DNA from: an uncultured Prevotella sp.
GTDB taxonomy: Bacteria > Bacteroidota > Bacteroidia > Bacteroidales > Bacteroidaceae
Direction of reading: 5' to 3'
NCBI GenBank assembly: GCA_900768785.1
Contig: CAAGEG010000050.1
Coordinates: forward strand, 16,057-80,056
DNA length: 64,000 nucleotides
Part shown: positions 1 through 64,000 of the stretch, piece after piece
Numbering within the stretch: the first letter of the stretch is position 1
How the letters are laid out: each line of letters starts with the position of its first letter
Notes under the pieces: model-generated
Told to the model about the DNA's origin: nothing
Seen by the model: the letters and a program-made list of their open reading frames with translations, nothing else
Databases searched by the model: none
Translations under genes and position numbers: made by a program

Positions 1-2628
1 TTGAAACATACGGATATTGAGGCTCAAGTTATTTCTGACCAAATGGAACATATAGGAAAGTTTTCTACTAATAATGATATTCTTAATCATGTTTATAGAA
101 ATGCGTGGTGGGGAATATTGTCAAACTATAAGGGCTATCCTATAGATTGTCCTCAGCGCAACGAACGTCAGCCTTGGCTTGGCGATAGAGTGGCAGGTTG
201 TTTGGGTGAGTCTTACCTTTTTAATAATGAACGTCTTTACACAAAATGGATGAGAGATATTTGTGAATCTCAACGTTCCGATGGTGTGTTGTGTGATGTT
301 TCTCCTGCTTATTGGACTTATTACAATGATGATGTAACGTGGCCATCGGCTCTGCCTTTTGGTTGTGACATGATATATCGTCAATTTGGTAATGAAGAAC
401 CTATAAGAAATTCTTATCAAACATTGAAAAAATGGGTTAATCATGTTGCTACCGAATATATAAAAGACGATATAGTAATTAATGACAAATATGGAGATTG
501 GTGTGTTCCGCCTGAAGAGTTGTCTTTAATACATTCCAAAGACTCGTCAAGACAGACAGATGGTCGCCTTATTTCTACGGCTTATATGATATATAATCTG
601 CGATTAATGCAGAAATTTGCCAATATAGCAGGATATAAAGACGATACTTCTTATTATAAACAATTGGAGGATCGACTCACCTATGGCTTTAATAGAAAGT
701 TTTTATATGCCAAACATGGAACGTCTGTTCGTCATGAGCATGTTCTATTTCCCGATAGTGTCTATTATGGGAACAACACCCCAACTGCAAATATCCTTGC
801 TTTATCACTTGGTATTGTGCCTGATGATTGTCGTCGTGATGTGGTTTGTAATGTTGTTGAGAATATAATGAACAAAAACAAGGGGCATATTCCATGTGGT
901 GTTATAGGAATCTCTTGGTTGATGAGAGGCTTGTCTGACAATGGTTTTGCTGATGTTGCTTATCTCTTGGCTACAAATGACACTTATCCTTCTTGGGGAT
1001 ATATGGCTAAGCAAGGTGCAACAACTATTTGGGAACTATGGAATGGAGATAAGGCAAATGCATGGATGAATTCGGGAAATCATGTCATGTTGCTTGGCGA
1101 TTTGTTGACTTGGTGTTATCAATATCTTGGCGGGATAAGAAACAGCGAAGGGTCTGTAGCTTATAAACACATTGAATTAAAACCGAGTTTTGAGATCCAA
1201 GAGCTTGATAGTGTTGATGTTTGTTATGATACTCCTTATGGAATGGTTGTTTCACGTTGGGAGAAAGACTTGGAAAAGGTTCATTGGAATGTCGAGATAC
1301 CAGTCGGTACTACTGCTGATGTCTATTTACCTAATGGCAAAATAGAGCATGTCGGTTCCGGAAAATATACATTTGAATGTGAGTATAACTTGGTTTCGCC
1401 TAATGTAATTGACGATGAATTTGTTTATAGTCAAACAGATTTTCCACAGTGTCATTCTTCTTCAATAGTGGAACTTGATAATGGAGACTTGTTAGCTACA
1501 TATTTTGGTGGAACCAAAGAACGCAATCCTGATGTGTGTATTTGGGTTAGCCGCAAAGCAAAAGGCTCGGATAGGTGGAGTCATCCTGTTCTTGTTGCTG
1601 ATGGAGTATTTGCTCCTGGTACTGCTAAAGCTGCCTTTGCGGGTGTTGATTCTATGTGTACGAGAGCAATAGATGGTCCTATTGTTGGTATTACGAAGAC
1701 ATGGAAAGAAGCAAAATCTATGTTAGATGATGCACAACCTATTCCTTATTATGCCAATAGAATAGCTAAAGAAAAGTTTGGACAGCCATTAAACAAGTTG
1801 TATCGTAAGGCTTGTTGGAACCCGGTATTGTTTCAAATGCCGTCTGGTGAGGTTTGGTTATTCTTTAAAATAGGTCTTGTTATGAACGATTGGACAGGTT
1901 GGGTTATCAAGAGTAAGGATAGAGGTAAGACATGGTCGGATAAACACCCTCTTAATAAAGGTTTTCTTGGTCCGATAAAGAATAAACCGGTTATTGTTGA
2001 CGACCGTTTAATATGTCCGTCAAGTACTGAAAATGAGGGCGGATGGAAGTTCCATTTTGAAATACTTGACCTAAAAACAAATTCTTGGAAGTATGTAGGA
2101 CCTATTGAACGTGAGTTGATGCCATTAACAATTGATATGAATGCAGATGGTTCGTTAATAAGTAACGACTCAATAAAACATGAACTAAATCCTATATATT
2201 GTATTCAGCCTTCAATATTGATACATAAAGACGGTAGCTTACAAGCTATTGGACGTACCAAAAATGGGCGATTGGCATCTACTTTCAGCTATGATAAAGG
2301 TGATTCATGGACAAAGGTAACATTGATAGATTTGCCGAATAATCAATCGGGAACAGATGCTTTGACACTTAAAGATGGTCGTCATGTTCTTATTTATAAT
2401 GATTTCTCTACAATACCGGGAACACCTAAGGGACCTCGTAACCCATGTTCAATAGCTGTTTCTTACGATGATGGAAAGTCTTGGCAGAAGAAAATCACTC
2501 TTGAAGATAGTCCTATAGGCGATTATTCGTATCCTTCAATAATACAAGGAAAGGATGGTACTCTACATTGTACATATACTTGGAGAAGGTTTCGTATTGC
2601 ATATAAACATGTAAATATAGATAAATGA
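1..2628 (+). CDS. Alpha-L-rhamnosidase (GH78) fused to C-terminal sialidase-like BNR/GH33 domain; 5'-truncated by window edge
   Basis: GH78 motifs DCPQRNERQPWLGD, GATTIWELW, SGNHVMLLG; C-terminal Asp-boxes (SKDRGKTWS, SYDKGDSWT, SYDDGKSWQ) and YSYPSIIQ. Confidence 0.9.
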   Translation: MKHTDIEAQVISDQMEHIGKFSTNNDILNHVYRNAWWGILSNYKGYPIDCPQRNERQPWLGDRVAGCLGESYLFNNERLYTKWMRDICESQRSDGVLCDVSPAYWTYYNDDVTWPSALPFGCDMIYRQFGNEEPIRNSYQTLKKWVNHVATEYIKDDIVINDKYGDWCVPPEELSLIHSKDSSRQTDGRLISTAYMIYNLRLMQKFANIAGYKDDTSYYKQLEDRLTYGFNRKFLYAKHGTSVRHEHVLFPDSVYYGNNTPTANILALSLGIVPDDCRRDVVCNVVENIMNKNKGHIPCGVIGISWLMRGLSDNGFADVAYLLATNDTYPSWGYMAKQGATTIWELWNGDKANAWMNSGNHVMLLGDLLTWCYQYLGGIRNSEGSVAYKHIELKPSFEIQELDSVDVCYDTPYGMVVSRWEKDLEKVHWNVEIPVGTTADVYLPNGKIEHVGSGKYTFECEYNLVSPNVIDDEFVYSQTDFPQCHSSSIVELDNGDLLATYFGGTKERNPDVCIWVSRKAKGSDRWSHPVLVADGVFAPGTAKAAFAGVDSMCTRAIDGPIVGITKTWKEAKSMLDDAQPIPYYANRIAKEKFGQPLNKLYRKACWNPVLFQMPSGEVWLFFKIGLVMNDWTGWVIKSKDRGKTWSDKHPLNKGFLGPIKNKPVIVDDRLICPSSTENEGGWKFHFEILDLKTNSWKYVGPIERELMPLTIDMNADGSLISNDSIKHELNPIYCIQPSILIHKDGSLQAIGRTKNGRLASTFSYDKGDSWTKVTLIDLPNNQSGTDALTLKDGRHVLIYNDFSTIPGTPKGPRNPCSIAVSYDDGKSWQKKITLEDSPIGDYSYPSIIQGKDGTLHCTYTWRRFRIAYKHVNIDK

Positions 2629-2746
2629 TTTTGATGTTTGTGGTTAGTATAGCTTTCGTAATGATTTTCAATTGTAAACTAATTCTCGGTTATCGCTTGT
2701 CTTATAATTAGGTGTGGTAACCGATGGGGGTTTAAATTGTGAATCT

Positions 2747-2793
2747 AAAACATCCACAATGCCAACTTTTTGTTTAGGCATTGTGGATGTTTT
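2747..2793. terminator. Bidirectional intrinsic terminator between convergent genes
   Basis: AAAACATCCACAATGCC / GGCATTGTGGATGTTTT inverted repeat. Confidence 0.7.
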
Positions 2794-2845
2794 GATTATG
2801 GGATGTTGTTGTGTGTCTTTGTTATGTTTATTTATGGAGGTGAGA

Positions 2846-4252
2846 TTAGAATGCTTTCTTGTCTCCGCAAGCCATGTCTATAACGGTCTTACAAATGATT
2901 TGTATATCGAGCCAAAAACTCCAATGTTCTATATACCAGATGTCGCGTTTTACTCGTCTTTTCATGTCGTCAACGGTCTTTGTTTCTCCGCGTTCGCCAT
3001 GTGTTTGTGCCCAACCGGTGATGCCCGGCTTCACATAATGCCTTATCATATAGTCGGAAATAAGGCTTGAATAATAGTCTGTATGTGCCAACATGTGAGG
3101 TCTTGGACCTACCAAACTCATGTCTCCTTTTAGGACATTAATAAATTGAGGCAGTTCGTCTATGTTGGTGTGTCTTATGAAACGTCCCCATTTTGTTACA
3201 CGAGGGTCGTCTTTGACGGCTTGAAGTGTGTCGGCTTCTTTGTTTATCTTCATGCTTCTGAACTTGTAACAATAGAAGTCTTTGCCGTCATATCCTGTTC
3301 TTTTTTGTTTGAAGAACAATGGTCCGGGCATGGTGATTTTTGATATTATTGCTACAATAAGAAGTATTATAGGGAAGAGTGTGCACAAGAAGGTTAGTGA
3401 AAAGCATATATCGAATATGCGTTTCATTATTCTGTTTCTCAAATCGTATAGAGGTTCGTTGTATTGTTGCAATATATAGATGTCTCCAAACTCTTTCATT
3501 CGTGAGTTCTTAAACTCTTTATATATTATGTCGGGCACATAATAGATGCGTATCATCTTTTTATCGCATAGCTCAATAAGTTCTTTGAACCAACTGATTT
3601 CGCTTGGCGTGAGTCCTATATATATTTCGTCAACGTGATGACCTTCTATATATTTTATTATATCTTTGTTCTTTCCAAGTTTGTTTATTTGTTGTTCTGT
3701 GTTTTGATTTATCAGCTTGTCATTGTTGTCGTCAAAAAAGCCTATTATGTTGTATCCATTGAAGGGGTTAGTCATAATGTCAACAGCCATTTGCATCATA
3801 TTACCACCTCCTAATATCAAGGTGTTTACTCTGTCGTGACCTGTTGCTCTTTTTCGATGTATATATCTACGAATGGATAGTCGTGCAATGGTGGTGGTTA
3901 AAAATATGGTTGACACCATCAAGATGAGGCTTAAGAGGTTGGGTGCCGGTCTGCGGAATATGCCAAGTATGGTCATATATAGCAGAATAAATATAAATGA
4001 CGTGCGAGAAGTGTTTCTTAGCACTCTTGCCGGCTGTGACATACGGTGATGAAGGCTTATGCTTACAAACTGAAGTGCCAAGATATAGGCTGCGTTGGAT
4101 GCGAGCAGATTCTCTGACAAGCGTCCAAAACTGGATGGAAATAAATAGTAGTCAAATGCCAAATTCAAGAAGAAGATGACATTAAATATGAGTAAATCTA
4201 TTAATTGTAACCAGATGCTTATTTTAAATGTTCTATCAAACGCTGCTTTCAT
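2846..4252 (-). CDS. wcaJ: Undecaprenyl-phosphate glucose phosphotransferase (WcaJ-type priming glycosyltransferase)
   Basis: N-terminal TM helices, KRIFDI, YKFRSM, DELPQFINVLKGDMSLVGPRP, KPGITGWAQ. Confidence 0.88.
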   Translation of the reverse strand: MKAAFDRTFKISIWLQLIDLLIFNVIFFLNLAFDYYLFPSSFGRLSENLLASNAAYILALQFVSISLHHRMSQPARVLRNTSRTSFIFILLYMTILGIFRRPAPNLLSLILMVSTIFLTTTIARLSIRRYIHRKRATGHDRVNTLILGGGNMMQMAVDIMTNPFNGYNIIGFFDDNNDKLINQNTEQQINKLGKNKDIIKYIEGHHVDEIYIGLTPSEISWFKELIELCDKKMIRIYYVPDIIYKEFKNSRMKEFGDIYILQQYNEPLYDLRNRIMKRIFDICFSLTFLCTLFPIILLIVAIISKITMPGPLFFKQKRTGYDGKDFYCYKFRSMKINKEADTLQAVKDDPRVTKWGRFIRHTNIDELPQFINVLKGDMSLVGPRPHMLAHTDYYSSLISDYMIRHYVKPGITGWAQTHGERGETKTVDDMKRRVKRDIWYIEHWSFWLDIQIICKTVIDMACGDKKAF

Positions 4253-4483
4253 TGTCCAATTAGTTTAATATTGTGCGTGTTTGTTTTATTGTGTTGTTTA
4301 AATCAGTTTACAAAATTACAAATTATAGCTATAAATCAAATGGGGGGGGTAATTTTTTTACACATTGTTTTACTTAATTTAACATGCTGCTTGGTTTGTT
4401 TGCGTTAACTTTGCATTTGAGTAATATATAATAATTCTTTTTATTTTATAATAATACGTGACCAGGTATTTGTTTGGTTACTT

Positions 4484-5365
4484 ATGAAACATATAATTGT
4501 TATGGACAATTTCTTAAATCTTGAGTTCTTCGGCGTGTCTTTCAGATGGCTTATTGTTTTTCTGATAAAAGGAATACTGATATATTTGATAGTTAGAATC
4601 ATTACTGCGCTTATTAAATATCTTTTTAGACGTTCACAACGCAGGCGGGGGAGAATTGTTGTTGATGAGACTAAGGTTGGCTTTGTACGGCAGATAGCGG
4701 TTGTTTGTGTGTATGTTATTGGTACGGCAGCGTTTCTTTCGCTTATTCCGGGCATGGAAAAAGTGAGCAATTCCATACTTGCGAGTGCCGGAATAATGGC
4801 AATGGCTGTTGGCTTAGCATCTCAAGAGGCATTGTCAAACATTATCGGAGGACTGTTTATTATATTCTCCCGACCATTTAAAGTGGGAGATTTTATTCAG
4901 GTTGATGAAGTTATTGTAGGGACGGTTGTGGAAATTACATTGCGTCATACGGTAATTCGCAATATTGAGAATCGTATGATTCTTGTTCCAAACAACAAGA
5001 TTAATTCAAGCACCATCGTAAATTCGTCTTACGGAGACACCTCTACTTGTGCGTTGGTTGAGGTAGGTGTGTCTTATAATACAGAGCTTGACAGAGCAAT
5101 AAGTGTGATGCGTGATGTCGTAATGTCGCATCCAATGCTTATTGATATACGTAGTAATGAAGACGTAAGTGCAGGTGTGCCTAAGGTTATTATAAGGGTT
5201 GTTAATCTTGGCGACTCGGCTATCACCTTGCGGGCATGGGCTTGGGCTGCTAATTCGGCTAATGCTTTTGCTATGAAGTGCGATTTATTGAAATCGCTAA
5301 AAGAGCGTTTTGATATTGAAAATATTGAGATTCCGTATCCTTACTATAATATTAAGACATGCTAA
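4484..5365 (+). CDS. Small-conductance mechanosensitive channel (MscS family)
   Basis: GLASQEALSNIIGG..RPFKVGDFI, VPNNKI, IEIPYP. Confidence 0.9.
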   Translation: MKHIIVMDNFLNLEFFGVSFRWLIVFLIKGILIYLIVRIITALIKYLFRRSQRRRGRIVVDETKVGFVRQIAVVCVYVIGTAAFLSLIPGMEKVSNSILASAGIMAMAVGLASQEALSNIIGGLFIIFSRPFKVGDFIQVDEVIVGTVVEITLRHTVIRNIENRMILVPNNKINSSTIVNSSYGDTSTCALVEVGVSYNTELDRAISVMRDVVMSHPMLIDIRSNEDVSAGVPKVIIRVVNLGDSAITLRAWAWAANSANAFAMKCDLLKSLKERFDIENIEIPYPYYNIKTC

Positions 5366-5434
5366 ACATATAGTTTATCTTTCGTAAACATATGGTTTTT
5401 AATTTGGCTTTATATAGTTTCTTTTTCTTGCGCT

Positions 5435-5929
5435 ATGTATTACTCGTATTATAAATCGCCATTATGCCGCATGATAATGACTTCTGATGGAGAGAATCTT
5501 ACAGAATTGTGGTTTGAAAAACAGAAATATCGAGTAACAGAGGTAAAGGATGAAGTTTGTGAGGACGATATTCCGGTGTTTGAAAATACACGTTTGTGGC
5601 TTGATATATATTTTGCCGGCAACTGTCCCGATTTTGTTCCACCTATTAAATTTAATGGTAGCGAGTTTCAAAACAACGTTTGGAACATATTGAAAGATAT
5701 TCCTTTTGGTAAGACAATGACCTATGGAGAAGTGGCGGAAAGCCTTTGCAAGAGACTTGGTTTGCGAAGAATGTCTGCTCAAGCTATAGGAAATGCAGTT
5801 TCTCATAACCCTATTGCTATCATCATACCTTGTCATCGTGTAGTGGGAGCTAATAGAAAACTTGTGGGTTATGCTGCCGGAACGGACAAGAAACAATGGC
5901 TGCTGAATAATGAAGGGTTCAGATTTTGA
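5435..5929 (+). CDS. ogt: Methylated-DNA-protein-cysteine methyltransferase
   Basis: IPFGKTMTYG, IIIPCHRVVG active-site motif. Confidence 0.93.
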   Translation: MYYSYYKSPLCRMIMTSDGENLTELWFEKQKYRVTEVKDEVCEDDIPVFENTRLWLDIYFAGNCPDFVPPIKFNGSEFQNNVWNILKDIPFGKTMTYGEVAESLCKRLGLRRMSAQAIGNAVSHNPIAIIIPCHRVVGANRKLVGYAAGTDKKQWLLNNEGFRF

Positions 5930-5982
5930 ACGTCAGATACACATAGCATCCTACTGTCGTATGGTTTTAGAGATGCTTACGC

Positions 5983-6195
5983 CTATTTTAACACTTCACC
6001 GTTGCGCATTGCAAGCAAAGAGTTCCCGTTATTTGAAGTAATGATTTCTATTGTTCCACCAAGCCATTCGGTAAAAGGCTGTTCGTCGTCAAAATGGTAA
6101 TAATCAACAACAAAGCCGTTTTCAATCTCTACAATACATCTGTTTATAGAGACATCGCCTTTAATAACTCTGTTGACTGCCACCTTTCTTGTCAT
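5983..6195 (-). CDS. Small hypothetical protein, last gene of the ileS operon
   Basis: ATG start, co-oriented and closely packed; globular-looking sequence (EQPFTEWLGGTI). Confidence 0.6.
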   Translation of the reverse strand: MTRKVAVNRVIKGDVSINRCIVEIENGFVVDYYHFDDEQPFTEWLGGTIEIITSNNGNSLLAMRNGEVLK

Positions 6196-6223
6196 AAATC
6201 CGGAATAATTAAATAAAAAATTA

Positions 6224-7300
6224 TCAATTAGCCCGTTGCAATCTCTCTTTCGGGATTAATTTATGTGGTGGTGGCTGAAGCGAAATCTTGCCATCAGCAT
6301 CTATCTTTGGCGGCTTTCTGAATTCTCTGTTAACATGTGGCAAATGTGAAGGCTCCGTTTTGCGCTCGGTAGTTATCACTCTTCTATTCTCCGGTTGAGA
6401 TTTGTTTATCGGCATTCCGGTAGAAATCCCTTGCTGCATACGGCCTCTTTCGGTTGACATCATGTCTTTCGGACGTTTCAAAGAGTCTGTTGTTCCCATT
6501 TGTCCCTTTTGCGGAGCAACTCCTTGATTGTGGTTTCTCTGTCTAATCAACTTGATGTTATAGACAGACATTATTTTTATCGGATTCTTTATATCCTTTT
6601 GCTTGTTGCCGTTAAGATAGATAAAACCTCTGATTGCCTTTATCCCTTTTTTGTCTCTGTCTTCTGCGACAACTCGATACATGGAATTGGAGCTGATGGT
6701 AGTATGGTTATAAATCACACTATCGTTTTTCAAGACAATAGCCAGCAGAGCTGTTGCGTCTTTATTGCCCGAATTAACAATAAAATCGGTATTGAAACTG
6801 AATATAATCCTATCTCCTTTATGATAAGAAGTGTCGGCTTCAATCTCGAAAGTAGTTACATTGTAAGGAGCTTCTGCTGCAAGAAGACACGATTTCACGC
6901 CGTTCCAAAGGTTTGATGTGTCGCGTGACGATTTTATATCACCATAACTCTTCAAGTCATTAGCAGATGCGCCCAAAGCAAGTGCCTCGTTGCTCAGTCT
7001 CTTTGATACGTTTTCATAAATCTTGTGCAGTCTGTCGGCATGGCGAACATAATAGTTGAGGGTAGAATCAAACTCTTCCTGAGTGTAACCATGCTTTTTC
7101 ATTACCGCCTCTCTGTTTAGTGTAAGAGAGTAGGGTGATGTTTCGCCATTCTCATCAACAGACATGGCATCGGCAATATGCAAGTCGTAGATTAAATCCT
7201 CAAAATCTCCCGGCTGTATATACTGTGAAGGCACACTCGGTTTACAAGAAAACAGAATGGCAGCCATTATGAATGATAAGAATAATGAGAATTTTTTCAT
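6224..7300 (-). CDS. DUF4296-like lipoprotein
   Basis: Lipobox LFSC; EDLIYDLHIADAM..FDSTLNYY; position downstream of lspA. Confidence 0.75.
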   Translation of the reverse strand: MKKFSLFLSFIMAAILFSCKPSVPSQYIQPGDFEDLIYDLHIADAMSVDENGETSPYSLTLNREAVMKKHGYTQEEFDSTLNYYVRHADRLHKIYENVSKRLSNEALALGASANDLKSYGDIKSSRDTSNLWNGVKSCLLAAEAPYNVTTFEIEADTSYHKGDRIIFSFNTDFIVNSGNKDATALLAIVLKNDSVIYNHTTISSNSMYRVVAEDRDKKGIKAIRGFIYLNGNKQKDIKNPIKIMSVYNIKLIRQRNHNQGVAPQKGQMGTTDSLKRPKDMMSTERGRMQQGISTGMPINKSQPENRRVITTERKTEPSHLPHVNREFRKPPKIDADGKISLQPPPHKLIPKERLQRAN

Positions 7301-7315
7301 CTTAAAATCTACTTG

Positions 7316-7999
7316 TTATATCGTGTTAACAGTATCTTTATCCTCTCTGATCTCTTGATTTTCTTGTTTCTTATTGCCAAAGTGAAGAGACAATGTTGAC
7401 AGTTCGTTACGACAAAATATCAAAAGAAGCACCATTCCGACACTTATACAAGAGTCTGCAAAGTTGAATACGGGACTGAAAAATATAAATTCGTCACCTC
7501 CAACAACAGGCATCCAATCAGGCCAAGTGGTTACTATCAGCGGAAAATAAAACATATCAACAACCTTACCCATTAAGAATGGAGCATAACCATCACCGAA
7601 ATTCACAAAATAAGATGTATAGAAAGGTGAGGATGCATTGAATATAAGCCCGTAAAACATGCAGTCTATGAGGTTTCCCAAAGCCCCTGCCGTTACCAAA
7701 GCCAGCAGAATGACATAAGTCATTCTTGCATTATTGACAATTTGCTTATATAAATAAAATATCAAAACGCCTATGGCGCATATCCTAAAGATGCTCAACA
7801 CAAGTTTGTTTATGAGCGTCATGCCATACGCCATGCCGTTATTCTCAATGAAAGTGATGTAGAACCAATTTGTGATTTGTATACTTTCGTGCAACCGCAT
7901 ATTTGTCTTGACCTCAATCTTTATGATTTGGTCAATAGCAAGTAGCAGCGCAACGATTACAAATACAACAATTCCTTTTTGCTTGCAGGTTGTCAACAT
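7316..7999 (-). CDS. lspA: Lipoprotein signal peptidase II
   Basis: DQIIK, ENNGMAYG, GALGNLID, VVDM, PVFNFAD. Confidence 0.93.
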   Translation of the reverse strand: MLTTCKQKGIVVFVIVALLLAIDQIIKIEVKTNMRLHESIQITNWFYITFIENNGMAYGMTLINKLVLSIFRICAIGVLIFYLYKQIVNNARMTYVILLALVTAGALGNLIDCMFYGLIFNASSPFYTSYFVNFGDGYAPFLMGKVVDMFYFPLIVTTWPDWMPVVGGDEFIFFSPVFNFADSCISVGMVLLLIFCRNELSTLSLHFGNKKQENQEIREDKDTVNTI

Positions 8000-8005
8000 T
8001 TGTAT

Positions 8006-8383
8006 TTACTTCTTCATTGCATTCTTGGAAGCCACACTCAGAGTTGCATGTGGTACTGCGCGGAGTCGCTCCTTAGGTATTAGCTCTCCGGTAATACGGT
8101 CTATGCCGTAGGTCTTGTTCTGAATTCTGATGAGCGCACCCTCTAATCCTTGAATGAATTTCTGTAAACGGCTTGCTTGTTGCATCAGTTCTTCTTTGCT
8201 CTGAGTAACACTTCCTTCTTCTAAAACCTTATATGTAGGCGATGTATCATCAACATCGTTACCATCGGCATTGGTAAGAGACCTCATCATTTGTGTATAG
8301 TCTTTTCTTGCCAAACGCAGTTTCTCATCGATGATAGCCTTAAACTCTTGAAGCTCTTCATCACTGTAGCGTGTCTTTGCCAT
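8006..8383 (-). CDS. dksA: TraR/DksA family protein
   Basis: ALIRIQNKTYG..TGELIPKERLRAVPHA; ileS-dksA-lspA synteny. Confidence 0.85.
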   Translation of the reverse strand: MAKTRYSDEELQEFKAIIDEKLRLARKDYTQMMRSLTNADGNDVDDTSPTYKVLEEGSVTQSKEELMQQASRLQKFIQGLEGALIRIQNKTYGIDRITGELIPKERLRAVPHATLSVASKNAMKK

Positions 8384-8409
8384 AATATTTACGTTTTAAA
8401 ATTAAGTAA

Positions 8410-11400
8410 TTATACCTTTTCCACTTTAACATTGGCTTTGAAGTCATCAAATTCAACTTCTGCACCATTGTTGTTTTCTATTGTTATATCGTCTGCCAAA
8501 ACTTGGCTCTTGATATATTTATCAAAAGCTTTCACCGCCGCATCAAGTCTGTTGTCAGGAGATATGGTGACGTTAATGCGGTCTGTAATCTCAAGACCGC
8601 ACTCTTTGCGGAGGTTTTGTATTCTGTTTATAAGTTCTCGCGCCATTCCTTCGTTGCGCAATTCTTCGCTTAGCTCTACTTCAAGAGCCACAGTTATGTT
8701 GCCGTCGTTAGCAACAAGCCATCCGGGAATATCTTCACTAATGATTTCAACATCTGATGTTTCAACCGTGATATTCTCTCCTCCAATGCTTAAATCTATT
8801 GTTCCGGACTTCTCAAACTCCATGATTTCTTCTTGAGTAAGTTCTGCCATTGATGCGGCAATGCCTTTCATGAGTTTGCCGAACTTCTTTCCCATTACAC
8901 GGAAGTTGCATTTTACTTTCTTGACAAGTATGCCTGCGCCTTCAACAAACTTCAATTCTTTGACGTTAACCTCGTTTGTAAGCAATTCTTTAACAGCTTC
9001 TATGTGTTTGCGTTGAGCGTCGTCAACAGCAGGAATCATGATACACTGCAGCGGTTGTCTTACTTTTATGTTTACTTTACGCCTTAAAGCAAGTACCATA
9101 GATGTGATCTTTTGAGCCATTTCCATGCGTGCTTCGAGGTCAGAATCTATCAGATTGTCGTCGGCAACAGGGAATTCCGTGAGGTGAACGGAGTCTGCTT
9201 GTGAGCGTCCGGTAGCATTTACAAGGTCAAGGAACAGCCTGTCTGCGAAGAATGGACAGAAAGGTGCAAGCAGTTTTGCTACCGTTTCCAAACATGTATA
9301 TAGTGTCTCGTATGCCGAGAGCTTGTCGTTGTCCATCTCTTTTCCCCAGAAACGCTTGCGGTTAAGACGTACATACCAGTTGCTCAAGTCGTCGTTTACA
9401 AACTTGTCTATCAGTCTTCCGGCACGTGTGGGGTCATAGTTTTGAAGCTCTTTATCAACACCTTTTATTAATGAATGTAGCACAGACAATATCCATCTGT
9501 CTATTTCGGGGCGTTCATTAACCGGAATGTCCGGTTGAGAATAGTCAAATCCGTCAACGTTTGCATATAGACTGAAGAAGGAATAAGTGTTGTAAAGAGT
9601 TCCAAAGAACTTTCTTCTTATTTCATCTACGCCTTCTGGGTCATATTTCAGGTTGTCCCAAGGTTCTGAATTCGTCATCATGTAGAAGCGAACAGGGTCT
9701 GCGCCATATTTATCTATTTGGTCAAAAGGATTGATAACGTTGCCTACGTGTTTTGACATCTTGTTTCCTTTTGCATCAAGCACAAGTCCGGATGATATAA
9801 CGTTCTTGAATGCAACCGAGTCGAACACCATTGTCGCTATTGCATGTAGTGTAAAGAACCAGCCGCGTGTTTGATCTACACCTTCATTTATGAAGTCTGC
9901 AGGGAACGCCTTGCGGTTATCTATCATTTCTTTGTTTTCAAACGGATAGTGAATCTGTGCATAAGGCATGCTTCCTGAGTCAAACCAAACGTCTATAAGG
10001 TCGGTTTCGCGCTTCATAGCTTTGCCGTTGTCGCTTACAAGTATAATGTTGTCAACATAAGGACGGTGGAGATCTATCTTGTCATAATTGTCTTTAGAGT
10101 AATCTCCGGGTACAAAACCCTTGTCTTTCATCGGGTTGCTCTTCATCAAACCTGCATTTACAGACTTTTCAATCTCGTTGTATAGCTCTTGCAAACTGCC
10201 TATACACTTCTCTTCACCATCTTCATTTCGCCATATAGGTAATGGTGTTCCCCAATATCTTGAACGTGATAGGTTCCAGTCGTTAAGGTTTTCCAACCAG
10301 TTGCCGAAGCGACCTGTACCTGTTGACTCGGGTTGCCAGTTGATGGTTTTGTTTAGTTCAAACATTCTGTCTTTCTTTGCTGTGGAACGAATGAACCAAG
10401 AGTCGAGCGGGTAATAAAGTATTGGCTTGTCTGTACGCCAGCAATGGGGATAGTTGTGTACATGCTTTTCTATCTTCCATGCAGTGCCTTCCTGCTTCAT
10501 TTCCATACAGATAACGATGTTAAGGTCTTCTGCTTTGGCTGCAGCTTGCTCATCGTATTTTCCGTTGATGTTGAATTCCGGTTTGTAAGCATTTTTTACG
10601 AAGTCGCCGGCATGCTTGCTGTATGCGTTAATGTTCACACATGCATTTGCGAAATTGCAGTCAAGCTGGTCAACTGTGTAGTATTTGCCTTCAAGATCTA
10701 CCATTGGGCGTGTTTCTCCCTTCTTGTTTATGAGGAAGAGAGATGGTATATGTGCATCTTTAGCCACCTTTGCGTCGTCAGCTCCGAATGTAGGAGCAAT
10801 GTGCACAATGCCGGTTCCGTCGTCGGTTGTTACGTAGTCGCCGGGGATAACTCTGAAGGCACATTCTTCCATTTCAACAAATTCGTCTTTGCCGTTCTCT
10901 GCAATGAAGGTCTTTTCCGGGTGCTCTGCAGCATATTTTTCAACATATTCGGGTGCGAGAGCGCCTGTTTTCATACATGGTTTTACCCAAGACATCAGTT
11001 GTTTGTAGCTGTATCCAACAAGGTCTTTACCTGTATATTCGCCAATGATACGATATGGTATTATTTTATCTCCGTGTTTATAGTTGTCCATATCGGCATC
11101 TTTGCCTTCGGGTTTAAGGTATGCGTCAAGTCGAGATTCTGCCATTACGACTGTCATCTTGCTGTCGTTGTATGGGTTAAAAGTCTCTACAGCAACATAT
11201 TTTATGTTTGGACCGACGCAGAGTGCGGTGTTTGAAGGCAATGTCCATGGTGTTGTTGTCCATGCTGCAAAGAACGGTGTGCCCCATTTGGTCCATTTCT
11301 CGTCCGGATTGACAATCTCAAAGAGTGCCGTACATGTGGTATCTTTCACATCTCTGTAGCATCCGGGTTGGTTAAGTTCGTGAGAAGACAGTCCTGTGCC

Positions 11401-11976
11401 GGCTCCCGGTGAGTAAGGCTGAATGGTATATCCCTTGTAGAGCAGACCTTTGTCATAGAGTTGTTTCAACAACCACCACAGAGTTTCAATATATTTGTTG
11501 TCGTAAGTTATATATGGGTGGTCAAGATCAACAAAGTAGCCCATTTTTTCTGTCAGTTCTCGCCATTCGGCAGTGAACATCATGACGTTCTCGCGGCATT
11601 TTTTGTTGTAGTCTTCCACAGAGATATATTTCTCAGAGTCGTGGTTGTCGATGTCTGCTTTTGTTATTCCGAGTTCTTTTTCTACACCGAGCTCTACCGG
11701 AAGTCCGTGAGTATCCCATCCTGCTTTGCGGTGTACCTGATAGCCTTTCATCGTTTTGTAACGGTTGAAAGTATCTTTTATAGCACGAGCAAGCACATGG
11801 TGTATGCCCGGATGACCGTTTGCAGAGGGTGGACCCTCAAAGAATACAAACTGGGGACATCCTTCTCTCTCGCTAATCGTTCTTCTGAAAATGTCTTTCT
11901 CGTTCCATTGTTCAAGAATACTCTTATTTGTGCCGGTCAAATCAAGACCTTTGTGCTCGGCGAACTTATTGGCCAT
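8410..11976 (-). CDS. ileS: Isoleucine--tRNA ligase (type 2)
   Basis: EGPPSANGHPGIHH, WDTHGLPVE, WTTTPWTLP, KMSKH. Confidence 0.97.
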   Translation of the reverse strand: MANKFAEHKGLDLTGTNKSILEQWNEKDIFRRTISEREGCPQFVFFEGPPSANGHPGIHHVLARAIKDTFNRYKTMKGYQVHRKAGWDTHGLPVELGVEKELGITKADIDNHDSEKYISVEDYNKKCRENVMMFTAEWRELTEKMGYFVDLDHPYITYDNKYIETLWWLLKQLYDKGLLYKGYTIQPYSPGAGTGLSSHELNQPGCYRDVKDTTCTALFEIVNPDEKWTKWGTPFFAAWTTTPWTLPSNTALCVGPNIKYVAVETFNPYNDSKMTVVMAESRLDAYLKPEGKDADMDNYKHGDKIIPYRIIGEYTGKDLVGYSYKQLMSWVKPCMKTGALAPEYVEKYAAEHPEKTFIAENGKDEFVEMEECAFRVIPGDYVTTDDGTGIVHIAPTFGADDAKVAKDAHIPSLFLINKKGETRPMVDLEGKYYTVDQLDCNFANACVNINAYSKHAGDFVKNAYKPEFNINGKYDEQAAAKAEDLNIVICMEMKQEGTAWKIEKHVHNYPHCWRTDKPILYYPLDSWFIRSTAKKDRMFELNKTINWQPESTGTGRFGNWLENLNDWNLSRSRYWGTPLPIWRNEDGEEKCIGSLQELYNEIEKSVNAGLMKSNPMKDKGFVPGDYSKDNYDKIDLHRPYVDNIILVSDNGKAMKRETDLIDVWFDSGSMPYAQIHYPFENKEMIDNRKAFPADFINEGVDQTRGWFFTLHAIATMVFDSVAFKNVISSGLVLDAKGNKMSKHVGNVINPFDQIDKYGADPVRFYMMTNSEPWDNLKYDPEGVDEIRRKFFGTLYNTYSFFSLYANVDGFDYSQPDIPVNERPEIDRWILSVLHSLIKGVDKELQNYDPTRAGRLIDKFVNDDLSNWYVRLNRKRFWGKEMDNDKLSAYETLYTCLETVAKLLAPFCPFFADRLFLDLVNATGRSQADSVHLTEFPVADDNLIDSDLEARMEMAQKITSMVLALRRKVNIKVRQPLQCIMIPAVDDAQRKHIEAVKELLTNEVNVKELKFVEGAGILVKKVKCNFRVMGKKFGKLMKGIAASMAELTQEEIMEFEKSGTIDLSIGGENITVETSDVEIISEDIPGWLVANDGNITVALEVELSEELRNEGMARELINRIQNLRKECGLEITDRINVTISPDNRLDAAVKAFDKYIKSQVLADDITIENNNGAEVEFDDFKANVKVEKV

Positions 11977-12244
11977 ATCTGTTTAATTATGTTTTAGCGT
12001 TGTTAATTAATTTAATTTGAGGTTGCAAATCAAAAGATACTCATGACACATATCGGGGTATATGGCAGATGCTCCGTGTGTTCACAACTTTTAGTTTGCA
12101 AAGTTATACAAAACGGATGAAATATACAAGAAAAATAAAGAAAAGCGAAAGCAACTCTTAACCCCTTGCCGTTCATGGGTTTTTGTAGCCTTTTTGCTGA
12201 CAAATTGGTTGGATTGAAGTCGGTTTGGATAATGTTAAAAAATA

Positions 12245-12325
12245 TAACTACGCTATTTAGCACTCCTAAATAACGTAGTTAGCCCTCGTAAATAGCGTGT
12301 TTTTAAGTCGTAAATATGCTGTTTT
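12245..12325. repeat. 16-bp inverted repeat followed by degenerate 22-bp-period units
   Basis: TAACTACGCTATTTAG (12245-12260) / CTAAATAACGTAGTTA (12266-12281); TAAATA recurs at 12267, 12289, 12311. Confidence 0.6.
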
Positions 12326-12427
12326 CAATCGGCATGTGGCATAGTTGTTTTTTTGATGTTCAGACTTGCTTATAGCAAAGCTGTGGATTTGAGGTTGCCG
12401 CAAGCGGGATTGAAACACGTGGGTATG

Positions 12428-13252
12428 CTATTCAATAGGGATTTGTATTATAGATAGCCATTTTTCAGGGTCTTCCTGATTCCACGCACCATCAACATAA
12501 ACAGTTCTCGGATGGTCTGCTATGCGGTATCCGTGCTCATCAAGATAGCGAAAAGCCTCAGTATATGATTCGTAGAAGCGGTCATAAGGACCATAGTGTT
12601 TCATGCAGAGAGCTTTAGGTACCTCTTTTAGCTGTTTGAATTTAATGATTTCAGAGTCGTTGCCAAGTTCTTCTACCTGCTCGCAGTACTCGATATCAAT
12701 GTCGGTAGGTGTGTATTCCTTGTTGTGTTCTATTGTAAAACAATAGCCGGCTGATGAGCATTTGCATCCCAAACGATGCATCTCAGGTCCGATAACGTTT
12801 ACACAGAGTTTGCCCAAATCGCTGTATTGTTTAATAATTCTGCGATGTGAAGCCACGATAATTGCGGGTAATGATTGAATTGAAAACTTTTCCATTGTCT
12901 TGATGTTCTTTTTCGAGTTCGCCATATCGATGAGTTGCTGCCGGCGTTTCAGCAGGTTGCGTATCTGAATATTGCAATCTGCTATCTTTGTTTTCAATTG
13001 ACTGAGAGACGGTTCGTGATACTCTTCATCATAAAGTAACCTTATTTCTTCAAGCGAAAAGCCAAGATTTTTCAACTCACGTATGCTGTTTAGTCTTTGC
13101 ATCTGCTCTATTGAGTAGTATCTGTAACCTGTCCATTGGTCAACATCTGCTGGTTTTAACAGTTCCAAATGTTCATAATGACGTAGCGTCTTTACTGTTA
13201 CCTGCATCAGTTTGGAGAACTCTCCGATTTTTAATTTTGTTTTTTCACTCAT
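12428..13252 (-). CDS. MerR-family regulator with GyrI-like effector domain
   Basis: KIGEFSKLMQVTVKTLRHYE..TGYRYYS HTH; C-terminal HYGPYD..PRTVY. Confidence 0.92.
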   Translation of the reverse strand: MSEKTKLKIGEFSKLMQVTVKTLRHYEHLELLKPADVDQWTGYRYYSIEQMQRLNSIRELKNLGFSLEEIRLLYDEEYHEPSLSQLKTKIADCNIQIRNLLKRRQQLIDMANSKKNIKTMEKFSIQSLPAIIVASHRRIIKQYSDLGKLCVNVIGPEMHRLGCKCSSAGYCFTIEHNKEYTPTDIDIEYCEQVEELGNDSEIIKFKQLKEVPKALCMKHYGPYDRFYESYTEAFRYLDEHGYRIADHPRTVYVDGAWNQEDPEKWLSIIQIPIE

Positions 13253-13292
13253 TGTATCGCGCGATTACATGTTGTTAATTTGAATTCGGTTG

Positions 13293-13326
13293 CAAAGTTA
13301 ATCCATGACCTAAGGTACGAGTCAAG
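13293..13326 (-). promoter_or_regulatory. Promoter of the merR gene with MerR-type operator in a long spacer
   Basis: Minus strand CTTG-N22-TAACTTTG (Bacteroidetes -33/-7); TGAC..GTCA dyad at 13306-13324. Confidence 0.65.
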
Positions 13327-13476
13327 AGTTTGGTCGATAATTAACATATATTTAACACTATGTAAATGTCATGTAATAATCAAAGCTAAGGTATTAAGTC
13401 ATCCTTTAAACGAAACAACGATGTGTCACTCTTGCAGAAAGTGGCACATCGTTGCATGTATTATGTTCTTAAACGT

Positions 13477-15051
13477 TTAGAATTTATATCCCAAAGTAAC
13501 CATTACCTGATGGCGCTTGTTGTCTACTTTAGCTGATTTGCATATATTGTTCATTCCCGCATCCTCGTTTGAAGAAGCAAAATAGCTTGTGAAGGGATAG
13601 AAATCGCCGTTTTGAGCAGTATATTGGTAAGCCAAATCAATATTGAATTTTCCTAAATAATAGCCCAAACCAAAGGTAAAGCGATTGGTATCTTTCCAGT
13701 TTACGAAGTCTGTTTGTGATGCATAGTAAGAGCCCCATGAGTCTATAGTGCTGTCTTTATAGCCGTCTTTTTTGTACATAGGTGATACATAATTGTATCC
13801 GGCACGTATAGCCAACTCTTCAATAGGTTTTGCTTCAATACCAATTTTGAAGGTGCTCACTCCTTTTAATGTTTGTTTGGTGTGGTTATTCATGTCGTGG
13901 TCACTGGAACTTGACTCCCAATATTCGTCATAATACCAATCGTAGGTGCCTCCGGTGTTTTCTCTTGAGTCAAGATGTGAGTAATCGGCATATTCATATC
14001 CTGCACCTATGGCAAGATAGTTGCCTACTGTGGTTCCGAAACTTGCACCGAACTTCCAAGGAGTATAAAGTTTGAAATCATAACTCTCTGAGATATATCC
14101 CGATTCAGCCTGTCCTACGGTGGTCCAGTTGCCTATTTCCGTGTAGTTACTTGTGGTCATGTCATACCACGTTGGCGTAGCTACTGATAGTCCGAAGCGC
14201 ATCGGCGAGTCTTCGATAGGTCGGAAAATAATGCCCGCCTTAACATTAAAGCCCGTTCCGGTTATCTTTCTGTTGTCTGCAATGCCTACATCGCCAATGT
14301 AATTGCCGTCTTCATTCAGTAGAGACTCAAAGTATTCGCTATATCCGTTGTAGTGAACATCGCTAATACCTACTGTAAGCCCCCAATAAATACGGTCGTT
14401 GTGATTGCCACTGATGTTGAATTCATACTCTCCGATATAGCCTGAGCTTGACCTGTCAAACATATATCCATCGGCATTGTTATAGTAGAAATTGCCGGCA
14501 TCGTATAATCCGAGTGCATTATAATAGAGATAATCAACTTGACTAAATGCTCTGCTGTCACCGGTCAGTTCGTTTTGATTTTCTCTTATATTGAAAGCGC
14601 CGAGATAACCTTTAAGTGCCGACAGTTTGTTTTGTGATGCGTTGTTAAGATTGCCTGCTGCCGAGAGTATGTTGTTGAAGTTTCTGCTCTTGTGGTAGTT
14701 GAAAGCGAAGTTCAAAAAAGAGCTTTTGCCGGTTCTCATAGCGTAAACAAAACCTGCTTGATCTAAACTTAGCTTTGATTTGTCTGCGTCGTTGAAGTCG
14801 TTAGCTCCTTGTTGGCTTACAAGACTTGCTGTTATGTTGGCTGTAGAACGTCTGAAAAGACCTATTCCGGCAGGGTTTGTGCCTATGGTAGATATGTCTG
14901 CACCGAGTGCATCCATAGCACCTCCCATTCCCACATAGCGTGCAGTACCGTTGAGATCTTGTGTCGCAAGATTGGCGTTCTCGTAAGTTTCTTGTGCGCT
15001 TAATGGCATCGACAGCAAGGAGGCTGCAAATATTATTGATAGATGTTTCAT
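13477..15051 (-). CDS. FadL/OmpP1-family outer-membrane beta-barrel protein
   Basis: Signal peptide; GTARYVGMGGAMDALGAD..NPAG; C-terminal LGYKF. Confidence 0.85.
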   Translation of the reverse strand: MKHLSIIFAASLLSMPLSAQETYENANLATQDLNGTARYVGMGGAMDALGADISTIGTNPAGIGLFRRSTANITASLVSQQGANDFNDADKSKLSLDQAGFVYAMRTGKSSFLNFAFNYHKSRNFNNILSAAGNLNNASQNKLSALKGYLGAFNIRENQNELTGDSRAFSQVDYLYYNALGLYDAGNFYYNNADGYMFDRSSSGYIGEYEFNISGNHNDRIYWGLTVGISDVHYNGYSEYFESLLNEDGNYIGDVGIADNRKITGTGFNVKAGIIFRPIEDSPMRFGLSVATPTWYDMTTSNYTEIGNWTTVGQAESGYISESYDFKLYTPWKFGASFGTTVGNYLAIGAGYEYADYSHLDSRENTGGTYDWYYDEYWESSSSDHDMNNHTKQTLKGVSTFKIGIEAKPIEELAIRAGYNYVSPMYKKDGYKDSTIDSWGSYYASQTDFVNWKDTNRFTFGLGYYLGKFNIDLAYQYTAQNGDFYPFTSYFASSNEDAGMNNICKSAKVDNKRHQVMVTLGYKF

Positions 15052-15148
15052 TTCTGTTGTTTTTTTCTATGGTTATTCTTTAGTCTGTAATACTTGTTTA
15101 TAGTGGCTTGTTTTGGTGTTTTGAAGTCACGTCAAATGTGTTTGCTTG

Positions 15149-15991
15149 TTATCTTCTTCCACCGAAGTGACCTCCGCCACCGCTTCTGCTACCACCAAAG
15201 GAGCCACCTCCGCCTCCTCCGAACGACCCTCTGCTGCCTCCGAATGAGCTGTTGCCGCTGTTAAACGATGACCTTGACGGAGAGCTGAAGGTGTTTCGGT
15301 TGCTGTTGTCATAGTTGTAAGAGGGACGGTTACTGTTATACTCGTTGTTATATCTGTTAAATTGGCTGTTTCGTTTAAGTGTTGCACGATAAGCATCATC
15401 ACCTTGACGATATGTAAATGCCGAAGATTGTCTGTGTCCGGGCACTCCGTGATTTAGAGTTCCTGTTACTCCGTGTGCCGGTCTTCCGCCTGCAATAATC
15501 ACATGATGCGGATATCCCCATGCCCAAGGTCTGTAAAAGCCATAATAACCATAGTATCCGTAATATCCATACCATGAATCAAACCATGGGTCAAACCAAG
15601 GATCGTACCAGCCATACCTATACGGGTAATAGCCATAATAGTAAGGATTATACCAATAGAAGTCATCAAAGCGGTTCATTCTTCTGCTATAATAGTAGTA
15701 ATCATCATCATCAGCCCCACTATTTATATATATGGTGTCTCTGTAAGGCTGTGAATAGGCATACAAACTATCAGCGAACAAAGAGTCGTTGTTGAGGGTT
15801 TGATAACTGCTGTAAAGGCGTCCGTGACGGTTATACTCATCTACGTCTCTGTCGCAATAGCCATAAGAGGTACTTTTCTTCTTCTCTTTTACCTCTTTAG
15901 TCTTCTTTGGTATAAAATACATGTCATCTTGAGCCGATGTTATGGCGCATACAAAACCGCTCAAGAACATAATAAGAAATAGTTTCTTCAT
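15149..15991 (-). CDS. Secreted hypothetical protein, Tyr/Trp-rich middle and Gly/Ser-rich tail (start placed at MKKLFL)
   Basis: Signal peptide, DDMYF and DVDEYNR motifs, co-oriented with the FadL-like gene. Confidence 0.75.
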   Translation of the reverse strand: MKKLFLIMFLSGFVCAITSAQDDMYFIPKKTKEVKEKKKSTSYGYCDRDVDEYNRHGRLYSSYQTLNNDSLFADSLYAYSQPYRDTIYINSGADDDDYYYYSRRMNRFDDFYWYNPYYYGYYPYRYGWYDPWFDPWFDSWYGYYGYYGYYGFYRPWAWGYPHHVIIAGGRPAHGVTGTLNHGVPGHRQSSAFTYRQGDDAYRATLKRNSQFNRYNNEYNSNRPSYNYDNSNRNTFSSPSRSSFNSGNSSFGGSRGSFGGGGGGSFGGSRSGGGGHFGGRR

Positions 15992-16294
15992 ATTTAACCT
16001 CCTATAAATCTTTAAAAGGCTTTCAACTCTAATGGACATATTTGTGCCAATTATGTGTTACAGCCATAACTTCATGTTGCAAAATTATTGCTATTCCTTT
16101 TGCAAAAATAAGGAAAAACCCTAAACTGAGATAGGTTTTTCCCTAATTTTATATATTTTTGCATGTGGTTTATATGTCGTTATACATACAAGTATAAGGC
16201 TGTTTATGTTGTTTGTGCTTGTATTTATAATAATTTGTGTAAGGATAGATTGTAGTTAGGAACTTTTTCTAAGAAGTATAGCAGTAATGAAGAT

Positions 16295-17176
16295 ATGAAA
16301 TATACAAGATATTCATTTAAGATAACGAGTGCCGATAACAATTCCGAGATGGTTCAATCGGCTTGTGACGTGTTGTGCTCTCTTGTTGCAGAGGTCGGTT
16401 TTGAGTCTTTTGAAGAGACAATCGGCGGGGTTGAAGGTTATATCCCTACCGATTCGGATTGTCGTGAAGCTGTTGATAATGTAATAAGAGAGTTCCCGAT
16501 AGAAGGAATACATATTGATTACAGCTCCAACGAACTGAAAGACGAGAATTGGAATCGTGTTTGGGAGAGTGAAGGCTTTGAACCGATATATGTGTCGGGC
16601 AGATGTGTCATTCACGATATGCTTCATGAGCTGCCTCAAGATGTTGATAAAGACATGGTAGAAATAGTTATTGATACCGAACAAGCCTTTGGTACGGGTA
16701 CTCATGAGACTACATACATGATTGTAGAGCATATCATTTCTATGAATATCGAAGGGAAAAGGGTGCTTGATTGCGGTTGCGGAACGGGGATATTATCTAT
16801 TGTGGCATCTGTTTTTGGCGCACAGAGTGTCGTTGGATATGATATTGACGAATGGAGTGTTAATAATACGCTTCATAATGCAGATATAAACGGAGTCAAG
16901 AATATTGATGTAAGACATGGCGATGCATCGGTTTTAGATGCTGTTGACGGATGTTTTGATGTGGTGATTGCCAATATTAACCGTAACATATTGCTTGCCG
17001 ACATGCCGCAATTCAAAAAGATGATGAGCCCTAATGGCACACTTATACTTAGCGGATTCTATGTTGACGACATCAATATACTTAAAGACGAGGCTGCAAC
17101 GATGGGACTTAGTCTTGATATGACTAAGGAAAAGAACAATTGGGCTATGGCTGTGTTCTCCTTGTCTGGCGATTAA
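16295..17176 (+). CDS. prmA: Ribosomal protein L11 methyltransferase
   Basis: AFGTGTHETT, VLDCGCGTGILS, VIANINRNIL. Confidence 0.93.
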   Translation: MKYTRYSFKITSADNNSEMVQSACDVLCSLVAEVGFESFEETIGGVEGYIPTDSDCREAVDNVIREFPIEGIHIDYSSNELKDENWNRVWESEGFEPIYVSGRCVIHDMLHELPQDVDKDMVEIVIDTEQAFGTGTHETTYMIVEHIISMNIEGKRVLDCGCGTGILSIVASVFGAQSVVGYDIDEWSVNNTLHNADINGVKNIDVRHGDASVLDAVDGCFDVVIANINRNILLADMPQFKKMMSPNGTLILSGFYVDDINILKDEAATMGLSLDMTKEKNNWAMAVFSLSGD

Positions 17177-17177
17177 A

Positions 17178-18014
17178 TCAATCGTTATTGTTGCTTATCG
17201 TGAGTTTTTTCAAGTCGTAGAAGCTGCCGTTGTATATGTTAAAGTCCACGTAACCTTTTATTCCGGGCAGACGTCCTGCGTCTGTATGCTGCCAAAACTT
17301 CCACTTCCCCGAGTACTCAACCTTATCTACATAATAGTGGGCTATCCAATAAGGATAGTCATCAAACACAGGTGCATTAAGGTAATTGGTCTTAAACTTG
17401 TAGTAAGTATATATTATAGGTTTCACATGATACCTGTCTTCAACGATGTGGAGCCATGTTAAGACGTCGCGTTGAAAGTCTTCCACACTCACATCTGCCG
17501 GTTTGTGCTCTATGTCAAGCACGGGTGGCAGGTCGCCGTCTTTTAGTCTTACGGTACGAAGGAAAAAGTATGCTTGGTCTCGTGCTGATGATTTGTTGCT
17601 CCAAAAATGGTATGCACCACGTATAAAGCCATAGTCTAATGCTTGACTGAAGTTTTCTTTGAACATCGGGTCTATTCTTCCCGAACCCTCTGTGGCTTTT
17701 ATGAGAACAAAACGTACGGGACATTTCTCTATCATAGCGTTTCTTAGCAGTTCCCAATCAATATGTCCTTGATAATGACTTATGTCTATGCCTCTTATTT
17801 CGTAGCCTTCGGGGTATTTTACATCGCCATATAAGGCTCTCCAACGAAAGCCGAAAGGTCCAACAAACACATAATAGAAAAACCAGACGTATAGAGCCAC
17901 GACAGCTAAAGCACCTAAAATCCAAGCCCAACGTGTGCGGCTGTTGTATATGGTGCCAAGAAAAGTTTGTCTGTGTCTTGTCTTTCGTCTTCTTATTTGG
18001 CGTTTGTGTGGCAT
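17178..18014 (-). CDS. GH25 lysozyme/muramidase with N-terminal TM anchor
   Basis: GIDISHYQG, IKATEG, GAYHF, PVLDIE, FWQHT. Confidence 0.92.
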   Translation of the reverse strand: MPHKRQIRRRKTRHRQTFLGTIYNSRTRWAWILGALAVVALYVWFFYYVFVGPFGFRWRALYGDVKYPEGYEIRGIDISHYQGHIDWELLRNAMIEKCPVRFVLIKATEGSGRIDPMFKENFSQALDYGFIRGAYHFWSNKSSARDQAYFFLRTVRLKDGDLPPVLDIEHKPADVSVEDFQRDVLTWLHIVEDRYHVKPIIYTYYKFKTNYLNAPVFDDYPYWIAHYYVDKVEYSGKWKFWQHTDAGRLPGIKGYVDFNIYNGSFYDLKKLTISNNND

Positions 18015-18161
18015 GTGATGTAATGGCTTTCAAGTATTAAAAAAAGGAGATAATGGTAAGGAATATGCTTGCCGGTTTATCTCCTTTTTATTATAGCCTT
18101 TAATTATTTTTAATTGTAGTCTTTTGTTTTCAGCACTTATACTTTGTTAATATGCTTTTTG

Positions 18162-19802
18162 TTATTCTTTTTCAAGTGCAAGGGTCTTTGTCGGACGGTC
18201 GCACACTTCGCTTGGTCCCCAATACTGTATTGGTCCGGGGAATATATAGCAAGTGTCAATAGCCCATTTTTCTCTGTTTTCGACAAGAGTTTTGAATGGT
18301 TTGCCGTTCAAATCGACAAGAGCTTTCCTTATTACGGGTTTCATTTCTCCGTTTCTGCGCTCAAGGTTCATCATCATTGTGATTGGCACGCCTCCTGCTA
18401 TCCACTCGTCAGTGGGCTTTGTTGTGTTCTTAACTATTGCCATATAACCTGTCTTTCCATTAGCTATAAGGTGTGCGGCGCTTGTTCCTAATGCGTAACA
18501 ATAGTCGGCATCATAGTTGGAAGGCGTTGCACATCGTCCTTCATAGCCGAAGAAGTGGTGCAAAGCAGCAAACTTTCCGTTATATTTGCCTTCTGCTTTC
18601 ATTTGGTTAAGTTTAGCTTCGCACATGTCAGAGATGAGTTTTTCGGTTTCTATGAGTGATACTTGCACATTGCCGTGAGGGTCTCTGTCAAGTGATAATT
18701 GGCGTGCTACAGCCTTAGGAAGTGTGGCAAATGTGTCTTTGTTCTCTTCGCTGAGATGCGCCATGATGTATTCTCGTTGTGCTTCTTCATCAAGTCCTTT
18801 ATAGTCATTGCCGTGTGTAGCGAGCAAGTCGTTGAGTTCTTCTATCAGTTTTCCAATGGATGGAATGAACTCGATGAGTCCTTCAGGAATGAGAACTACA
18901 CCGAAATTGTTGTTGTTTGCGGCACGTGCGGCTATCGTGTTGCATAGATTGTCTATGATTTGATTGAGAGTAAAGTTCTTAGCCTTTACTTCTTCTGATA
19001 TTATACATACGTTTGGTTGGCATTGTAGAGCACATTCAAGGGCGATATGGCTTGCAGAACGTCCCATGAGTTTAATGAAATGCCAGTATTTGCGTGCAGA
19101 GTTGCAGTCGCGCTCAATGTTGCCTATGAGTTCTGAATAGGTCTTTGTTGCCGTGTCAAAGCCGAAAGAGGTTTCTATTTGTTCGTTCTTCAAGTCGCCG
19201 TCAATGGTCTTCGGACATCCAATCACTTGCACTCCGTAGTTCTTTGCTGCATAGTATTCAGCCAATACGCATGCGTTGGTGTTTGAGTCGTCGCCGCCTA
19301 TTATAACGATAGCTTTGATATCGAGTTGCTTAATTATTTCGTATCCTTTTTCAAACTGTTCGACTTTTTCGAGTTTAGTGCGTCCCGAGCCTATCATATC
19401 AAAGCCTCCGGTGTTGCGATATTCGTCAATAAAGTCTTTTGTTATTTCTATATAGTTGTGGTCAACCAAGCCACCGGGACCTAAGATAAAGCCATATACC
19501 TTGTTGTTAGGGTCAAGTCTCTTAACCGTATCAAAAATACCGGTGATGACATTGTGACCGCCGGGAGCTTGTCCTCCACTAAGAATAACACCTACATTCA
19601 GGGATTTGCTCATGTCTTTGTCTGATGTTTCAAACTCGATAATCGGCATTCCATAGGTGTTGGGGAAGAGGGCTTTGATTTGTTCTTGGTTATCTACGCT
19701 CTGTGTAGCTTCGCCTTCTTTGATTTTAACTGACCCTTTTAATGCTTGTGGTAATTTAGGCTCATAAGAGAGTCTCACTTGTTGAAGTGTGCTTTTTTCC
19801 AT
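18162..19802 (-). CDS. pfp: Pyrophosphate-dependent phosphofructokinase
   Basis: SGGQAPGGHNV, GGDDSNT, PKTIDGD, MGRSASH. Confidence 0.95.
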   Translation of the reverse strand: MEKSTLQQVRLSYEPKLPQALKGSVKIKEGEATQSVDNQEQIKALFPNTYGMPIIEFETSDKDMSKSLNVGVILSGGQAPGGHNVITGIFDTVKRLDPNNKVYGFILGPGGLVDHNYIEITKDFIDEYRNTGGFDMIGSGRTKLEKVEQFEKGYEIIKQLDIKAIVIIGGDDSNTNACVLAEYYAAKNYGVQVIGCPKTIDGDLKNEQIETSFGFDTATKTYSELIGNIERDCNSARKYWHFIKLMGRSASHIALECALQCQPNVCIISEEVKAKNFTLNQIIDNLCNTIAARAANNNNFGVVLIPEGLIEFIPSIGKLIEELNDLLATHGNDYKGLDEEAQREYIMAHLSEENKDTFATLPKAVARQLSLDRDPHGNVQVSLIETEKLISDMCEAKLNQMKAEGKYNGKFAALHHFFGYEGRCATPSNYDADYCYALGTSAAHLIANGKTGYMAIVKNTTKPTDEWIAGGVPITMMMNLERRNGEMKPVIRKALVDLNGKPFKTLVENREKWAIDTCYIFPGPIQYWGPSEVCDRPTKTLALEKE

Positions 19803-19836
19803 AGTTGTAAAGTTATTGTATTTTTGATTTCATTCA

Positions 19837-19946
19837 TAAGTATAGTGTTTAGCCATGCTAAGTATGGTGTTTAGCTATGCTAAGTATGGTGTTTAGCTAT
19901 GCTAAGTATAGTGTTTAGCTATGCTAAGTATGGTGTTTGTCATGGC
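19837..19946. repeat. 5 x 22-bp tandem repeat (TAAGTATRGTGTTTAGCTATGC)
   Basis: Units start at 19837, 19859, 19881, 19903, 19925; intergenic, upstream of pfp. Confidence 0.95.
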
Positions 19947-20090
19947 TAAATAACATAGATAACAGTTGCAAATATAATACTTTTTGTGCAGAAACATTAA
20001 GTCGTGATGTTATTTTTTCGTGAAAACGCATGTGATTAGGGGTCGTTTGTCAATTAAAAGTGTTAGTTTTGCACTTAAAATATATTTGAG

Positions 20091-21053
20091 ATGACAGGTT
20101 CAAACATTTTAAACACTTTTCTGCGTTGCTTACATACAGCCGTCCCGTCGGCGTGGAAGAGTGTCAAATGGCTGTTGAAACTGATGATACCTATATCGTT
20201 GGTGGTTACTCTAATGGACTATTGGGGCGTGTTAGAGTGGTTGGCGTCTTATCTAAACCCGATATTTGTCTATATCGGTCTTCCGGGTTTGTCGGCGGTA
20301 GTCTTTATGTCGGGAGCAGCAGCGGGCACTTATGCCGGCATAGCTGCCATGATGTCTGTTCCGTTGACCATGAAACAGGCAACGATAATAGGGTGTATGA
20401 TAGCTTTGTGTCATGCTTTGCCAATGGAGTGTGCTGTAAACAAGAAGACCGGTTCTTCTTTTTGGCGCATGGCTGTAATACGTATTGTTATGGCTTTTGT
20501 CTGCGCTGTGTTTCTGAATGTGGTGTTATCTGATGACCAAACTCGCTATATTTATATAGGTGTTAGCTCGGATGCGTCTTTTGTAGCCCTGATGAAGACG
20601 TGGATAATATCGCAGATACAGATGTCGTTCATAGTGTTTGTGATTGTTTATTCACTAATGGTGGTCCAGCGTCTTATTGAAGCCTATTCGCTGCTTGTGC
20701 CTTTGTCACGTCTTTTTTCACCATTAATGGCTGTCTTCGGTTTGCCTCGCAATACTGCATACATGTGGCTTGTGGGTAATGTGTTGGGCATTAGCTATGG
20801 TTCGGCTGTTATGGTAGAGCTTGAAGACAAGGGACTTATTAGTAAAGAAGAGGCAAACGATGTGAATTATCATTTGATAATGAACCACTCGTTGTTGGAA
20901 GATACCATAGTCTTTTCGGTAGCCGGCATATCGGCACTATGCTTGGTGACGGTACGTGTTATGTCGGCTTTGATAATGGTGTGGGGACGTAGGTTGCTCA
21001 ACATCGTCAGTGGCAAGATGAGAAGACACACGTTGGTAAAGTTAAAGAGATAA
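20091..21053 (+). CDS. Nucleoside-recognition (Gate) domain membrane protein
   Basis: Multiple TM segments; CHALPME and NHSLLEDT motifs. Confidence 0.75.
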   Translation: MTGSNILNTFLRCLHTAVPSAWKSVKWLLKLMIPISLVVTLMDYWGVLEWLASYLNPIFVYIGLPGLSAVVFMSGAAAGTYAGIAAMMSVPLTMKQATIIGCMIALCHALPMECAVNKKTGSSFWRMAVIRIVMAFVCAVFLNVVLSDDQTRYIYIGVSSDASFVALMKTWIISQIQMSFIVFVIVYSLMVVQRLIEAYSLLVPLSRLFSPLMAVFGLPRNTAYMWLVGNVLGISYGSAVMVELEDKGLISKEEANDVNYHLIMNHSLLEDTIVFSVAGISALCLVTVRVMSALIMVWGRRLLNIVSGKMRRHTLVKLKR

Positions 21054-21282
21054 AAGACTGTGTGAAAAGTCTGTTTTGCGAAAATTATCTTTGTACGTGC
21101 TTTTTTAGAAAAAATAATTTTGCACATAAGATATTAATCGTTATATTTGCCAATTAGAGGTGGTAAGAAGTAGCAGTCGTATTAATTAGAAACTTTTTAT
21201 GACATGCACTCTTGCCTCCGGTTAGTTGTTCTTTCTTATTAAACAACGAAAAAAATATTAGTAAAAACAATTATCTAACATC

Positions 21283-21552
21283 ATGGCAAATAAAAGAGAA
21301 CTTAAAAAGTGCATACACTTGGTGTGCGGAGACTTGTTGTCAGAGTGTATGGCAATGTCTTTATACGAGAGTAAAAAAGATGATGAAAGCATAAAAGCGA
21401 TTATTTCCTCTATTTTAGGCGTTTATGCCAATTCTATAAGCCGTGTTTCACATCCGCAACAAGGCATGAAGCCCAAACTCTATTTCAAAGACCTTAAAGA
21501 TAAGTTTGAACAAGAGATTTGCGAAATAATTGATGTGATGGGTAATCTTTAA
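21283..21552 (+). CDS. Conserved-type small hypothetical protein
   Basis: ATG in A-rich context; MANKRELKKCI; first gene of operon. Confidence 0.7.
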   Translation: MANKRELKKCIHLVCGDLLSECMAMSLYESKKDDESIKAIISSILGVYANSISRVSHPQQGMKPKLYFKDLKDKFEQEICEIIDVMGNL

Positions 21553-21572
21553 GTTTTTTATATACTGATATA

Positions 21573-22124
21573 ATGTTTCAGAATTTTTGCAAGTGGCTCT
21601 TGTATAAGCGTTTGGGCTGGAAAAAGGATGTTAGTATAGAGCATCCTGACAAATACATAATTAGTTTCGCTCCCCATACCAGCAATATGGATTTCATTAT
21701 AGGACAGTTGTATATGCACGCAGAGGGTATGCACATCAACTTTATGATGAAAAAAGAGTGGTTTTTCTGGCCGTTGGGATACGTCTTTCGCCGTATGGGC
21801 GGCATTCCGGTATATAGGTCGAAACATCTGCGCATGACAGACCAGTTGGCTCAGGCAGCTATTGACGCCGACAAATTCAGCCTTTGTATAACGCCGGAGG
21901 GCACACGCTCGGTGACAAAAGAATGGAAACGAGGCTTCTATTACATAGCCCAAAAAGCCCAAATACCCATATTGCTGTATGGCGTCGACTATGAAAAGAA
22001 ATTGATAAAGTGTACTAAGAGCCTTGTTCCTAACGGAGACATAGATAAGGAAATGAAATTTGTAATGGCTTATTATAAAGACTTTAAAGGTCGTCACCCC
22101 GAAAGATTTGCCATAGAAGAATGA
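21573..22124 (+). CDS. 1-acyl-sn-glycerol-3-phosphate acyltransferase family
   Basis: HTSNMD (HxxxxD), ITPEGTRS. Confidence 0.9.
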   Translation: MFQNFCKWLLYKRLGWKKDVSIEHPDKYIISFAPHTSNMDFIIGQLYMHAEGMHINFMMKKEWFFWPLGYVFRRMGGIPVYRSKHLRMTDQLAQAAIDADKFSLCITPEGTRSVTKEWKRGFYYIAQKAQIPILLYGVDYEKKLIKCTKSLVPNGDIDKEMKFVMAYYKDFKGRHPERFAIEE

Positions 22125-22206
22125 TTTTGAAACCGTTTTGCCCATTTCTTAAAAAACGAAACAACACTCATAAAGAACAGAACAGCTTATGTGTAAAACA
22201 AGTACA

Positions 22207-24822
22207 ATGAAGAGAATAGCCTTTTTTATTATGTTTATTGTTCTTTTGGCATCATGCGCCTCACATAAGAAAGCAGTATCAGAACAAGGAAAGCCGAGAA
22301 AAGAAAAGAAAGAAGAGAAGAAGAAACCGATTAATGACGTGGAATACAAAGGTCAGTCTTGGGTGTTCAACTCTTCAAAACCTTTCAACATAACCAAAGG
22401 ACTGCAAAACAAGCACCTCTCAATATGGGCAAGTCACGGACGATATTTCAATTTGGCAAAGAATAGATGGGAGTGGCAACGTCCAAACCTCTTTTGTACC
22501 AATGAAGACTTGTTTACTCAGACTATCGTAGTGCCCTATCTAATACCTATGTTAGAAAGAGCCGGAGCCGTTGTCTTCACGCCTCGTGAACGTGATTGGC
22601 AGAAACAAGAGATTATAATTGACAACGATGATGCTGAAAAACTGCCATATTACACCGAGATTAACGTGGGTCATGAGTGGCGAGACGCAGGAATAGCCGG
22701 TTTTGCCTTCATAAACAGAATAACCTCAGATGGTCAAAACCCCTTCAAAACAGGTACTACACGCATGGTGAAGACCAATGAAACAGGTGGCAGCGAGGTG
22801 TCTTATCAACCGACATTATCTAAGGAAGGAACTTACGCCGTGTATGTTAGCTATCCCACACACCATAAAAGCATTCCCGATGCTCAATATATAGTGGTAC
22901 ATAAAGGGCGAAAGACCGAGTTCAGAGTCAATCAACAGATGGGCGGAGGCACATGGGTGTATCTCGGAACATTTGATTTCGGAAAAGGATGTACGTCGGA
23001 CAACCGCATAATCGTAACGAATAAGAGCAGTCATAAAGGAGTGGTCACAACCGATGCCGTGCGTTTGGGTGGCGGAATGGGCAACGTGGCACGACAAGGA
23101 AGCACAAGTGGAATGCCCCGATGCCTTGAAGGCTCAAGATATTATGCCCAATGGGCAGGTGCTCCCGACAGCGTTTATCTTGCCAAACAAGGTGAAGACG
23201 ACTATAAAGAAGATATTTATGCAAGAACATATATGACCAATTGGTTGGCAGGAGGCTCTTGTTTCGTTCCCCAAACAGATGGTTTGCGAGTGCCTATCGA
23301 ACTCGCTCTTGCCGTGCATAGCGATGCCGGAATATCGGCAGACCCTACAACACCGGTGGGAACTCTTACTATCTGTACCACAGCGACCAATAACGGCATG
23401 TATCCGTCAGGTCTTTCGCGCAGCCGTTCGCTTGATTTTGCCAACACTTTGTCGGATAATGTATATAGAGACATCTCAACAACGTTTGGTAAATGGAACA
23501 AACGAGAACTCTATGACCGCAATTATGCTGAGACAAGATGCCCCGCCATGCCTTCGGCAATAATAGAAACCTTGTCGCATCAGAACTTTTTAGACATGCA
23601 ATATGGCTTGAACCCCGAGTTCAGATTTGTGTTGGCGAGAAGCATTTATAAGTCTATATTGAAATATACGGCTAAAAATCACGGCAAAAGTTATGTCGTT
23701 GCACCTTTGCCTCCTAAAGATTTGTGCTCTTATTTCATATCGTCAGACTCATTAATGCTTCGTTGGAACATGCAGAAGGATGTTGCCGAACCTAAGTCGG
23801 TGCCTACTTCTTATGTGCTTTATACCTCAACAGACAATTCGGGATACGATAATGGCATAGTGGTAAAAGGCACGGCATGCAAACTGAAACTGTTGCCGGG
23901 TGTGAGATATTCGTTCAAAGTGACTGCAATAAACGAAGGAGGAGAGAGCTTGGAAACTGAGTCGGTATCGGCTTATTATAGTCCTAATACCACAAAAAGA
24001 CTGATGATTGTGAATGGATTTACACAGTCTGCAGCTCCTGTTGTGGTTGAAGACGAGCAGAAAGCAGGCTTCGACTTATACGATTATCCCGGAGTTTGGA
24101 CCGACAAGAATGCCGGTTTTGCCGGAGCACAACAATGCTTTGACAAGTCAATGGCGGGGAAAGAGGGTGTTGGCGCACTTGGATATTCAGGTGGAGAACT
24201 TGAAGGAATGATAATAAAAGGCTTGGATAAAGACAATGTTTCAACACACGCCAAATCGTTGGAGGCTTATGGTAAATGCAGTTTTGCCACTTCGTCAATA
24301 TCGGCTGTCGAGAAAGGCATTGTAGATATAAACTCTTATGATGCTCTTGATATAATATTAGGCATGCAGCGCACACAACCGCTCTCGCCAAAGATGAAAA
24401 CTCGCTTGAAAGATTATGCTGCTAAGGGTGGCACAATGCTTGTCAGCGGCTCTTATCTCTGCGGTAATGATGATACGTATGTGGCAAATGCCGATTTCTT
24501 CAACTCGGTATTACATCTTAATACTGTGGGCTCACGCCATTTAGACTATAATAGCGAGATATCGGGCATGGGTACTTCGTTTGAGATATATACCACTTTT
24601 AATGAAGAACATTATGCGGCGACAGCCGTAAATATGTTGTCTCCCGTTGCTCCGGCGTTCACTTCTCTAACAGACAACGAAGGTAACGGCTTGTGTGTGG
24701 CTTATTCTGACAACAAAAGTAGTGTGCTGACAATGGGCTTCCCATTTGAATGTATCAAACAAGCTAATAAGCGAGATGCCGTAATGAAGGGGATAATGAC
24801 CTTTTTGCTTGGTGTTAAGTGA
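22207..24822 (+). CDS. Lipoprotein with amidase-like, golvesin/xanthan-lyase-like and Fn3 domains
   Basis: Lipobox LASC; SHG, HSDA, IIETLSH Zn-amidase-like motifs; GGTWVYLGTF..DAVRL; Fn3 YSFKVTAINEGGES. Confidence 0.75.
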   Translation: MKRIAFFIMFIVLLASCASHKKAVSEQGKPRKEKKEEKKKPINDVEYKGQSWVFNSSKPFNITKGLQNKHLSIWASHGRYFNLAKNRWEWQRPNLFCTNEDLFTQTIVVPYLIPMLERAGAVVFTPRERDWQKQEIIIDNDDAEKLPYYTEINVGHEWRDAGIAGFAFINRITSDGQNPFKTGTTRMVKTNETGGSEVSYQPTLSKEGTYAVYVSYPTHHKSIPDAQYIVVHKGRKTEFRVNQQMGGGTWVYLGTFDFGKGCTSDNRIIVTNKSSHKGVVTTDAVRLGGGMGNVARQGSTSGMPRCLEGSRYYAQWAGAPDSVYLAKQGEDDYKEDIYARTYMTNWLAGGSCFVPQTDGLRVPIELALAVHSDAGISADPTTPVGTLTICTTATNNGMYPSGLSRSRSLDFANTLSDNVYRDISTTFGKWNKRELYDRNYAETRCPAMPSAIIETLSHQNFLDMQYGLNPEFRFVLARSIYKSILKYTAKNHGKSYVVAPLPPKDLCSYFISSDSLMLRWNMQKDVAEPKSVPTSYVLYTSTDNSGYDNGIVVKGTACKLKLLPGVRYSFKVTAINEGGESLETESVSAYYSPNTTKRLMIVNGFTQSAAPVVVEDEQKAGFDLYDYPGVWTDKNAGFAGAQQCFDKSMAGKEGVGALGYSGGELEGMIIKGLDKDNVSTHAKSLEAYGKCSFATSSISAVEKGIVDINSYDALDIILGMQRTQPLSPKMKTRLKDYAAKGGTMLVSGSYLCGNDDTYVANADFFNSVLHLNTVGSRHLDYNSEISGMGTSFEIYTTFNEEHYAATAVNMLSPVAPAFTSLTDNEGNGLCVAYSDNKSSVLTMGFPFECIKQANKRDAVMKGIMTFLLGVK

Positions 24823-24866
24823 GCCTAATGATACGCTTTTTAATGAACAAAACATATACTTATAAT

Positions 24867-25202
24867 ATGAATACATATAAAATAACAGCTAATTCTTCAG
24901 GTACTCGAAGTATTACAGTTACTGAAAACCACCTTGAAACAATAAAGAAATATGCGTTGTTGAAGAACCTTATAGACAGCAACGGTATTGTAGAGGAGCA
25001 GGTTCTCGATAAGTTGAAACTCAATGTCAGGGCTCTTTTGGAGTCTTCACAAGAGACTGACAAAGACTTGTTGGACTTGTGTCTTGATGTGATTTATTGT
25101 AATAACATGAAGGCTTTCGGACTTTACCAACTGATAATGCTTTATATCAAATGGGAAAACGAGAAAGAAAAAGAGGCTGACAATGGCGCTGATGTTGACT
25201 GA
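24867..25202 (+). CDS. Hypothetical protein
   Basis: Tightly packed in operon; start placed at MNTYKI. Confidence 0.7.
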   Translation: MNTYKITANSSGTRSITVTENHLETIKKYALLKNLIDSNGIVEEQVLDKLKLNVRALLESSQETDKDLLDLCLDVIYCNNMKAFGLYQLIMLYIKWENEKEKEADNGADVD

Positions 25203-27129
25203 TTGGCTGCCAACGACAAAGAAAGAAGTGATGTTGAGGAAGTGGGATGAGCTGGATGTCATCTTGTTTTCTGCTGATGCTTATGTTGATCATCCTTCTT
25301 TTGGTGCGGCAGTCATAGGACGTGTACTTGAGGCTGAGGGCTTAAAGGTGGCAATAGTGCCACAACCCGATTGGCATGGCGACTATAGAGATTTCAAGAA
25401 GTTGGGCAAACCGCGTTTGTTCTTTGGTATTGCGCCCGGCTGTATGGACTCTATGGTCAACAAATATACTGCCAATAAGCGACTGAGGTCGGAAGATGCT
25501 TATAGTCCCGACGGTCGTCACGAGTGCCGTCCTGAATATCCAACGATTGTATATACCAAAATTCTCAAGAGTTTATACCCTGATGTGCCCGTCGTTCTTG
25601 GCGGTATAGAGGCTTCGCTTCGCCGACTGACGCATTATGATTATTGGAAAGACGGCTTGCGAAAGTGTATATTGTGTGACTCGGGTGCCGACATGATAAT
25701 CTACGGAATGGGCGAAAAGCCTATAATACAATTATGTAGGGAGTTGCAAAAGGGTAGGGATATACATGAAATCAAGGATATCCCGCAAACGGTATGGCTT
25801 TCTAATGAGGCCGATATACCCGGTGGAATAACCGATAATGATATTGTTTTACATTCTCATGAGGAATGTTTGAAAAACAAAATAGCGCAAGCCGAGAATT
25901 TCAAACATATAGAAGAAGAGTCTAACATGTTGCATGCGCATCGTCTGCTGCAAGCTGTCGACAATGTTTTTGCCGTTGTAAATCCTCCATATCAGCCAAT
26001 GACAACGGAAGAGATAGACAAAATTTATGATTTGCCTTTTACTCGTTTGCCGCATCCTAAATATAAAGACAAACGTATCCCTGCTTATGAGATGATAAAA
26101 CACTCTGTAAACATTCATAGAGGTTGTTTCGGGGGGTGTGCTTTCTGTACAATTAGCGCACATCAAGGCAAGTTTATCGTTTCGCGTAGCAAAGAGAGCA
26201 TACTGAAAGAGGTAAGAAAAATTGTCGCAATGCCCGATTTTAAGGGGTACATAAGCGATCTTGGCGGACCTTCGGCAAATATGTATGGCATGGCAGGACA
26301 CAATAAATCAATATGTGAAAAGTGTAGAAGACCATCGTGCATCAACCCGAAGATATGCCCTAACCTTAATACTGACCATAGCCGATTAATAGATATTTAT
26401 CAGTCGGTTGACGCTATTCCCGGCATAAAAAAGAGCTTCATAGGCAGCGGGGTGAGATATGACTTGCTGTTGTATAAAAGCAAAGATGAGGCTGCTAACG
26501 TTGCTGCGAGAAAATATACCAAAGAACTTATATGTAAACATGTGAGTGGCAGACTTAAAGTGGCGCCCGAACACACTTCAGACACGGTGCTGCGCTTCAT
26601 GAGAAAGCCGCCTTTCAGCCAGTTTGAAGAGTTTAAACGCATCTTTGATGACATAAATAAGAGGGAAAAACTCAATCAACAGATTATTCCTTATTTTATT
26701 AGCAGTCATCCGGGATGCCATGCAGAGGACATGGCTGAGTTGGCTGTAATTACCAAACGGCTGAATTTTCATCTTGAACAGGTGCAAGACTTCACGCCAA
26801 CACCAATGACCGTAAGTACGGAAACATGGTATTCGGGCTACGACCCTTATACTTTGGAAAAGGTTTTCTCGGCAAAGACACCGCGTGAAAAGTTGGCTCA
26901 ACGACAGTTTTTCTTTTGGTATAAGCCCGAAGAGCGTCGCAATATTGAGAGAGAGTTGTCGTTAATGGGGCGTCGTGACCTTATAGGCAAGTTGTATAAT
27001 GGCAACAGACCTTATGCAGATGCGAAACAACAATCCAAAAAGCCAATGCAACCTAATGAAAATCATAGAACAGACAATTCAAGGAAAGCGAAGTCAGGAC
27101 ACGTGCGAAGACGGAATAGCGGTAGGTAA
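25183..27129 (+). CDS. ygiQ: YgiQ-family radical SAM protein
   Basis: DAYVDHPSFG, CFGGCAFC (CxxxCxxC), DLGGPSANMY, QVQDFTPTP. Confidence 0.9.
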   Translation: MALMLTDWLPTTKKEVMLRKWDELDVILFSADAYVDHPSFGAAVIGRVLEAEGLKVAIVPQPDWHGDYRDFKKLGKPRLFFGIAPGCMDSMVNKYTANKRLRSEDAYSPDGRHECRPEYPTIVYTKILKSLYPDVPVVLGGIEASLRRLTHYDYWKDGLRKCILCDSGADMIIYGMGEKPIIQLCRELQKGRDIHEIKDIPQTVWLSNEADIPGGITDNDIVLHSHEECLKNKIAQAENFKHIEEESNMLHAHRLLQAVDNVFAVVNPPYQPMTTEEIDKIYDLPFTRLPHPKYKDKRIPAYEMIKHSVNIHRGCFGGCAFCTISAHQGKFIVSRSKESILKEVRKIVAMPDFKGYISDLGGPSANMYGMAGHNKSICEKCRRPSCINPKICPNLNTDHSRLIDIYQSVDAIPGIKKSFIGSGVRYDLLLYKSKDEAANVAARKYTKELICKHVSGRLKVAPEHTSDTVLRFMRKPPFSQFEEFKRIFDDINKREKLNQQIIPYFISSHPGCHAEDMAELAVITKRLNFHLEQVQDFTPTPMTVSTETWYSGYDPYTLEKVFSAKTPREKLAQRQFFFWYKPEERRNIERELSLMGRRDLIGKLYNGNRPYADAKQQSKKPMQPNENHRTDNSRKAKSGHVRRRNSGR

Positions 27130-27868
27130 AGGGCTGTTGGCTGTCATAGACGGCAGCACGAGCAAATCGCCTTTAATGGTTATGCCCGGAACTACCAATG
27201 GCCGCTATTGCATGCAATGTATAAAAAGGGATATAGAAGCTATGTCTGCTGATATTTCTCTGCAACAATTGTGCATTAAACTTACAGATACCATTCGCCG
27301 TGTGTATAATTCGCAAGGCATAGACCTCAATCGTCTGAAAGACAATCCCGTAGAGAGACTAACAGCGAGTGTGGCTGTGTATTCGGAATATTATGGACAG
27401 ATATGGATGATTGGCGATTGCCAATGTCTTGTAGAGGGAGAATATGTTGAAAACGGCAAACCGCTTGAGGCTGTTCTTGCTGCCAGACGTGCCGATTTTT
27501 TGAATAACCGTCTGAAAGAGGGGGCTTCAATAGCTGAATTTCAACATCATGACACTGGGAGAGACTTGATAATAAATGACATTATTGAGGGTTGTAAGCG
27601 TCAAAATATCGACTATTCGGTCGTTGATGGCTTTGATGTACCGATAGATAAGGTAAAGGTTGTAAACGTCCCGCGCGGTTCAGAGGTCGTAATGGCTTCC
27701 GATGGCTTTCCGAAGCTGTGTAACACGTTGAAAGAGAGTGAAGAATTTCTTGCTTGTCAGCTTAGAGAAGATCCTTTGTGTATAAATCTTTTTAAGGCCA
27801 CCAAAGGTCTTATGTGTGGCAATCAATCGTTTGACGACCGTTGTTATGTTCGTTTCACGTGTGAATAA
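27056..27868 (+). CDS. PP2C-like phosphatase-fold hypothetical protein
   Basis: CEDG, AVIDGSTSK, IGDC, MASDG, FDDR motifs; start placed at MKIIEQ. Confidence 0.7.
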   Translation: MKIIEQTIQGKRSQDTCEDGIAVGKGLLAVIDGSTSKSPLMVMPGTTNGRYCMQCIKRDIEAMSADISLQQLCIKLTDTIRRVYNSQGIDLNRLKDNPVERLTASVAVYSEYYGQIWMIGDCQCLVEGEYVENGKPLEAVLAARRADFLNNRLKEGASIAEFQHHDTGRDLIINDIIEGCKRQNIDYSVVDGFDVPIDKVKVVNVPRGSEVVMASDGFPKLCNTLKESEEFLACQLREDPLCINLFKATKGLMCGNQSFDDRCYVRFTCE

Positions 27869-28136
27869 ACCATTTTCTTATCGCTTGTAATGTAAGTTTA
27901 ACCCAAATCGGTTATAAGTTTTAATCTCATTTTTCTCTTCTATGTGTTTGGTTGTGTCAAGTTTTATCTAAGACATAGTGATTTATGTCATGATAAAGCG
28001 TGGTTCAAAATGGTGCATATTGGAGCGAAAGGAGCTGAAAAGCCTATGTAATAAGAAATAAAGTTATTTGTGGTATAATGACCGATTTGGGTTTAAGGGG
28101 GCAATAAGCGTTGTGTGGTATGCAACTTGTTGATTG

Positions 28137-30119
28137 CTACTTTATTACTATGGTCTTAAACCAATCTTTCATCACTCCCGCGTATTGATTTTGTGAGTCG
28201 CTGATGATAATAATTGATTGACTTCCGTCATCTAATACAGGACCTTTACACATGCCTTCATAGTTGGCTATGGAACGGTTGAACAGAGTGAGATGTGTGG
28301 AAAACGAATGTAACAGACGTTTATCTAATGTTTTTGTCTTGTTGCAATCATACGGTGTGTCGCAAGGATACGACTTTGTCTCGTCAAGATTTATCTCGTA
28401 TATCTTGCAATTAACAAATGCGCCGATTTTTGCCTTTGGAACGAAGAACTCTCTTTCCAATACGAGCATCCTCTCTTTGCTTATTGTCGTTATTTCGCTA
28501 ACGCCTAATGCATATTGTGAGGCTTGTTTTGATGTGCTCGGCTTGTCCATTTCATAGAAATACATACAGTCTTGTTGCAGATTCATGTCAAATCCATAGA
28601 GTCTTAATATATTGTTTCGTTCATTTGAAGTGGCAGTTTGGTCTATGTCGTTTTTTAGCGGACCTTCGTTTATTGTCCATATAGTATGGCTTTCTTCATC
28701 GTATGCCAATGCCTCAAGCCCTTTGTTAGGTGTGACATTTTTCTTGAATGTCTCGGGCATGTTTATGCTTCTGCCTGTCGGAGTGCCGTCCATGTTGTAT
28801 TCAACAATGCGGTTGTCGCTCTCCCTGCTTATAAACAATGTGTTTGTTGTTGGTACATAGGCTATGCCTTCTGCGTCTGCCGATATGCCTTTGTTGGCTT
28901 TAAAACCTATGTTTTCAGCGTTTTTTATCTCCCCACTTTTGGGGTCAATGGTGATATTGAACAAGAAAAAACCGTCGCTCTCGGTCTTATCAGAGACGAC
29001 GGCATATATATTGTCGGTTATATGTGTTATTCCGCTGTAGTTGCCTGGTGGTATTGTGGCATTGAACGACCGTTGTTGACAGTCTTTTATTAGTGTTAGC
29101 GGTGGGTTGTCTGCCCATTTTGCTCCTTGTCGCAACACTATTTTTATGCGTTTGTTATTAGGTATTGTCGGACGTTGCCATGTTCCTTTGCTTACGGAGA
29201 TAATGGTTTCAACGTCTGTTGGTGCTTCGTCAACGGCTTTTTGAAGGTCTGTGTAAAGTCCTGTGCCGTCTTGGGCTACTTGAATGTCGTATTTCACAAG
29301 GTGTTTTGCCAATGCCGGTACTTCTTTTACAACTGCTTGTGCCAACAATCCTGCCACTGTCATGGCGCCTTTTATGTTATAATGGGTATTGTCTTGCCTG
29401 CCTTGTGGTAGAGAAGGTGTCTCTCCGGGTGCGAAAATCATGTGTAGCTGCTTTGATTTCTCCCTTCCAAGCCCTTGCTCAAGGTTGTGTGTTATGGCGT
29501 TTGCATCAACAAAAGGTGTGCCCGTTGCCTGTGCTACTTGTCGTGGGGATATGAGATAAGCTCCGTGAGTATCTATGAGGCTGTCGCCTTCGGCAAGGTT
29601 GCTTGACGAATTTGCTCTTAGGTCATCGTCGGTAACGGCTGTCTTGCTTTGTGCGAACGAACGTCTTACCACACTGTTAAACAATACGGGGTGTGCTCCT
29701 TTTGATTTTGTTTCTTCAACAAACTTTTTCAGGTTTGCGTCAAAGGTGGTTCCGGGTTCCGTGTGCCTTAATGTGTCGGGCTTTTCGTCGTTATGACCGA
29801 ATTGAATGAACACATAGTCGCCGGGCTTGAGCTTTTCGAGTACTTTTTGCCAACGCCCTTCGGCTATGAAACTCTTTGATGAACGCCCGTTAACGGCGTG
29901 GTTTTCAATAACTATATCATCAGAGAAGAAATTCTGCAACATCATTCCCCAGCCTCTCTCTTGCTTGTCGCCGCTGATATCTTTGTTTGCCATTGTCGAG
30001 TCGCCAATGGTAAATATCGTTATGGTGTCTTGTTTGTCGGCAGAACAAAGGGTTATGGTTAAAGCAAATGCTATAAACAGGGGTATTAGTCTGCTTGCAG
30101 CTGTTTTCTTGTTGTTCAT
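28137..30119 (-). CDS. Fusion: SGNH rhamnogalacturonan acetylesterase (CE12) + pectinesterase remnant + phytase-like esterase propeller
   Basis: GDSTM, GRSSKSF, QFGHNDEK, DNTH; VAQDGTGLYTDLQKAVD; YSGI, DAEGIA, NKGLEAL, NYEGM. Confidence 0.8.
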   Translation of the reverse strand: MNNKKTAASRLIPLFIAFALTITLCSADKQDTITIFTIGDSTMANKDISGDKQERGWGMMLQNFFSDDIVIENHAVNGRSSKSFIAEGRWQKVLEKLKPGDYVFIQFGHNDEKPDTLRHTEPGTTFDANLKKFVEETKSKGAHPVLFNSVVRRSFAQSKTAVTDDDLRANSSSNLAEGDSLIDTHGAYLISPRQVAQATGTPFVDANAITHNLEQGLGREKSKQLHMIFAPGETPSLPQGRQDNTHYNIKGAMTVAGLLAQAVVKEVPALAKHLVKYDIQVAQDGTGLYTDLQKAVDEAPTDVETIISVSKGTWQRPTIPNNKRIKIVLRQGAKWADNPPLTLIKDCQQRSFNATIPPGNYSGITHITDNIYAVVSDKTESDGFFLFNITIDPKSGEIKNAENIGFKANKGISADAEGIAYVPTTNTLFISRESDNRIVEYNMDGTPTGRSINMPETFKKNVTPNKGLEALAYDEESHTIWTINEGPLKNDIDQTATSNERNNILRLYGFDMNLQQDCMYFYEMDKPSTSKQASQYALGVSEITTISKERMLVLEREFFVPKAKIGAFVNCKIYEINLDETKSYPCDTPYDCNKTKTLDKRLLHSFSTHLTLFNRSIANYEGMCKGPVLDDGSQSIIIISDSQNQYAGVMKDWFKTIVIK

Positions 30120-30130
30120 GTTGCTGATGT

Positions 30131-31495
30131 TTATTTCACCTTTTCTATTAGTTCGTCTGTTGTAACGAGCGATTGTTCTCCCGTTGTCATGTCTTTCAAA
30201 GTGATTTTCTGCTCGTTTATCTCATTTTCTCCCGCCATTGCTACAAAGCGAACGCCATTGCTGTTGGCGTAGCTCATCTGTTTTTTCATTTTTACAGCGT
30301 CGGGATAAATCTCTGTTGCCACACCTGCTTCTCTTGCTTTTGCCGCTATGGGCATGCAGTAGGCGGTCTCTTTTTCTCCGAAATTGATGAAGAGCAGTTG
30401 TGTGTTCGACATGGCGTTTTCGGGGTATAGGTCAAGTGTGTTCAACACATCGTATATGCGGTCTGCGCCGAAAGAGATACCAACACCGCTTATTCCGGGC
30501 ATGCCGAATATTCCTGTGAGGTTGTCGTATCGTCCTCCGCCTGTTATACTTCCTATTTGTACGTCGCAGGCTTTCACTTCGAAGATTGCTCCTGTGTAGT
30601 AGTTTAGTCCGCGTGCAAGTGTTAGGTCAAACTCAACTTCGTTGTTTAAGCCGCATTGTTTCAGCATGTTGAGTATGTAGTTTAGTTCTTCCACGCCTTT
30701 CATTCCTGCTTCCGAGCCTTTTAAGATGTTGCTCATTGTGGCGAGTTTCTCTTCGTTGGTGCCGCTAAGTGTTATTATTGGCTGCAGCTTTTCTATTGCT
30801 TCGCTGCTTAGTCCGTCGGCTGCCAGTTCGGCATTTACGTTGTCAAGACCTATTTTGTCAAGTTTGTCTATTGCTACGGTTATATCTACAATTTTGTCAG
30901 CCTCGTTAATGTATTCTGCTATTCCGCTTAGTATCTTTCTATTGTTAATCTTTATCAACACTTTTATCCCGAAGCGTGTGAACACGGTGTCGATAATCTG
31001 CATGAGTTCCACCTCGTTCATTAACGAATTGCTGCCTACAATGTCGGCATCACACTGATAAAACTCTCTGTAACGCCCTTTTTGCGGTCTGTCGGCACGC
31101 CATACGGGTTGTATCTGATAGCGTTTGAAGGGCATTTGAAGTTCGTCTCTGTGCATCACGACAAAGCGTGCGAATGGTACAGTGAGGTCGTATCTCAGTC
31201 CTTTCTCGCATAGTTTTGACGATAGTTTCAGCGAGTTGCCTTCCAAGAGTGCTTCTTTGTCTATTTTATTCAGGTAGTCGCCGCTGTTGAGTATTTTGAA
31301 CAACAATTTGTCTCCCTCTTCTCCGTATTTGCCGAGCAGTGTTTGGAGGGTTTCCATTGCCGGTGTTTCAATCTGCTTGAAGCCGTAGAGTGAGTAAACG
31401 GATTTTATGGTGTTGAATATGTAGTTGCGTTTAGACATCTCTAATGGTGAGAAGTCTCTTGTGCCTTTAGGGATTGTTGGCTTTGGTGCGTTCAT
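30131..31495 (-). CDS. hisS: Histidine--tRNA ligase
   Basis: [41 protein letters not shown]. Confidence 0.97.
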
Positions 31496-31528
31496 GATTA
31501 TGTTTACTTTGTTACCTTTTTCAGCCTT

Positions 31529-32800
31529 TTATCTTATTATTGTTTGTTCACGATCCGGACCTATGGATATGATAGCTATCGGTGTTTCGAGTTGTTCTTC
31601 AAGGAATTTTATGTAGTTTTTAAATTCTTCGGGGAACTGTTCCTCGCTTGTTATTTTTGTCATATCTGTTTTCCACCCTTTCATCTCTGTGTATATGGGT
31701 GTTATTCCGTCTTCTATGTTGTATGGGAAGTCTTCCATGCGTTTGCCGTCACGTTCATAAGCCACGCAGGCTTTGATGGTGTCGAATGTGTCGAGCACAT
31801 CGCTTTTCATCATAATGAGTTTTGTCACCCCGTTAACCATTATGGAGTATCTTAGAGCGACGAGGTCTATCCATCCGCATCGGCGTTCTCTTCCTGTGAC
31901 AGCTCCATATTCGTGTCCTATGGCGCGTATCTTGTCGCCTGTTTCGTCGAAGAGTTCTGTTGGGAATGGTCCTGCACCTACGCGTGTACAATAGGCCTTC
32001 ATTATGCCGAACACGTCTCCTATTTTGTTAGGTCCTATACCGAGTCCTACACATGCTCCTGCGCATATTGTGTTTGATGAGGTTACGAACGGATAACTGC
32101 CGAAGTCGACATCGAGCATTGTGCCTTGTGCTCCTTCGCAGAGTATGCTTTTGCCTTCTTTGAGGTGTTTGTTTATTACGTGTTCTGAGTCTATGATGTT
32201 GAATTGCTTGATATATTCTATTCCTTCAAGCCATTTCTTTTCTACGTCGCTAATGTCGTAGTCGGTGTATCCCATAGATTGGAGCATCTTTTCGTGTCTT
32301 GCTTTGTGTGCGGCATATTTTTCGCTGAAGTTTTCAAATATGTCACCCACTCTTAGTCCGTTTCTTGATACTTTGTCGGTGTAGGTCGGTCCGATTCCTT
32401 TGCCTGTGGTGCCTACTTTGTTCTTGCCTTTTGCTGCTTCGTAAGCTGCATCGAGCACTCTGTGTGTGGGCATTATGAGGTGGGCTTTCTTTGATATGCA
32501 GAGTCTTTCTTTGAGGTTGTGCCCGCTTTTTTCAAGGTCTTTGGCTTCGTCCATAAAGAGGTCGGGTGCGAGAACCACGCCGTTGCCGATGATGTTTGTC
32601 TTGCCTCCTTGAAAAATGCCTGAGGGTATGCTTCTTAGTACATATTTTTCGCCTTCAAACTCAAGGGTGTGTCCTGCGTTGGGACCGCCTTGAAATCTTG
32701 CTATTACGTCGTATTGTGGTGTGAGGACATCCACTACTTTGCCTTTTCCTTCATCTCCCCATTGGAGTCCGAGCAATACGTCAACTTTGCCTTGTTTCAT
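31529..32800 (-). CDS. purA: Adenylosuccinate synthetase
   Basis: QWGDEGKGK, GTTGKGIGPTY, EGAQG, YPFVTSS. Confidence 0.98.
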   Translation of the reverse strand: MKQGKVDVLLGLQWGDEGKGKVVDVLTPQYDVIARFQGGPNAGHTLEFEGEKYVLRSIPSGIFQGGKTNIIGNGVVLAPDLFMDEAKDLEKSGHNLKERLCISKKAHLIMPTHRVLDAAYEAAKGKNKVGTTGKGIGPTYTDKVSRNGLRVGDIFENFSEKYAAHKARHEKMLQSMGYTDYDISDVEKKWLEGIEYIKQFNIIDSEHVINKHLKEGKSILCEGAQGTMLDVDFGSYPFVTSSNTICAGACVGLGIGPNKIGDVFGIMKAYCTRVGAGPFPTELFDETGDKIRAIGHEYGAVTGRERRCGWIDLVALRYSIMVNGVTKLIMMKSDVLDTFDTIKACVAYERDGKRMEDFPYNIEDGITPIYTEMKGWKTDMTKITSEEQFPEEFKNYIKFLEEQLETPIAIISIGPDREQTIIR

Positions 32801-32842
32801 AATACTTGTTGTTCTGTTATTTGTTTTTGTTATTTGCTTTGT

Positions 32843-33322
32843 TTATTCTTTGTTTTTCCTTTTGTTGTTTTTGCGTGTCAGCGCACCTTGACATTTGCTG
32901 CATATTCCGTATATGCTGAATGTGTAGTTTTCTTTGCGAAAGCGTTTTGTACGAACGTTTCTGAATATTTCGTCAACCTCAGGCGATGATATTTTTGTTA
33001 CTTGTCCGCATAGTGTACACACGCTGTAACAGCCGTCTCCTGTAAATTCCGCTTTGTATCTTATGGCTTTGTTTATTCGTATTGCGGAGACAAGTTTTAT
33101 TTCCATAAGCAGGTTCAGGGTGTTGTATATTGTTGCCAGACTTACGTGGAAATGGTCTTTTTCCAGGATTGAACTGATATCATCTGTTGTGAAGAATCCT
33201 TCAAAACTGTAAGCGGCTTTCAGTATGGCAAACCTTTCGGGGGTTTTTCTGTATTTGTTCTGTGTCAAATAGTTGAGCAGAATGTTTATTGCCTTTTCTG
33301 TTATGTCGCTTGATGTGTCCAT
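32843..33322 (-). CDS. Fur-family transcriptional regulator
   Basis: RKTPERFAIL, VSLATIYNTL, CxxC and GICSKC. Confidence 0.88.
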   Translation of the reverse strand: MDTSSDITEKAINILLNYLTQNKYRKTPERFAILKAAYSFEGFFTTDDISSILEKDHFHVSLATIYNTLNLLMEIKLVSAIRINKAIRYKAEFTGDGCYSVCTLCGQVTKISSPEVDEIFRNVRTKRFRKENYTFSIYGICSKCQGALTRKNNKRKNKE

Positions 33323-33559
33323 GTGTGTTCGCTATTCCTTGACAAAATTACACAAAATGTATGTAATAAACGAATAAATCGTCAAGAAATGGTGTTGTTT
33401 CTTTATAATCGGCAAGTTGAGGGTTTGTTGTGTGGCTTGGTGGTTGTTTTTGTCTGTTGTCGGTCGTTGGGTTGGCGGTTTGGTGTGTCAAGGTTTTGTT
33501 GTGGTTGTGTTGTTTTCGGCGTGCCGTTTTTGTCGGTTGTTGGATCGGAGGTTCGGGGT

Positions 33560-34129
33560 TTATTGTCGTGTGTTGTTTTCGGTAAGTCGGTTTATGGCGT
33601 TTCCTGCTGCGTGTCTTACGGCTAAATTGTTGTGGTTCAAGGCTTTCTGTGCTAATGTTTTGAATGTTTCAAATTCGTTGTTTTCAAGCGTGATGCCTTT
33701 CATAAACAGTCGTGAAAGTGTCTGATAGCCGCAAATGGTTATAATGTCGCTCTTGTCTGTTATCCATTCAAGGGCGTGCTCTTTGGCGTTTTCTATGTGT
33801 TGAAACAGCTTCATGGCGGCAATTTCGGCTATCTCTTGGTTGGGTATCTCGTGTGCCCATGTTTTTGTTTTTTCGTGTGTCATTGTTTCGGGTGGCATCA
33901 TCATGAGTGCCAGTATCTTAGACTCGCGAATATCTTCTACCCATAACAGTTGTGCGAGTTCGTGGTCTTTGCCGTGTTGTTGTGCGTAGGCGGTGAGTTC
34001 GGGCAGACTGATGCCCCAAATTATTTTGTATGCGAGTCCTTTGTTTCTCATCGATTGTGAAACAACGCCGTTCATGTGCAGTCTGTACCATGTTTTCAGC
34101 TCTTTCAGTCTGTCGGTTGCCGTTGTCAT
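33560..34129 (-). CDS. DNA alkylation repair protein (AlkD-like HEAT repeat)
   Basis: MNGVVSQSM, WGISLPEL, LWVEDIRESKILA. Confidence 0.75.
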   Translation of the reverse strand: MTTATDRLKELKTWYRLHMNGVVSQSMRNKGLAYKIIWGISLPELTAYAQQHGKDHELAQLLWVEDIRESKILALMMMPPETMTHEKTKTWAHEIPNQEIAEIAAMKLFQHIENAKEHALEWITDKSDIITICGYQTLSRLFMKGITLENNEFETFKTLAQKALNHNNLAVRHAAGNAINRLTENNTRQ

Positions 34130-34160
34130 CTGTGTGGGTGTTTATATATTATAATATGTG

Positions 34161-36110
34161 TCAATATTCTCTGCTGTATCGCAACATCTGTTCGGTGTAG
34201 CTTTCGGTGTAGTCGGGCACAATGTCTGTTATCTTGCCTTTGTCGTCTCTGACGGCTTTAAGTCGGGGATTTACAAATCCTTTGTATGGCGGGATGTTCA
34301 GTTTGTCGTATCTTTCTTTTATTTCTTTGTGTAGTTCGGGGTCTGTTTTCACGGCGTATCTCTCTACGATATCTTTTGCTGCCTGATAGTCGCCTTCGCT
34401 CTTAATGCGCTGTATTTCAGCCAATAGCTGTGCAAACAGGTCTCTTAGTTTTTCATAGTCGTTGATTTTTACAAAGGTTTTGCCGTTTTTGCGAACAAGT
34501 TCTACTATGTTGTTTTTCTTGCCTTGTTCGTAACACCGGTGGGCTATGAGTGCTCTGTTTCTCATGTGGGCTTCTTCTATGTCTTGTCCTATGTTAATGC
34601 GAGCCATTTGTGTGAGCAGTCCGTTCATCATATAGGTATAATATGTTGCCTTGTATGCTTCTTTGTCGGGCAAGAGTCCCAAGTCGGTGAGTTTTTTGTC
34701 GGCGCAGTAGTATAGTCCGAATAGGTCGGCGCGAGCTTCTTCTATGGTACTTCCATATGCTTTCAGCGCGTCTTGACTTACGCCTTCAAGCAGTTGTCCG
34801 CTACCGTGTCCGAGACATTCGTGCAGGTCGGTGTGGATAATGTCACAGAGGTTGCCGTATTTATCTATGAGACAGCGTGTTTCGTTGTCTATGACAAATT
34901 CTTCAAGAAAGCCGTTGCCACGTGCAGCTTCGTTATATGCGTTGATGATATTGCTTATAGTAACGCTTTTCGAACCGTGTTGTGCTCTTATCCATTCGGC
35001 GTTTGGGAGGTTAATGCCAATGGCGGTAGCGGGATATTCGCCGCCACCGAGCATGGCGGCACATATAACGTTGGCTGTCACACCTTTAACTTGTTTTTTC
35101 TTAAATCTCGGGTCAACGGGTGAGTGGTCTTCAAACCATTGTGCGTTGTCGCTTATGAGGCGTGTGCGCATGGTGCCTTCTTTGTCTCTGTATTCCACGA
35201 GTCCTTCCCATGTGCCTTTAAGTCCTAAGGGGTCGTCGTAGGTTTCAATAAATCCGTTGATAAAGTCAATGTCGGCTTCGGTTTCTTTTACCCATTCTAT
35301 GCAGTAGGTGTTGAATGTTCTAAGGTCGCCTGTTGTGTAGTAGTCTATAAGGTGCTGTATTATAGAGCGTTGGTTGTTGTTTTCGGCTGTTTCTTTTGCT
35401 TTTTCAAGCCAATAGATAATGTGTGTTATCTGTTTGCTGTATTTGCCACCCACTCGCCATGTTTCTTCTTTTATTGTTCCGTTTTCTTTGACAACGGTTG
35501 TGTTAAGACCGAGTGAGAGGGGCTCTTTGTCGTTATTGTCTTTCAGTTGTGCATAGTAGGCTTCTACTTCTGCTTGTGTTACATCCACGAAGAAGTTGCA
35601 TGCCGAATTTTTAACTATATCTTCGTGGGCTTTTTTTGATACTTTTACGGGTGCTATGTTTGGGTCGTAAATTATTGGTATTAGCTCTTTTACGAGTTCT
35701 TCGTGTGTTTGTTTCTCGCTTAGTGGCAGCTGTTCTTTTTTTAGTGTGTTTACTGCGTCTGCGAAGAATTGTTTTGTGAAGTTTGGTATAAACTTTTCGC
35801 AACCGTAATGATGATATATACCGTTTGAGAACCACACTCTTTTGAGATAAGTTTCCAGTTGTCGGAAGTTGTCGGTGTTTCTGTCGCCTTCGTAGTGCAG
35901 ATAGATAGCTTCGAGGGTTTTGCGTATAAGTATGTTCCATTTGCCGAATTGGTCAAATGTGATGTCTCGTCCTGCGAGTGCAGCTTTGGCGAGATAGTAG
36001 GCGAGGGCCTTTTGCTTGAGGGTGAGTTGTTCGAAGTTCTCAAGTCTATATCTTAGTATTCTTATATCGGCGAAGTCTTCTACGATATATTGAAACTTAT
36101 CTTCTGTCAT
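34161..36110 (-). CDS. Dipeptidyl-peptidase III (M49)
   Basis: HECLGH zinc motif, EEARAD, GINLPN. Confidence 0.93.
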   Translation of the reverse strand: MTEDKFQYIVEDFADIRILRYRLENFEQLTLKQKALAYYLAKAALAGRDITFDQFGKWNILIRKTLEAIYLHYEGDRNTDNFRQLETYLKRVWFSNGIYHHYGCEKFIPNFTKQFFADAVNTLKKEQLPLSEKQTHEELVKELIPIIYDPNIAPVKVSKKAHEDIVKNSACNFFVDVTQAEVEAYYAQLKDNNDKEPLSLGLNTTVVKENGTIKEETWRVGGKYSKQITHIIYWLEKAKETAENNNQRSIIQHLIDYYTTGDLRTFNTYCIEWVKETEADIDFINGFIETYDDPLGLKGTWEGLVEYRDKEGTMRTRLISDNAQWFEDHSPVDPRFKKKQVKGVTANVICAAMLGGGEYPATAIGINLPNAEWIRAQHGSKSVTISNIINAYNEAARGNGFLEEFVIDNETRCLIDKYGNLCDIIHTDLHECLGHGSGQLLEGVSQDALKAYGSTIEEARADLFGLYYCADKKLTDLGLLPDKEAYKATYYTYMMNGLLTQMARINIGQDIEEAHMRNRALIAHRCYEQGKKNNIVELVRKNGKTFVKINDYEKLRDLFAQLLAEIQRIKSEGDYQAAKDIVERYAVKTDPELHKEIKERYDKLNIPPYKGFVNPRLKAVRDDKGKITDIVPDYTESYTEQMLRYSREY

Positions 36111-36123
36111 TTATTTGTGGTTT

Positions 36124-36573
36124 TTATTGTTCTGTTTCTTTTGCTTTTTTCTCTTTTGTCATACGAAGATAAAGCTGAAGATATTGGCGCGGTGTGATTT
36201 GAAAGTTTTTATAAAAGGCGGCATAAAAAGGTTGTCGGTGCTTAAACCCCACAAGTCCGGCTATGTCTTGAACGTTAAGGTTTAATTCTTTAAGTTTCTG
36301 TATATATTTGAGTGAAGCTTCAACTCGGCATTTATTGACAAAAGACGGAAAGTTCATGCCGTAGCCGAGTTTAATTGCCGCTGCCACATATCGTGTGTTG
36401 GTGTTGAGCTCTTTTGCGAGCTGTTCGATTCTATAATTCTCAACAAGATATCTTTTTTTCTTGACTATTGTTTCTTTTATTTTTGGTTTTAGTTCCTGAA
36501 TTCTCTTTTTCGGGATAGTGTTTGTGTACGCTGCCGGTTCTTTTTCGTTTGGGTGAATTTGATATTTTGCCAT
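36124..36573 (-). CDS. AraC-family HTH protein
   Basis: LAKELNTNTRYV..GMNF..IAGLVGF..FYAAF..TPRQY. Confidence 0.85.
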   Translation of the reverse strand: MAKYQIHPNEKEPAAYTNTIPKKRIQELKPKIKETIVKKKRYLVENYRIEQLAKELNTNTRYVAAAIKLGYGMNFPSFVNKCRVEASLKYIQKLKELNLNVQDIAGLVGFKHRQPFYAAFYKNFQITPRQYLQLYLRMTKEKKAKETEQ

Positions 36574-36812
36574 AATCCTGATTGTTTTATTAATGTATCG
36601 ATTTGCAAATTTACGAAAAACAAAGGAAACGCGAGTTGTTTAATAGCTATTTTTGATTTCTGTGGTTTTATTTTTCTTATATATAAATATGTACGAGTAC
36701 CTTATAATAAATACGATAGTGATATCGTTTGCCAAATGTTTACAAAACAGCGCTGTTTTTAACGTCTCGTGGAGTGGAAAATCTACATAAATATTACTCA
36801 TGTGTGAAAATA

Positions 36813-36895
36813 AGACAAAATGTCATACTGACTGACAAAAAGTCACTATAGTTTAATGTGTTGGTGCTTTTTAAAATTCAGGCATGGTGTTTGTT
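36813..36895 (+). promoter_or_regulatory. Two TGACA/TGTCA-type dyads plus sigma54-like -24/-12 element upstream of the 404-aa ORF
   Basis: AGACAaaaTGTCA 36813-25, TGACAaaaAGTCA 36833-45, AGGCATGGTGTTTGT 36880-94 (GG-N10-GT). Confidence 0.5.
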
Positions 36896-36925
36896 ATATT
36901 TTATGTATAATCAATTTTTTTTAAT

Positions 36926-38140
36926 ATGATCATTACCACTATAGTAGAAAAGAATGAGGAAGGCCTAAAAACAATATTACAGGCCGCAAGTATGTTCTGT
37001 GAAGAACGTTATTTATATGCAATTTTTCAAAATAATATGACGAAAGACGAAGTGGTTCGTCTTACAAGTTTTGTGCGTTCTAAAGAGTCTCAATTCAATT
37101 CAGAGATTCTTTCGCTTGCTAAATTCGCCCATAAGTGGCTTGATAGCTATGCAACAGATAATAACAGCTGTTTTGATGCTGCTGCAAATATGTTAAATAA
37201 AATCAGAGGTGCGATTAGTGGGGCTAAAAAAATTTATAAAAAGTTTTGCAAAAGAACAAGACGACAGCTTCCAAATGTAAACAACTGTTCTGTGCTTGCG
37301 CCATCTGAAAATGTAAACACACGTTCTGTGTTTAAGGCATCTGAATTAGCTAACCCTAATTATATTGATGATTTTTTCGGGATCGGCTCGTATGACGCTT
37401 GTGTTGCTGATTTATATAAAATACTTGAAATATTTTATCGAGAATTTTATTTTAGTTTAACGTTGTGCCGCATGATGTTAAGGTTAGAGGCACAGAAGAG
37501 AAATTCGCCTGAAATTATGGATATTTACAATAAAGCCATATGCGAAATGACTAAAGAGGCGAAAGAATTAATAGAGATTTATAAGGGGGCAGGTATCGAA
37601 GTCCCGCTTGATGACTTGAGTAAGGCAATTAGGGATAGTGATGACCGACTAATGGTTATTGCAGGCAATTATCATGCGTTGGATAAAACAACAATGAAAA
37701 TGCATGTTGCTCGGCAGCTTCAGGAGAAAAGTAAATCTACCGGACTTACCGTTGATGAACATATTCTGTGGCCCAACCAAACTGACAATGTGATTATTTA
37801 TCGGAATATGGCTCAACATTACGACGAAATAAGTCCTAAAAACAAAGATGGGAAACTTAATAGTTACGAAGTGGCTGCTTTCATGAGTTGGACAGGAATT
37901 AAAGAGAATGAAAATAAAACTACAACATTTGCGAAATGGCTTAGAGAAAATTATAGGGGGCAATATGCTCTGCCTGCTGCTAATACATTGAACAAAGCTA
38001 AAAACAAAGTAAATTTAAACAATGCAGACAATCATTTTTTGGATAAGGGTAGTTTTGATGTAAGATTGGATGAGCTTGCCACTAAGTATAATCACAGCCC
38101 AAAAAATATTCTTGACGACGCTTCAATTACTTTTAATTGA
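36926..38140 (+). CDS. Hypothetical protein (404 aa), no recognised domain
   Basis: Long open frame, ATG, followed by a strong terminator. Confidence 0.8.
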   Translation: MIITTIVEKNEEGLKTILQAASMFCEERYLYAIFQNNMTKDEVVRLTSFVRSKESQFNSEILSLAKFAHKWLDSYATDNNSCFDAAANMLNKIRGAISGAKKIYKKFCKRTRRQLPNVNNCSVLAPSENVNTRSVFKASELANPNYIDDFFGIGSYDACVADLYKILEIFYREFYFSLTLCRMMLRLEAQKRNSPEIMDIYNKAICEMTKEAKELIEIYKGAGIEVPLDDLSKAIRDSDDRLMVIAGNYHALDKTTMKMHVARQLQEKSKSTGLTVDEHILWPNQTDNVIIYRNMAQHYDEISPKNKDGKLNSYEVAAFMSWTGIKENENKTTTFAKWLRENYRGQYALPAANTLNKAKNKVNLNNADNHFLDKGSFDVRLDELATKYNHSPKNILDDASITFN

Positions 38141-38165
38141 TAATTTGTTTTTTTATTATAGCTAT

Positions 38166-38202
38166 AAGACGGAACATTGAAAGAGTGTTCCGTCTTTTTT
38201 TT
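38166..38202 (+). terminator. Intrinsic terminator
   Basis: AAGACGGAACAT / GTGTTCCGTCTT then T-run. Confidence 0.85.
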
Positions 38203-38229
38203 GATTATGTCATTTGTTTTCTTAGCTGA

Positions 38230-38284
38230 GTGACCAACTGAGTGACCAACTGCTTTTTTGCGTGACCAACTGTGTGACCAACAG
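38230..38284 (+). repeat. 4 direct repeats GTGACCAAC(T/A)G in two 12-bp-period pairs
   Basis: Copies at 38230, 38242, 38262, 38274. Confidence 0.9.
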
Positions 38285-38316
38285 CCTTTCAAAGTGCTCT
38301 TGAAGTGAACTAATTG

Positions 38317-38348
38317 TTTGTAATCCAATGTTTTAAGTTCTACCTTTG
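38317..38348 (+). promoter_or_regulatory. Bacteroidetes housekeeping promoter of the primase-helicase operon
   Basis: TTTG (38317-20) - N20 - TACCTTTG (38341-48), matches TTTG-N19-21-TAnnTTTG. Confidence 0.75.
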
Positions 38349-38466
38349 CCTTAGCTTAGACGGGGAAAATGGTCAAGCGTTGGACCGTAGGCCGGTGCTA
38401 CTTCCTTAGTCTTTGCGAGGCAGCTTCGGTGTAGCACCTGAAGAATATGCCGGAAAGAATATTTAT

Positions 38467-39039
38467 ATGTTAAATATTAGTAAAGCAAAATTCTCGATGT
38501 TTAATCCGGGAATTAACAAACCATCGGGGCAAAAGCCCTACATGCAGGGGACTTTGAGCGACGTCTTCGCTGTGATGAACACTCCCCAGATAGCGCAGCT
38601 TACGCGAGAATTACGGGCGCTAAAAGATGAGAAACAACAGAAGCTCTTTAAGGCTGAAAAACTTCCGTTTGTGACGTTTTCCGGGCAGTTCTCTTATCGT
38701 AACACAAAAGGACTGATTGCCCATTCGGGGTTGATGTGTTTTGATTTTGACCATCTTTCTAATGACGCTGATGTTCAGCGCGTTAGAAAGGTGCTGCTCG
38801 GTGACCCTACGTTTGCGACAGAACTGATGTTCACTTCTCCGCGTGGGAATGGCGTTAAGTGGGTAACACACATAGACTTAGAGCGCGGCGACCACGCGAA
38901 GTGGTATAGGGCGATTCGACAATACCTATTATATAAATATGGTATAGAAGCCGACCCGGCCCCTTCGAGTGTGTGTTCGGCGTGTTTCCTGTGCTGGGAT
39001 GCCGATTTAGTTATAAATAATCAAATATGCGTATTTTAA
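38467..39039 (+). CDS. BT4734/BF3469 (VirE_N) family protein, AEP primase-like (start placed at MLNISK)
   Basis: KLPFVTFSGQF..R, HSGLMCFDFDHL (DxD), FTSPRGNGVK, ACFLCWD. Confidence 0.85.
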   Translation: MLNISKAKFSMFNPGINKPSGQKPYMQGTLSDVFAVMNTPQIAQLTRELRALKDEKQQKLFKAEKLPFVTFSGQFSYRNTKGLIAHSGLMCFDFDHLSNDADVQRVRKVLLGDPTFATELMFTSPRGNGVKWVTHIDLERGDHAKWYRAIRQYLLYKYGIEADPAPSSVCSACFLCWDADLVINNQICVF

Positions 39040-39051
39040 AACAAAAACAAC

Positions 39052-41310
39052 ATGACAGATAATATATTAAATTTTGACCTTGATTTGTGGTCAAATGCTG
39101 AAAATGAGAGTGCTAAGGGTGCAAACCAAAGTGCTAACGGTGTAGTTCCATGCGCCAACAGAGGTTCTGCGGCGAGCGCTAATGTTGCTGCCCCAATCGC
39201 TAATGGCGTAGTTCCAAGCGCCAACAGAGGTGCTGCGGTGAGTGTAAATAGTGCAAACCCAAGTGTAAATGGCGGTTCTGCGGCGAGTGTAAATGGTGCA
39301 ACCCCAAGTGCTAACGGTGTAGTTCCAAGCGCTAACGGCGGTAATTCTACCGAAAACAGCGAAAGCGACGACATGCCTGTTTGGGACACTTATGACGAGG
39401 TAAAAACCTTCGTTGATGAGCTTTGCGATGCGCAAATAAACATCTGCGAAACCTACGACCAATGGTTTAAAATTGGCTTTGCCCTTGCGGGCTGTCTCGG
39501 CGAAGAGGGTAGGGAGTTGTTCCACCGCCTTTCGGCGCAGTCTTCGAAGTACGATTTCGCGGAAAATGAGAAAAAATACGACAACTGCTTGCGCACATAC
39601 AATGGCAGCATTAACATCCAAACGCTATATTGGTATGCCCGCGAGGCTGGTTTTGACCTCGTTGACTATGCCGTGCGCCATAACCTCGAAGTGGACTATA
39701 GCACCATTGAGGAAGAGTGTCTGCAGGGAGAAAGCGATGTGGAAGTTGGCACAGTTGGCACAGTTGGCACAGTTGGCACGACACGTATTTTAAATAGTAA
39801 TTATTATAACTCATTGATAATCAATGATAGTAATATTTTAGAAGAAAAAACAAGGGGCGTGCCAACTGTGCCAACTGTGCCAACTGTGCCAACTTTTTCG
39901 GACCAAATTGCCGAAGATGAGTGGTGTGATTACTTGCGCCCTATTGTTCAAAAAATGAAAGATGCCGAGTCGCGAGACAAAATGCTGCTCTCTGCCCTTG
40001 TGCTCAACTCCGCCCTTATGCCCAACCTCTACGGGCGATACGGAAATAAAGATATTTATCCTAATTTATATCTTATAATCAGCGGCCTGTCGGGTGGCGG
40101 AAAGGGCGAAATACAGCTGGCGAAGCACATCGTCAAGCCATACAGCGACGAAGCCAAGAAAAACTTCGAGAAGGCATTAGCGGATTATCAACAGAAATTC
40201 GCCCTTTGGAAAGAGGCGGCAAAGCAGAAAAAAGACCCTACTAAGATTGGCGATGCACCCATAGAGCCACAGGAAAAATATATCTTTATACCAGCCGACT
40301 CTACTGAGGCGGCAGCTCTGCGCGAACTAAAAATTAACGAGGGCAAAGGTATTATTTTCGACAGCGAGGGCTCGGTGGTGCGCAAAGCGTTAAAGTCAGA
40401 TTACAAGGATTATAGCTCTATTATGCTCAAGGCATTTCATCACGAAAATATCTCGGTGGCGCGTATTAAGGACGAAATCCGCTACGACATTCCCAACCCT
40501 CGCCTCTCTATTCTTCTCACCTGCACACCGGGTGAACTTCCCAAGTTGTTCCCCTCGTTCGAAGACGGTCTGGGCACTCGTTTCCTCTTTTACCAGCTTG
40601 CGCCACACGTGGAATGGAAAGACCAACTTAACGACGACGACCAGCTCGATTATCTCTTTTATGAACTCGGTACGCAGACGTTGGATTTTTATCATCAGCT
40701 CGCCGACCTCAAAAACCGACGAATTAAATTTCTACTCACCCCTGAGCAGCAACAGAGGTTCAACAACTTCTTCCAAGAGGTTCAGCTTCAAGAGTTCGAG
40801 ACTCATGGCGACGGCATACTCTCGTTTGTTAAACGTCTCGGTCTGAGCGCCTTTCGGTTGGCTATGGTTCTGTCGCTCCTCCGACGACACAGCGACCGCA
40901 AAGGCATAATGCACCTCTTCACGGAGAGCGAGCAGACCCTCATTTGCAACGATTTAGACTTCCGGATTATGCTCACTATCATAGAAACGCTCGTGGCGCA
41001 CACAACTTCAATGTTCGCCGAAATAGCAGCTCAAAATGAGCTTCCGGGCTCTAACCGCGCAGCGCAGAGCAACATGGAGCTGGTTCTCTTCAACGCCCTT
41101 CCGCCCCAGTTTACTAACATGGATTTAAAGAACGTGGCAGCACAAATTAACCTATCTGAACGAGCAGCGAGGAAATATCTTACTAAATTCCTCAACGAAT
41201 ATAGAACTATTGAGCGCATAAAGTACGGGCATTATAAGAAAGTTGTTCAAAACAATGCGTCCGGCAATCCAAAAAACAACGCTTTTAGCAACCCAAAACA
41301 ACGTGTTTAA
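39052..41310 (+). CDS. PriCT-2 + DUF3987 (YfjI-like P-loop helicase) protein with repeat insertions
   Basis: PriCT-2 YDQWFKIGFALA..GRELFHRLS; Walker A GLSGGGKG; Walker B IIFDSEG; PRLSILLTCTP; DGLGTRF; C-terminal wHTH-like segment. Confidence 0.85.
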   Translation: MTDNILNFDLDLWSNAENESAKGANQSANGVVPCANRGSAASANVAAPIANGVVPSANRGAAVSVNSANPSVNGGSAASVNGATPSANGVVPSANGGNSTENSESDDMPVWDTYDEVKTFVDELCDAQINICETYDQWFKIGFALAGCLGEEGRELFHRLSAQSSKYDFAENEKKYDNCLRTYNGSINIQTLYWYAREAGFDLVDYAVRHNLEVDYSTIEEECLQGESDVEVGTVGTVGTVGTTRILNSNYYNSLIINDSNILEEKTRGVPTVPTVPTVPTFSDQIAEDEWCDYLRPIVQKMKDAESRDKMLLSALVLNSALMPNLYGRYGNKDIYPNLYLIISGLSGGGKGEIQLAKHIVKPYSDEAKKNFEKALADYQQKFALWKEAAKQKKDPTKIGDAPIEPQEKYIFIPADSTEAAALRELKINEGKGIIFDSEGSVVRKALKSDYKDYSSIMLKAFHHENISVARIKDEIRYDIPNPRLSILLTCTPGELPKLFPSFEDGLGTRFLFYQLAPHVEWKDQLNDDDQLDYLFYELGTQTLDFYHQLADLKNRRIKFLLTPEQQQRFNNFFQEVQLQEFETHGDGILSFVKRLGLSAFRLAMVLSLLRRHSDRKGIMHLFTESEQTLICNDLDFRIMLTIIETLVAHTTSMFAEIAAQNELPGSNRAAQSNMELVLFNALPPQFTNMDLKNVAAQINLSERAARKYLTKFLNEYRTIERIKYGHYKKVVQNNASGNPKNNAFSNPKQRV
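39109..39350 (+). repeat. About 11 degenerate in-frame 21/24-bp tandem units (SANGVVP / SANRGAAV)
   Basis: 7-8 aa units with a 22-aa (66-bp) higher-order period at the N-terminus of the helicase ORF. Confidence 0.9.
39743..39895. repeat. Perfect 38-bp inverted repeat (4 x AGTTGGCAC per arm) around a 77-bp AT-rich core with centred palindrome
   Basis: Arms 39743-39780 and 39858-39895 are exact reverse complements; TCATTGAT-A-ATCAATGA at 39811-27; both are centred on 39819. Confidence 0.97.
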
Positions 41311-41330
41311 CCCTCAAAACCAACGTAATT

Positions 41331-41564
41331 ATGTTCAAAAACAACGAAGATTTCACAATCAAAACATACACGAAAAAAGAGCTCGCCTGTCTCTATTTTC
41401 CCGACGCCAACGACCCGCACACAGCCGTTAACCACCTCATGGCGTGGGTGCACCGCTGTCGCGGGTTGCCCGAAAAGTTAGCCGAACTCGGCTACAACAA
41501 AAACAGCCGCCTGCTCACGCCCAGACAAGTTCGGGAGATTGTCTTTTATCTCGGCGAGCCGTAG
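41331..41564 (+). CDS. DUF4248 family small DNA-binding-like protein
   Basis: YTKKELACLYFP..AVNHLMAW..LGY..LLTPRQVREIVFYLGEP. Confidence 0.88.
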   Translation: MFKNNEDFTIKTYTKKELACLYFPDANDPHTAVNHLMAWVHRCRGLPEKLAELGYNKNSRLLTPRQVREIVFYLGEP

Positions 41565-41640
41565 CATCGCCAACCCTCAAAGTGCGCTCCGATTTTCCCG
41601 GAGTGCACACTTCTTATCCCCCAAAACCAAATAATAATTA

Positions 41641-41729
41641 GTTCGCACGGATTTGTAATCCGTGCGGAAGGCTTGTGCGGATTTCAAATCCGCAGTTATA
41701 TTACACGGGGATTACAAATCCCCGTGAAC
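41641..41729. repeat. Cluster of three REP-like palindromes (GGATT-n3-AATCC core)
   Basis: CGCACGGATTtgtAATCCGTGCG 41644-66; TGCGGATTTcAAATCCGCA 41676-94; CACGGGGATTacaAATCCCCGTG 41704-26. Confidence 0.85.
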
Positions 41730-41891
41730 ATGAATAATTTTTTAAGAAATTGTACGCCAACGTATTATAACTCCTAATCGCTTTATTTATATATATTATC
41801 TTTGTCATGTAATCAAGGCGATTATACGGCTCAGCCGAGCGGTGGCCAACGCTTCACTTAGTCGGAATCATTAACTTAAAAAAATAAAAAA

Positions 41892-42323
41892 ATGATAAAG
41901 TACGTTTTAAAGCAAAACCAGAACAACACAACTTCAGCCTACAAAAAGTATTATGCTCACCCGGTTATCGAAAGTACAATGAACCTGAACGACCTTGCTC
42001 GCCACATGTCAGAACACGACACAGGCTTCTCTGAAGCTATGATTGTGGGAGTATTGAAGGCTATGGTAAGATGTATCAAAGAGATGATCCTCGACGGCAA
42101 AAACGTGAAGATAGACGACCTCGCAATATTCTCTTGCGGCATTCGCAACGCCGAAGGAGCAGCATCTGAAGACGACTTCACCGTCGCCAAAAACATCAAG
42201 GGCGTTAAGCTCCGTGCCCGCGCCACAGGTTCGTTGAGCAACACCAACCTCAACCTTGCTGCAACGCTGAAGAAAGCCACAGCGCTGGACACCCCCGCCG
42301 CAGCAGCAGCACCAAAAGCATAA
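41892..42323 (+). CDS. Bacteroidetes HU/IHF-like DNA-binding protein
   Basis: KYYAHP..MNLNDLARHM..ILDGKNVKIDDLAIFS; promoter TATCTTTG at 41797-804. Confidence 0.88.
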   Translation: MIKYVLKQNQNNTTSAYKKYYAHPVIESTMNLNDLARHMSEHDTGFSEAMIVGVLKAMVRCIKEMILDGKNVKIDDLAIFSCGIRNAEGAASEDDFTVAKNIKGVKLRARATGSLSNTNLNLAATLKKATALDTPAAAAAPKA

Positions 42324-42339
42324 CTTTGGTGGGGAACAT

Positions 42340-42364
42340 AGACCTGCGTCCACGCAGGTCTTTT
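42340..42364 (+). terminator. Intrinsic terminator after the HU gene
   Basis: AGACCTGCGT-cc-ACGCAGGTCT-TTT. Confidence 0.75.
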
Positions 42365-42535
42365 GTTAAGAACGTGCGGCACGTTAAGAACGTTAAGAAC
42401 ACACGGACCGTTAAACCGTTAAGAACGTTAGGAACGTTAATAACGCAAGGAACGCAAGGAATGTAAGCAACGCAAGCCACACACGGACCGTTAAACCGTT
42501 AATAACGTTAGGCACGTGCGGAACGCAAGCCCGTT
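42365..42535. repeat. Degenerate 9-bp repeat tract (GTTAAGAAC/GCAAGGAAC) with a duplicated block
   Basis: ACACACGGACCGTTAAACCGTTAA at 42399 and 42479 (80 bp apart). Confidence 0.85.
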
Positions 42536-42575
42536 AGTAAAAGCCCCGCTTGATAACTTTTTTTAAAACAAAAAC

Positions 42576-42785
42576 ATGAGTGTCCGTGAAACAAGAAGGG
42601 GCAATACCGTTCCGCCCCACACCGTTGGTCTTCACGTCAGAGCCCAAGAGCCGACAGATCACATAGATTGTCCCTTTCTTGATTTTATAAGTTGCATCAT
42701 CCAGGACGCAACCGATAATAATAATGAGGAGGAAGCAGAAGTCACCCGCCGCCCGAAGGACGCAACGTGCAAAGGGGGTAAATAA
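42576..42785 (+). CDS. Candidate small protein (69 aa)
   Basis: ATG preceded by TTTTAAAACAAAAAC, identical to the context upstream of the DUF3987 gene. Confidence 0.45.
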   Translation: MSVRETRRGNTVPPHTVGLHVRAQEPTDHIDCPFLDFISCIIQDATDNNNEEEAEVTRRPKDATCKGGK

Positions 42786-42820
42786 CAAACCAACAGAAAA
42801 CGGCGAGCCACCTCTCGGAA

Positions 42821-43050
42821 CTGCATCTCTCGCGTGCGTGGAAACTTCCGCCGGAGGAGTAGCAACATTAGGACTTGAGATGAGCTGCATCTCTCGCTCG
42901 CGTGGAAACTTCCGCCGGAGGAGTAGCAACATCAGGACTTGATATGAGCTGCATCTCTCGCGCTCGCGTGGAAACCAAAACGACTTAATACAAAGACAAA
43001 AGCAAGTGATTACGGCTGCATCTATTGTGCGTGCGTGTGGGAACTTTCTG
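42821..43050. repeat. 64-bp tandem repeat (2 full, 1 partial, 1 degenerate copy)
   Basis: CTGCATCTCTCGC..GCGTGGAAAC starts at 42821, 42885, 42949; degenerate at 43016. Confidence 0.9.
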
Positions 43051-43074
43051 CAGAAAAGCAACCGCAAGAGACAG

Positions 43075-44421
43075 CTACAAGAGCTCTATTTTTAGAATGT
43101 TTTTTGTCTCTTCGGTTATTCTGAACGAGTTGTCAGGGCGAAGATTTACAAGCCATAATATTTTGTTATTCCTTTCTGTCACAACAAGTTGTCGTTGTTT
43201 GTCAAATAGCGACAGCTTGTTGTCAGTTAGGAAATCGCTCACCAATTTACTACCCCTCATCCCCAGAGGACAAAAGCGGTCGCCCGGTGCCACCTTTCTT
43301 ATTAAGAGAGGAAAAGCCGCCCGGTCAGCGTCAGCCATCAAGCAACATTTGCGCTTGTCAATCTTTACATCATCAGTCATCGGGAAGACGCTCACCCGCA
43401 GCTTGGTATTCTCATCATACAGATACGTTCCCTCTTCCGGTATCCTCATTACCTTGTCATTATAAGCCCCGCGCCGCTCGATTATTATATATTTACGGTC
43501 TATAAGCAGTTGATGGTCAGCTGAGTAGAACACCTTTCCCGATTGTGACGCCATAGTCTTTGTTATGCTCTCCGCATCAGCAGAAGTGAAGCCGTAACCG
43601 CTTACGATTTTCCAAACCACATCCTCGCAATAATCAAATTCCAAGAGTTTGTTTATGTCTATCGTTACCCCTCCGCTTTCAGTTGTGACACACACTTCCG
43701 AAGCAGCTTTGTTTACAGTGTCGTTGTATATCTTCGCAACACTTTCCAGTCGTCTTGCCGTGCGCTCTATGCACTCCTGAGCAGCAGGATTTATATCTTT
43801 GATAATGGGTATTAAATTCAGTCGCACCTTGTTTCTTCGCACATCGTCTTTCAGATTGCTGCTGTCGGTTACATAGCTCTGTTTCAGTAGGTTAAGGAAG
43901 TCGAGTATGTCAGCTTTCGATACACAGAGCAAAGGCCGTATTATATTGTTGTTTTTTGCCGCTATTCCCGTCAGTCCATTTATGCCCGTTCCTCTGAAAA
44001 GGTTCAAAAGCACCGTTTCCACGCTATCGTCCCTATGGTGCGCCACGCAGACAGCCGTAGCCCCTATGTCGTGAGCCAGTTTTTGGAAATAGTCGTAGCG
44101 CAACTCCCGCGCTGCCATTTCGATACTTACCTTATGCAGCTCGGCATATTCGCGCGTGTCAAAGTGCACCCGATGAATAGTCACGCCAAGTTTCTCACAC
44201 AGTCGAACAGCAAACAATTCATCGTTAAGAGCTTCATTGCCACGCAGTTGGAAGTTGCAATGCACAGCCTCAACCTCATAGCCCAACCGCACAAGCGCAA
44301 TCAATAACGCCACGCTGTCAGCCCCTCCCGACAGTCCCACAAGGCACTTGTCAGTAGGTTTCAGCAAGTCACGCCCTTTTATATATTGCGCCACACGCTT
44401 TAGAAAATCGTCAGCCATCAT
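43075..44421 (-). CDS. tilS: tRNA(Ile)-lysidine synthetase
   Basis: SGGADS PP-loop, EMAARELRY, AHHRDDSVET, IRPLL, RNKVR. Confidence 0.95.
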   Translation of the reverse strand: MMADDFLKRVAQYIKGRDLLKPTDKCLVGLSGGADSVALLIALVRLGYEVEAVHCNFQLRGNEALNDELFAVRLCEKLGVTIHRVHFDTREYAELHKVSIEMAARELRYDYFQKLAHDIGATAVCVAHHRDDSVETVLLNLFRGTGINGLTGIAAKNNNIIRPLLCVSKADILDFLNLLKQSYVTDSSNLKDDVRRNKVRLNLIPIIKDINPAAQECIERTARRLESVAKIYNDTVNKAASEVCVTTESGGVTIDINKLLEFDYCEDVVWKIVSGYGFTSADAESITKTMASQSGKVFYSADHQLLIDRKYIIIERRGAYNDKVMRIPEEGTYLYDENTKLRVSVFPMTDDVKIDKRKCCLMADADRAAFPLLIRKVAPGDRFCPLGMRGSKLVSDFLTDNKLSLFDKQRQLVVTERNNKILWLVNLRPDNSFRITEETKNILKIELL

Positions 44422-44439
44422 GAGAAAAAGAAAAGCAAA

Positions 44440-45621
44440 TCATTCAACGTAGAGCACAAGACCCTTAAGATATTCACCCTCAGGATGATAGATGTTTATA
44501 GGGTGGTCGGCAGGTTGATGCAGCTGATGAAGAATTCTCACGTTACGTCCCGCCTGAGCCGCCGCCGTAAACACCGCATTTCTGAAGTTATCTTTCGTCA
44601 CCACCTGCGAGCAGGAGAATGTAAAGAGGATACCACCCTTACGAATACGCTGGAAAGCCTTCACGTTAAGTCGTGTATAACCTTTCAAAGCATTATGTAA
44701 CGCCGCCCGATGTTTGGCAAACGCCGGTGGGTCAAGTATTATAAGGTCGTATTTGTTGTCAGCGGCATCAAGAAATTTGAAAGCATCCTCGCAGAACGCC
44801 TCATGTCGGTTGTCGTCAGGGAAATTAAGTTCCACGTTAGCGTTGGTCAGTTCGATAGCCTTAGCGCTACTGTCAACCGAGTGTACCGTTTTAGCACCCC
44901 CTCGCATAGCATAAAACGAGAAGCCCCCCGTGTAGCAAAACATGTTTAGTACCGTTTTGTCTTTGGCGTAACTCTCTAACAGACAGCGGTTTTCACGTTG
45001 GTCAACAAAGAAACCCGTTTTCTGTCCGCGCAGCCAATCCACATGGAATTTCAGTCCGTTTTCCACAGCGATGTTATCGTTGCATCCCCCGACAATGAAA
45101 CCGTTTTCTTGACCCAACCCCGCCTTGTATGGAAGCGTGGTTTCAGATTTGTAGAACACATGTTCTATTCTGTCGCCCATCACCCTTACCAGTTGTTGAG
45201 CAATAACATTGCGATGTCTGTGCATGCCCACGCTATGTGCCTGCATCACAGCCGTTTTGCCGTAGCAGTCGATTACGAGTCCCGGCAGGTTGTCGCCCTC
45301 GCCGTGAACAAGACGGTAAGTGTTGTTAGTAGGGTTGTCGGCAATGCCCGTCAGTCTTCTCATTTCAAGCGCAGACGTAAGACGTTCGCACCAAAACCCC
45401 TCGTCAATGTCAATATCTTCAAACGTCAGCACCCTGACAGCGATGCTCCCAACCTGGAAATGCCCTATGGCGATGAACTCATTATCGGCATTAAGCACCC
45501 TCACCGTTTCGCCCTCTTCGATATTGTTATCGGCAAAAGCTATGGCACCCGAGAATATCCAGGGATGGAAGCGTTTGAGGCTTTCCTCTTTGCCCCGTTT
45601 AAGTACGATTGTTTTATACAT
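44440..45621 (-). CDS. rlmI: RlmI-like 23S rRNA m5C methyltransferase
   Basis: HPWIFSG, RLVHGEGDNLPG, GQKTGFFVDQRENR, ILDPPAF, EGEYLKG. Confidence 0.88.
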   Translation of the reverse strand: MYKTIVLKRGKEESLKRFHPWIFSGAIAFADNNIEEGETVRVLNADNEFIAIGHFQVGSIAVRVLTFEDIDIDEGFWCERLTSALEMRRLTGIADNPTNNTYRLVHGEGDNLPGLVIDCYGKTAVMQAHSVGMHRHRNVIAQQLVRVMGDRIEHVFYKSETTLPYKAGLGQENGFIVGGCNDNIAVENGLKFHVDWLRGQKTGFFVDQRENRCLLESYAKDKTVLNMFCYTGGFSFYAMRGGAKTVHSVDSSAKAIELTNANVELNFPDDNRHEAFCEDAFKFLDAADNKYDLIILDPPAFAKHRAALHNALKGYTRLNVKAFQRIRKGGILFTFSCSQVVTKDNFRNAVFTAAAQAGRNVRILHQLHQPADHPINIYHPEGEYLKGLVLYVE

Positions 45622-46282
45622 TTTGCTCCTTTGTTTCTAATTGTTCGTCAGTTGTCTGCTCGTTGTCAGGCACTTCAACAAGTTTGTAACATCTCTCACG
45701 CATCAGTCTTTCCAGCTCGTTATAAATCATTACACACGCCCACGCATCAGTGGCGGCATAAAGCTTTTGGCTGTCAGTAAGGATGTCAGCCTCCCAGTTG
45801 CTCAGTTGCGCCGTTTTGCTTATCTTTTCATTAAAAATATTCGCATAAATCTTCTGTAAGCTGAGGTCTTTGATACCCACTTCGCCCACAATGTTTTGAA
45901 GGTCAATCATGTTTTCAGGTTTGAACTCGCCCCGCTTGTGTAAAGACAAGATGTCGTCGTGAAGCGACAAACCAATCTTCATTACCGACTTGTCTTCCAG
46001 AAACTTAACTATAGCAGGAGTAAACCCCGTAAGATTTAGCCGGAAAAGAAAACAAATGTCAAGCGTAGCCACCTGCAACAACGCCACCAAGCGGCTCTGT
46101 CCCTTCTTGAACGAGGGTCGCGTCTCGGTGTCTATGCCGACAATCTTTTGAGAAAGCAAGAAATTGATAGCCTTGTCAGCCTCTTTTGCCGTTGTGATGA
46201 CAACAATTCTCCCGCCAAACACCGCTCTCGGCAGTCGGGCAATGCAGCTTTTATCAAACTTGTTATATATCAGTCGTTCCAT
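45614..46282 (-). CDS. 3'-5' exonuclease (DEDDy, RNase D/WRN-like); start placed at MERLIY
   Basis: GIDTETRPSF, SNWE, YAATDAW. Confidence 0.88.
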   Translation of the reverse strand: MERLIYNKFDKSCIARLPRAVFGGRIVVITTAKEADKAINFLLSQKIVGIDTETRPSFKKGQSRLVALLQVATLDICFLFRLNLTGFTPAIVKFLEDKSVMKIGLSLHDDILSLHKRGEFKPENMIDLQNIVGEVGIKDLSLQKIYANIFNEKISKTAQLSNWEADILTDSQKLYAATDAWACVMIYNELERLMRERCYKLVEVPDNEQTTDEQLETKEQNV

Positions 46283-46455
46283 TATTATAAATAAAAATGG
46301 TTTGCAAAAATATAAAAAAAAGGCGACTTTTATGGTCTGTTCTAACATTTTTCAATTACTTTTGCAAATAAAAGGAGTTTGGCAACTACAAATTCCCGCT
46401 ATTTTAGTGCAACACTTAAAGCAAAGACAACAAAAACAAAACAGCTCAAATAACC

Positions 46456-48936
46456 ATGCCAAAGAAAAAGACCAAGCCCGCAAGCAAGACATTCAGTGAA
46501 GCTTTAGGGCTGAACAACATATTGCAGAACGACATCATCAACTTTGTAGCAGGCATCATCCTGTTATTGCTGTCGGTATATTTCATCATCGCATTCATCT
46601 CCTTCCTCTCAACAGCCGGCGACGACCAAAGTTTGGTTCTTGACCTGCGTCCCGGAGAGATACTCAATTCAGACAAGACATTCAAAAACAGCTGCGGCTC
46701 ATTTGGCGCATTCCTTTCTTACTTCTTCATATCAAGATGTTTCGGCTATGCCGCATTCATCATACCCGTATTTATGGGCATGGTAGGACTGAAAATGGTA
46801 AAAGCCTACAATTTCAGACTTCTCAAAATGTTTGTTTGCCTCACGGTGGTAATGATTTGGCTGTCGGTAACATCAGCCAAGCTGCTCACACCCATTATGG
46901 GAAGCATGGTCTATAATCCCGGTGGCGATCACGGACTATACTGTTGTCAGTGGATAGAAAACATTGTAGGCACACCCGGACTATCGGTAATACTTATACT
47001 CACCGCTTTGCTCTTCCTTACATACCTCAGCAGAGAAACTATAAACATAGTAAGAAAAATACTCAATCCCGTTAGCGCAATAACAAGCAAAGTGCCATTC
47101 TCGGTAACAGTAGGAAAAACCAACGACGACGGTAACACAAGCCACAAAGCAGAAGAAGACCCCACAACCTTTGACGACCCGGAGACACAAACCGTCGATT
47201 TCGGCAACGGTAAAGACACACCCGTTGTTGCCGGAGCAGGGGCAGTGAATGTTAACGATAACGATAACGAAAACGAAAACTCTTCAACCCAGACAAAGCA
47301 AAACAGCGGCAATGCCGAAAATACAGACGCAAACCAAACCGAACTTACAATAATAGAAAACGCAGAAGAAGAGACCGCCGGCTCACGTGTAGTATCAGGC
47401 GAGAAAGACCTCTCCGCACCAATAAACCCACTTGAACCATGGGTGAAATACCATTATCCCACACTCAGTCTGCTGAAAAAATACGACAACGACGGCAAGC
47501 CATATATCGACATGAAAGAGCAGACCCTAAACAAAAACCGCATCGTTGAAGTATTAAACAGCTTCGGTGTACAAATACGCACCATAACAGCAACAGTAGG
47601 ACCAACCATAACACTATATGAAATAACACCCGCCGAAGGTGTGAAAATATCAAGAATAAGAAACCTTGAAGACGACATAGCACTCAGCCTTGCCGCTTTG
47701 GGAATACGTATCATAGCACCCATACCCGGCAAAGGAACAATAGGTATAGAAGTGCCCAACGCCAAACCAAACATCGTCTCTATGGAAAGCATTCTCAACT
47801 CACGCAAGTTCCAAGAGACAACAATGGACCTGCCCATAGCAATAGGAAAGACTATTACTAATGAAGTCTTTATGGCAGACCTCACAAAAATACCACACCT
47901 CTTGGTGGCAGGCGCTACGGGACAAGGAAAATCAGTAGGACTAAACACTATTATAACATCGCTACTCTACAAAAAACATCCCAACGAACTCAAATTCGTC
48001 CTCATTGACCCCAAGAAAGTAGAGTTCAGCATGTACAACCCCATTGCCAACCACTTCATGGCAAAAGTCCCTGACGACAACGAAGAACCTATCATCACAG
48101 ACGTAAAGAAAGTCATACGCACCCTCAACGGACTTTGCAAACTCATGGACATGAGATACGACCTGTTAAAACTTGCCGGAGCAAAGAACATCAAGGAATA
48201 CAATAATAAATATGTAAACCATAAACTAAGGCTAACCGATGGACACGAATACATGCCCTACATCGTCGTAATCATAGACGAGTTCGGAGACCTTATCATG
48301 ACAGCAGGCAAAGAAATAGAAATGCCTATCGCACGTATAGCCCAACTCGCACGAGCAGTAGGAATACACATGGTTATTGCAACACAAAGACCAACAACAA
48401 CAATTATTACAGGTAACATAAAAGCCAACTTCCCGGGACGTATGGCGTTCAGAGTAAGTTCTATGATTGACTCAAGAACAATTCTCGACCGCCCCGGCGC
48501 AAACCAACTAATCGGACGAGGAGACATGCTCTTCCTCAATGGCAACGAACCCGTACGTGTTCAATGCGCATTTGTCGATACACCCGAGATTGAAGACATA
48601 AACAAATATGTCTCATCACAGCCCGGACCGACAGAACCAATGGAACTGCCCGAACCCGTATCAGAAGAAGACACAGATGTGGCACATGGAGGCATTGACA
48701 TGCACTCTATAGACCCACTCTTTGAAGATGCAGCACGCACAATAGTGTCCACACAACAAGGCTCCACAAGCATGATACAAAGACGATTCTCAATAGGATA
48801 CAACAGAGCCGGACGCATAATGGAACAAATGGAGAAAGTGGGAATAGTAGGCGGAGCACAAGGAGCAAAGCCACGAGAAGTGTTGATACAAGACGAAACA
48901 TCGCTTGAAAACATTATTGCACAACTGAGAAAATAA
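46456..48936 (+). CDS. ftsK: DNA translocase FtsK
   Basis: N-terminal TM, PHLLVAGATGQGKS, IIDEF, ATQRP, gamma domain IQRRFSIGYNRAGR. Confidence 0.96.
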   Translation: MPKKKTKPASKTFSEALGLNNILQNDIINFVAGIILLLLSVYFIIAFISFLSTAGDDQSLVLDLRPGEILNSDKTFKNSCGSFGAFLSYFFISRCFGYAAFIIPVFMGMVGLKMVKAYNFRLLKMFVCLTVVMIWLSVTSAKLLTPIMGSMVYNPGGDHGLYCCQWIENIVGTPGLSVILILTALLFLTYLSRETINIVRKILNPVSAITSKVPFSVTVGKTNDDGNTSHKAEEDPTTFDDPETQTVDFGNGKDTPVVAGAGAVNVNDNDNENENSSTQTKQNSGNAENTDANQTELTIIENAEEETAGSRVVSGEKDLSAPINPLEPWVKYHYPTLSLLKKYDNDGKPYIDMKEQTLNKNRIVEVLNSFGVQIRTITATVGPTITLYEITPAEGVKISRIRNLEDDIALSLAALGIRIIAPIPGKGTIGIEVPNAKPNIVSMESILNSRKFQETTMDLPIAIGKTITNEVFMADLTKIPHLLVAGATGQGKSVGLNTIITSLLYKKHPNELKFVLIDPKKVEFSMYNPIANHFMAKVPDDNEEPIITDVKKVIRTLNGLCKLMDMRYDLLKLAGAKNIKEYNNKYVNHKLRLTDGHEYMPYIVVIIDEFGDLIMTAGKEIEMPIARIAQLARAVGIHMVIATQRPTTTIITGNIKANFPGRMAFRVSSMIDSRTILDRPGANQLIGRGDMLFLNGNEPVRVQCAFVDTPEIEDINKYVSSQPGPTEPMELPEPVSEEDTDVAHGGIDMHSIDPLFEDAARTIVSTQQGSTSMIQRRFSIGYNRAGRIMEQMEKVGIVGGAQGAKPREVLIQDETSLENIIAQLRK

Positions 48937-48987
48937 ATCAACACAAACCAAAACACGAAGACACTAACGTCAAAACACAATATTATT

Positions 48988-49587
48988 ATGAAAAAACTGA
49001 TAATTGTCTTTTGTCTGTTACTTTCACTATCTGTCAGTGCACAGAACGCAGCACAGGCACGCAAGATCTTAGACAAGACAGCTGCACTCATAGCAAACAA
49101 AAAAGGGGCAACCGCCAACTTCAATATAGTGGGAAAAAACCTCAATACATCAGGAACAATAGCCATAAAAGGCAACAAATTCCAAGCCACAACACCACAA
49201 GCCATTGTCTGGTATGATGGAAAAACACAATGGACATACATGAAGGCGAGCCAAGAAGTAAACGTTAGCAACCCGACAGAAGCCCAACAACAAACCATGA
49301 ACCCCTACAAGTTCATAAACCTCTACAAAAACGGCTTCAACCTAAGCATGAAAACCATAAGCACAGGCTGGCAAATACATCTCACGGCTACCAATCAGAA
49401 ACGCTCCATAAAAGAGATGTATGTCACCATAAACAAAAACTATCAGCCACAGACCATAAAAATGCGACAATCAAACGGCTGGGTGACAATAAACGTAAGC
49501 CGTTTCAAGGCAAAGACTCTTGGCGATGCAACGTTCCGTTTCAACGCAAAAGACTATCCCAAAGCAGAAATTATTGACCTAAGATGA
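48988..49587 (+). CDS. lolA: LolA-like outer-membrane lipoprotein carrier
   Basis: Signal peptide; WYDGKTQWTY; EIIDLR end; ftsK-lolA synteny. Confidence 0.8.
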   Translation: MKKLIIVFCLLLSLSVSAQNAAQARKILDKTAALIANKKGATANFNIVGKNLNTSGTIAIKGNKFQATTPQAIVWYDGKTQWTYMKASQEVNVSNPTEAQQQTMNPYKFINLYKNGFNLSMKTISTGWQIHLTATNQKRSIKEMYVTINKNYQPQTIKMRQSNGWVTINVSRFKAKTLGDATFRFNAKDYPKAEIIDLR

Positions 49588-49606
49588 AAAATAAGACCCA
49601 TAGTTT

Positions 49607-51115
49607 ATGGCAAAGATAAACAAATTCAAACTCTTCCTAATGCTGCGCAAAAACATTAAACTGTCAGAAAAGCGTAGCGTGGCTTACCAACAAAACAAAA
49701 CAGCAAAAATAATCATTTACTTAATGAGTGGCTTCGCCATTTGTTATATGCTCTTTCTTTCGATTATGCTTGCGTTAATAGCCAACGAAACCGACACCTA
49801 CACCGCAAGCGAGTTCTTCTTCGGACTCTTGCCTTTCTTCCTCGTTGCTGATTTCTTCTTCAGATTTATAGGACAACAGACACCCGCACAGCTGATTAAA
49901 CCCTACAGCCTCATGCCTATACCACGCTACACATGCGTCGAACTGTTCCTAATATCAAGCGTCTTATCGTCAAACAACCTGCTCTGGCTCGCAATAACCG
50001 TGCCCTATGTCATTATGACAATGATTTTCAGCGACGGAATATTGCCCTCGATAGCACTTGTTTTTGCATTTCAAATAGTCGTTTCCATCAACAGCCAATG
50101 GTATCTGCTCGTTAGAACATTGATAAACAAAAGCATGATATGGTGGGCACTGCCGCTTCTTGTTTATGCAGCAGCATTTTCGCCCATTTATCTCGACAAC
50201 TTTGACACGCTGTTTGACACATGCGCACTCTTAGGCACAGGACTCGCATTCGGAAACATCATCTGTTACGCCGCAATAATACTCATACTATTGGCTTTTG
50301 TCCAACTAAACAAGCGTGTTCAATACCATTTCACCTACATGGAAACAGCCAATGTAGAGAATGTAAAGATGAAACATGTGGCAGATTTTGCCGTGCTCAA
50401 CAGATACGGCGAAATAGGCGAGTATCTCAAACTTGAAGTCAAAAGTCTGATACGCAACAAAAACATGCGCAAATCATTCATCTTTGCCACCGCCTTTGTT
50501 ATGATTCTAAGCCTCGTAATATCGTTCACCGATATATATCAAGACAATTTCTCACGCAACTTCTGGGTGGTTTACAACTTCGTTCTCTACGGAGCAATGA
50601 TGCTCATCAAGATAATGAGCTCGGAAGGAAACTATATCGACGGACTGATGATACATAAAGAGAACATCCTTCAACTCATAACCGCAAAGTATTATTTCTA
50701 TAGTACACTCCTCATAATGCCGTTTATTCTGATGCTGCCAACGGTATTTACAGGCAAATATTCATTGCTCATGTTGCTCTCAATGATTGCTTTCACCATC
50801 GGACCTGTCTATTGTCTGCTCATGCAAATGGCTGTTTACAACCGACAAACAACCCCGCTTAATTCAAAGTTTATAAGCAAAGGCAATGTGGAAAACAACT
50901 ATTTTCAGATAGTGGCAGAGCTCATCGCAATGTTTTGTCCCGTGATTTTTATTTCAATATTAAAAGCTTTCTTCAGCGAAAATGTCACATTTGTCATATT
51001 GCTCCTTATAGGACTGATATTCATTTCGCTGCACAAATTGTGGCTGCGCAACATCTATCAACGCTTTATGTCAAGACGTTACAAAAACATGGAAAGCTTC
51101 AGGGCAACACGATAA
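49607..51115 (+). CDS. DUF5687-like polytopic membrane protein
   Basis: Many TM helices; GEYLKLEVKSLIRNK. Confidence 0.65.
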   Translation: MAKINKFKLFLMLRKNIKLSEKRSVAYQQNKTAKIIIYLMSGFAICYMLFLSIMLALIANETDTYTASEFFFGLLPFFLVADFFFRFIGQQTPAQLIKPYSLMPIPRYTCVELFLISSVLSSNNLLWLAITVPYVIMTMIFSDGILPSIALVFAFQIVVSINSQWYLLVRTLINKSMIWWALPLLVYAAAFSPIYLDNFDTLFDTCALLGTGLAFGNIICYAAIILILLAFVQLNKRVQYHFTYMETANVENVKMKHVADFAVLNRYGEIGEYLKLEVKSLIRNKNMRKSFIFATAFVMILSLVISFTDIYQDNFSRNFWVVYNFVLYGAMMLIKIMSSEGNYIDGLMIHKENILQLITAKYYFYSTLLIMPFILMLPTVFTGKYSLLMLLSMIAFTIGPVYCLLMQMAVYNRQTTPLNSKFISKGNVENNYFQIVAELIAMFCPVIFISILKAFFSENVTFVILLLIGLIFISLHKLWLRNIYQRFMSRRYKNMESFRATR

Positions 51116-51137
51116 ACATGTTAAAACAAGTGAAAAT

Positions 51138-51203
51138 ACTGACAAAAGTGTCAGTCTTGTCGTGTCAAAAATGTCACAAGATGTTTTTGGCACGATTTTC
51201 GCA
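51138..51203 (+). promoter_or_regulatory. groES promoter: TGACA/TGTCA dyads plus sigma54 -24/-12
   Basis: ACTGACAAAAGTGTCAGT 51138-55; TGTCAAAAATGTCA 51163-76; TGGCACGATTTTCGCA 51188-203 (GG-N10-GC). Confidence 0.75.
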
Positions 51204-51290
51204 TGTAATATAAGTGAAAACAAAACAAAAGAAATACATACAGACACATAAATATAAAATTATATATAAACAATTTAAAACATAAATATT

Positions 51291-51560
51291 ATGAACATTA
51301 AACCATTAGCAGACAGAGTTTTGGTGCTCCCCGCACCCGCAGAAGAAAAAATCGGTGGAATTATCATTCCTGATACAGCAAAAGAAAAGCCGCTACATGG
51401 CAGAATTGTTGCCACCGGCAACGGCACTAAGGACGAGGAAATGATACTCAAAGAAGGCGATGAAGTGCTCTATGGCAAATATTCAGGCACCGAATTGGAG
51501 TATGAAGGCGTGAAATATCTCATGATGCGCCAAAGCGATGTACTCGCTATAGTAAAATAA
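51291..51560 (+). CDS. groES: Co-chaperonin GroES
   Basis: [29 protein letters not shown]. Confidence 0.98.
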
Positions 51561-51642
51561 TTCTAACAACAAACAACAGACAAAACAATTTTGCAACTAT
51601 ATCTTTTAAACCTTAAAACGAGAAAGTTGCATGTCAAAATAA

Positions 51643-53286
<1,644 letters not shown>

Positions 53287-53318
53287 TTTAATACTCAAAT
53301 TTGCAAACTTTAGATATC

Positions 53319-53365
53319 AAAATGAGGGACAACAACTTCGTTTGTTCCTCATTTTCAGTTTTTTT
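53319..53365 (+). terminator. groEL terminator
   Basis: AAAATGAGGGACAA / TTGTTCCTCATTTT then T-run. Confidence 0.8.
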
Positions 53366-53431
53366 AATACAATAGATGAATTTTTTTTGTATAAAATATT
53401 GCGATGAAAAAATCTTTTTTCTACTTTTGCA

Positions 53432-53559
53432 TCATCAATAGTATGTACCGTATGGATTTTTATCCACAAGTAGATATTTTTTGATTTGTTTTAGTAGATT
53501 AGTTTTTAAGTAGTTTGTTTTTTGAAAATCGTTTGTCGTGATGACATGCGATTTTTTTT
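53432..53559 (+). ncRNA. Candidate ~125-nt sRNA
   Basis: Promoter TACTTTTG 53422-29; TGGAT..ATCCA hairpin; terminator AATCG-TTGTC-gtgat-GACA-GCGATT+T-run; no ORF. Confidence 0.55.
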
Positions 53560-53649
53560 GTTCCTTAAACTCACAATTACCAAATTCCATATTCCAAAAC
53601 GAACAATAGCATACCCCAAATTCTCAACCCTGTGTTTCTAATCTCCAAT

Positions 53650-53802
53650 CTCAAAACTTTAAACTTTCCACCCCGAAACTTTTAATTTCCCATCCCTGAA
53701 CTTTCAATCACCATTCCTGAACTTTCAATCACCAACCTTGACACTTTCAACCACCAACCTTGACACTTTCAACCACCATCCCTGAACTTTCAATCACCAA
53801 CC
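53650..53802. repeat. 21/22-bp tandem repeat (CCATCCCTGAACTTTCAATCA / CCAACCTTGACACTTTCAACCA)
   Basis: ACTTTCAA at 53700, 53721, 53743, 53765, 53786. Confidence 0.9.
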
Positions 53803-53953
53803 ACCCTGTATCAATCTATAAATACCGCATTTAAGATAGCTAAACACGTGATTTCCTAAAGCCAAACAACGTATATATTATATCTTTTCATAGTTACAAG
53901 ATAGGAAATCGGGATTTTTTGCCTAACTTTGCAATTATAAAAAGTAAAGGAGG

Positions 53954-55507
53954 ATGCAGAAACTATTAAGTTTATACTTTTCATGGAAGGGCGAACAACC
54001 ATTGACGGTTAACAAATTGCCCGGAGCCGGTAGCAACAGAGAGTATTTCAGATTGTATTCATCTGATGGTTCTTCGGTAATAGGTTCTGTCGGAACAAGT
54101 CGTGATGAAAATCATGCGTTCATCTATCTTTCAAGACATTTTGCTGAAAACGGCATACATGTGCCGCGTGTGTTGGCTGTCAGCGACGACCAACTCGTTT
54201 ATTTACAAGAAGATTTAGGCAACGTTTCGTTGTTTGATGCCATTGCCGGAGGCAGAAATGCCGGAGGACGTTACAACCAACAAGAGAAACTGCTACTTAT
54301 AAAAACCATAAAAGCGTTGCCCGAAATTCAAGTTACGGGAGCAAGAAATCTTAAATGGGACAACTGTTATCCGCAACCGGAGTTCAACGAAGACACCGTT
54401 CTCTTTGACCTCAATTATTTTAAGTATTGCTTTCTAAAGCCTCTTGATATTGATTTTCATGAATTGAAATTGGAGGCAAACTTCCGTCTGTTTGCAAAAG
54501 ACCTTGTCAGCGAGCCGTCAGACACGTTTATGTATCGTGATTTTCAAGCTCGCAACATTATGTTAGACGCTAACGGCACACCTTATTTTATTGATTTTCA
54601 AGGTGGTCGCAAGGGACCGTTCTATTATGATTTAGCTTCTTTCTTGTGGCAAGCTTCAGCCAAATATTCACATAAACTGAGAAGACAGCTTGTCTATGAA
54701 TATTACAACTCCTTGAAAAACTATATTGAAGTGCCGTCGGTAAGGCATTTTGTGGAACGTCTTTCACTCTTCGTCTTGTTTCGCACATTACAAGTGCTTG
54801 GGGCTTACGGTTTTAGAGGCTATTTTGAGCGTAAGAAACATTTCATTGAGAGCATACCTGCAGCAATACAAAACCTTAGAGAGATGCTCGATATTAATGT
54901 TTTTACATATCCATATCTTATGGATGTGTTAAGACGCATTACCGAACTGCCGCAGTTTGCACAGATTGAAGGAACAGCTCTTTCAAGGACTGACGGTTAT
55001 AAGACTACAGAAAAGAATGTTTACATGGCGCATCCGTCTGACGGACCTGCCACGTTCTCTAAATACGACAACAAGGGGCCGCTCGTGGTTAGGGTCTTCA
55101 GCTTCTCTTTTCATAAGGGAATACCTGTTGACGAAACGGGCAACGGAGGCGGATATGTGTTTGATTGCAGGTCAACTCACAATCCCGGACGTTACGAACC
55201 ATATAAAAAGCTCACCGGTCTTGATGAACCCGTAATACGATTTCTTGAAGACGACGGGGAGATATTGACATTCCTTGACAGCGTCTATAAACTTGCCGAT
55301 GCACATGTCAGGCGTTACATTCAGCGCGGATTTACTTCGCTTATGTTTAGTTTCGGATGTACCGGTGGTCAACACCGAAGTGTTTATGCCGCGCAACATC
55401 TTGCCGAACATATAAATAAGAAATTCGGTGTTGAAGTAAAGATTTGTCATAGAGAGCAGTCGGTCAATCAGACGTTAAAAGCCACACAAGGCGATAAACA
55501 ATCATAA
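53954..55507 (+). CDS. AmgK-like phosphotransferase fused to RapZ C-terminal-like domain
   Basis: GAGSNREYFR, QEDLG, YRDFQARNIM, IDFQ; C-terminal SFSFHKGIP..VFDCR..NP, FGCTGGQHRSV. Confidence 0.85.
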   Translation: MQKLLSLYFSWKGEQPLTVNKLPGAGSNREYFRLYSSDGSSVIGSVGTSRDENHAFIYLSRHFAENGIHVPRVLAVSDDQLVYLQEDLGNVSLFDAIAGGRNAGGRYNQQEKLLLIKTIKALPEIQVTGARNLKWDNCYPQPEFNEDTVLFDLNYFKYCFLKPLDIDFHELKLEANFRLFAKDLVSEPSDTFMYRDFQARNIMLDANGTPYFIDFQGGRKGPFYYDLASFLWQASAKYSHKLRRQLVYEYYNSLKNYIEVPSVRHFVERLSLFVLFRTLQVLGAYGFRGYFERKKHFIESIPAAIQNLREMLDINVFTYPYLMDVLRRITELPQFAQIEGTALSRTDGYKTTEKNVYMAHPSDGPATFSKYDNKGPLVVRVFSFSFHKGIPVDETGNGGGYVFDCRSTHNPGRYEPYKKLTGLDEPVIRFLEDDGEILTFLDSVYKLADAHVRRYIQRGFTSLMFSFGCTGGQHRSVYAAQHLAEHINKKFGVEVKICHREQSVNQTLKATQGDKQS

Positions 55508-55538
55508 CATTATCAACACTCATCATTATTGCTGAAAT

Positions 55539-56276
55539 ATGAGACAAGCCATGATATTTGCAGCGGGACTTGGAACCCGATTAAAACCCCTCACAGACAC
55601 CATGCCTAAAGCTTTGGTTGAGGTTGCAGGAAAACCGCTGTTAGAACATGTGGTGTTGAGATTGCGAGATGCAGGCATGGAGCGAATTGTTATCAACGTG
55701 CATCATTTTGCAGAGCAAATAGTGGCTTTTCTTGCCCGAAACAACAATTTCGGTATGGATATTCGCATAAGCGACGAGACCCGATGTCTGCTTGACACAG
55801 GCGGCGGCATAAAGAAGGCTGCCCCTATGTTTGACACTTCGTCTCCCATTTTAATACATAATGTAGATATACTCAGCAATGTCGACCTCGCCAAACTATA
55901 TGAAGAGGGTAGGGCAAACGCTGCCACACTGCTCGTAAGCTGGCGCGACACAACTCGTTATCTGTTGTTTGACCGAGACAATAAGCGTCGGCTGAGCGGC
56001 TGGACCAATATATCTACAGGCGAAATAAGGAGTCCTTATAACGATATCGATGTGGCAGAGTATGACAAATATGCCTTTTCGGGAATCCACGTATTCTCGC
56101 CAACACTATTCCCTTTGTTTTCACAAATGCCCGATAAGTTCGGCATTATTGATTTCTATTTGAAACATTGTGCCGAGCATGCCATTTGCGGCTATGTGGA
56201 TAATGGTCTCCGACTTATGGATGTGGGCAAACTCAACACTCTTTCAGACGCAGACGATTTTGTCAAAACAATATAG
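55539..56276 (+). CDS. MurU-like nucleotidyltransferase
   Basis: AAGLGTRLKPLTDTMPKAL, LLDTGGGI, DVGK; adjacent to amgK-like gene. Confidence 0.85.
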   Translation: MRQAMIFAAGLGTRLKPLTDTMPKALVEVAGKPLLEHVVLRLRDAGMERIVINVHHFAEQIVAFLARNNNFGMDIRISDETRCLLDTGGGIKKAAPMFDTSSPILIHNVDILSNVDLAKLYEEGRANAATLLVSWRDTTRYLLFDRDNKRRLSGWTNISTGEIRSPYNDIDVAEYDKYAFSGIHVFSPTLFPLFSQMPDKFGIIDFYLKHCAEHAICGYVDNGLRLMDVGKLNTLSDADDFVKTI

Positions 56277-56309
56277 AATGTAAGAACATCATAAATACAA
56301 ATTTCATAT

Positions 56310-57935
56310 ATGCAACAAAAAATTATAATCTTGGATTTCGGTTCTCAAACCACTCAACTTATCGGACGTAGAGTGCGTGAACTCGATACTTTTTGTGAGA
56401 TACTTCCTTACAACAAGTACCCCGAAGACGATAGCGATGTTATAGGAGTCATACTCAGCGGCTCGCCATATTCGGTTCACGATATGGAGGCTTTCAAGGT
56501 CGATTTGTCTCGTTTCGTAGGTCGTTTGCCCGTACTTGGCATCTGCTATGGTGCACAGTTTATTTCCAACACGCTGGGTGGGAAGGTTGAAAAAGCCGAC
56601 TCGCGAGAGTATGGCCGCGCTCATCTTGAAACGATAGATATTGACAACCCGCTGTTTAACGGCTTTGACAACCATTCGCAGGTGTGGATGAGTCATGGAG
56701 ACACCATAACGGCAATTCCCGAAGGCTTCAAATGTATAGCTTCGACACATGATGTGAAGTATGCCGCTTATTGTTCTTCATCAGCCGAAACAGGAGAAAA
56801 GGGCATCTGGGCAGTACAATTCCACCCCGAAGTGTTTCATACCGTACAAGGCTCACTGTTACTGAAGAATTTCGTAGTAGATATTTGCGGCTCTGAACAA
56901 GACTGGAGCGCTGCCTCTTTTGTTGACACAACGGTAGCCGAACTTAAATCCACGCTTGGCAACGACCGTGTTATTCTTGGTTTGTCAGGTGGTGTTGACT
57001 CATCAGTAGCTGCTGTGCTCCTCAATCGTGCAATAGGAAACAATCTTACATGTATATTTGTTGATCATGGAATGTTGCGTAAGAATGAGTTTCGTGATGT
57101 TATGCACGACTATGAATGTCTCGGACTCAACGTTATCGGCATAGATGCGAGTGAGAAATTCTTTGCCGACTTGTCGGGAGTTACAGATCCGGAAGAGAAA
57201 CGCAAGATTATAGGACGAGATTTTGTCGAGGTTTTCAATGCCGAAGCAAAAAAGATAACCGGTGCAAAATGGCTCGCACAAGGCACTATCTACCCCGACC
57301 GCATAGAGAGTCTTAATATTACAGGAAAGGTAATCAAGAGCCATCACAACGTGGGTGGGCTGCCTAAGGAGATGCATCTTCAACTTTGCGAACCACTAAA
57401 ATGGCTTTTTAAGGATGAAGTGCGCCGAGTTGGTCGTCAGCTTGGCATGCCTGAGCACCTCATAACACGTCATCCCTTTCCGGGACCGGGTCTTGCCGTG
57501 AGAATACTTGGCGATATTACACCCGACAAAGTGCGTATTCTTCAAGATGCCGACGATATTTACATACGCGGATTGCGCGACTATAAGGTGCGGCTTTCAG
57601 GCGAAGAGGCACGTAAAGTGCTTGCTGCGGGAGTGCCGGCAGAGATGACCGACGGTGAAATAGAGGTATCTCTCTATGACCAAATATGGCAGGCAGGAAC
57701 CGTTTTGCTCTCAACAGTTCGTTCGGTTGGCGTTATGGGCGATGAGCGAACATATGAACATCCGGTTGCATTACGCGCTGTTACAAGCACAGATGCCATG
57801 ACTGCCGATTGGGCGCATCTGCCTTATGACTTCATGGCAAAAGTCTCAAACGAAATAATCAACAAGGTGCGTGGCGTAAACCGTGTTTGTTATGACATCT
57901 CTTCAAAGCCACCTTCGACAATAGAGTGGGAATAA
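56310..57935 (+). CDS. guaA: GMP synthase (glutamine-hydrolysing)
   Basis: [44 protein letters not shown]. Confidence 0.98.
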
Positions 57936-57946
57936 CAATAGTCTCA

Positions 57947-57994
57947 GGAGGATAAGTGCGGATTAAAGTTGGTTTCTCACTTATCCTCTTTTTT
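57947..57994 (+). terminator. guaA terminator
   Basis: GAGGATAAGTG / CACTTATCCTC then T-run. Confidence 0.75.
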
Positions 57995-58060
57995 GTTCTC
58001 ATAAACAGAAACCAACATTCTTAATGTTGCCAAACGACCTAAATCAAACTAACAAAGACC

Positions 58061-58756
58061 ATGAACAACGACGATAACAATAAAGACAAGCAGACTGACA
58101 ACAGCAAGCAACTTAAGACAGTCTTATGTTTCTGCGTGGCAATAGTAGCTATTGTTGCCGCTTATTATCTTGGTAAAACCAACGGAGCAACTGAGTGTGA
58201 ACATCAAAAGGCACAGACCGACAGCATTAAATATGCCACAATGGTGGATAGTTCGCAGCTTGAAGTCAAAGAAACAGAGGTCGCCGAAACTACCAATAAT
58301 GACAATGCGACAAATAATAATGATGACAATCGTAGGCAGTCAATAAGAGAAGAATTCATAAAACTGTTGAAAGATAACGACACTCCCGATAATGAGTGTT
58401 ACTATTTCCTTTACGACATAAACCGAGACAACATTCCCGAGATTTGGATAAAACGAGGTAACTGTGAGGCAGACTATGGTTTGGTAGTCTATACCTTCCA
58501 AAACGGCATAAAGAAACTATATGATGACGGGGCGGGACACACGTGTTTCTATAAGGGAAAAGATTACATCCTTCAAGTCTATGCCCACATGGGAGTGAGC
58601 TATTGGTCAAAACTATCTTATAAAAACGGTAAGATTGCGGCACAAATAATCTTTGAAGAGAATATTATTGACACAGACAGAGACTATAAACAACCGCAGG
58701 AAAAAGAAATCGCACTCTATCCCTCAAGCAACTTACAGCCTATATACGATTTATAA
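58061..58756 (+). CDS. Hypothetical membrane-anchored protein
   Basis: Single N-terminal TM, Asn/Thr linker, YDINRDNIPE (FG-GAP/Ca-loop-like). Confidence 0.75.
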   Translation: MNNDDNNKDKQTDNSKQLKTVLCFCVAIVAIVAAYYLGKTNGATECEHQKAQTDSIKYATMVDSSQLEVKETEVAETTNNDNATNNNDDNRRQSIREEFIKLLKDNDTPDNECYYFLYDINRDNIPEIWIKRGNCEADYGLVVYTFQNGIKKLYDDGAGHTCFYKGKDYILQVYAHMGVSYWSKLSYKNGKIAAQIIFEENIIDTDRDYKQPQEKEIALYPSSNLQPIYDL

Positions 58757-58856
58757 ACACCATAGTTACGGTAGCTAAAGACCATAGTTACGGTAGCTAA
58801 AGACCATAGTTACGATAGCTAAATACCATACTTACGATAGCTAAACACCATAGTTA
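58754..58856. repeat. About 4.7 x 22-bp tandem repeat (TAAASACCATAGTTACGRTAGC)
   Basis: Units start at 58754, 58776, 58798, 58820, 58842. Confidence 0.95.
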
Positions 58857-59015
58857 TAAAATACGAGAAAACAGCTTGTTCAGAGCTATTGTGAAGGCTT
58901 GCCGTATGAAACAACTAATCCGCACCCCAAGAGAATTGTCTCTATGGAAGTGCGGATTATCGCATTAATCAGAAAAAGAATTTATTTATGCTTCGATAGC
59001 TAAATTTTGTATCTG

Positions 59016-61826
59016 TTAGAGATTGATTTTGAAGCCGGCATTAACCTTAACTCCGTAGTATTCAACCTGCATTGTGCGGTCTTTATGACCTTGATAGTAG
59101 CGCAAAGGTTGGTTCAACAGGTTGTTAGCTTCTGCAAATATGGTGAACTTAGTCTGCTTGCCCCAAGTGTAAGAAGCGTTAAGGTCAAGATAGTTAACCT
59201 TATCATAGTAGCGGTCAAGCTCACGACTGCCTGTGTTCATCTGGTCTATGAAGGACGAAGCAAAGTTGTAAGACAGTCTGACATTAATACCTTTGTTCTC
59301 GAAATATAGTGAAGCGTTAGCTGTATGTTCAGGAGAGCCTGCCATTTTCACGTCATCACCATCTTCTATACCCAATCTTGAGTTGTAGTTGCGTGTAGTT
59401 GAGTGAGTGTAAGTATAGTTGCCGTAGAAGCCGAGACAGCGTAGGGCAGGGCAGATAAAGCCGAAATCACGTTGATAAGCAGCCTCTATACCAAATACGC
59501 GAGCGTCATAAGCATTCATGTTTTGTGTCACTTCAAAGGTCTCGCTATTGCCTGTAAGACCCAGTTCTTCGCCTGTATAGTATCCGAGAGTCTCTATATT
59601 GACATTCTTAACATCTTTGTAGAACAGTCCGAGACTTACCATACCGATGCTCTTGAAATAGTGGTCGATAGACAAATCAAAGTTCCAGGCTGTTGTAGGT
59701 TTGATGTTCGGGTCACCCATAGTAGCTTCTTGGTCTGCAAGGTTAAAGCTTTTGTTAGCCACGAGAGCCGAATATTTGGGTCGAGACAAAGTCTTGGTGA
59801 TAGACGCTCTGATGCTTCCCGATTCGCTCATCTTATATTTCAACAGCAAACTCGGCAAAAGATTGGTGTAGTTGTTCTTATATTCACCTGTCGGAACAAG
59901 TGATTCGTTCTCGTTTTCATCCATAGTATAGTTAACACCACTGGTTTTCAGACGTGTGTTTTCAATACGCAGACCTATTGTAGCGTCGAGTTTCTTGCCG
60001 AGTTTCTGGTCAAGACGAATATAACCCGCATGTATCTGTTCCGTTGCCTTATAGTTGCCTGCCTCTTCTTCCAAGAGTTCCACACCGTCGGCTTTGTCAA
60101 AGTTGAGGCTACCCATGTATTCTTTGCTCACAAACTGTGTGCCAATAGGGTAGAGACTTCCCGGCATGAAGTCTTTGCGCACCTCATTAACGAGATTATC
60201 TTTCCAATCGGCAATGTATTTGTCAGCAGCATCGCTATAGTCATAATATTCAGTATTACGCTTTTTGTCTTTGTATGTGTATTTGTAACCAAATTTCAGA
60301 GTATTGCCGAAAAGACCTTTTGACAGAGGCAATGTGAAGTTTATGCGCTCTTTAAACTCATTTTCCTGTATTGATTGGTCAGAGTTTGTAAACTCATCTA
60401 TCTTCCATTTGCCCTCTTCAAACGAAGGAATGGTTAATGTTGAGTAAGGTTGCTTGCCACCAATGTTAACAAAAGACTCTCCGAAATTCAAGCTGTTGCT
60501 GCCTTTAAGTTTAAGTCCGATGTAGCGTTCGTTAGGACGGTCTTCGGTAGCTCGTGAATAGCTTGAAGCCCAATCCACTTTCAAGTTGCCGAAATTGTGC
60601 TCTCCGTCAAGTGTAAAGTCCATAGTCTGCTGTCTTTCCAAACGTGCATCCTTGTTGTCATCAGAGCCTGCCTTAGTCTGAATTACAACACTCTGGTCTT
60701 TGGCATCAGAGTTTAGCTTCTTGTAGCTTATGCGATAGCGGTTCTCCCAGTCGTTGCGACGGTTGTATATACCTTTAAACGAAATTTTGTGTAATGGATT
60801 AAACACGTAGTCAAGCGACAATGAGTAGCTTTGTCTTTCACGTGTGACATAATATTGGCGTACTTGAGCCTCTTTGAGCTGTACTTCGCCATTCTTTTCC
60901 TCATATTCAAACTCGGTATTGTCAGAGCCACCGGGAGCATATTGGTAAGAAGCACTTGCCATAATGCCTAATTTGTTGTTGAAAAAACGGTCTCCCCATG
61001 TACCACCAATGTTCCATTGAGGCTTTTCAGATATCCATGTGTAACCTGAAGAACCGGTAAAGTTGAGCACTCTGCGGTAAGGAGTGTTCTTTGTGACAAG
61101 GTTTATGGCACCTCCAATGGCATCTCCGTCCATGTCGGAAGTAACAACCTTAGACACTTCTATTGTTTGTATCATGTCAGCAGGTATAAGGTCAAGCTGC
61201 ACATTACGTGTATCACCTTCGGCAGAAGGCAATCTGTTGCCATTAACCGTAACAGATGTAAGGTCGGCACTTGTTCCTCTCACTTGTCCGAAGCGGGCTT
61301 CACCCTGATCATACTGCACGTTGATACCATTGATACGCTTCAAGGCATCACCAATATTAGAGTCGGGGAACTTGCCCACTTGGTCTGCGCTGACCACGTT
61401 TGTCACACCCATTGCGCCCTTTTGCATTTGTAGAGCTTTGCGCTGACCGGAAAAGGCTCCTTTAACTTTTACTTCGTCGAGTTCAACACCCTCTGTCATC
61501 ACGATATCTGCTACAAGAACACGGTTGCTGCTCGTTACCTGTACCTTTTTATATATAGGATTATAACCTACATAAGTAACTTTCAAGGTGTAAGTACCGG
61601 GCTTGAGGTTCGGCAATTTGTAGAATCCGTTGATATCTGCCGTAACTCCGGTGTGCAAATCTTCTATTTGGATTGTTGCACCGGGCAATGTGTGCTTCTC
61701 GGTATCAGTAACTTGACCGCTAATAATACCTAAACTTGCTTCTTCTGTTACTTCTGCCGCCCACAAGGCTGACAATGTTGTTGAGGCTAAGATAGCCGTA
61801 ACCAATAGTCGTCTAACTGTTTTCAT
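59016..61826 (-). CDS. TonB-dependent receptor
   Basis: Signal peptide, carboxypeptidase-regulatory-like domain, plug (FPDSNIGDALKRINGI..GDAIGGAINLVTK), C-terminal barrel. Confidence 0.92.
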   Translation of the reverse strand: MKTVRRLLVTAILASTTLSALWAAEVTEEASLGIISGQVTDTEKHTLPGATIQIEDLHTGVTADINGFYKLPNLKPGTYTLKVTYVGYNPIYKKVQVTSSNRVLVADIVMTEGVELDEVKVKGAFSGQRKALQMQKGAMGVTNVVSADQVGKFPDSNIGDALKRINGINVQYDQGEARFGQVRGTSADLTSVTVNGNRLPSAEGDTRNVQLDLIPADMIQTIEVSKVVTSDMDGDAIGGAINLVTKNTPYRRVLNFTGSSGYTWISEKPQWNIGGTWGDRFFNNKLGIMASASYQYAPGGSDNTEFEYEEKNGEVQLKEAQVRQYYVTRERQSYSLSLDYVFNPLHKISFKGIYNRRNDWENRYRISYKKLNSDAKDQSVVIQTKAGSDDNKDARLERQQTMDFTLDGEHNFGNLKVDWASSYSRATEDRPNERYIGLKLKGSNSLNFGESFVNIGGKQPYSTLTIPSFEEGKWKIDEFTNSDQSIQENEFKERINFTLPLSKGLFGNTLKFGYKYTYKDKKRNTEYYDYSDAADKYIADWKDNLVNEVRKDFMPGSLYPIGTQFVSKEYMGSLNFDKADGVELLEEEAGNYKATEQIHAGYIRLDQKLGKKLDATIGLRIENTRLKTSGVNYTMDENENESLVPTGEYKNNYTNLLPSLLLKYKMSESGSIRASITKTLSRPKYSALVANKSFNLADQEATMGDPNIKPTTAWNFDLSIDHYFKSIGMVSLGLFYKDVKNVNIETLGYYTGEELGLTGNSETFEVTQNMNAYDARVFGIEAAYQRDFGFICPALRCLGFYGNYTYTHSTTRNYNSRLGIEDGDDVKMAGSPEHTANASLYFENKGINVRLSYNFASSFIDQMNTGSRELDRYYDKVNYLDLNASYTWGKQTKFTIFAEANNLLNQPLRYYQGHKDRTMQVEYYGVKVNAGFKINL

Positions 61827-62002
61827 CTTTAGTTTGTGTAGAATTTACAATCTTTAATTTCTTTATAATAATGTTTATTACCTATTTATATTCTTTTAAT
61901 TTAGTTTGTTATGTGCGTCTAAGCAATGTTTGGCACTTTTAATTTTCCGCTGCAAAAGTAAACAGACCATATTAAGCCGATGTTTCTCTTGTTTTTAGTT
62001 AT

Positions 62003-62031
62003 GTTTACAATATTGTTACAAACATGTTTCA
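62003..62031. promoter_or_regulatory. Pho-box-like 11-bp-period direct repeats in a divergent promoter
   Basis: TTACA 62005, TTACA 62016, TTTCA 62027. Confidence 0.5.
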
Positions 62032-62131
62032 TATCCGTCTTAATGCTTCTTTCATCTTTTCGCAACTTTTTTGAAACATGAAGTGCCGATATTTGCGCCG
62101 TCAATTAATTATAAATAAACCAAACAAAAAG

Positions 62132-63082
62132 ATGAAAAGGATATATTTTAAAAGCGTTCTGATACTTGTATTGTCGTGTATTATAGGCTTTCTTGTGGCT
62201 TCGGCACAGCCTGCCGACCGTTCCATGTTCAAGGGGAAGTTCAATTTTTATGTAGTCAACGACATGGGACGCAATGGTTATTATGACCAAAAGCCAATAG
62301 CCGAACTCATGGGCAACATGGCTGAACAAGGCGCAGACCCTGAATTTGTTGTAGCTTTGGGCGATGTTCATCATTTCAATGGCGTAGAAAGCACGTCAGA
62401 TCCTTTATGGATGACCAACTATGAACTGATATACAGCCATCCGGAACTCATGCTCGACTGGTTCCCTGTATTGGGTAATCATGAATATAGAGGTAACACA
62501 CAGGCTTGTCTTGACTATACCAATATAAGCCGTCGCTGGGAAATGAACAGTCGCTATTATACTAAGGTGTTTGAAGATAAAGGAATGACACTCCGTTTGA
62601 TATGGATTGACACTACACCGATGATGAGTAAATATCGCACGGACAATGATACTTATCCCGATGTAGCATCTCAGGACTATCAAAAACAGCTGGCTTGGCT
62701 TGATTCCGTACTTACTCAAGCCAAAGAAGATTGGGTTGTCGTAATGGGACATCACCCTCTCTATACTGAAACGAGTAAGGATGAAGAAGAGCGACTTGAT
62801 ATGCAAGCAACTGTCGGCAAAGTTCTTTCACGTCATCATGTGGATATGTATATCAACGGACATATACACAACTTTCAACATCTGCGCATAAAAGGTAGCG
62901 ATATTGATTATATCACCAATTCGGCAGCATCACTTTCACGTAAAGTAAAGCCTGTTGAGGGCACCGTTTTTTGTAGTTCCGAACCCGGATTTTCTATTGT
63001 CAGCGCCGACAAATCAAGCCTTGTGTTGAGAATGATAGACAAACAAGGCAATGTGTTGCACACAGTAACGCGCAGCAAATAA
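62132..63082 (+). CDS. Secreted metallophosphoesterase (purple/tartrate-resistant acid phosphatase-like); start placed at MKRIYF
   Basis: DMG, LGDVHH, GNHEY, GHHP, GHIH. Confidence 0.9.
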   Translation: MKRIYFKSVLILVLSCIIGFLVASAQPADRSMFKGKFNFYVVNDMGRNGYYDQKPIAELMGNMAEQGADPEFVVALGDVHHFNGVESTSDPLWMTNYELIYSHPELMLDWFPVLGNHEYRGNTQACLDYTNISRRWEMNSRYYTKVFEDKGMTLRLIWIDTTPMMSKYRTDNDTYPDVASQDYQKQLAWLDSVLTQAKEDWVVVMGHHPLYTETSKDEEERLDMQATVGKVLSRHHVDMYINGHIHNFQHLRIKGSDIDYITNSAASLSRKVKPVEGTVFCSSEPGFSIVSADKSSLVLRMIDKQGNVLHTVTRSK

Positions 63083-63244
63083 ATAAGTTAGTGTTTTGTT
63101 GTAACTATAAAAGGGGAATAGCCTATACTCGATTTAAGGCTTTTCCCCTTTGTTTTTTATTGGTGTTTCGCTTTTTTTTGACTTATCTTTATTGTTTATT
63201 CGTTTTGCGTTGAAGACTTCCGTCTTTGTAAAACAATCTTTCTT

Positions 63245-64000
63245 CTATTCTTTTGTTTTGGTTTTACATCGTGATTGCTCTATAAACTTCAACTCGGTTT
63301 CAAGCATAGATAGACATGGCATGGTAAATCCAACCTTGCGTGCCTCTTCTATCGGTCTCGTATATAGATAGTAGATTTCCATTGGTCGGTGGAAATCATA
63401 GTCAAGTTTCATTGACGGAGAGTAGGGAATCATGTTGAGAGTGCTCTCAATCATCTTGTCGGCAAACGAAGTGTCAATGTTTTTCACACCCAAAGCCTGA
63501 GCGGCTCCTATTACTTCAAGCATCTGTTTGCGTATTAACTCCCTTGTAGGCAAGTGTTCTAACAACTCGTCTGTCTGAGCATTCATAGCAACTGTCATAC
63601 CATTGAACGGCATATTCCACACGGCTTTCTTCCATCTCGCCTCATGATATTCCACTTTTGCGGTCTTTATTCCGGCATTGGTCATATCTGTCACCATTCT
63701 TTCAAACCTTTCAGTATCGTTGCATGAGTAGTTGCCTATGTTTATGCTTCCGTAGAACTGATGATTAATAATGCCCGGTTCGGTCTTAGCCGAACAGATA
63801 AAAGCCAATCCTGCCGCTATTTGCAGGCGTGGAAACTCTCTTTGCAAGTCTTCTTCAACACCTATTCCGTTTTGTATTAGCAACACTATTGTATCTTCTT
63901 TTAATATGGGTGGCAACAACGTTTTTAGGAGACCGTTGTTTACTGATTTCAAAGCCACAATCACTACGTCTGATTTTGGTATATCTTCTGTTGAACAATG
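63245..64000 (-). CDS. panE: 2-dehydropantoate 2-reductase, 5'-truncated by window edge
   Basis: VALKS, LIQNGIG, WKKAVWN, PSMKLD..ME; frame open to window end. Confidence 0.88.
   Translation of the reverse strand, partial: HCSTEDIPKSDVVIVALKSVNNGLLKTLLPPILKEDTIVLLIQNGIGVEEDLQREFPRLQIAAGLAFICSAKTEPGIINHQFYGSINIGNYSCNDTERFERMVTDMTNAGIKTAKVEYHEARWKKAVWNMPFNGMTVAMNAQTDELLEHLPTRELIRKQMLEVIGAAQALGVKNIDTSFADKMIESTLNMIPYSPSMKLDYDFHRPMEIYYLYTRPIEEARKVGFTMPCLSMLETELKFIEQSRCKTKTKE

Follow-up and report, generated by a model that had tools for sequence, protein, structure and literature searches.

The question that this locus raises is whether a strand-composition bias that changes sign inside a primase-helicase operon marks the chromosomal terminus, or whether it was left on the flanking core genes by the operon itself. 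In the window, a stretch of 64,000 nucleotides from an uncultured Prevotella sp., the all-site GC skew is above zero left of about 40 kb and below zero from 40 to about 52 kb. The cumulative G+T curve has its maximum at 39,562 and the cumulative G-C curve at 40,415, so that the flip lies where the original prediction, made by eye, had put it, at the 39.8-kb element, with its centre at most about 0.6 kb away. Compared with a genome mean of 0.499 for coding-strand G+T at four-fold sites, the minus-strand genes hisS, purA and dpp3 on the left displayed only 0.20-0.29, while on the right the minus-strand genes tilS, rlmI and an exonuclease gene reached 0.67-0.70 and the plus-strand genes ftsK and lolA 0.22-0.23. 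Since plus- and minus-strand genes respond in opposite directions, the bias is independent of gene direction, with a plus strand rich in G/T on the left and in C/A on the right, as had been described. Both tracts picked out by eye proved extreme, with 84% G+T at 33,400-33,560 and 5% G at 53,600-53,800. The nine most biased of 863 8-kb genome windows are all located on these two flanks, the amplitude is 0.25 versus a median of 0.03 in 20-kb chunks, and the convergence coefficient at the element is +0.19 +/- 0.012. The flip is genuine, and no other in the genome is as strong.

Its shape was only partly as proposed. The bias does fade outward and is gone by 13-16 kb, but the profile is hump-shaped, rising from +0.06 in the innermost 3.3 kb to +0.20 to +0.25 (3.3-10.5 kb) and then falling to +0.14 (10.5-13.5 kb) and +0.02 (13.5-18 kb), with its top 4-10 kb out. 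The switch falls within the operon, where the four-fold-site cumulative curve is level between 39 and 42 kb, but the C-rich 3' part of the DUF3987 gene is an all-site effect, its four-fold sites being near neutral. Similarly, the neutrality suggested for about 22-27 kb needs qualification, as the left side has a positive background beyond 22 kb, common to the sister genome. Four-fold residuals were +0.08 to +0.30 in the left footprint (sister orthologues +0.03 to +0.12) and, on the plus strand, -0.07 to -0.28 in the right footprint (sister -0.06 to +0.11).

Table 1. Features of the inserted module and of its two flanking footprints (positions in the window).
Feature	Start	End	Strand	Basis
Left footprint: GDSL/phytase, hisS, purA, fur, alkD-like, dpp3, araC	27000	36573	+	G/T-rich plus strand, four-fold sites
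Integrase-less inserted module	36574	43074	+	Comparison with sister spacer araC-tilS of 421 bp
404-aa protein, no Pfam family	36926	38140	+	Atlas: Bacteroidota hypothetical clusters
Four GTGACCAAC repeats, upstream of primase gene	38230	38282	+	Single copy in genome
BT4734-like AEP primase-polymerase, 190 aa	38467	39039	+	PF08800, E 3e-21
PriCT_2-DUF3987 helicase, 752 aa	39052	41310	+	PF08707, PF13148
Origin-like element within helicase gene; flip centre	39745	39894	.	Iterons and arm complementarity
DUF4248 small protein, 77 aa	41331	41564	+	PF14053 match at C50:57414-57617
HU-HIG family DNA-binding protein	41892	42323	+	PF18291
Right footprint: tilS, rlmI, exonuclease, ftsK, lolA, DUF5687, groEL	43075	53800	-	G/T-rich minus strand, four-fold sites

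The two flanks enclose a module (Table 1) for which none of the ten PF00589 integrase matches of the genome was found on its contig, C50; the DnaA gene is on contig C8 of the same genome. The 404-aa protein has a weak homologue (20% identity) at the same position in the G221 module. The GTGACCAAC repeats differ from the iteron word by one base and are likely autoregulatory binding sites. Alignment of the primase revealed the AEP motifs I (DFD), II (GVK, with Lys) and III (EAD, with Asp), and a replacement of the family-conserved Arg in the SRACFL motif. In the helicase, Walker A reads GxxGGGKG and the Walker B region FDSEG, versus FETE in homologues; its C-terminal helical domain is variable and may be a wHTH, HTH matches being non-significant (E 0.18-0.39) and a PDB sequence search likewise. 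The main differences from P0001, which is 87% identical, concern the iteron-encoded peptide and the C-terminal domain. In the origin-like element, four GTTGGCAC iterons lead into an AT-rich core, palindromic at its centre, and four GTGCCAAC iterons follow; the two 49-nt arms of the element are 92% complementary, the helicase reading frame runs through it unbroken, and its iteron orientation is reversed relative to the family. By nhmmer, 17 more sites of the element were identified in the genome; assemblies and synteny are often interrupted at such copies, and many contigs end there. DUF4248 is present in 125 of 200 family genomes. The weak bias close to the element may be confounded by the module's own genes.

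Across the entire window, the genome of a sister species, G659, is collinear with this one; it carries no module at this site, and the two flanks adjoin each other there with unchanged orientation. Its contig C210 is chimeric beyond about ftsK codon 500, and the comparison used the portion before that point plus contigs C123 and C57. The empty site showed no flip, with a convergence of +0.006 to +0.031 and a uniform weak bias of +0.06 to +0.07, and its absence there speaks for a footprint of the module and not of a terminus. The ftsK-minus-rlmI contrast amounts to -0.47 here versus -0.19 to +0.20 in orthologous loci (64 of 80 had both genes); the helicase is absent from all 80. It is highly probable that the inserted element causes the footprint. 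The proposal that the module has, over a long time, left a mutational footprint on the neighbouring core genes thus stands, on the evidence of the flip-less sister, of recurrence within the genome and of a spectrum of its own.

Regarding this recurrence, up to 19 stand-alone copies of the element are accompanied by a weaker bias of the same polarity, with 17 of 23 arms positive and a pooled value of +0.049 (random-arm null sd 0.011, p < 0.0001), compared with 0.000 at 309 other contig ends. The top three of 172 convergent peaks of the genome are on iteron elements, which occupy 33 of 2,709 scanned points, and at least three such flips were found, on three contigs. The flip on contig C69 has a different iteron word and adjoins another helicase-like gene in truncated form. 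The effect of the gene-internal copy far exceeds that of stand-alone copies with almost the same sequence; for the stand-alone copies, the intervals of the hump overlap.

The base spectrum sets the footprint apart. On the inward-running strand, A, C, G and T were observed at 0.41, 0.95, 1.88 and 1.19 of expectation, an almost pure A-to-G change, and the C69 flip gave 0.54, 0.97, 1.52 and 1.23. The background keto-rich strand shows 0.96, 0.92, 1.01 and 1.07; the footprint spectrum differs from ordinary replichore bias. Whatever the neighbouring bases, the gain of G over A is similar (log2 1.7-2.3, with 3.1 for a single small class). Divergence from the sister at four-fold sites, which are near saturation in this comparison and hence yield no polarised substitution spectrum, is 0.53-0.78 in the zone versus a background median of 0.48 and a 95th percentile of 0.59, and GC at four-fold sites is elevated. 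Identity to the sister drops to 45-72% for the products of fur, the alkD-like gene, dpp3, araC, tilS and the exonuclease gene, against a background median of 91%; rlmI shows no acceleration.

Our preferred mechanism, for which we see about even chances, is that the helicase loads at the element and unwinds about 10-13 kb outward in both directions, leaving the inward-running strand single-stranded longest. The C-terminal domain would recognise the iterons, and the helicase would move along the outward-running strand, itself copied promptly, the inward-running strand being filled late and from the centre outward. Exposure would then grow with distance until the helicase drops off, producing the hump. 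Deamination of adenine and, less so, of cytosine might be fixed once the products are inherited, and stand-alone copies would be fired in trans, more weakly. A homologous PriCT-DUF3987 protein is described as a 5'-to-3' helicase with its BT4734-like primase-polymerase as binding partner (PMC11724360), and in mitochondrial DNA, A>G together with C>T is reported for the strand that is exposed (PMC9949150). The position of the flip and the hump both argue for such outward unwinding. Several observations count against it: the homologous helicase aids its polymerase in vitro in leading-type strand displacement (PMC11724360), from which the ordinary polarity would be expected; the loss of cytosine is small for deamination; and tilS, rlmI and the exonuclease gene shift in the opposite direction at their two-fold pyrimidine sites. 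The copies also speak against it in part, as four others of the C69 type are null or weak, the flip on C21 has a C-to-T-like spectrum instead, several intact copies are without effect (C125 at the 28th percentile; C99 weak), and effect strength is unrelated to identity with the master copy. A broader reading is offered only tentatively: this lineage might host a resident integrase-less primase-helicase that drives a chromosomal network of as many as some 20 mini-origins, independent of DnaA and descended from its own gene, whose reversed iterons would uncouple local replication and create standing hypermutable zones in which the strand bias is reversed and core genes, among them tilS, dpp3 and fur, evolve faster.

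Unlikely in our judgement is that two-ended breaks recur at the element, through a protein roadblock or a hairpin, and that 5' resection there turns the inward-running strands into 3' overhangs, which deaminate before serving as templates for repair. Such geometry matches polarity and two-sided symmetry exactly, the arms are suitably complementary, the interruptions at the copies fit, and with one conserved Arg missing from the primase and the iterons reversed, the origin may fire abortively. However, the nearest DNA should then be exposed longest, and it is there that the bias is weakest; nor should a pure hairpin leave near-identical stand-alone copies so far behind the gene-internal one. 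Rather improbable, too, is an error spectrum of a proofreading-less primase-polymerase, with lagging copying of the helicase-bound strand placing dG opposite T and the mismatches escaping repair. The purity of the A-to-G change suits it, and the related AgaPP is reported to misinsert dGTP and dATP in Mn2+ (PMC11724360), but the hump is left unexplained, the dA excess is absent on the inward strand, and so is the preference for NAC that replication errors of E. coli show when left unrepaired (10.1101/346874), a weak test given the different polymerase.

The main alternative considered originally, the true terminus, has become very unlikely, together with a trapping of forks from both sides by the element, which is disfavoured by spectrum and range. 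The flip does have the polarity of a terminus, and dif was not located and hence cannot be placed elsewhere: a dif-type motif had no good intergenic match in the zone but is unsuitable, as it matched only 3 of 61 genus genomes, this genome being 84% complete. The most promising match, on C110, was rejected because it falls within an ORF and because conservation of the motif across the genus is lacking. Against a terminus stand the flip-less collinear sister, the several flips on different contigs, the amplitude, the decay of the bias, a spectrum unlike replichore bias, and the lack of one skew maximum for the whole genome that the sister shares. An artefact, be it an inversion, codon usage peculiar to certain genes or a wrong join of the assembly at the repeated element, is hardly credible. 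The element is indeed a repeat at which contigs end, but the intact helicase frame, the arrangement of the sister flanks, an amplitude above any replichore bias in the genome, orthologues without bias and the opposite shifts of genes on the two strands all contradict it.

Recurrence at BT4734/DUF3987 loci in general, which had been anticipated, was not found: in other genomes and in viral contigs, 143 homologous or related loci, about two thirds of them fittable, yielded no origin-centred convergent flip. Gene calls were heuristic ORFs, noisier in GC-rich genomes, with a stricter caller for the fits to the two sets of 55 and 88 loci. Among the first 55 loci, 46 and 51 were fitted (ranges -0.156 to +0.048 and -0.062 to +0.072), and among the further 88, 37 and 40, again with no such flip. 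Two values near +0.15 among the 88 were element-boundary effects, and the apparent convergence at L429 and L437 came from the margins of elements with a uniform skew. Nor did DUF3987 and DUF4248 loci in general give a convergent flip. Pattern and single-protein scans returned no close relatives, a metagenome iteron scan returned 114 loci with unrelated repeats, none matching this genome, and our literature search, with subscription papers mostly outside it, found no account of such a footprint. Related elements elsewhere display an extreme one-sided bias, with four-fold G+T of 0.12-0.26 on one strand.

Among known systems, AgaPP/AgaPH of Seonamhaeicola sp. S2-3 also pairs a BT4734-like AEP gene with a PriCT-DUF3987 gene downstream of it, and shares the AEP motifs, with the motif II Lys, and the Walker motifs (PMC11724360). 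AgaPP belongs to an element with an integrase, carries an additional N-terminal domain and is associated with a long-B pAgo; the account, in the parts drawn on here, describes no origin, stand-alone copies or effect on flanking DNA (PMC11724360). Unlike that system, the module lacks an integrase, continues with DUF4248 and HU-HIG and has origin-like DNA inside the helicase gene.

SaPIs have an integrase and excise. Their pri-rep-ori likewise combines a primase with a self-loading helicase and opposed iterons around an AT-rich core, and the C-terminal domain varies with the iteron (PMC9371898), similar to the co-variation seen here with P0001. The SaPI Rep is 3'-to-5' with ori downstream of rep (PMC9371898), whereas the family homologous to our helicase is 5'-to-3' and the element lies in frame within the gene; unlike SaPI ori, it has spread as stand-alone copies. 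The chromosomal terminus (dif/XerCD, GC-skew shift point; PMC3025954, PMC3091885) shows the same flip polarity, but the footprint is local, present at several sites, absent from the sister and marked by A-to-G. The heavy-strand gradient of mitochondria, with A>G and C>T on one strand, graded from the origin and attributed partly to time spent single-stranded (PMC9949150), is similar; it is one-directional over the whole replicon and has a larger cytosine loss, whereas here the bias is two-sided over about 13 kb of a DnaA-bearing chromosome.

Origins and termini are located, and assemblies checked, by means of strand skew, and here the strongest terminus-like signal appears to be made by a small replication module. 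The footprint would be fossil evidence that the common, unstudied primase-helicase/DUF4248/HU islands of Bacteroidales act on the chromosome in place, and such islands could raise mutation in essential genes 10 kb away. This work also defines an origin-like sequence of the PriCT-DUF3987 family and suggests a testable link between iteron direction and the strand that is exposed. In G226 and G739, the polarity is the opposite, ordinary divergent one, and the iterons there point the other way.

Genes on either strand carry a + strand G+T excess of up to 0.30 left of the inverted-iteron element and a deficit of up to 0.28 right of it. These values were counted in 1,917 heuristic ORFs at their four-fold degenerate sites, which takes out gene-direction effects; the genome-wide mean is 0.499. 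All of the nine most biased among the genome's 863 8-kb windows lie on the element's two flanks. In agreement with the original prediction, GC skew has positive values up to 40 kb and negative ones from there to about 52 kb, and the cumulative curves turn close to the element, with the all-site G+T maximum at 39,562 and the G-C maximum at 40,415. The bias was also expected to fade with distance, which holds for its outer part, where it falls to +0.14 (10.5-13.5 kb) and is gone by 13.5-18 kb (+0.02; +0.07 at 18-26 kb), but not near the element, since it reaches only +0.06 within 3.3 kb and then +0.20, +0.25 and +0.23 between 3.3 and 10.5 kb, thus forming a hump.

Features of the module and of related elements (coordinates without contig label are window positions, the window being G000:C50:16057-80056; G000, the window's genome; G659, sister genome with empty site)
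Feature	Location	Remarks
BT4734-like AEP gene	upstream of helicase gene	
Four near-iteron repeats	upstream of helicase gene	
404-aa protein	upstream of helicase gene	no assigned function
Ala/Asn/Ser/Gly low-complexity repeat expansion	39093-39342	helicase N-terminus; shorter in P0001
Inverted iteron array	39,745-39,894	four + four iterons, 9-bp period, AT-rich core between; flip centre
DUF4248 gene, HU-HIG gene	downstream of helicase gene	
REP-like inverted repeat	41641-41729	about 30 nhmmer matches genome-wide; no clear skew effect among 25 listed matches
Degenerate tandem repeats	42370-42530, 42818-42975	units about 9 bp and 64 bp; module's right end; covered by a probably spurious 177-aa - strand ORF
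Second inverted-iteron family (TGTCACA/TGTACAA words)	G000:C69:42158-42317; C75 start, C21 start, C147 end, C10:26.5 kb	tied to helicase-like + CHC2/toprim + DUF4248 module; longer gene copy C78:35-2207 (L325); shared with G659 (C118, C42, C186), iteron word varying by copy, core kept
Third inverted-iteron family (AAGATGGC iterons)	G000:C46:204-369, C157:100-420	adjoins VirE-like gene; on C157 two elements side by side, iteron words differing
Apparently integrase-less module (L326)	G000:C35:4199-7886	Lin1244_N initiator-like gene, toprim + DnaB-like primase-helicase, DUF4248, HU; right side with - strand A-poor, G-rich
Relic element (L308)	G659:C56:8221-8439	both arms in same direction, not inverted; no flip around it

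The element is in frame with a 752-aa gene, at the linker joining its PriCT_2 and DUF3987 domains; no tyrosine recombinase was found on contig C50, and the DnaA gene lies on contig C8. Compared with P0001, the closest helicase homologue (87% identical), the ATPase domain is nearly invariant; the peptide encoded by the iterons and the C-terminal domain differ, which suggests from sequence that the latter may be the iteron reader. The AEP and PriCT_2-DUF3987 genes are homologous to the AgaPP/AgaPH pair, a primase-polymerase and a 5'-to-3' helicase binding each other (available parts of PMC11724360), and the element, like SaPI origins, has opposed iterons on both sides of an AT core (PMC9371898, in the part available). 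Proteins and origin design belong to known kinds. Literature searches yielded no description of a resident module whose stand-alone origins are dispersed and whose mutational footprint in core genes is reversed, and none of such a module or footprint stands in the available parts of PMC5862659, PMC7111523, PMC10434189, PMC3091885 and PMC3025954.

The chromosomal terminus, proposed as the main alternative, is contradicted by G659, the closest genome by TilS (60%) among 400 searched. Its gene order is that of the window, with a 421-bp araC-tilS gap and no module, and collinearity extends onto contigs C123 and C57. Its contig C210 (L291), from a chimeric public bin, carries the ftsK C-terminal part, lolA and following genes of a distant organism from about 24 kb, and was excluded beyond ftsK codon about 500. 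Across the empty site the + bias is uniform at 0.06-0.07, and the convergence term ranges from +0.006 to +0.031, as against +0.19 in the window; G+T in the first 500 ftsK codons is 0.58 in G659 as against 0.26 in the window. The ftsK-minus-rlmI contrast is -0.47 in the window and -0.19 to +0.20 in the 64 of 80 orthologous loci having both genes. Four-fold divergence from G659 amounts to 0.53-0.78 in the zone (background median 0.48, 158 pairs), with four-fold GC of 0.38-0.61 compared to 0.30 in the background. No dif was located in the G000 assembly (Prevotella-type, 2.72 Mb, 171 contigs, 84% complete) using a dif-type motif that itself matches only 3 of 61 genus genomes. Failing this sister comparison, a terminus is very improbable, and an artefact, which fails it too, even more so.

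Nor is the flip the only one in the genome. In a blind scan, the top three of 172 convergent peaks, on three contigs (C69:42 kb, the window site and C21:43.5 kb), all sit on inverted-iteron elements; the C69 element, first spotted via its skew peak and later recovered by a skew-blind detector, differs in its iteron word and lies ahead of a helicase-like gene that is truncated, a longer copy of which is on C78. Three more interior copies fall at the 95th, 83rd and 28th percentiles. The window's element recurs at 17 further nhmmer sites, flanked on both sides by decayed helicase-gene scraps, and a motif list supplied two more partial copies, both at contig ends; many copies sit at contig ends, and some may be two halves of a single one. 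Pooled over their 23 measurable arms, of which 17 are positive, the bias in the direction of the element is +0.049 (null sd 0.011 from 20,000 draws, p < 0.0001, arms not fully independent); it fades by 6 kb and is 0.000 at 309 other contig ends. In G659, contig ends that are the orthologous counterparts of the C69 and C21 sites hold helicase relics, and the relic flanks seen have same-polarity bias (+0.14 to +0.23 on C59, weaker at C45 and C108).

On the inward-running strand in the window, A stands at 0.41x, G at 1.88x, C at 0.95x and T at 1.19x of expectation; the ordinary keto-rich strand gives A 0.96, G 1.01, C 0.92 and T 1.07, attenuated because its orientation is an estimate. The C69 spectrum resembles that of the window, and that of C21 is C-to-T-like. 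Differences between the window and G659, unpolarised and near saturation, comprise A>G 142 vs G>A 35 and A>T 128 vs T>A 51. At two-fold sites, both transitions are present in outward-coded genes, and inward-coded genes of the window locus lack the C-to-T part; on the exposed strand of mitochondria, A>G occurs together with C>T (PMC9949150, in part). For the G/A gain no preference for NAC is seen, in contrast to unrepaired E. coli errors, which prefer NAC (available part of 10.1101/346874).

Outward-moving 5'-to-3' synthesis of any kind displaces the strand running outward and so produces ordinary polarity. For the observed polarity, the strand running inward must be exposed or miscopied. Break-and-resection at the element is compatible with this polarity but predicts a maximum adjoining the element, and we regard it as unlikely. 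Slightly less likely still is polymerase error, which fits the near-pure A-to-G change, AgaPP being described as misinserting dGTP (PMC11724360, in part), but leaves the hump unaccounted for. We favour uncoupled local unwinding at the element, to which we give an even chance: the helicase-bound strand would be copied promptly and the opposite strand filled late, starting from the centre, and its exposure, increasing with distance until the helicase stops, would produce a hump.

The expected recurrence of the switch at other BT4734/DUF3987 loci was mostly not observed. None of 55 DUF3987/DUF4248/subfamily loci (46 and 51 fitted in two ranges) came near the window, the highest values being +0.048 and +0.072; an error filter took out one fit, at +0.072 +/- 0.032. 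In another 88 loci, of which 37 and 40 gave fits, the sole high values were boundary effects. Genomes G226 and G739, two species with the same island, have a module-centred flip (-0.10, -0.16) whose polarity is that of an ordinary origin. Extreme one-sidedness marks several related elements, with four-fold G+T of 0.12-0.26 or 0.76-0.79 on one strand. Strong strand footprints of both signs are therefore left by the primase-helicase machinery. The iteron order was read by eye in 21 linkers from other genomes, several of them close kin: 18 have the C-rich copy in front, the order is ambiguous in three, and no linker shows the reverse; in the G000 element the G-rich copy comes first. Reversed iterons and reversed polarity coincide; the independent lineages behind this are very few, and the arms could also have been shaped by mutation. 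The related elements L421, L429, L437, L382, L387 and L372 carry integrase-like genes recognised by eye and are extremely one-sided over their full length, a composition suggesting strongly asymmetric replication of this family. At G226:C16 (L300-L301) and G739:C22 (L343), short ATGCC/GGCAT-type repeats lie in opposite orientation on the origin's two sides.

Follow-up and report, generated by a model that had tools for sequence, protein, structure and literature searches.

A mobile-element-type primase-helicase module in an uncultured Prevotella, with a putative replication origin inside its helicase gene and dispersed orphan copies

Introduction

When genes for a primase and a helicase stand side by side in a bacterial chromosome, what DNA do they serve, and where would they start? 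In the 64-kb stretch of an uncultured Prevotella genome analysed here (the window), such a gene set is surrounded by the housekeeping genes hisS, purA, fur, dpp3, tilS and ftsK, and its helicase gene contains a symmetric repeat. A sequence-only reading of this DNA had proposed a split primase plus helicase that recognise a cognate cis site; the system was taken to be fixed in the chromosome, where it would act on host DNA nearby. We find support for the primase-helicase and cis-site part of this interpretation, and none for the fixed resident acting on host DNA. With slightly more confidence than doubt, we read the locus as a self-contained replication module of mobile genetic element type (pri-rep-ori), whose origin would lie inside the helicase gene and whose origin cores would have been dispersed as orphans.

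A primase-helicase module between core genes

The module comprises co-oriented ORFs for orf404, a BT4734-like primase-polymerase (PrimPol), a PriCT-2+DUF3987 helicase, a DUF4248 protein and an HU-HIG protein, in that order, flanked to the left by AraC and peptidase M49 (dpp3) genes and to the right by tilS. Profile matches (Pfam for the module's domains) confirmed both this gene content and this site, as described in the sequence-only reading, and the mobility functions that it had not recognised were likewise absent from our searches. There was no tyrosine recombinase on the 81-kb contig, though PF00589, the one family searched genome-wide, has 10 matches in the genome; no transposase, relaxase or capsid gene was recognised by Pfam in the ORFs of 28-49 kb; and no convincing direct repeat flanks the module as an att duplication would. 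We also saw no packaging or GTA-like genes among the ORFs scanned around the module, and no tRNA within the 64-kb window.

The first gene, orf404 (36926..38140; this and the module's other genes are on the + strand), encodes an all-helical protein of 404 aa; where the module occurs without an integrase, orf404 is conserved ahead of the PrimPol gene. It matched no family in Pfam, NCBIfam, PHROGs or PADLOC, and its AF2 model (pLDDT 73, all alpha) found no PDB match at E<=0.001, only generic helical bundles (Z<=8.5). Its 11 homologues share 32-97% identity, and homologues stand upstream of the module at loci L051, L053 and L059. A terminator-like hairpin 3' of orf404 (38166..38196, + strand; 13-pair stem, then a T run) would set it apart from the PrimPol-helicase operon.

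The PrimPol (38467..39039) is an AgaPP-like AEP enzyme of 190 aa when read from the ATG at 38467 rather than the program-called TTG at 38413 (PF08800, E 4e-21; PADLOC PrimPol profile, E 4.9e-23). Its translation holds the strings FDFD, GVK and WD, which may represent AEP motifs I-III, given as DFD/GLK/VD in the available text of PMC11724360. The AgaPH-like helicase (39052..41310; 752 aa; PriCT_2 E 2.5e-15, DUF3987 E 1.9e-50) follows in the same frame after one TAA and four codons, and homologues are usually divided between two ORFs in this way. Its AF2 model consists of a disordered stretch (1-111), PriCT-2 (112-212), a second disordered stretch (213-277), the ATPase (~280-660) and a winged helix (671-732). 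Every Foldseek PDB match listed was an MCM subunit (best E 6.5e-5), and the Walker A lysine K351 is invariant across 22 sequences. The winged helix (coding part 41062..41247, + strand), with an H-E-H-H-E-E pattern at pLDDT 76-91, is a candidate reader of the iterons described below. At the other end of the protein, 21/66-nt tandem repeats (39087..39342, + strand) code for a SANG-rich, low-complexity N-terminus (pLDDT ~30) that varies in length relative to the close homologue P0001 (30 gap columns).

Downstream lie the genes for the DUF4248 protein (41331..41564; PF14053, E 3e-28), which has paralogues on contigs C35, C78 and C118, and for the HU-HIG family DNA-bending protein (41892..42323; PF18291, E 2.2e-18), which is also found downstream of the helicase at L058, L059, L063 and L089. 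The same region holds an unrelated REP-like hairpin repeat with many genomic copies (41635..41730) and, 3' of the HU gene, a degenerate 9-nt tandem array of ~13 or more units (GAACGTTAA / AACGCAAGG; 42366..42529); further 9-nt arrays occur 3' of DUF4248 or HU at L048 and L062. The small orf69 (42576..42785) matched no family in the Pfam scan, and 16 nt (TTTTAAAACAAAAACA) upstream of it recur upstream of the helicase start.

A symmetric iteron element lies within the helicase gene

The intragenic symmetric repeat noticed earlier was borne out at 39743-39895, where four copies of AGTTGGCAC and four of GTGCCAACT enclose an AT-rich spacer. Its arms (39743-39791 and 39847-39895; 49 nt each) are 92% complementary, and each contains four exact 9-nt units. 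The left array (39744..39779, + strand) is translated as (VGT)4 and the right array (39859..39894, + strand) as (VPT)4, so that the element, in frame, codes for the disordered linker that joins PriCT-2 to the MCM-like ATPase. An 18-mer of two such units has 6 matches in the window, compared with 0.00 expected from 100 shuffles. The spacer (39780..39858; 79 nt between the hexamer cores) is 76% AT versus 53% for the helicase gene, carries a central palindrome (TCATTGATAATCAATGA), and is a candidate unwinding element. Folded as a DNA hairpin, the whole element reaches -59.5 kcal/mol (z -13.4).

Related repeats at the operon promoter, another feature of the sequence-only reading, were also recovered. 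Four direct repeats of GTGACCAAC(T/A), each the iteron plus one extra A, lie upstream of the PrimPol gene (38230..38283, + strand); the GTGACCAAC 9-mer has 14 matches genome-wide, and the four at this position are its sole cluster, a candidate operator for autoregulation. No promoter-near iteron clusters were seen in 12 homologous loci. The Bacteroidetes -7 consensus is TAnnTTTG, and a TAccTTTG box lies upstream of the PrimPol gene at 38341-38348, while the HU-HIG gene has its own TAtcTTTG box (41797-41804) and terminator (42340-42361). The structured leaders that had been proposed did not hold up: their predicted folds are no more stable than those of shuffled sequences (z -0.58 and -1.24), and they matched no Rfam family at E<0.1.

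Arrays of other sequences recur in the same linker of homologues

We looked for inverted arrays in the linker (the PriCT-2/DUF3987 interval) of homologous loci, using same-length windows from the same loci as controls. Arrays of a 6-mer in 3+3 copies were found in 5 of 76 loci and 0 of 6607 control windows, and arrays of a 5-mer in 3+3 copies in 11 of 76 loci versus 2 of 6586 windows. The loosest setting, a 5-mer in 3+2 copies, gave 17 of 76 versus 40 of 6586 (<=0.6%), while a strict definition (at least three exact tandem units plus an inverted array) returned none among 88 other loci. Distant loci with 79-109-nt linkers (titles mostly Flavobacteriales or Chitinophagaceae) had no arrays flagged. 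With arrays in 17 of 76 loci at most and in none of the distant ones, the feature is subclade-specific.

Array cores differ by lineage (TGCGCA, GTGCCA, GCGCCA, TGAGGG, TGGGGA, TGCGGA, GTCGCA). At 8 of 14 loci measured, this window included, the arrays surround a spacer of 52-141 nt with 57-81% AT; at the integrase-type loci L086, L061, L070 and L072 they abut without an AT-rich spacer. Because the position in the linker is conserved while the array sequence is lineage-specific, we infer a conserved cis site, most likely the module's origin, built like the origin defined by experiment in the SaPIs, where 6-12 penta- or hexanucleotide iterons are opposed on each side of an AT-rich centre (PMC9371898).

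Two comparisons bear on what might read the arrays. P0001 is 99% identical to the helicase in PriCT-2 and 97% in the ATPase, but just 51% in the C-terminal 100 aa, and at the level of protein sequence it carries the same codon change in every repeat unit of both arms; the hexamer core may be unchanged, with the alteration confined to the 3 nt between cores. Across 17 proteins, winged helices of the same iteron class were slightly more alike than ATPase identity predicts (residual +0.038 versus -0.005), a value reached by 3 of 2000 label permutations among sequences that are kin. L054 and L058 have GTGCCA iterons in common, with ATPases 65% identical and winged helices just 31% identical, and we regard the association between winged helix and iteron as weak.

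Orphan copies of the element are dispersed through the genome

Together with ~130 nt of flanking sequence, the element occurs at 20 loci in this genome, ~19 besides the copy in the helicase gene. A blastn search of 36001-44000 against the genome delimited the common segment as the core plus gene-derived flanks (39698..39980, ~280 nt). Thirteen loci lie at contig ends, where the assembly breaks, and seven are internal; only one of the 20 lies within a gene, and the internal copies other than that one are intergenic, four with scanned neighbours sitting among ordinary host genes. The orphan flanks match helicase coding sequence, including a TFSD motif conserved in homologues from other genomes, which indicates that the gene is the source of the repeat and not its target. 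Some orphans share ~50 nt of additional left flank missing from the gene, pointing to orphans copied from orphans. Their ends are ragged, and neither terminal inverted repeats nor target duplications were found with any consistency.

In 10 pairwise comparisons among 5 internal copies, orphan cores were 97.1% identical and the gene-derived flanks 60.0% and 74.7%, and the spacer is nearly invariant across all seven internal copies. Near-identical cores within decayed flanks suggest that the cores are still recognised by something, which might be the helicase, gene conversion from a master copy, or a copying mechanism of their own. Extra copies were also present in two of eight other genomes tested (G217 and G222) and absent from six; among the nine genomes examined (G000, the genome studied here, and those eight), only this one has orphans at high copy. 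The 18-mer gave single matches only, in four of 200 other genomes of the genus.

The module is accessory and belongs to an integrase-less lineage

Comparison with relatives gave no support to the proposal of a fixed resident. The best homologue among 40 relatives is 38% identical, any homologue occurs in only 5 of 24 same-genus genomes, and the 12 relatives of the genus in which tilS still adjoins the methyltransferase gene all lack module genes within ~7.7 kb of tilS. Of the 13 homologous loci that we examined, seven are islands carrying an integrase and defence genes, laid out as integrase, HTH, PrimPol, helicase and defence cargo (Piwi in two), and the cis site itself is not private, having ~19 further copies in this genome. 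The other six loci form a distinct integrase-less lineage (orf404, PrimPol, helicase and HU-HIG). The module studied here belongs to that lineage and is not a recent remnant of an integrase island. In a Xylanibacter ruminicola MAG the module likewise adjoins tilS.

Discussion

Work on homologues lends support to the split primase and helicase with a cognate site, together with the two-ORF split and the recurrent linker arrays. As reported in the available text of PMC11724360, biochemical work on homologues of both proteins showed PrimPol activity for one, helicase activity for the other and binding between the two, and they were proposed to be the replication machinery of their own element; the studied helicase unwinds 5'-3', unlike MCM, which counts against the mechanism set out next. 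In this proposed mechanism, the origin would be the two inverted arrays of four 9-nt iterons around the AT spacer, translated as the PriCT-2/ATPase linker. Helicase protomers would read the iterons, probably via the winged helix, and the MCM-like, self-loading helicase would assemble as a pair of opposed rings that flank the spacer and open it, assisted by HU-HIG bending. PrimPol, recruited by PriCT-2, would then prime synthesis, and the four iteron-like repeats upstream of its gene could let the helicase throttle its own operon. DUF4248 and HU-HIG would act as small DNA-binding accessories. From the helicase gene, ~280 nt with the origin at their centre would have spread by copying to about a dozen or more positions between genes.

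The phage lambda ori, made of four iterons next to an AT-rich region, lies inside gene O where the gene encodes a linker between domains of the initiator. The element described here is similarly embedded in the linker coding sequence of its putative initiator, but its 9-nt units are inverted on both sides and the initiator would be the helicase itself. The SaPI pri-rep-ori offers a second parallel, with a primase and a self-loading hexameric helicase-initiator whose C-terminal winged helix reads the iterons, opposed sets of short iterons around an AT-rich centre (4+4 units here), and iteron specificity that varies between elements (PMC9371898), although the corresponding functions here are predicted. 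SaPIs also carry integrase and phage-interference genes where this module lacks an integrase, their origin lies immediately downstream of rep rather than inside a translated ORF, and the available text of PMC9371898 mentions no dispersed orphan origins. The S. aureus island helicase, moreover, belongs to a distinct Pfam family, DUF927 (PMC5862659).

Could the repeat instead be a selfish palindrome of MITE/REP or Rickettsia palindromic element type that colonised a tolerant disordered linker in frame, with no role in the module and the true origin, if any, elsewhere? Such elements are palindromes of ~150-300 nt, repeated a dozen times or more. The 20 loci, with one copy read in frame within a protein, the assembly breaks at 13 of them, the intergenic setting among host genes, the extra copies in two other genomes, the lineage restriction and the copying of orphans from orphans all fit, and ~19 extra live origins would put a chromosome at risk, an argument for an inert or selfish element. 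Against this, the gene is the source of the flanks, only one locus lies in a gene, consistent terminal repeats and target duplications are lacking, the iterons surround an AT spacer, and analogous arrays of other sequences occupy the same linker in divergent homologues whose genomes, in six of eight tested, have no extra copy; we consider this explanation unlikely. The sequence-only reading's resident system, in which the helicase and primase would fire at the gene-borne site, and by extension at its copies, and over-replicate the neighbouring chromosome, seems distinctly improbable. The Bartonella run-off replication origin is chromosomal, phage- or MGE-derived, and lacks an obvious excision function, as would the origin predicted here, and the housekeeping surroundings, the contig without integrase and the 97% conservation of orphan cores agree with such a role. 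There is, however, no linked packaging system among the ORFs scanned, the module is patchy and accessory rather than lineage-conserved, and high-copy orphans are confined to one of nine genomes.

We give similarly little credence to a structural or regulatory role, as an mRNA hairpin or DNA cruciform that pauses or terminates between PriCT-2 and the ATPase, or as an operator at which the protein represses its own transcription. The hairpin is very stable, sits exactly between two domains and has relatives in the promoter region. Yet a structural hairpin has no need of tandem short units, recurrent arms of 3-4 units with lineage-specific cores, enclosing an AT spacer and not a tight loop, are characteristic of multimeric protein binding, and orphans keep the same core outside genes. 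Least probable, in our estimate, is an oriT or an integration/excision site for a recombinase encoded elsewhere, with orphans as secondary sites. Relatives do reside in integrative, mobilisable islands (integrase at 7 of 13 loci), MobC and relaxase are listed beside B. thetaiotaomicron VirE/DUF3987 genes in a table of PMC10434189, tilS adjoins the module in two genomes, and copies are dispersed; but no relaxase (ORFs of 28-49 kb) or PF00589 recombinase (contig) is nearby, the palindrome is internal to the module rather than at its ends, orphan junctions are unlike att crossovers, and iteron arrays that enclose an AT-rich centre typically mark vegetative origins.

Returning to the replication module that we favour, its close counterparts include AgaPP/AgaPH, the BT4734-like PrimPol and the PriCT-DUF3987 helicase that accompany pAgo in integrative elements of Bacteroidota (Nucleic Acids Res 2025, PMC11724360). 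The layout of the seven integrase-bearing loci described above matches that of these elements. Both systems pair a BT4734-like AEP with a protein of PriCT, DUF3987 (Walker A and B present) and a small C-terminal domain; unlike them, this module has no integrase, pAgo or defence cargo and has orf404, DUF4248 and HU-HIG. The available text of the article describes no replication origin or iteron; neither an iteron element inside the helicase gene nor orphan copies of one feature in that description. Judged from its gene content and distribution, the module is an accessory, patchy lineage without an integrase, in a family that in other settings drives defence islands carrying one.

Gene content and setting of the module

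The module consists of five co-oriented genes: orf404 (36926-38140), a BT4734-like_N PrimPol gene (38467-39039, with the first in-frame ATG taken as its start), a PriCT_2 + DUF3987 helicase gene (39052-41310; 752 aa), a DUF4248 gene (41331-41564) and an HU-HIG gene (41892-42323). To its left lie peptidase M49 (dpp3) and an AraC regulator, to its right tilS, and the wider flanks are of housekeeping character (hisS, purA, fur, a DNA-alkylation repair protein, dpp3, tilS, a PUA-methyltransferase, a 3'-5' exonuclease and ftsK). GC content is 31-38% across 36.0-38.5 kb versus ~45% in the surroundings. The window is positions 16057-80056 of contig C50 in the host assembly (G000), which comprises 2.72 Mb in 171 contigs and is 83.8% complete; among the matches listed, those nearest to it are titled Prevotella or Prevotellaceae. 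The co-oriented genes noted from sequence alone were confirmed at the domain level, among others by matches to PF08800, PF08707 and PF13148, and the lack of a recognised integrase also holds, as none of the 10 tyrosine recombinase (PF00589) matches in the genome lies on the 81-kb contig C50. The 64-kb window contains no tRNA, and Pfam found neither HTH_17 nor cargo genes in the module. The module thus lacks the layout of an integrative mobilisable element or defence island, in which an integrase and an excisionase-like HTH lie upstream and cargo lies downstream.

Terminator-like hairpins follow orf404 (38166-38196), the DUF4248 gene (41582-41608) and the HU gene (42340-42361), which suggests that the module is transcribed as three units. 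The structured leaders claimed by the sequence-only reading were not borne out, with z-scores of -0.58 and -1.24 and only three sub-threshold Rfam hits (E 0.17-0.43), which we rejected. For orf404, searches of Pfam, NCBIfam, PHROGs and PADLOC gave no family, Foldseek gave no PDB match to its structure at E ≤ 0.001, and VIA-align returned generic helical bundles alone (Z ≤ 8.5). An Atlas lead identifying orf404 as DUF6043 (29% of one cluster) was dropped after Pfam analysis of 16 family members did not bear it out.

Several smaller features accompany these genes. The 16-nt sequence TTTTAAAACAAAAACA occurs at 39034-39049, 5' of the helicase start, and again at 42561-42576, 5' of orf69 (42576-42785), with an 88% copy at 41905-41920, just inside the 5' end of the HU gene; it may be a common translation-initiation context. 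Directly past the HU terminator lies a degenerate 9-nt tandem array (42366-42529; GAACGTTAA / AACGCAAGG) of ~13-18 units in two mirrored halves, and arrays of 9-, 18- or 22-nt units are also found 3' of DUF4248 or HU in two homologous loci (L048 and L062). Such arrays may serve as binding arrays for small DNA-binding proteins. A 64-nt tandem repeat at 42818-42976 (2.4-3 copies, 92-93% identical) falls within a minus-strand 177-aa ORF (42534-43067) for which neither a family nor, among 88 homologous loci, a homologue was found, and which is probably not a gene.

The PrimPol and helicase resemble a characterised primase-helicase pair

The AEP domain of the PrimPol matches PF08800 with E 4e-21 (76 bits; cut-off 22.4), identifying it as BT4734-like, and the protein matches the PADLOC PrimPol profile with E 4.9e-23. 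As catalytic signature we took a motif I DxD, a motif II in which Lys replaces His, and a motif III hD; FDFD, GVK and WD appear in the translation in the same order as the DFD, GLK and VD in passages of PMC11724360, a correspondence by order and not by alignment. The helicase contains PriCT-2 (PF08707, E 2.5e-15) and DUF3987 (PF13148, E 1.9e-50) followed by a small C-terminal domain that is a winged helix in the structure model, and its Walker A (K351/G352) and Walker B (E439) residues are invariant across 22 sequences. An AlphaFold model from this 22-sequence alignment (pLDDT 71) places PriCT-2 at residues 112-212, a disordered linker at 213-277, the ATPase at ~280-660 and the winged helix at 671-732, at the ATPase end. 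The listed Foldseek PDB matches were MCM subunits throughout (E 6.5e-5 to 1.1e-3), at a whole-chain TM of just 0.23-0.28. A PADLOC match to RTasVirE-PriCT2 was rejected as evidence of a reverse transcriptase system, being a match at domain level with no reverse transcriptase present.

The PrimPol gene sits immediately 5' of the helicase gene with a gap of 12 nt, and BT4734_N lies immediately upstream of the helicase in 81 of 88 homologous loci. The two-ORF split is the common form, as most of 91 homologues are 585-650 aa long and contain PriCT_2 and DUF3987 alone, while some are fused (~760 aa). Here both ORFs share one frame, with a single TAA and four codons between them (39037-39051), and in one relative (L063) the two are fused into a protein of 867 aa, indicating that one stop codon toggles between split and fused forms.

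Passages of PMC11724360 describe AgaPP, a BT4734-like protein of elements bearing an integrase and pAgo, as an active primase-polymerase, and AgaPH, the adjacent PriCT-DUF3987 protein, as an ATP-dependent oligomeric helicase of 5'-3' polarity, able to bind AgaPP; the authors proposed that the pair replicates its own element. The window proteins would share helicase activity and PrimPol binding by homology to this pair. DUF3987 had been predicted earlier to be a helicase, and such AEPs had been placed on integrated mobile elements, in passages of PMC5862659.

An iteron-built element is translated within the helicase linker

The helicase gene contains a symmetric element (39743-39895) in which four exact copies of AGTTGGCAC and four exact copies of GTGCCAACT, inverted 9-nt units that we refer to as iterons, flank a spacer. 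The two-unit 18-mer has 6 matches in the window versus 0.00 expected. Between the hexamer cores the spacer measures 79 nt and is 76% AT, versus 53% for the gene, and its centre reads TCATTGATAATCAATGA. As single-stranded DNA the element folds at -59.5 kcal/mol (z -13.4). It is translated in frame as ...(VGT)4 TRILNSNYYNSLIINDSNILEEKTRG (VPT)4..., at codons 231-281, which fall in the disordered linker between PriCT-2 and the ATPase in the AlphaFold model. Upstream of the PrimPol gene, four copies of GTGACCAAC(T/A), which is the iteron plus one additional A, occur in 54 nt (38230-38283); these are 4 of the 14 genome hits to this 9-mer and its only cluster in the genome. The intragenic repeat and its relatives at the operon promoter thus stand as first noticed. 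N-terminal SANG repeats were also considered as iteron-like and were dropped, since just 2 exact copies of GTGCTAAC are present.

Of the proteins found, P0001 (723 aa) is the nearest, with identities of 99% over PriCT-2 and 97% over the ATPase. It has the same element at the same position, and in the two arms alike each unit is altered at a single codon (GTN and VPN, versus VGT and VPT here). Because P0001 is seen as protein only, its hexamer core may be unchanged. Over the C-terminal 100 aa its identity is only 51%.

Homologous helicases carry inverted arrays at the same linker

Scanning genome contigs with the single protein found no relative. An alignment-based search across species-representative genomes gave 80 loci among at least 564 confirmed relatives. 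Together with 8 others these make up the 88 loci, and in 76 of them both domains lie on one strand, separated by linkers of 46-325 nt. When read, linkers held inverted arrays of 3-4 short units with cores specific to each lineage: TGCGCA (L050), GTGCCA/TGGCAC (L054, L058), AGCGCCA (L063), CCCTCA/TGAGGG (L059, L051, L016, L121), TCCCCA/TGGGGA (L086, L061), TTCCGCA/TGCGGAA (L070, L052) and GTCGCA (L053). A strict definition (at least 3 exact tandem units plus an inverted array) flagged none of the 88 loci, and we replaced it with counts of core-word clusters, using equal-length windows elsewhere within the same loci as controls. Clusters of a 6-mer with 3+3 copies were found in 5 of 76 linkers versus 0 of 6607 controls, and with 3+2 copies in 14 of 76 versus 6 of 6586; for a 5-mer, the counts were 11 of 76 versus 2 of 6586 (3+3 copies) and 17 of 76 versus 40 of 6586 (3+2 copies). 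No arrays were flagged in distant loci with linkers of 79-109 nt, mostly with Flavobacteriales or Chitinophagaceae titles.

A spacer of 52-141 nt and 57-81% AT separates the arrays in 8 of 14 measured loci, the window included, and a CATTGA(T/A)(A/T)ATCAA-like centre is common to several spacers. The arrays abut with no spacer in L086, L061, L070 and L072, and the automatic split of arrays was unreliable in L059 and L051. Among 17 proteins, which are kin, two members of one iteron class resemble each other in the winged helix slightly more than expected from their ATPase identity (residual +0.038 versus -0.005; reached by 3 of 2000 permutations), with L054/L058 a clear exception. This class association weakly suggests that the winged helix may read the iterons and, with the C-terminal divergence of P0001, lends indirect support to winged-helix binding of the element.

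The module in relatives and its paralogues

We surveyed the context of 13 loci (124 ORFs, Pfam) picked for their long flanks rather than as a random sample. Seven (L055, L064, L066, L072, L078, L080, L086) have an integrase layout, (dnaK) - HTH_17 - tyrosine integrase - unknown - HTH_17 - PrimPol - helicase - cargo, where the cargo is Piwi/pAgo, Dcm + HATPase, restriction-modification, or AAA_21 + RloB. The Piwi-domain (pAgo) genes lie immediately 3' of the helicase (L055:10150-12393 and L064:10024-12117), in agreement with the published pAgo association. The other six (L051, L053, L058, L059, L063, L089) are like the window, and no integrase lies within ~5 kb in them. An orf404 homologue lies 5' of the module in L051, L053 and L059, and HU-HIG lies 3' of the helicase in L058, L059, L063 and L089 by Pfam and in L053 by tblastn; in L051 the sole tblastn HU hit is on the other strand, ~6 kb upstream. 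The L059 locus, from a record titled Xylanibacter ruminicola MAG, has its module next to tilS and the PUA-methyltransferase, as in the window; tilS is 47% identical between the two and the module proteins 25-37%.

The proposal that the module is fixed in the chromosome finds no support in its distribution. tilS adjoins the methyltransferase in 12 of 20 same-genus regions fetched, and in none of these 12 do module genes occur within ~7.7 kb of tilS; a helicase homologue is present in just 5 of 24 same-genus genomes, with a best identity of 38%. The genus is too divergent for synteny at the DNA level (core genes at ~66-72% nucleotide identity), and dpp3 and tilS lie 6-270 kb apart or on separate contigs in relatives. 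Viral contigs yielded distant relatives only (13 loci, 26-33% identity).

Elsewhere in the same genome, contig C133 carries a paralogous DUF3987/BT4734 gene with an integrase 6 kb off; the paralogues on C77, C81 and C133 have the domain order DUF3987, BT4734_N, PriCT-2. Further DUF4248 + HU-HIG pairs occur at G000:C35:7031-7850 and on C118 and C78, with no DUF3987 gene detectable nearby in the assembly. The C35 HU protein is 92% identical to that of the window.

Fragments of the helicase gene are dispersed as orphan elements

Allowing up to 2 mismatches, the 18-mer has 56 matches in the genome, and its reversed control has 0. In a blastn search of 36001-44000 against the genome, only 39698-39980 was multi-copy, besides the DUF4248 and HU paralogues and a REP-like double hairpin at 41635-41730. 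This hairpin (GTTCGCACGGATTTGTAATCCGTGCGG...), between DUF4248 and HU, recurs at over 25 places spread across 15 or more contigs and is unrelated to the iteron element. Element loci number 20, of which 7 are internal (on C50, C21, C75, C99, C104, C125 and C164) and 13 are at contig ends; given the incomplete assembly, they correspond to roughly 13-14 elements. The six internal copies apart from that on C50 are all intergenic, giving the family the form of a dispersed repeat with many short non-coding copies. Only 1 of the 20 loci lies in a long ORF, which does not fit a Rickettsia-type pattern of recurrent in-frame insertion into many unrelated genes. Host genes beside four scanned copies encode a LuxR/hemerythrin regulator, LptF/G, TetR, an MFS transporter, an acetyl-xylan esterase, enolase and SusD. 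The C21a and C164a copies are built on an 8-nt unit, AGTTGGCA.

Across five internal main-type copies (10 pairs), a 151-nt core is 97.1% identical (range 96-99), versus 60.0% (41-89) for the left 46 nt and 74.7% (66-86) for the right 85 nt; farther left, identity is at the random level of 32%. The right flank of the orphans encodes TFSDQIAEDEW..., and homologues in other genomes begin their DUF3987 region with TFSD. As these flanks are pieces of helicase coding sequence, the gene is the source of the orphans and not the reverse, and ~50 nt of additional left flank that some orphans have in common and the gene lacks indicates copying from orphan to orphan as well. When the copies were compared with one another, no terminal inverted repeat or target-site duplication common to them was found, and each copy had ragged ends of its own. 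It is evident from the orphans that a piece of the gene with the putative origin at its centre has been copied around the chromosome and that some constraint still acts on the core; this may come from binding, gene conversion or selfish propagation.

The repeat is lineage-specific, with a single 18-mer hit in each of 4 of 200 other genomes of the genus. Metagenome scans with two spacer patterns gave 0 and 4 matches, the latter being chance matches in AT-rich DNA without iterons. Of 8 other genomes tested, two (G217 and G222) have extra copies of the linker element and the remaining six have none. G217, the genome of L063 (Prevotella sp. AGR2160), has two orphans near contig ends and a 70%-identical full-length match. 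These orphans (L128 on G217:C11 and L129 on G217:C12) consist of two adjacent palindromes each, with differing units (TTCCGCCA/TGGCGGAA and TTAGCGCCA/TGGCGCTA). In G222, the L052 helicase gene has a second, truncated copy (L130, on G222:C87), which keeps the left array and spacer and has a right arm built on a different unit (TGCGCAAAC); it looks like a product of recombination within the spacer.

A candidate replicon with a proposed translated origin

In passages of PMC9371898, the experimentally defined origin of staphylococcal pathogenicity islands (SaPIs) has 6-12 short iterons in opposed orientation on the two sides of an AT-rich centre, and is recognised by a self-loading helicase, the partner of a primase, through its C-terminal winged helix. 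The element has this anatomy, with 4 + 4 exact inverted 9-nt units and an AT-rich centre between the sets, which leads us to interpret the module as a pri-rep-ori replicon. Unlike the SaPI origin, which is directly downstream of rep, the element is inside the ORF and translated. The lambda ori lies within gene O, which an origin inside an initiator-type ORF here would recall. Overall, we consider it somewhat more probable than its negation that the module is a pri-rep-ori replicon with an origin coded in the helicase linker and a promoter-proximal operator.

The orphans could also be live sites, a dozen or more cores at which the resident PrimPol-helicase would load; they would then either start local over-replication of host DNA or act as iteron decoys. 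Over-replication would amount to an escape or run-off replication system spread over the chromosome; decoys would draw off the initiator of related elements that enter the cell, so that fossil origins would form a system of exclusion at the level of replication. A core at 97% identity beside flanks decayed to 60-75% is what ongoing recognition would predict. The action on neighbouring host DNA put forward in the sequence-only reading found no support, nor did its analogy with Bartonella, and we regard live orphan sites as improbable.

The dispersal of an origin-centred piece of a replication gene as a chromosomal repeat family with conserved cores is unusual, and we found no description of it in the literature searched. 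PrimPol + PriCT-DUF3987 pairs are widespread in Bacteroidota, with at least 564 confirmed relatives, and drive islands with pAgo, restriction-modification and other defence cargo. The searched passages of PMC11724360, which characterises AgaPP and AgaPH, name no replication origin ('iteron' has 0 occurrences), and an iteron-built origin translated within the linker would offer a concrete answer. If true, an origin in the helicase linker would account for specificity between related elements, and the module would be a small native replicon (~3.5-4 kb) that could serve as a vector backbone in Prevotella and Bacteroides.

Follow-up and report, generated by a model that had tools for sequence, protein, structure and literature searches.

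A symmetric, origin-like element inside a DUF3987 helicase gene of Prevotella, its dispersed copies and a strand-skew footprint in neighbouring host genes

Replication origins of the SaPI/PICI type are the closest described counterpart of the site considered here. In the excerpted reports on SaPIs, the helicases load themselves via a C-terminal winged helix on opposed iterons, which surround an AT-rich centre and are located downstream of rep (PMC9371898; bioRxiv 10.64898/2026.10.17.759575). Among Bacteroidota, the AgaPP/AgaPH replicases of integrative elements combine a PriCT-DUF3987 relative, an oligomeric 5'-3' helicase, with the BT4734-like primase-polymerase that it binds, and the latter (AgaPP) carries out microhomology end joining; in the excerpts of that paper (PMC11724360), 'origin' is never used for a replication origin. 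A further parallel, as far as the excerpts of PMC2697382 describe it, is the run-off replication of Bartonella from a phage-derived helicase locus, which differs from the present case by another helicase family, a single origin, a range of hundreds of kb and its coupling to a gene transfer agent; the word 'skew' is absent from that paper. Our search of the open-access literature has yielded the proteins only, and no description of the candidate origin or of its dispersal reported below. The origin of lambdoid phages lies inside gene O, has iterons on one side only and depends on a separate initiator and loader.

The window, i.e., the whole stretch of 64,000 nucleotides that was analysed and to which all coordinates without a contig name refer, stems from an uncultured Prevotella sp. 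(genome G000, contig C50). Between an AraC gene and tilS it holds a cassette in which the two protein families of AgaPP/AgaPH occur in the same order as in the excerpts of PMC11724360:

36926..38140, plus strand: 404-aa protein with no Pfam family; homologues stand upstream of two other integrase-free cassettes
38413..39039, plus strand: BT4734-like primase-polymerase (Pfam), with an ATG start at 38467
39052..41310, plus strand: PriCT-2/DUF3987 helicase of 752 aa (Pfam, structure model)
41331..41564, plus strand: DUF4248 protein (Pfam)
41892..42323, plus strand: HU-HIG (HU/IHF-like) DNA-binding protein (Pfam)

Whereas an integrase (family 3) is present in most loci related to AgaPP/AgaPH (53 of 84), the window cassette belongs to an integrase-free class with DUF4248/HU: no tyrosine integrase (PF00589) has been found on contig C50, all ten matches of the genome being on other contigs, and no tRNA gene has been found within the window. 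Phage records contain only distant relatives, and the 404-aa protein has given only a weak lead to DUF6043. The primase-polymerase possesses all of the DFD, GxK and third-Asp motifs described in the excerpts of PMC11724360. In the helicase, Pfam places PriCT_2 at aa 128-196 and DUF3987 at aa 308-656; the linker that carries the element (aa 214-275) is disordered in the structure model, and a C-terminal helix-helix-helix-hairpin (aa 674-730, pLDDT >80) is read as a winged helix. The best structural matches of the model are MCM subunits (E ~1e-5), with a TM of only 0.2-0.3. Several other repeats have been observed in and around the cassette: two pairs of 12-bp TGAGTGACCAAC-type repeats that precede the primase gene (38215-38301), possibly regulator sites; in-frame repeats of 21, 45 and 66 bp that make up a disordered N-terminal extension of the helicase (39087-39342); nested GGATTTGTAATCC-type hairpins (41641-41729), which are REP-like and found again between genes in many other places of the genome; and, beyond the HU gene, a block of 9-bp repeats organised in 80-bp units (42370-42529) and three 64-bp repeats (42818-42975). 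In three genomes, integrase-free cassettes (L054, L057, L058) have an upstream pair of EcoRI-type methylase and GmrSD genes in common.

The linker-encoding part of the helicase gene contains a symmetric element, which is composed and bordered as follows:

39698..39742, plus strand: upstream gene segment of up to 45 bp, included in many dispersed copies (copy comparison)
39743..39780, plus strand: left arm, four 9-bp iteron-like AGTTGGCAC units (sequence)
39781..39857, no strand: AT-rich 77-bp spacer, putative unwinding region, 1-6% diverged in dispersed copies (sequence)
39807..39819, minus strand: match to what we take to be the IHF-site consensus, overlapping the palindrome at 39811-39827
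39858..39895, plus strand: right arm, four opposed GTGCCAACT units (sequence)
39896..39967, plus strand: downstream gene segment of up to ~71 bp, included in dispersed copies and encoding the family-conserved TFSD (copy comparison)

The arms are exact reverse complements over 38 bp and form the longest perfect inverted repeat in the window (arms within ~300 bp), the runner-up being an unrelated one of 17 bp. The units start at 39744, 39753, 39762 and 39771 on the left and at 39859, 39868, 39877 and 39886 on the right, with 79 bp between the arrays proper, and the spacer has 78% A+T, as compared with ~47% G+C in the surrounding 2 kb. These coordinates confirm the exact 38-bp arms, the four plus four 9-bp units and the 77-bp AT-rich spacer described in a first-pass annotation of this DNA, and its in-frame peptide GTVGTVGTVGT...VPTVPTVPT between PriCT_2 and DUF3987 is borne out by translation and Pfam. 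The palindrome that it had placed on the symmetry axis does exist as an 8-1-8 sequence (39811-39827) centred at 39819, but its outer part is not conserved among dispersed copies: the second base is changed in 12 of the 14 copies that show the palindrome, and only the inner 6-1-6 is kept. The changed base coincides with the N position of the presumed IHF consensus, and a similar, NSLIIN-type peptide is found at the place of the IHF match in homologues P0003-P0005 (37-44% identical). Folding of the element strand has given z = -14 against 200 shuffles, and a comparison with Rfam has given no match.

Homologues have been collected by an alignment-based scan of genome contigs. Of 89 ORFs, four were dropped (linker uncovered), and the rest were merged by similarity to 31. 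The linkers were compared by an opposed 6-mer score, since scoring inverted repeats about a fixed axis overlooked degenerate arrays and misplaced the anchor at some loci. Opposed arrays (two or more units on each side) have been found at the same linker position in 8 of the 31 homologues. Control windows of equal length, taken from farther downstream in these genes, have given 0 of 301, and synonymous recodings 14 of 1550; the other 23 linkers stay under the threshold, and many look degenerate by eye. The unit is lineage-specific (TCCGCA, TCCCCA, CCCTCA, TCCTCC, GTGCCA, TCGCCA, GTGACA), mirror peptides such as CADCADA...CANAQTAQ and FANLPICH...WQNWQNWQN are encoded, and the arrays are present in integrase-bearing islands as well as in integrase-free cassettes. 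The closest relative, P0001, matches over the full helicase length (82%) and has similar arrays. The sequence of the element itself has not been found in 40 relatives beyond short weak matches, a loose pattern of it has given two unrelated-looking matches in 300 family genomes, and nothing has been found in metagenome scans (by pattern and by P0001) or in a viral pattern scan. An opposed array that is conserved in position and variable in sequence is how an origin bound by a co-evolving helicase would be expected to look. The comparison of homologues proposed in the first-pass annotation has thus recovered differing units at one linker position, in line with its claim of selection at the DNA level.

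It is highly probable that the element represents an origin-type site of the cassette's own helicase. With the SaPI/PICI origin, as excerpted, it shares opposed iterons (here four plus four) and an AT-rich centre, together with a primase and an SF3/SF6 ring helicase bearing a C-terminal winged helix (here from Pfam and the model, the MCM matches being of low TM). SaPI origins are located downstream of rep and on integrase-bearing, excisable islands, whereas the present element stands in frame inside the helicase gene of a cassette without integrase and has been multiplied over the chromosome. The anatomy is like that of a SaPI origin, with a chromosome-wide extension. The lambdoid origin, to which the element had initially been compared, is similar in its location inside the coding sequence of a replication gene; the rest does not fit, one-sided iterons and a separate initiator and loader both being absent here, and the SaPI/PICI origin is the closer model. 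The suggestion of a DNA-level site at which the encoded helicase would be loaded in both directions is supported by the shared linker position with differing units in homologues, the MCM-like fold and C-terminal winged helix of the model, and the analogy to SaPI anatomy.

By analogy to SaPI Rep and AgaPP/AgaPH, two DUF3987 hexamers would bind the opposed arrays via their C-terminal winged helices, the HU/IHF-like protein may bend the centre of the element, the AT-rich spacer would melt, and the BT4734-like primase-polymerase would prime behind the helicases. As such an origin would lie within a disordered, dispensable linker of the gene, its 9-bp period keeps the frame, and as the cassette lacks an integrase and has a fixed place among housekeeping genes, firing would unwind host DNA for ~10-15 kb each way. 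While helicase and primase-polymerase are engaged on one strand, the template of the leading strand would remain single-stranded, and the sign of the footprint may be reversed in consequence. The strand whose 5'-3' direction points to the origin would be single-stranded longest and would acquire A-to-G and C-to-T changes. A gene fragment holding the putative origin has been copied out and spread between host genes, and the copies, keeping the core, might be recognised in trans, more weakly. An own-helicase origin that fires into host DNA, with copies recognised in trans, is as a whole the best explanation and a reasonably probable one; for activity of the origin in the chromosome, copies included, the scales are evenly balanced.

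Strand skew has been calculated as G+T over C+A at fourfold-degenerate sites, with coding-strand bias removed, and forms two zones of opposite sign around the cassette:

28137..38140, no strand: left skew zone with hisS-, purA-like and other host genes, G/T-rich on the plus strand (skew)
41892..53286, no strand: right skew zone with tilS, ftsK-, lolA- and groEL-like genes, C/A-rich on the plus strand (skew)

The reversal at the cassette (-0.74, in host genes within ~12 kb) is the strongest of 1746 positions on contigs >21 kb (mean 0.006, SD 0.11), and dispersed copies of the element on contigs C21 and C75 rank second and sixth, while a copy of a second array family (see below) lies 4 kb from the fourth. 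With increasing distance from the cassette the skew amounts to -0.15, -0.42, -0.46, -0.21 and -0.08, with a peak at 3-10 kb and fading by 15-25 kb. The reversal is seen in genes of both orientations and in intergenic DNA, and it resembles the outcome of A-to-G plus C-to-T changes on the strand that points to the element. Orthologues in 13 relatives are without it; the T-A skew of ftsK, for example, is -0.54 here versus 0.08 ± 0.08. The skew around the cassette points to additional sites of unwinding or replication initiation in the chromosome. Its sign is the reverse of that expected at a standard origin, and by the same statistic 38-39 other DUF3987 loci range from -0.14 to +0.18 versus -0.42 here (one further locus unscored). 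Since the sign is reversed and the pattern is repeated neither in a second genus (G315, below) nor at the other DUF3987 loci, we can only infer firing. A tie between iteron orientation and skew sign has been considered and dropped, as TTGGCA and TTGCCA are one base apart and the orientation is the same across the family. The third-strongest reversal of the genome (-0.31) is located near position 27500 of contig C58, on the margin of a polyvalent phage-type gene of 3099 aa, where an opposed array has been looked for and none found.

Besides the gene copy, the element occurs at 19 other G000 sites, of which six are complete, nine are cut after the left arm or spacer and four comprise the right part; contig ends cut 13 of the 19, and because some sites are halves at such ends, the number of distinct copies is at least 15. 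All dispersed copies lie outside ORFs of at least 90 aa, among housekeeping genes. They include up to 45 bp of upstream and 71 bp of downstream gene sequence, and, since these helicase-gene flanks comprise the TFSD codons, they are derived from the gene. Divergence from the gene copy has been found to be 1.8-2.3% in the arms and 1.2-5.8% in the spacer, and 12-16% in the inner (adjoining, gene-derived) flanks. A search for empty orthologous sites for comparison has found none. Dispersal is not common, as the query used has detected a single copy or none in genomes G021, G015, G228, G046, G047, G042, G043, G045, G041, G044 and G048. At the dispersed copies a weak echo is seen: the skew is -0.085 and -0.09 within 6 kb, with nothing beyond, and -0.054 within 10 kb, a value reached in 10 of 2000 matched random sets (P ~0.005). 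Counted by sides, 7 of 23 are at or below -0.15 and 0 of 23 at or above +0.15, compared with 21 of 300 in either direction at other contig ends. A 22-bp tandem intergenic repeat family with ~90-120 BLAST matches in G000 (e.g., C163:23120-23300) often adjoins the dispersed copies.

A genome of another genus, G315, has an integrase-free cassette with a different linker element and ~30 copies of that element, 27 of 29 lying outside ORFs. Both arms have the same majority unit in 29 of the 30 copies, with four unit types, whereas 10000 shuffles have given a mean of 7.9 and a maximum of 17, the copies being related to each other. The two complete G000 copies with an 8-bp period likewise have both arms changed together. 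Between copies, the G315 unit is variable at three of six positions, which is more than a strict binding site would suggest. The skew at the G315 cassette has the opposite sign (+0.04, +0.12, +0.28), and the copies show only +0.01 to +0.02.

These observations also bear on a distinctly less probable reading, tentative but the strongest of the alternatives, in which origin function is confined to the cassette and the copies are passive, MITE/REP-like passengers, their symmetry being due to arm-to-arm template switching and their likeness to gene conversion or recent spread. The joint change of both arms would fit such passengers, as would the patchwork that the copies form with other repeat modules, the position of 12 of 29 G315 copies between convergent genes and the little skew at the latter; moreover, G000 is rich in other intergenic repeats and retains dnaA, so that the spread may be passive. 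With MITEs and REP/BIME sequences, as commonly pictured and as excerpted for P. gingivalis MITEs (PMC5771137), the copies share being short, palindromic and intergenic in many copies, often between convergent genes. The terminal inverted repeats and fixed ends of MITEs are absent, however, as the copies are helicase-gene-derived, with ragged ends and internal inverted repeats, and the passive reading is further opposed by the skew echo at the G000 copies and by a core far better conserved than adjoining flanks of the same origin.

In place of an origin, one may also postulate a recurrent break site, caused by cruciform cleavage or collapse of the loaded helicase, at which 5' resection would leave the strand that points to the site single-stranded and resynthesis would write the skew, copies being pasted at breaks by the end-joining activity of the primase-polymerase. 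The sign and the decay of the skew over 10-15 kb may fit resection, the hairpin is stable, and microhomology end joining is performed by AgaPP (excerpts of PMC11724360), but the degenerate arrays of many homologues could not pair well, and Pfam has revealed no nuclease in the cassette. In addition, a 77-bp loop makes cruciform extrusion unlikely and counts against this reading, which we consider improbable. Marginally less likely again is a cassette located at the chromosome terminus, or acting as a two-way fork barrier, with the skew as the ordinary converging-fork pattern. Indeed, the sign is terminus-like and the left flank is positive for ~55 kb; yet the amplitude of ~0.45 exceeds both the maximum of 0.17 among 22 stretches of one complete genome of the genus and the mean of 0.07 for 75 windows of 20 kb in G000, the decay takes place within 15 kb, an echo is seen at dispersed copies, and no convincing match to what we take to be the dif pattern has been found near the cassette.

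An intragenic inverton, in which inversion of the spacer between the arms would switch off the helicase, would be favoured by the 38-bp perfect arms and by an in-frame stop in the flipped spacer, but is very improbable: the spacer is flipped relative to the gene-derived flanks in 0 of 14 assembled copies with a central spacer, no recombinase has been found on the contig, and homologous arrays are often imperfect or unequal in length. Least credible of all is an assembly artefact, i.e., a mis-join at a repeat that makes the element or the skew reversal, for even in a draft genome of 171 contigs with so many sites cut by contig ends, the frame runs through the element, P0001 shows a full-length match with similar arrays, and a higher skew amplitude on both sides is not what a mis-join would produce.

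G000 also contains multiple copies of two further families of opposed arrays, each of them associated with a different replication gene. The second family consists of GTGACAGT or GTACAGTT units with an AT-rich spacer; its gene copy (C69:42159-42312; skew -0.33, -0.29, -0.19) sits at the start of a 434-aa gene without Pfam family, behind which a CHC2 zinc-finger gene and DUF4248 are located, and five other copies occur at C75:1-143, C21:1-170, the end of C147, C10:26388-26606 and the start of C78. In the third family, the units are AAGATGGC or AGGGTGT and the two arms change jointly; it has been found at C46:205-364 and C157:101-415, with two tandem copies on C157, and occupies a SaPI-like position at the 3' end of a BT4734-N/VapE-like gene. 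In a third DUF4248-HU cassette (L142, C35:4199-7883), BT4734/DUF3987 is replaced by a Lin1244_N protein together with a Toprim-DnaB primase-helicase, so that the replication module seems exchangeable. On a phage-like contig, nested opposed CTAATGTTTC arrays inside a 326-aa gene (C91:693-892) form a candidate lambda-like intragenic origin.

At its boldest, and with considerable doubt, the origin reading may be extended to some Prevotella-related bacteria in which a satellite's primase-polymerase and MCM-like helicase would have been domesticated and the associated origin distributed over 15-30 chromosomal sites, which would give many secondary, DnaA-independent origins that re-replicate or unwind patches of 10-30 kb and act as local mutators, with several origin families per genome. 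For the widespread BT4734-like/DUF3987 replicases of Bacteroidota, the element names a testable origin, and for the integrase-free primase-helicase-DUF4248-HU cassettes it provides a first approach to their function. Should the copies fire, a bacterial chromosome with numerous additional origins would exist in nature, and a mobile replicase would leave a local mutation footprint in housekeeping genes, which would bear on the calling of origins from skew.
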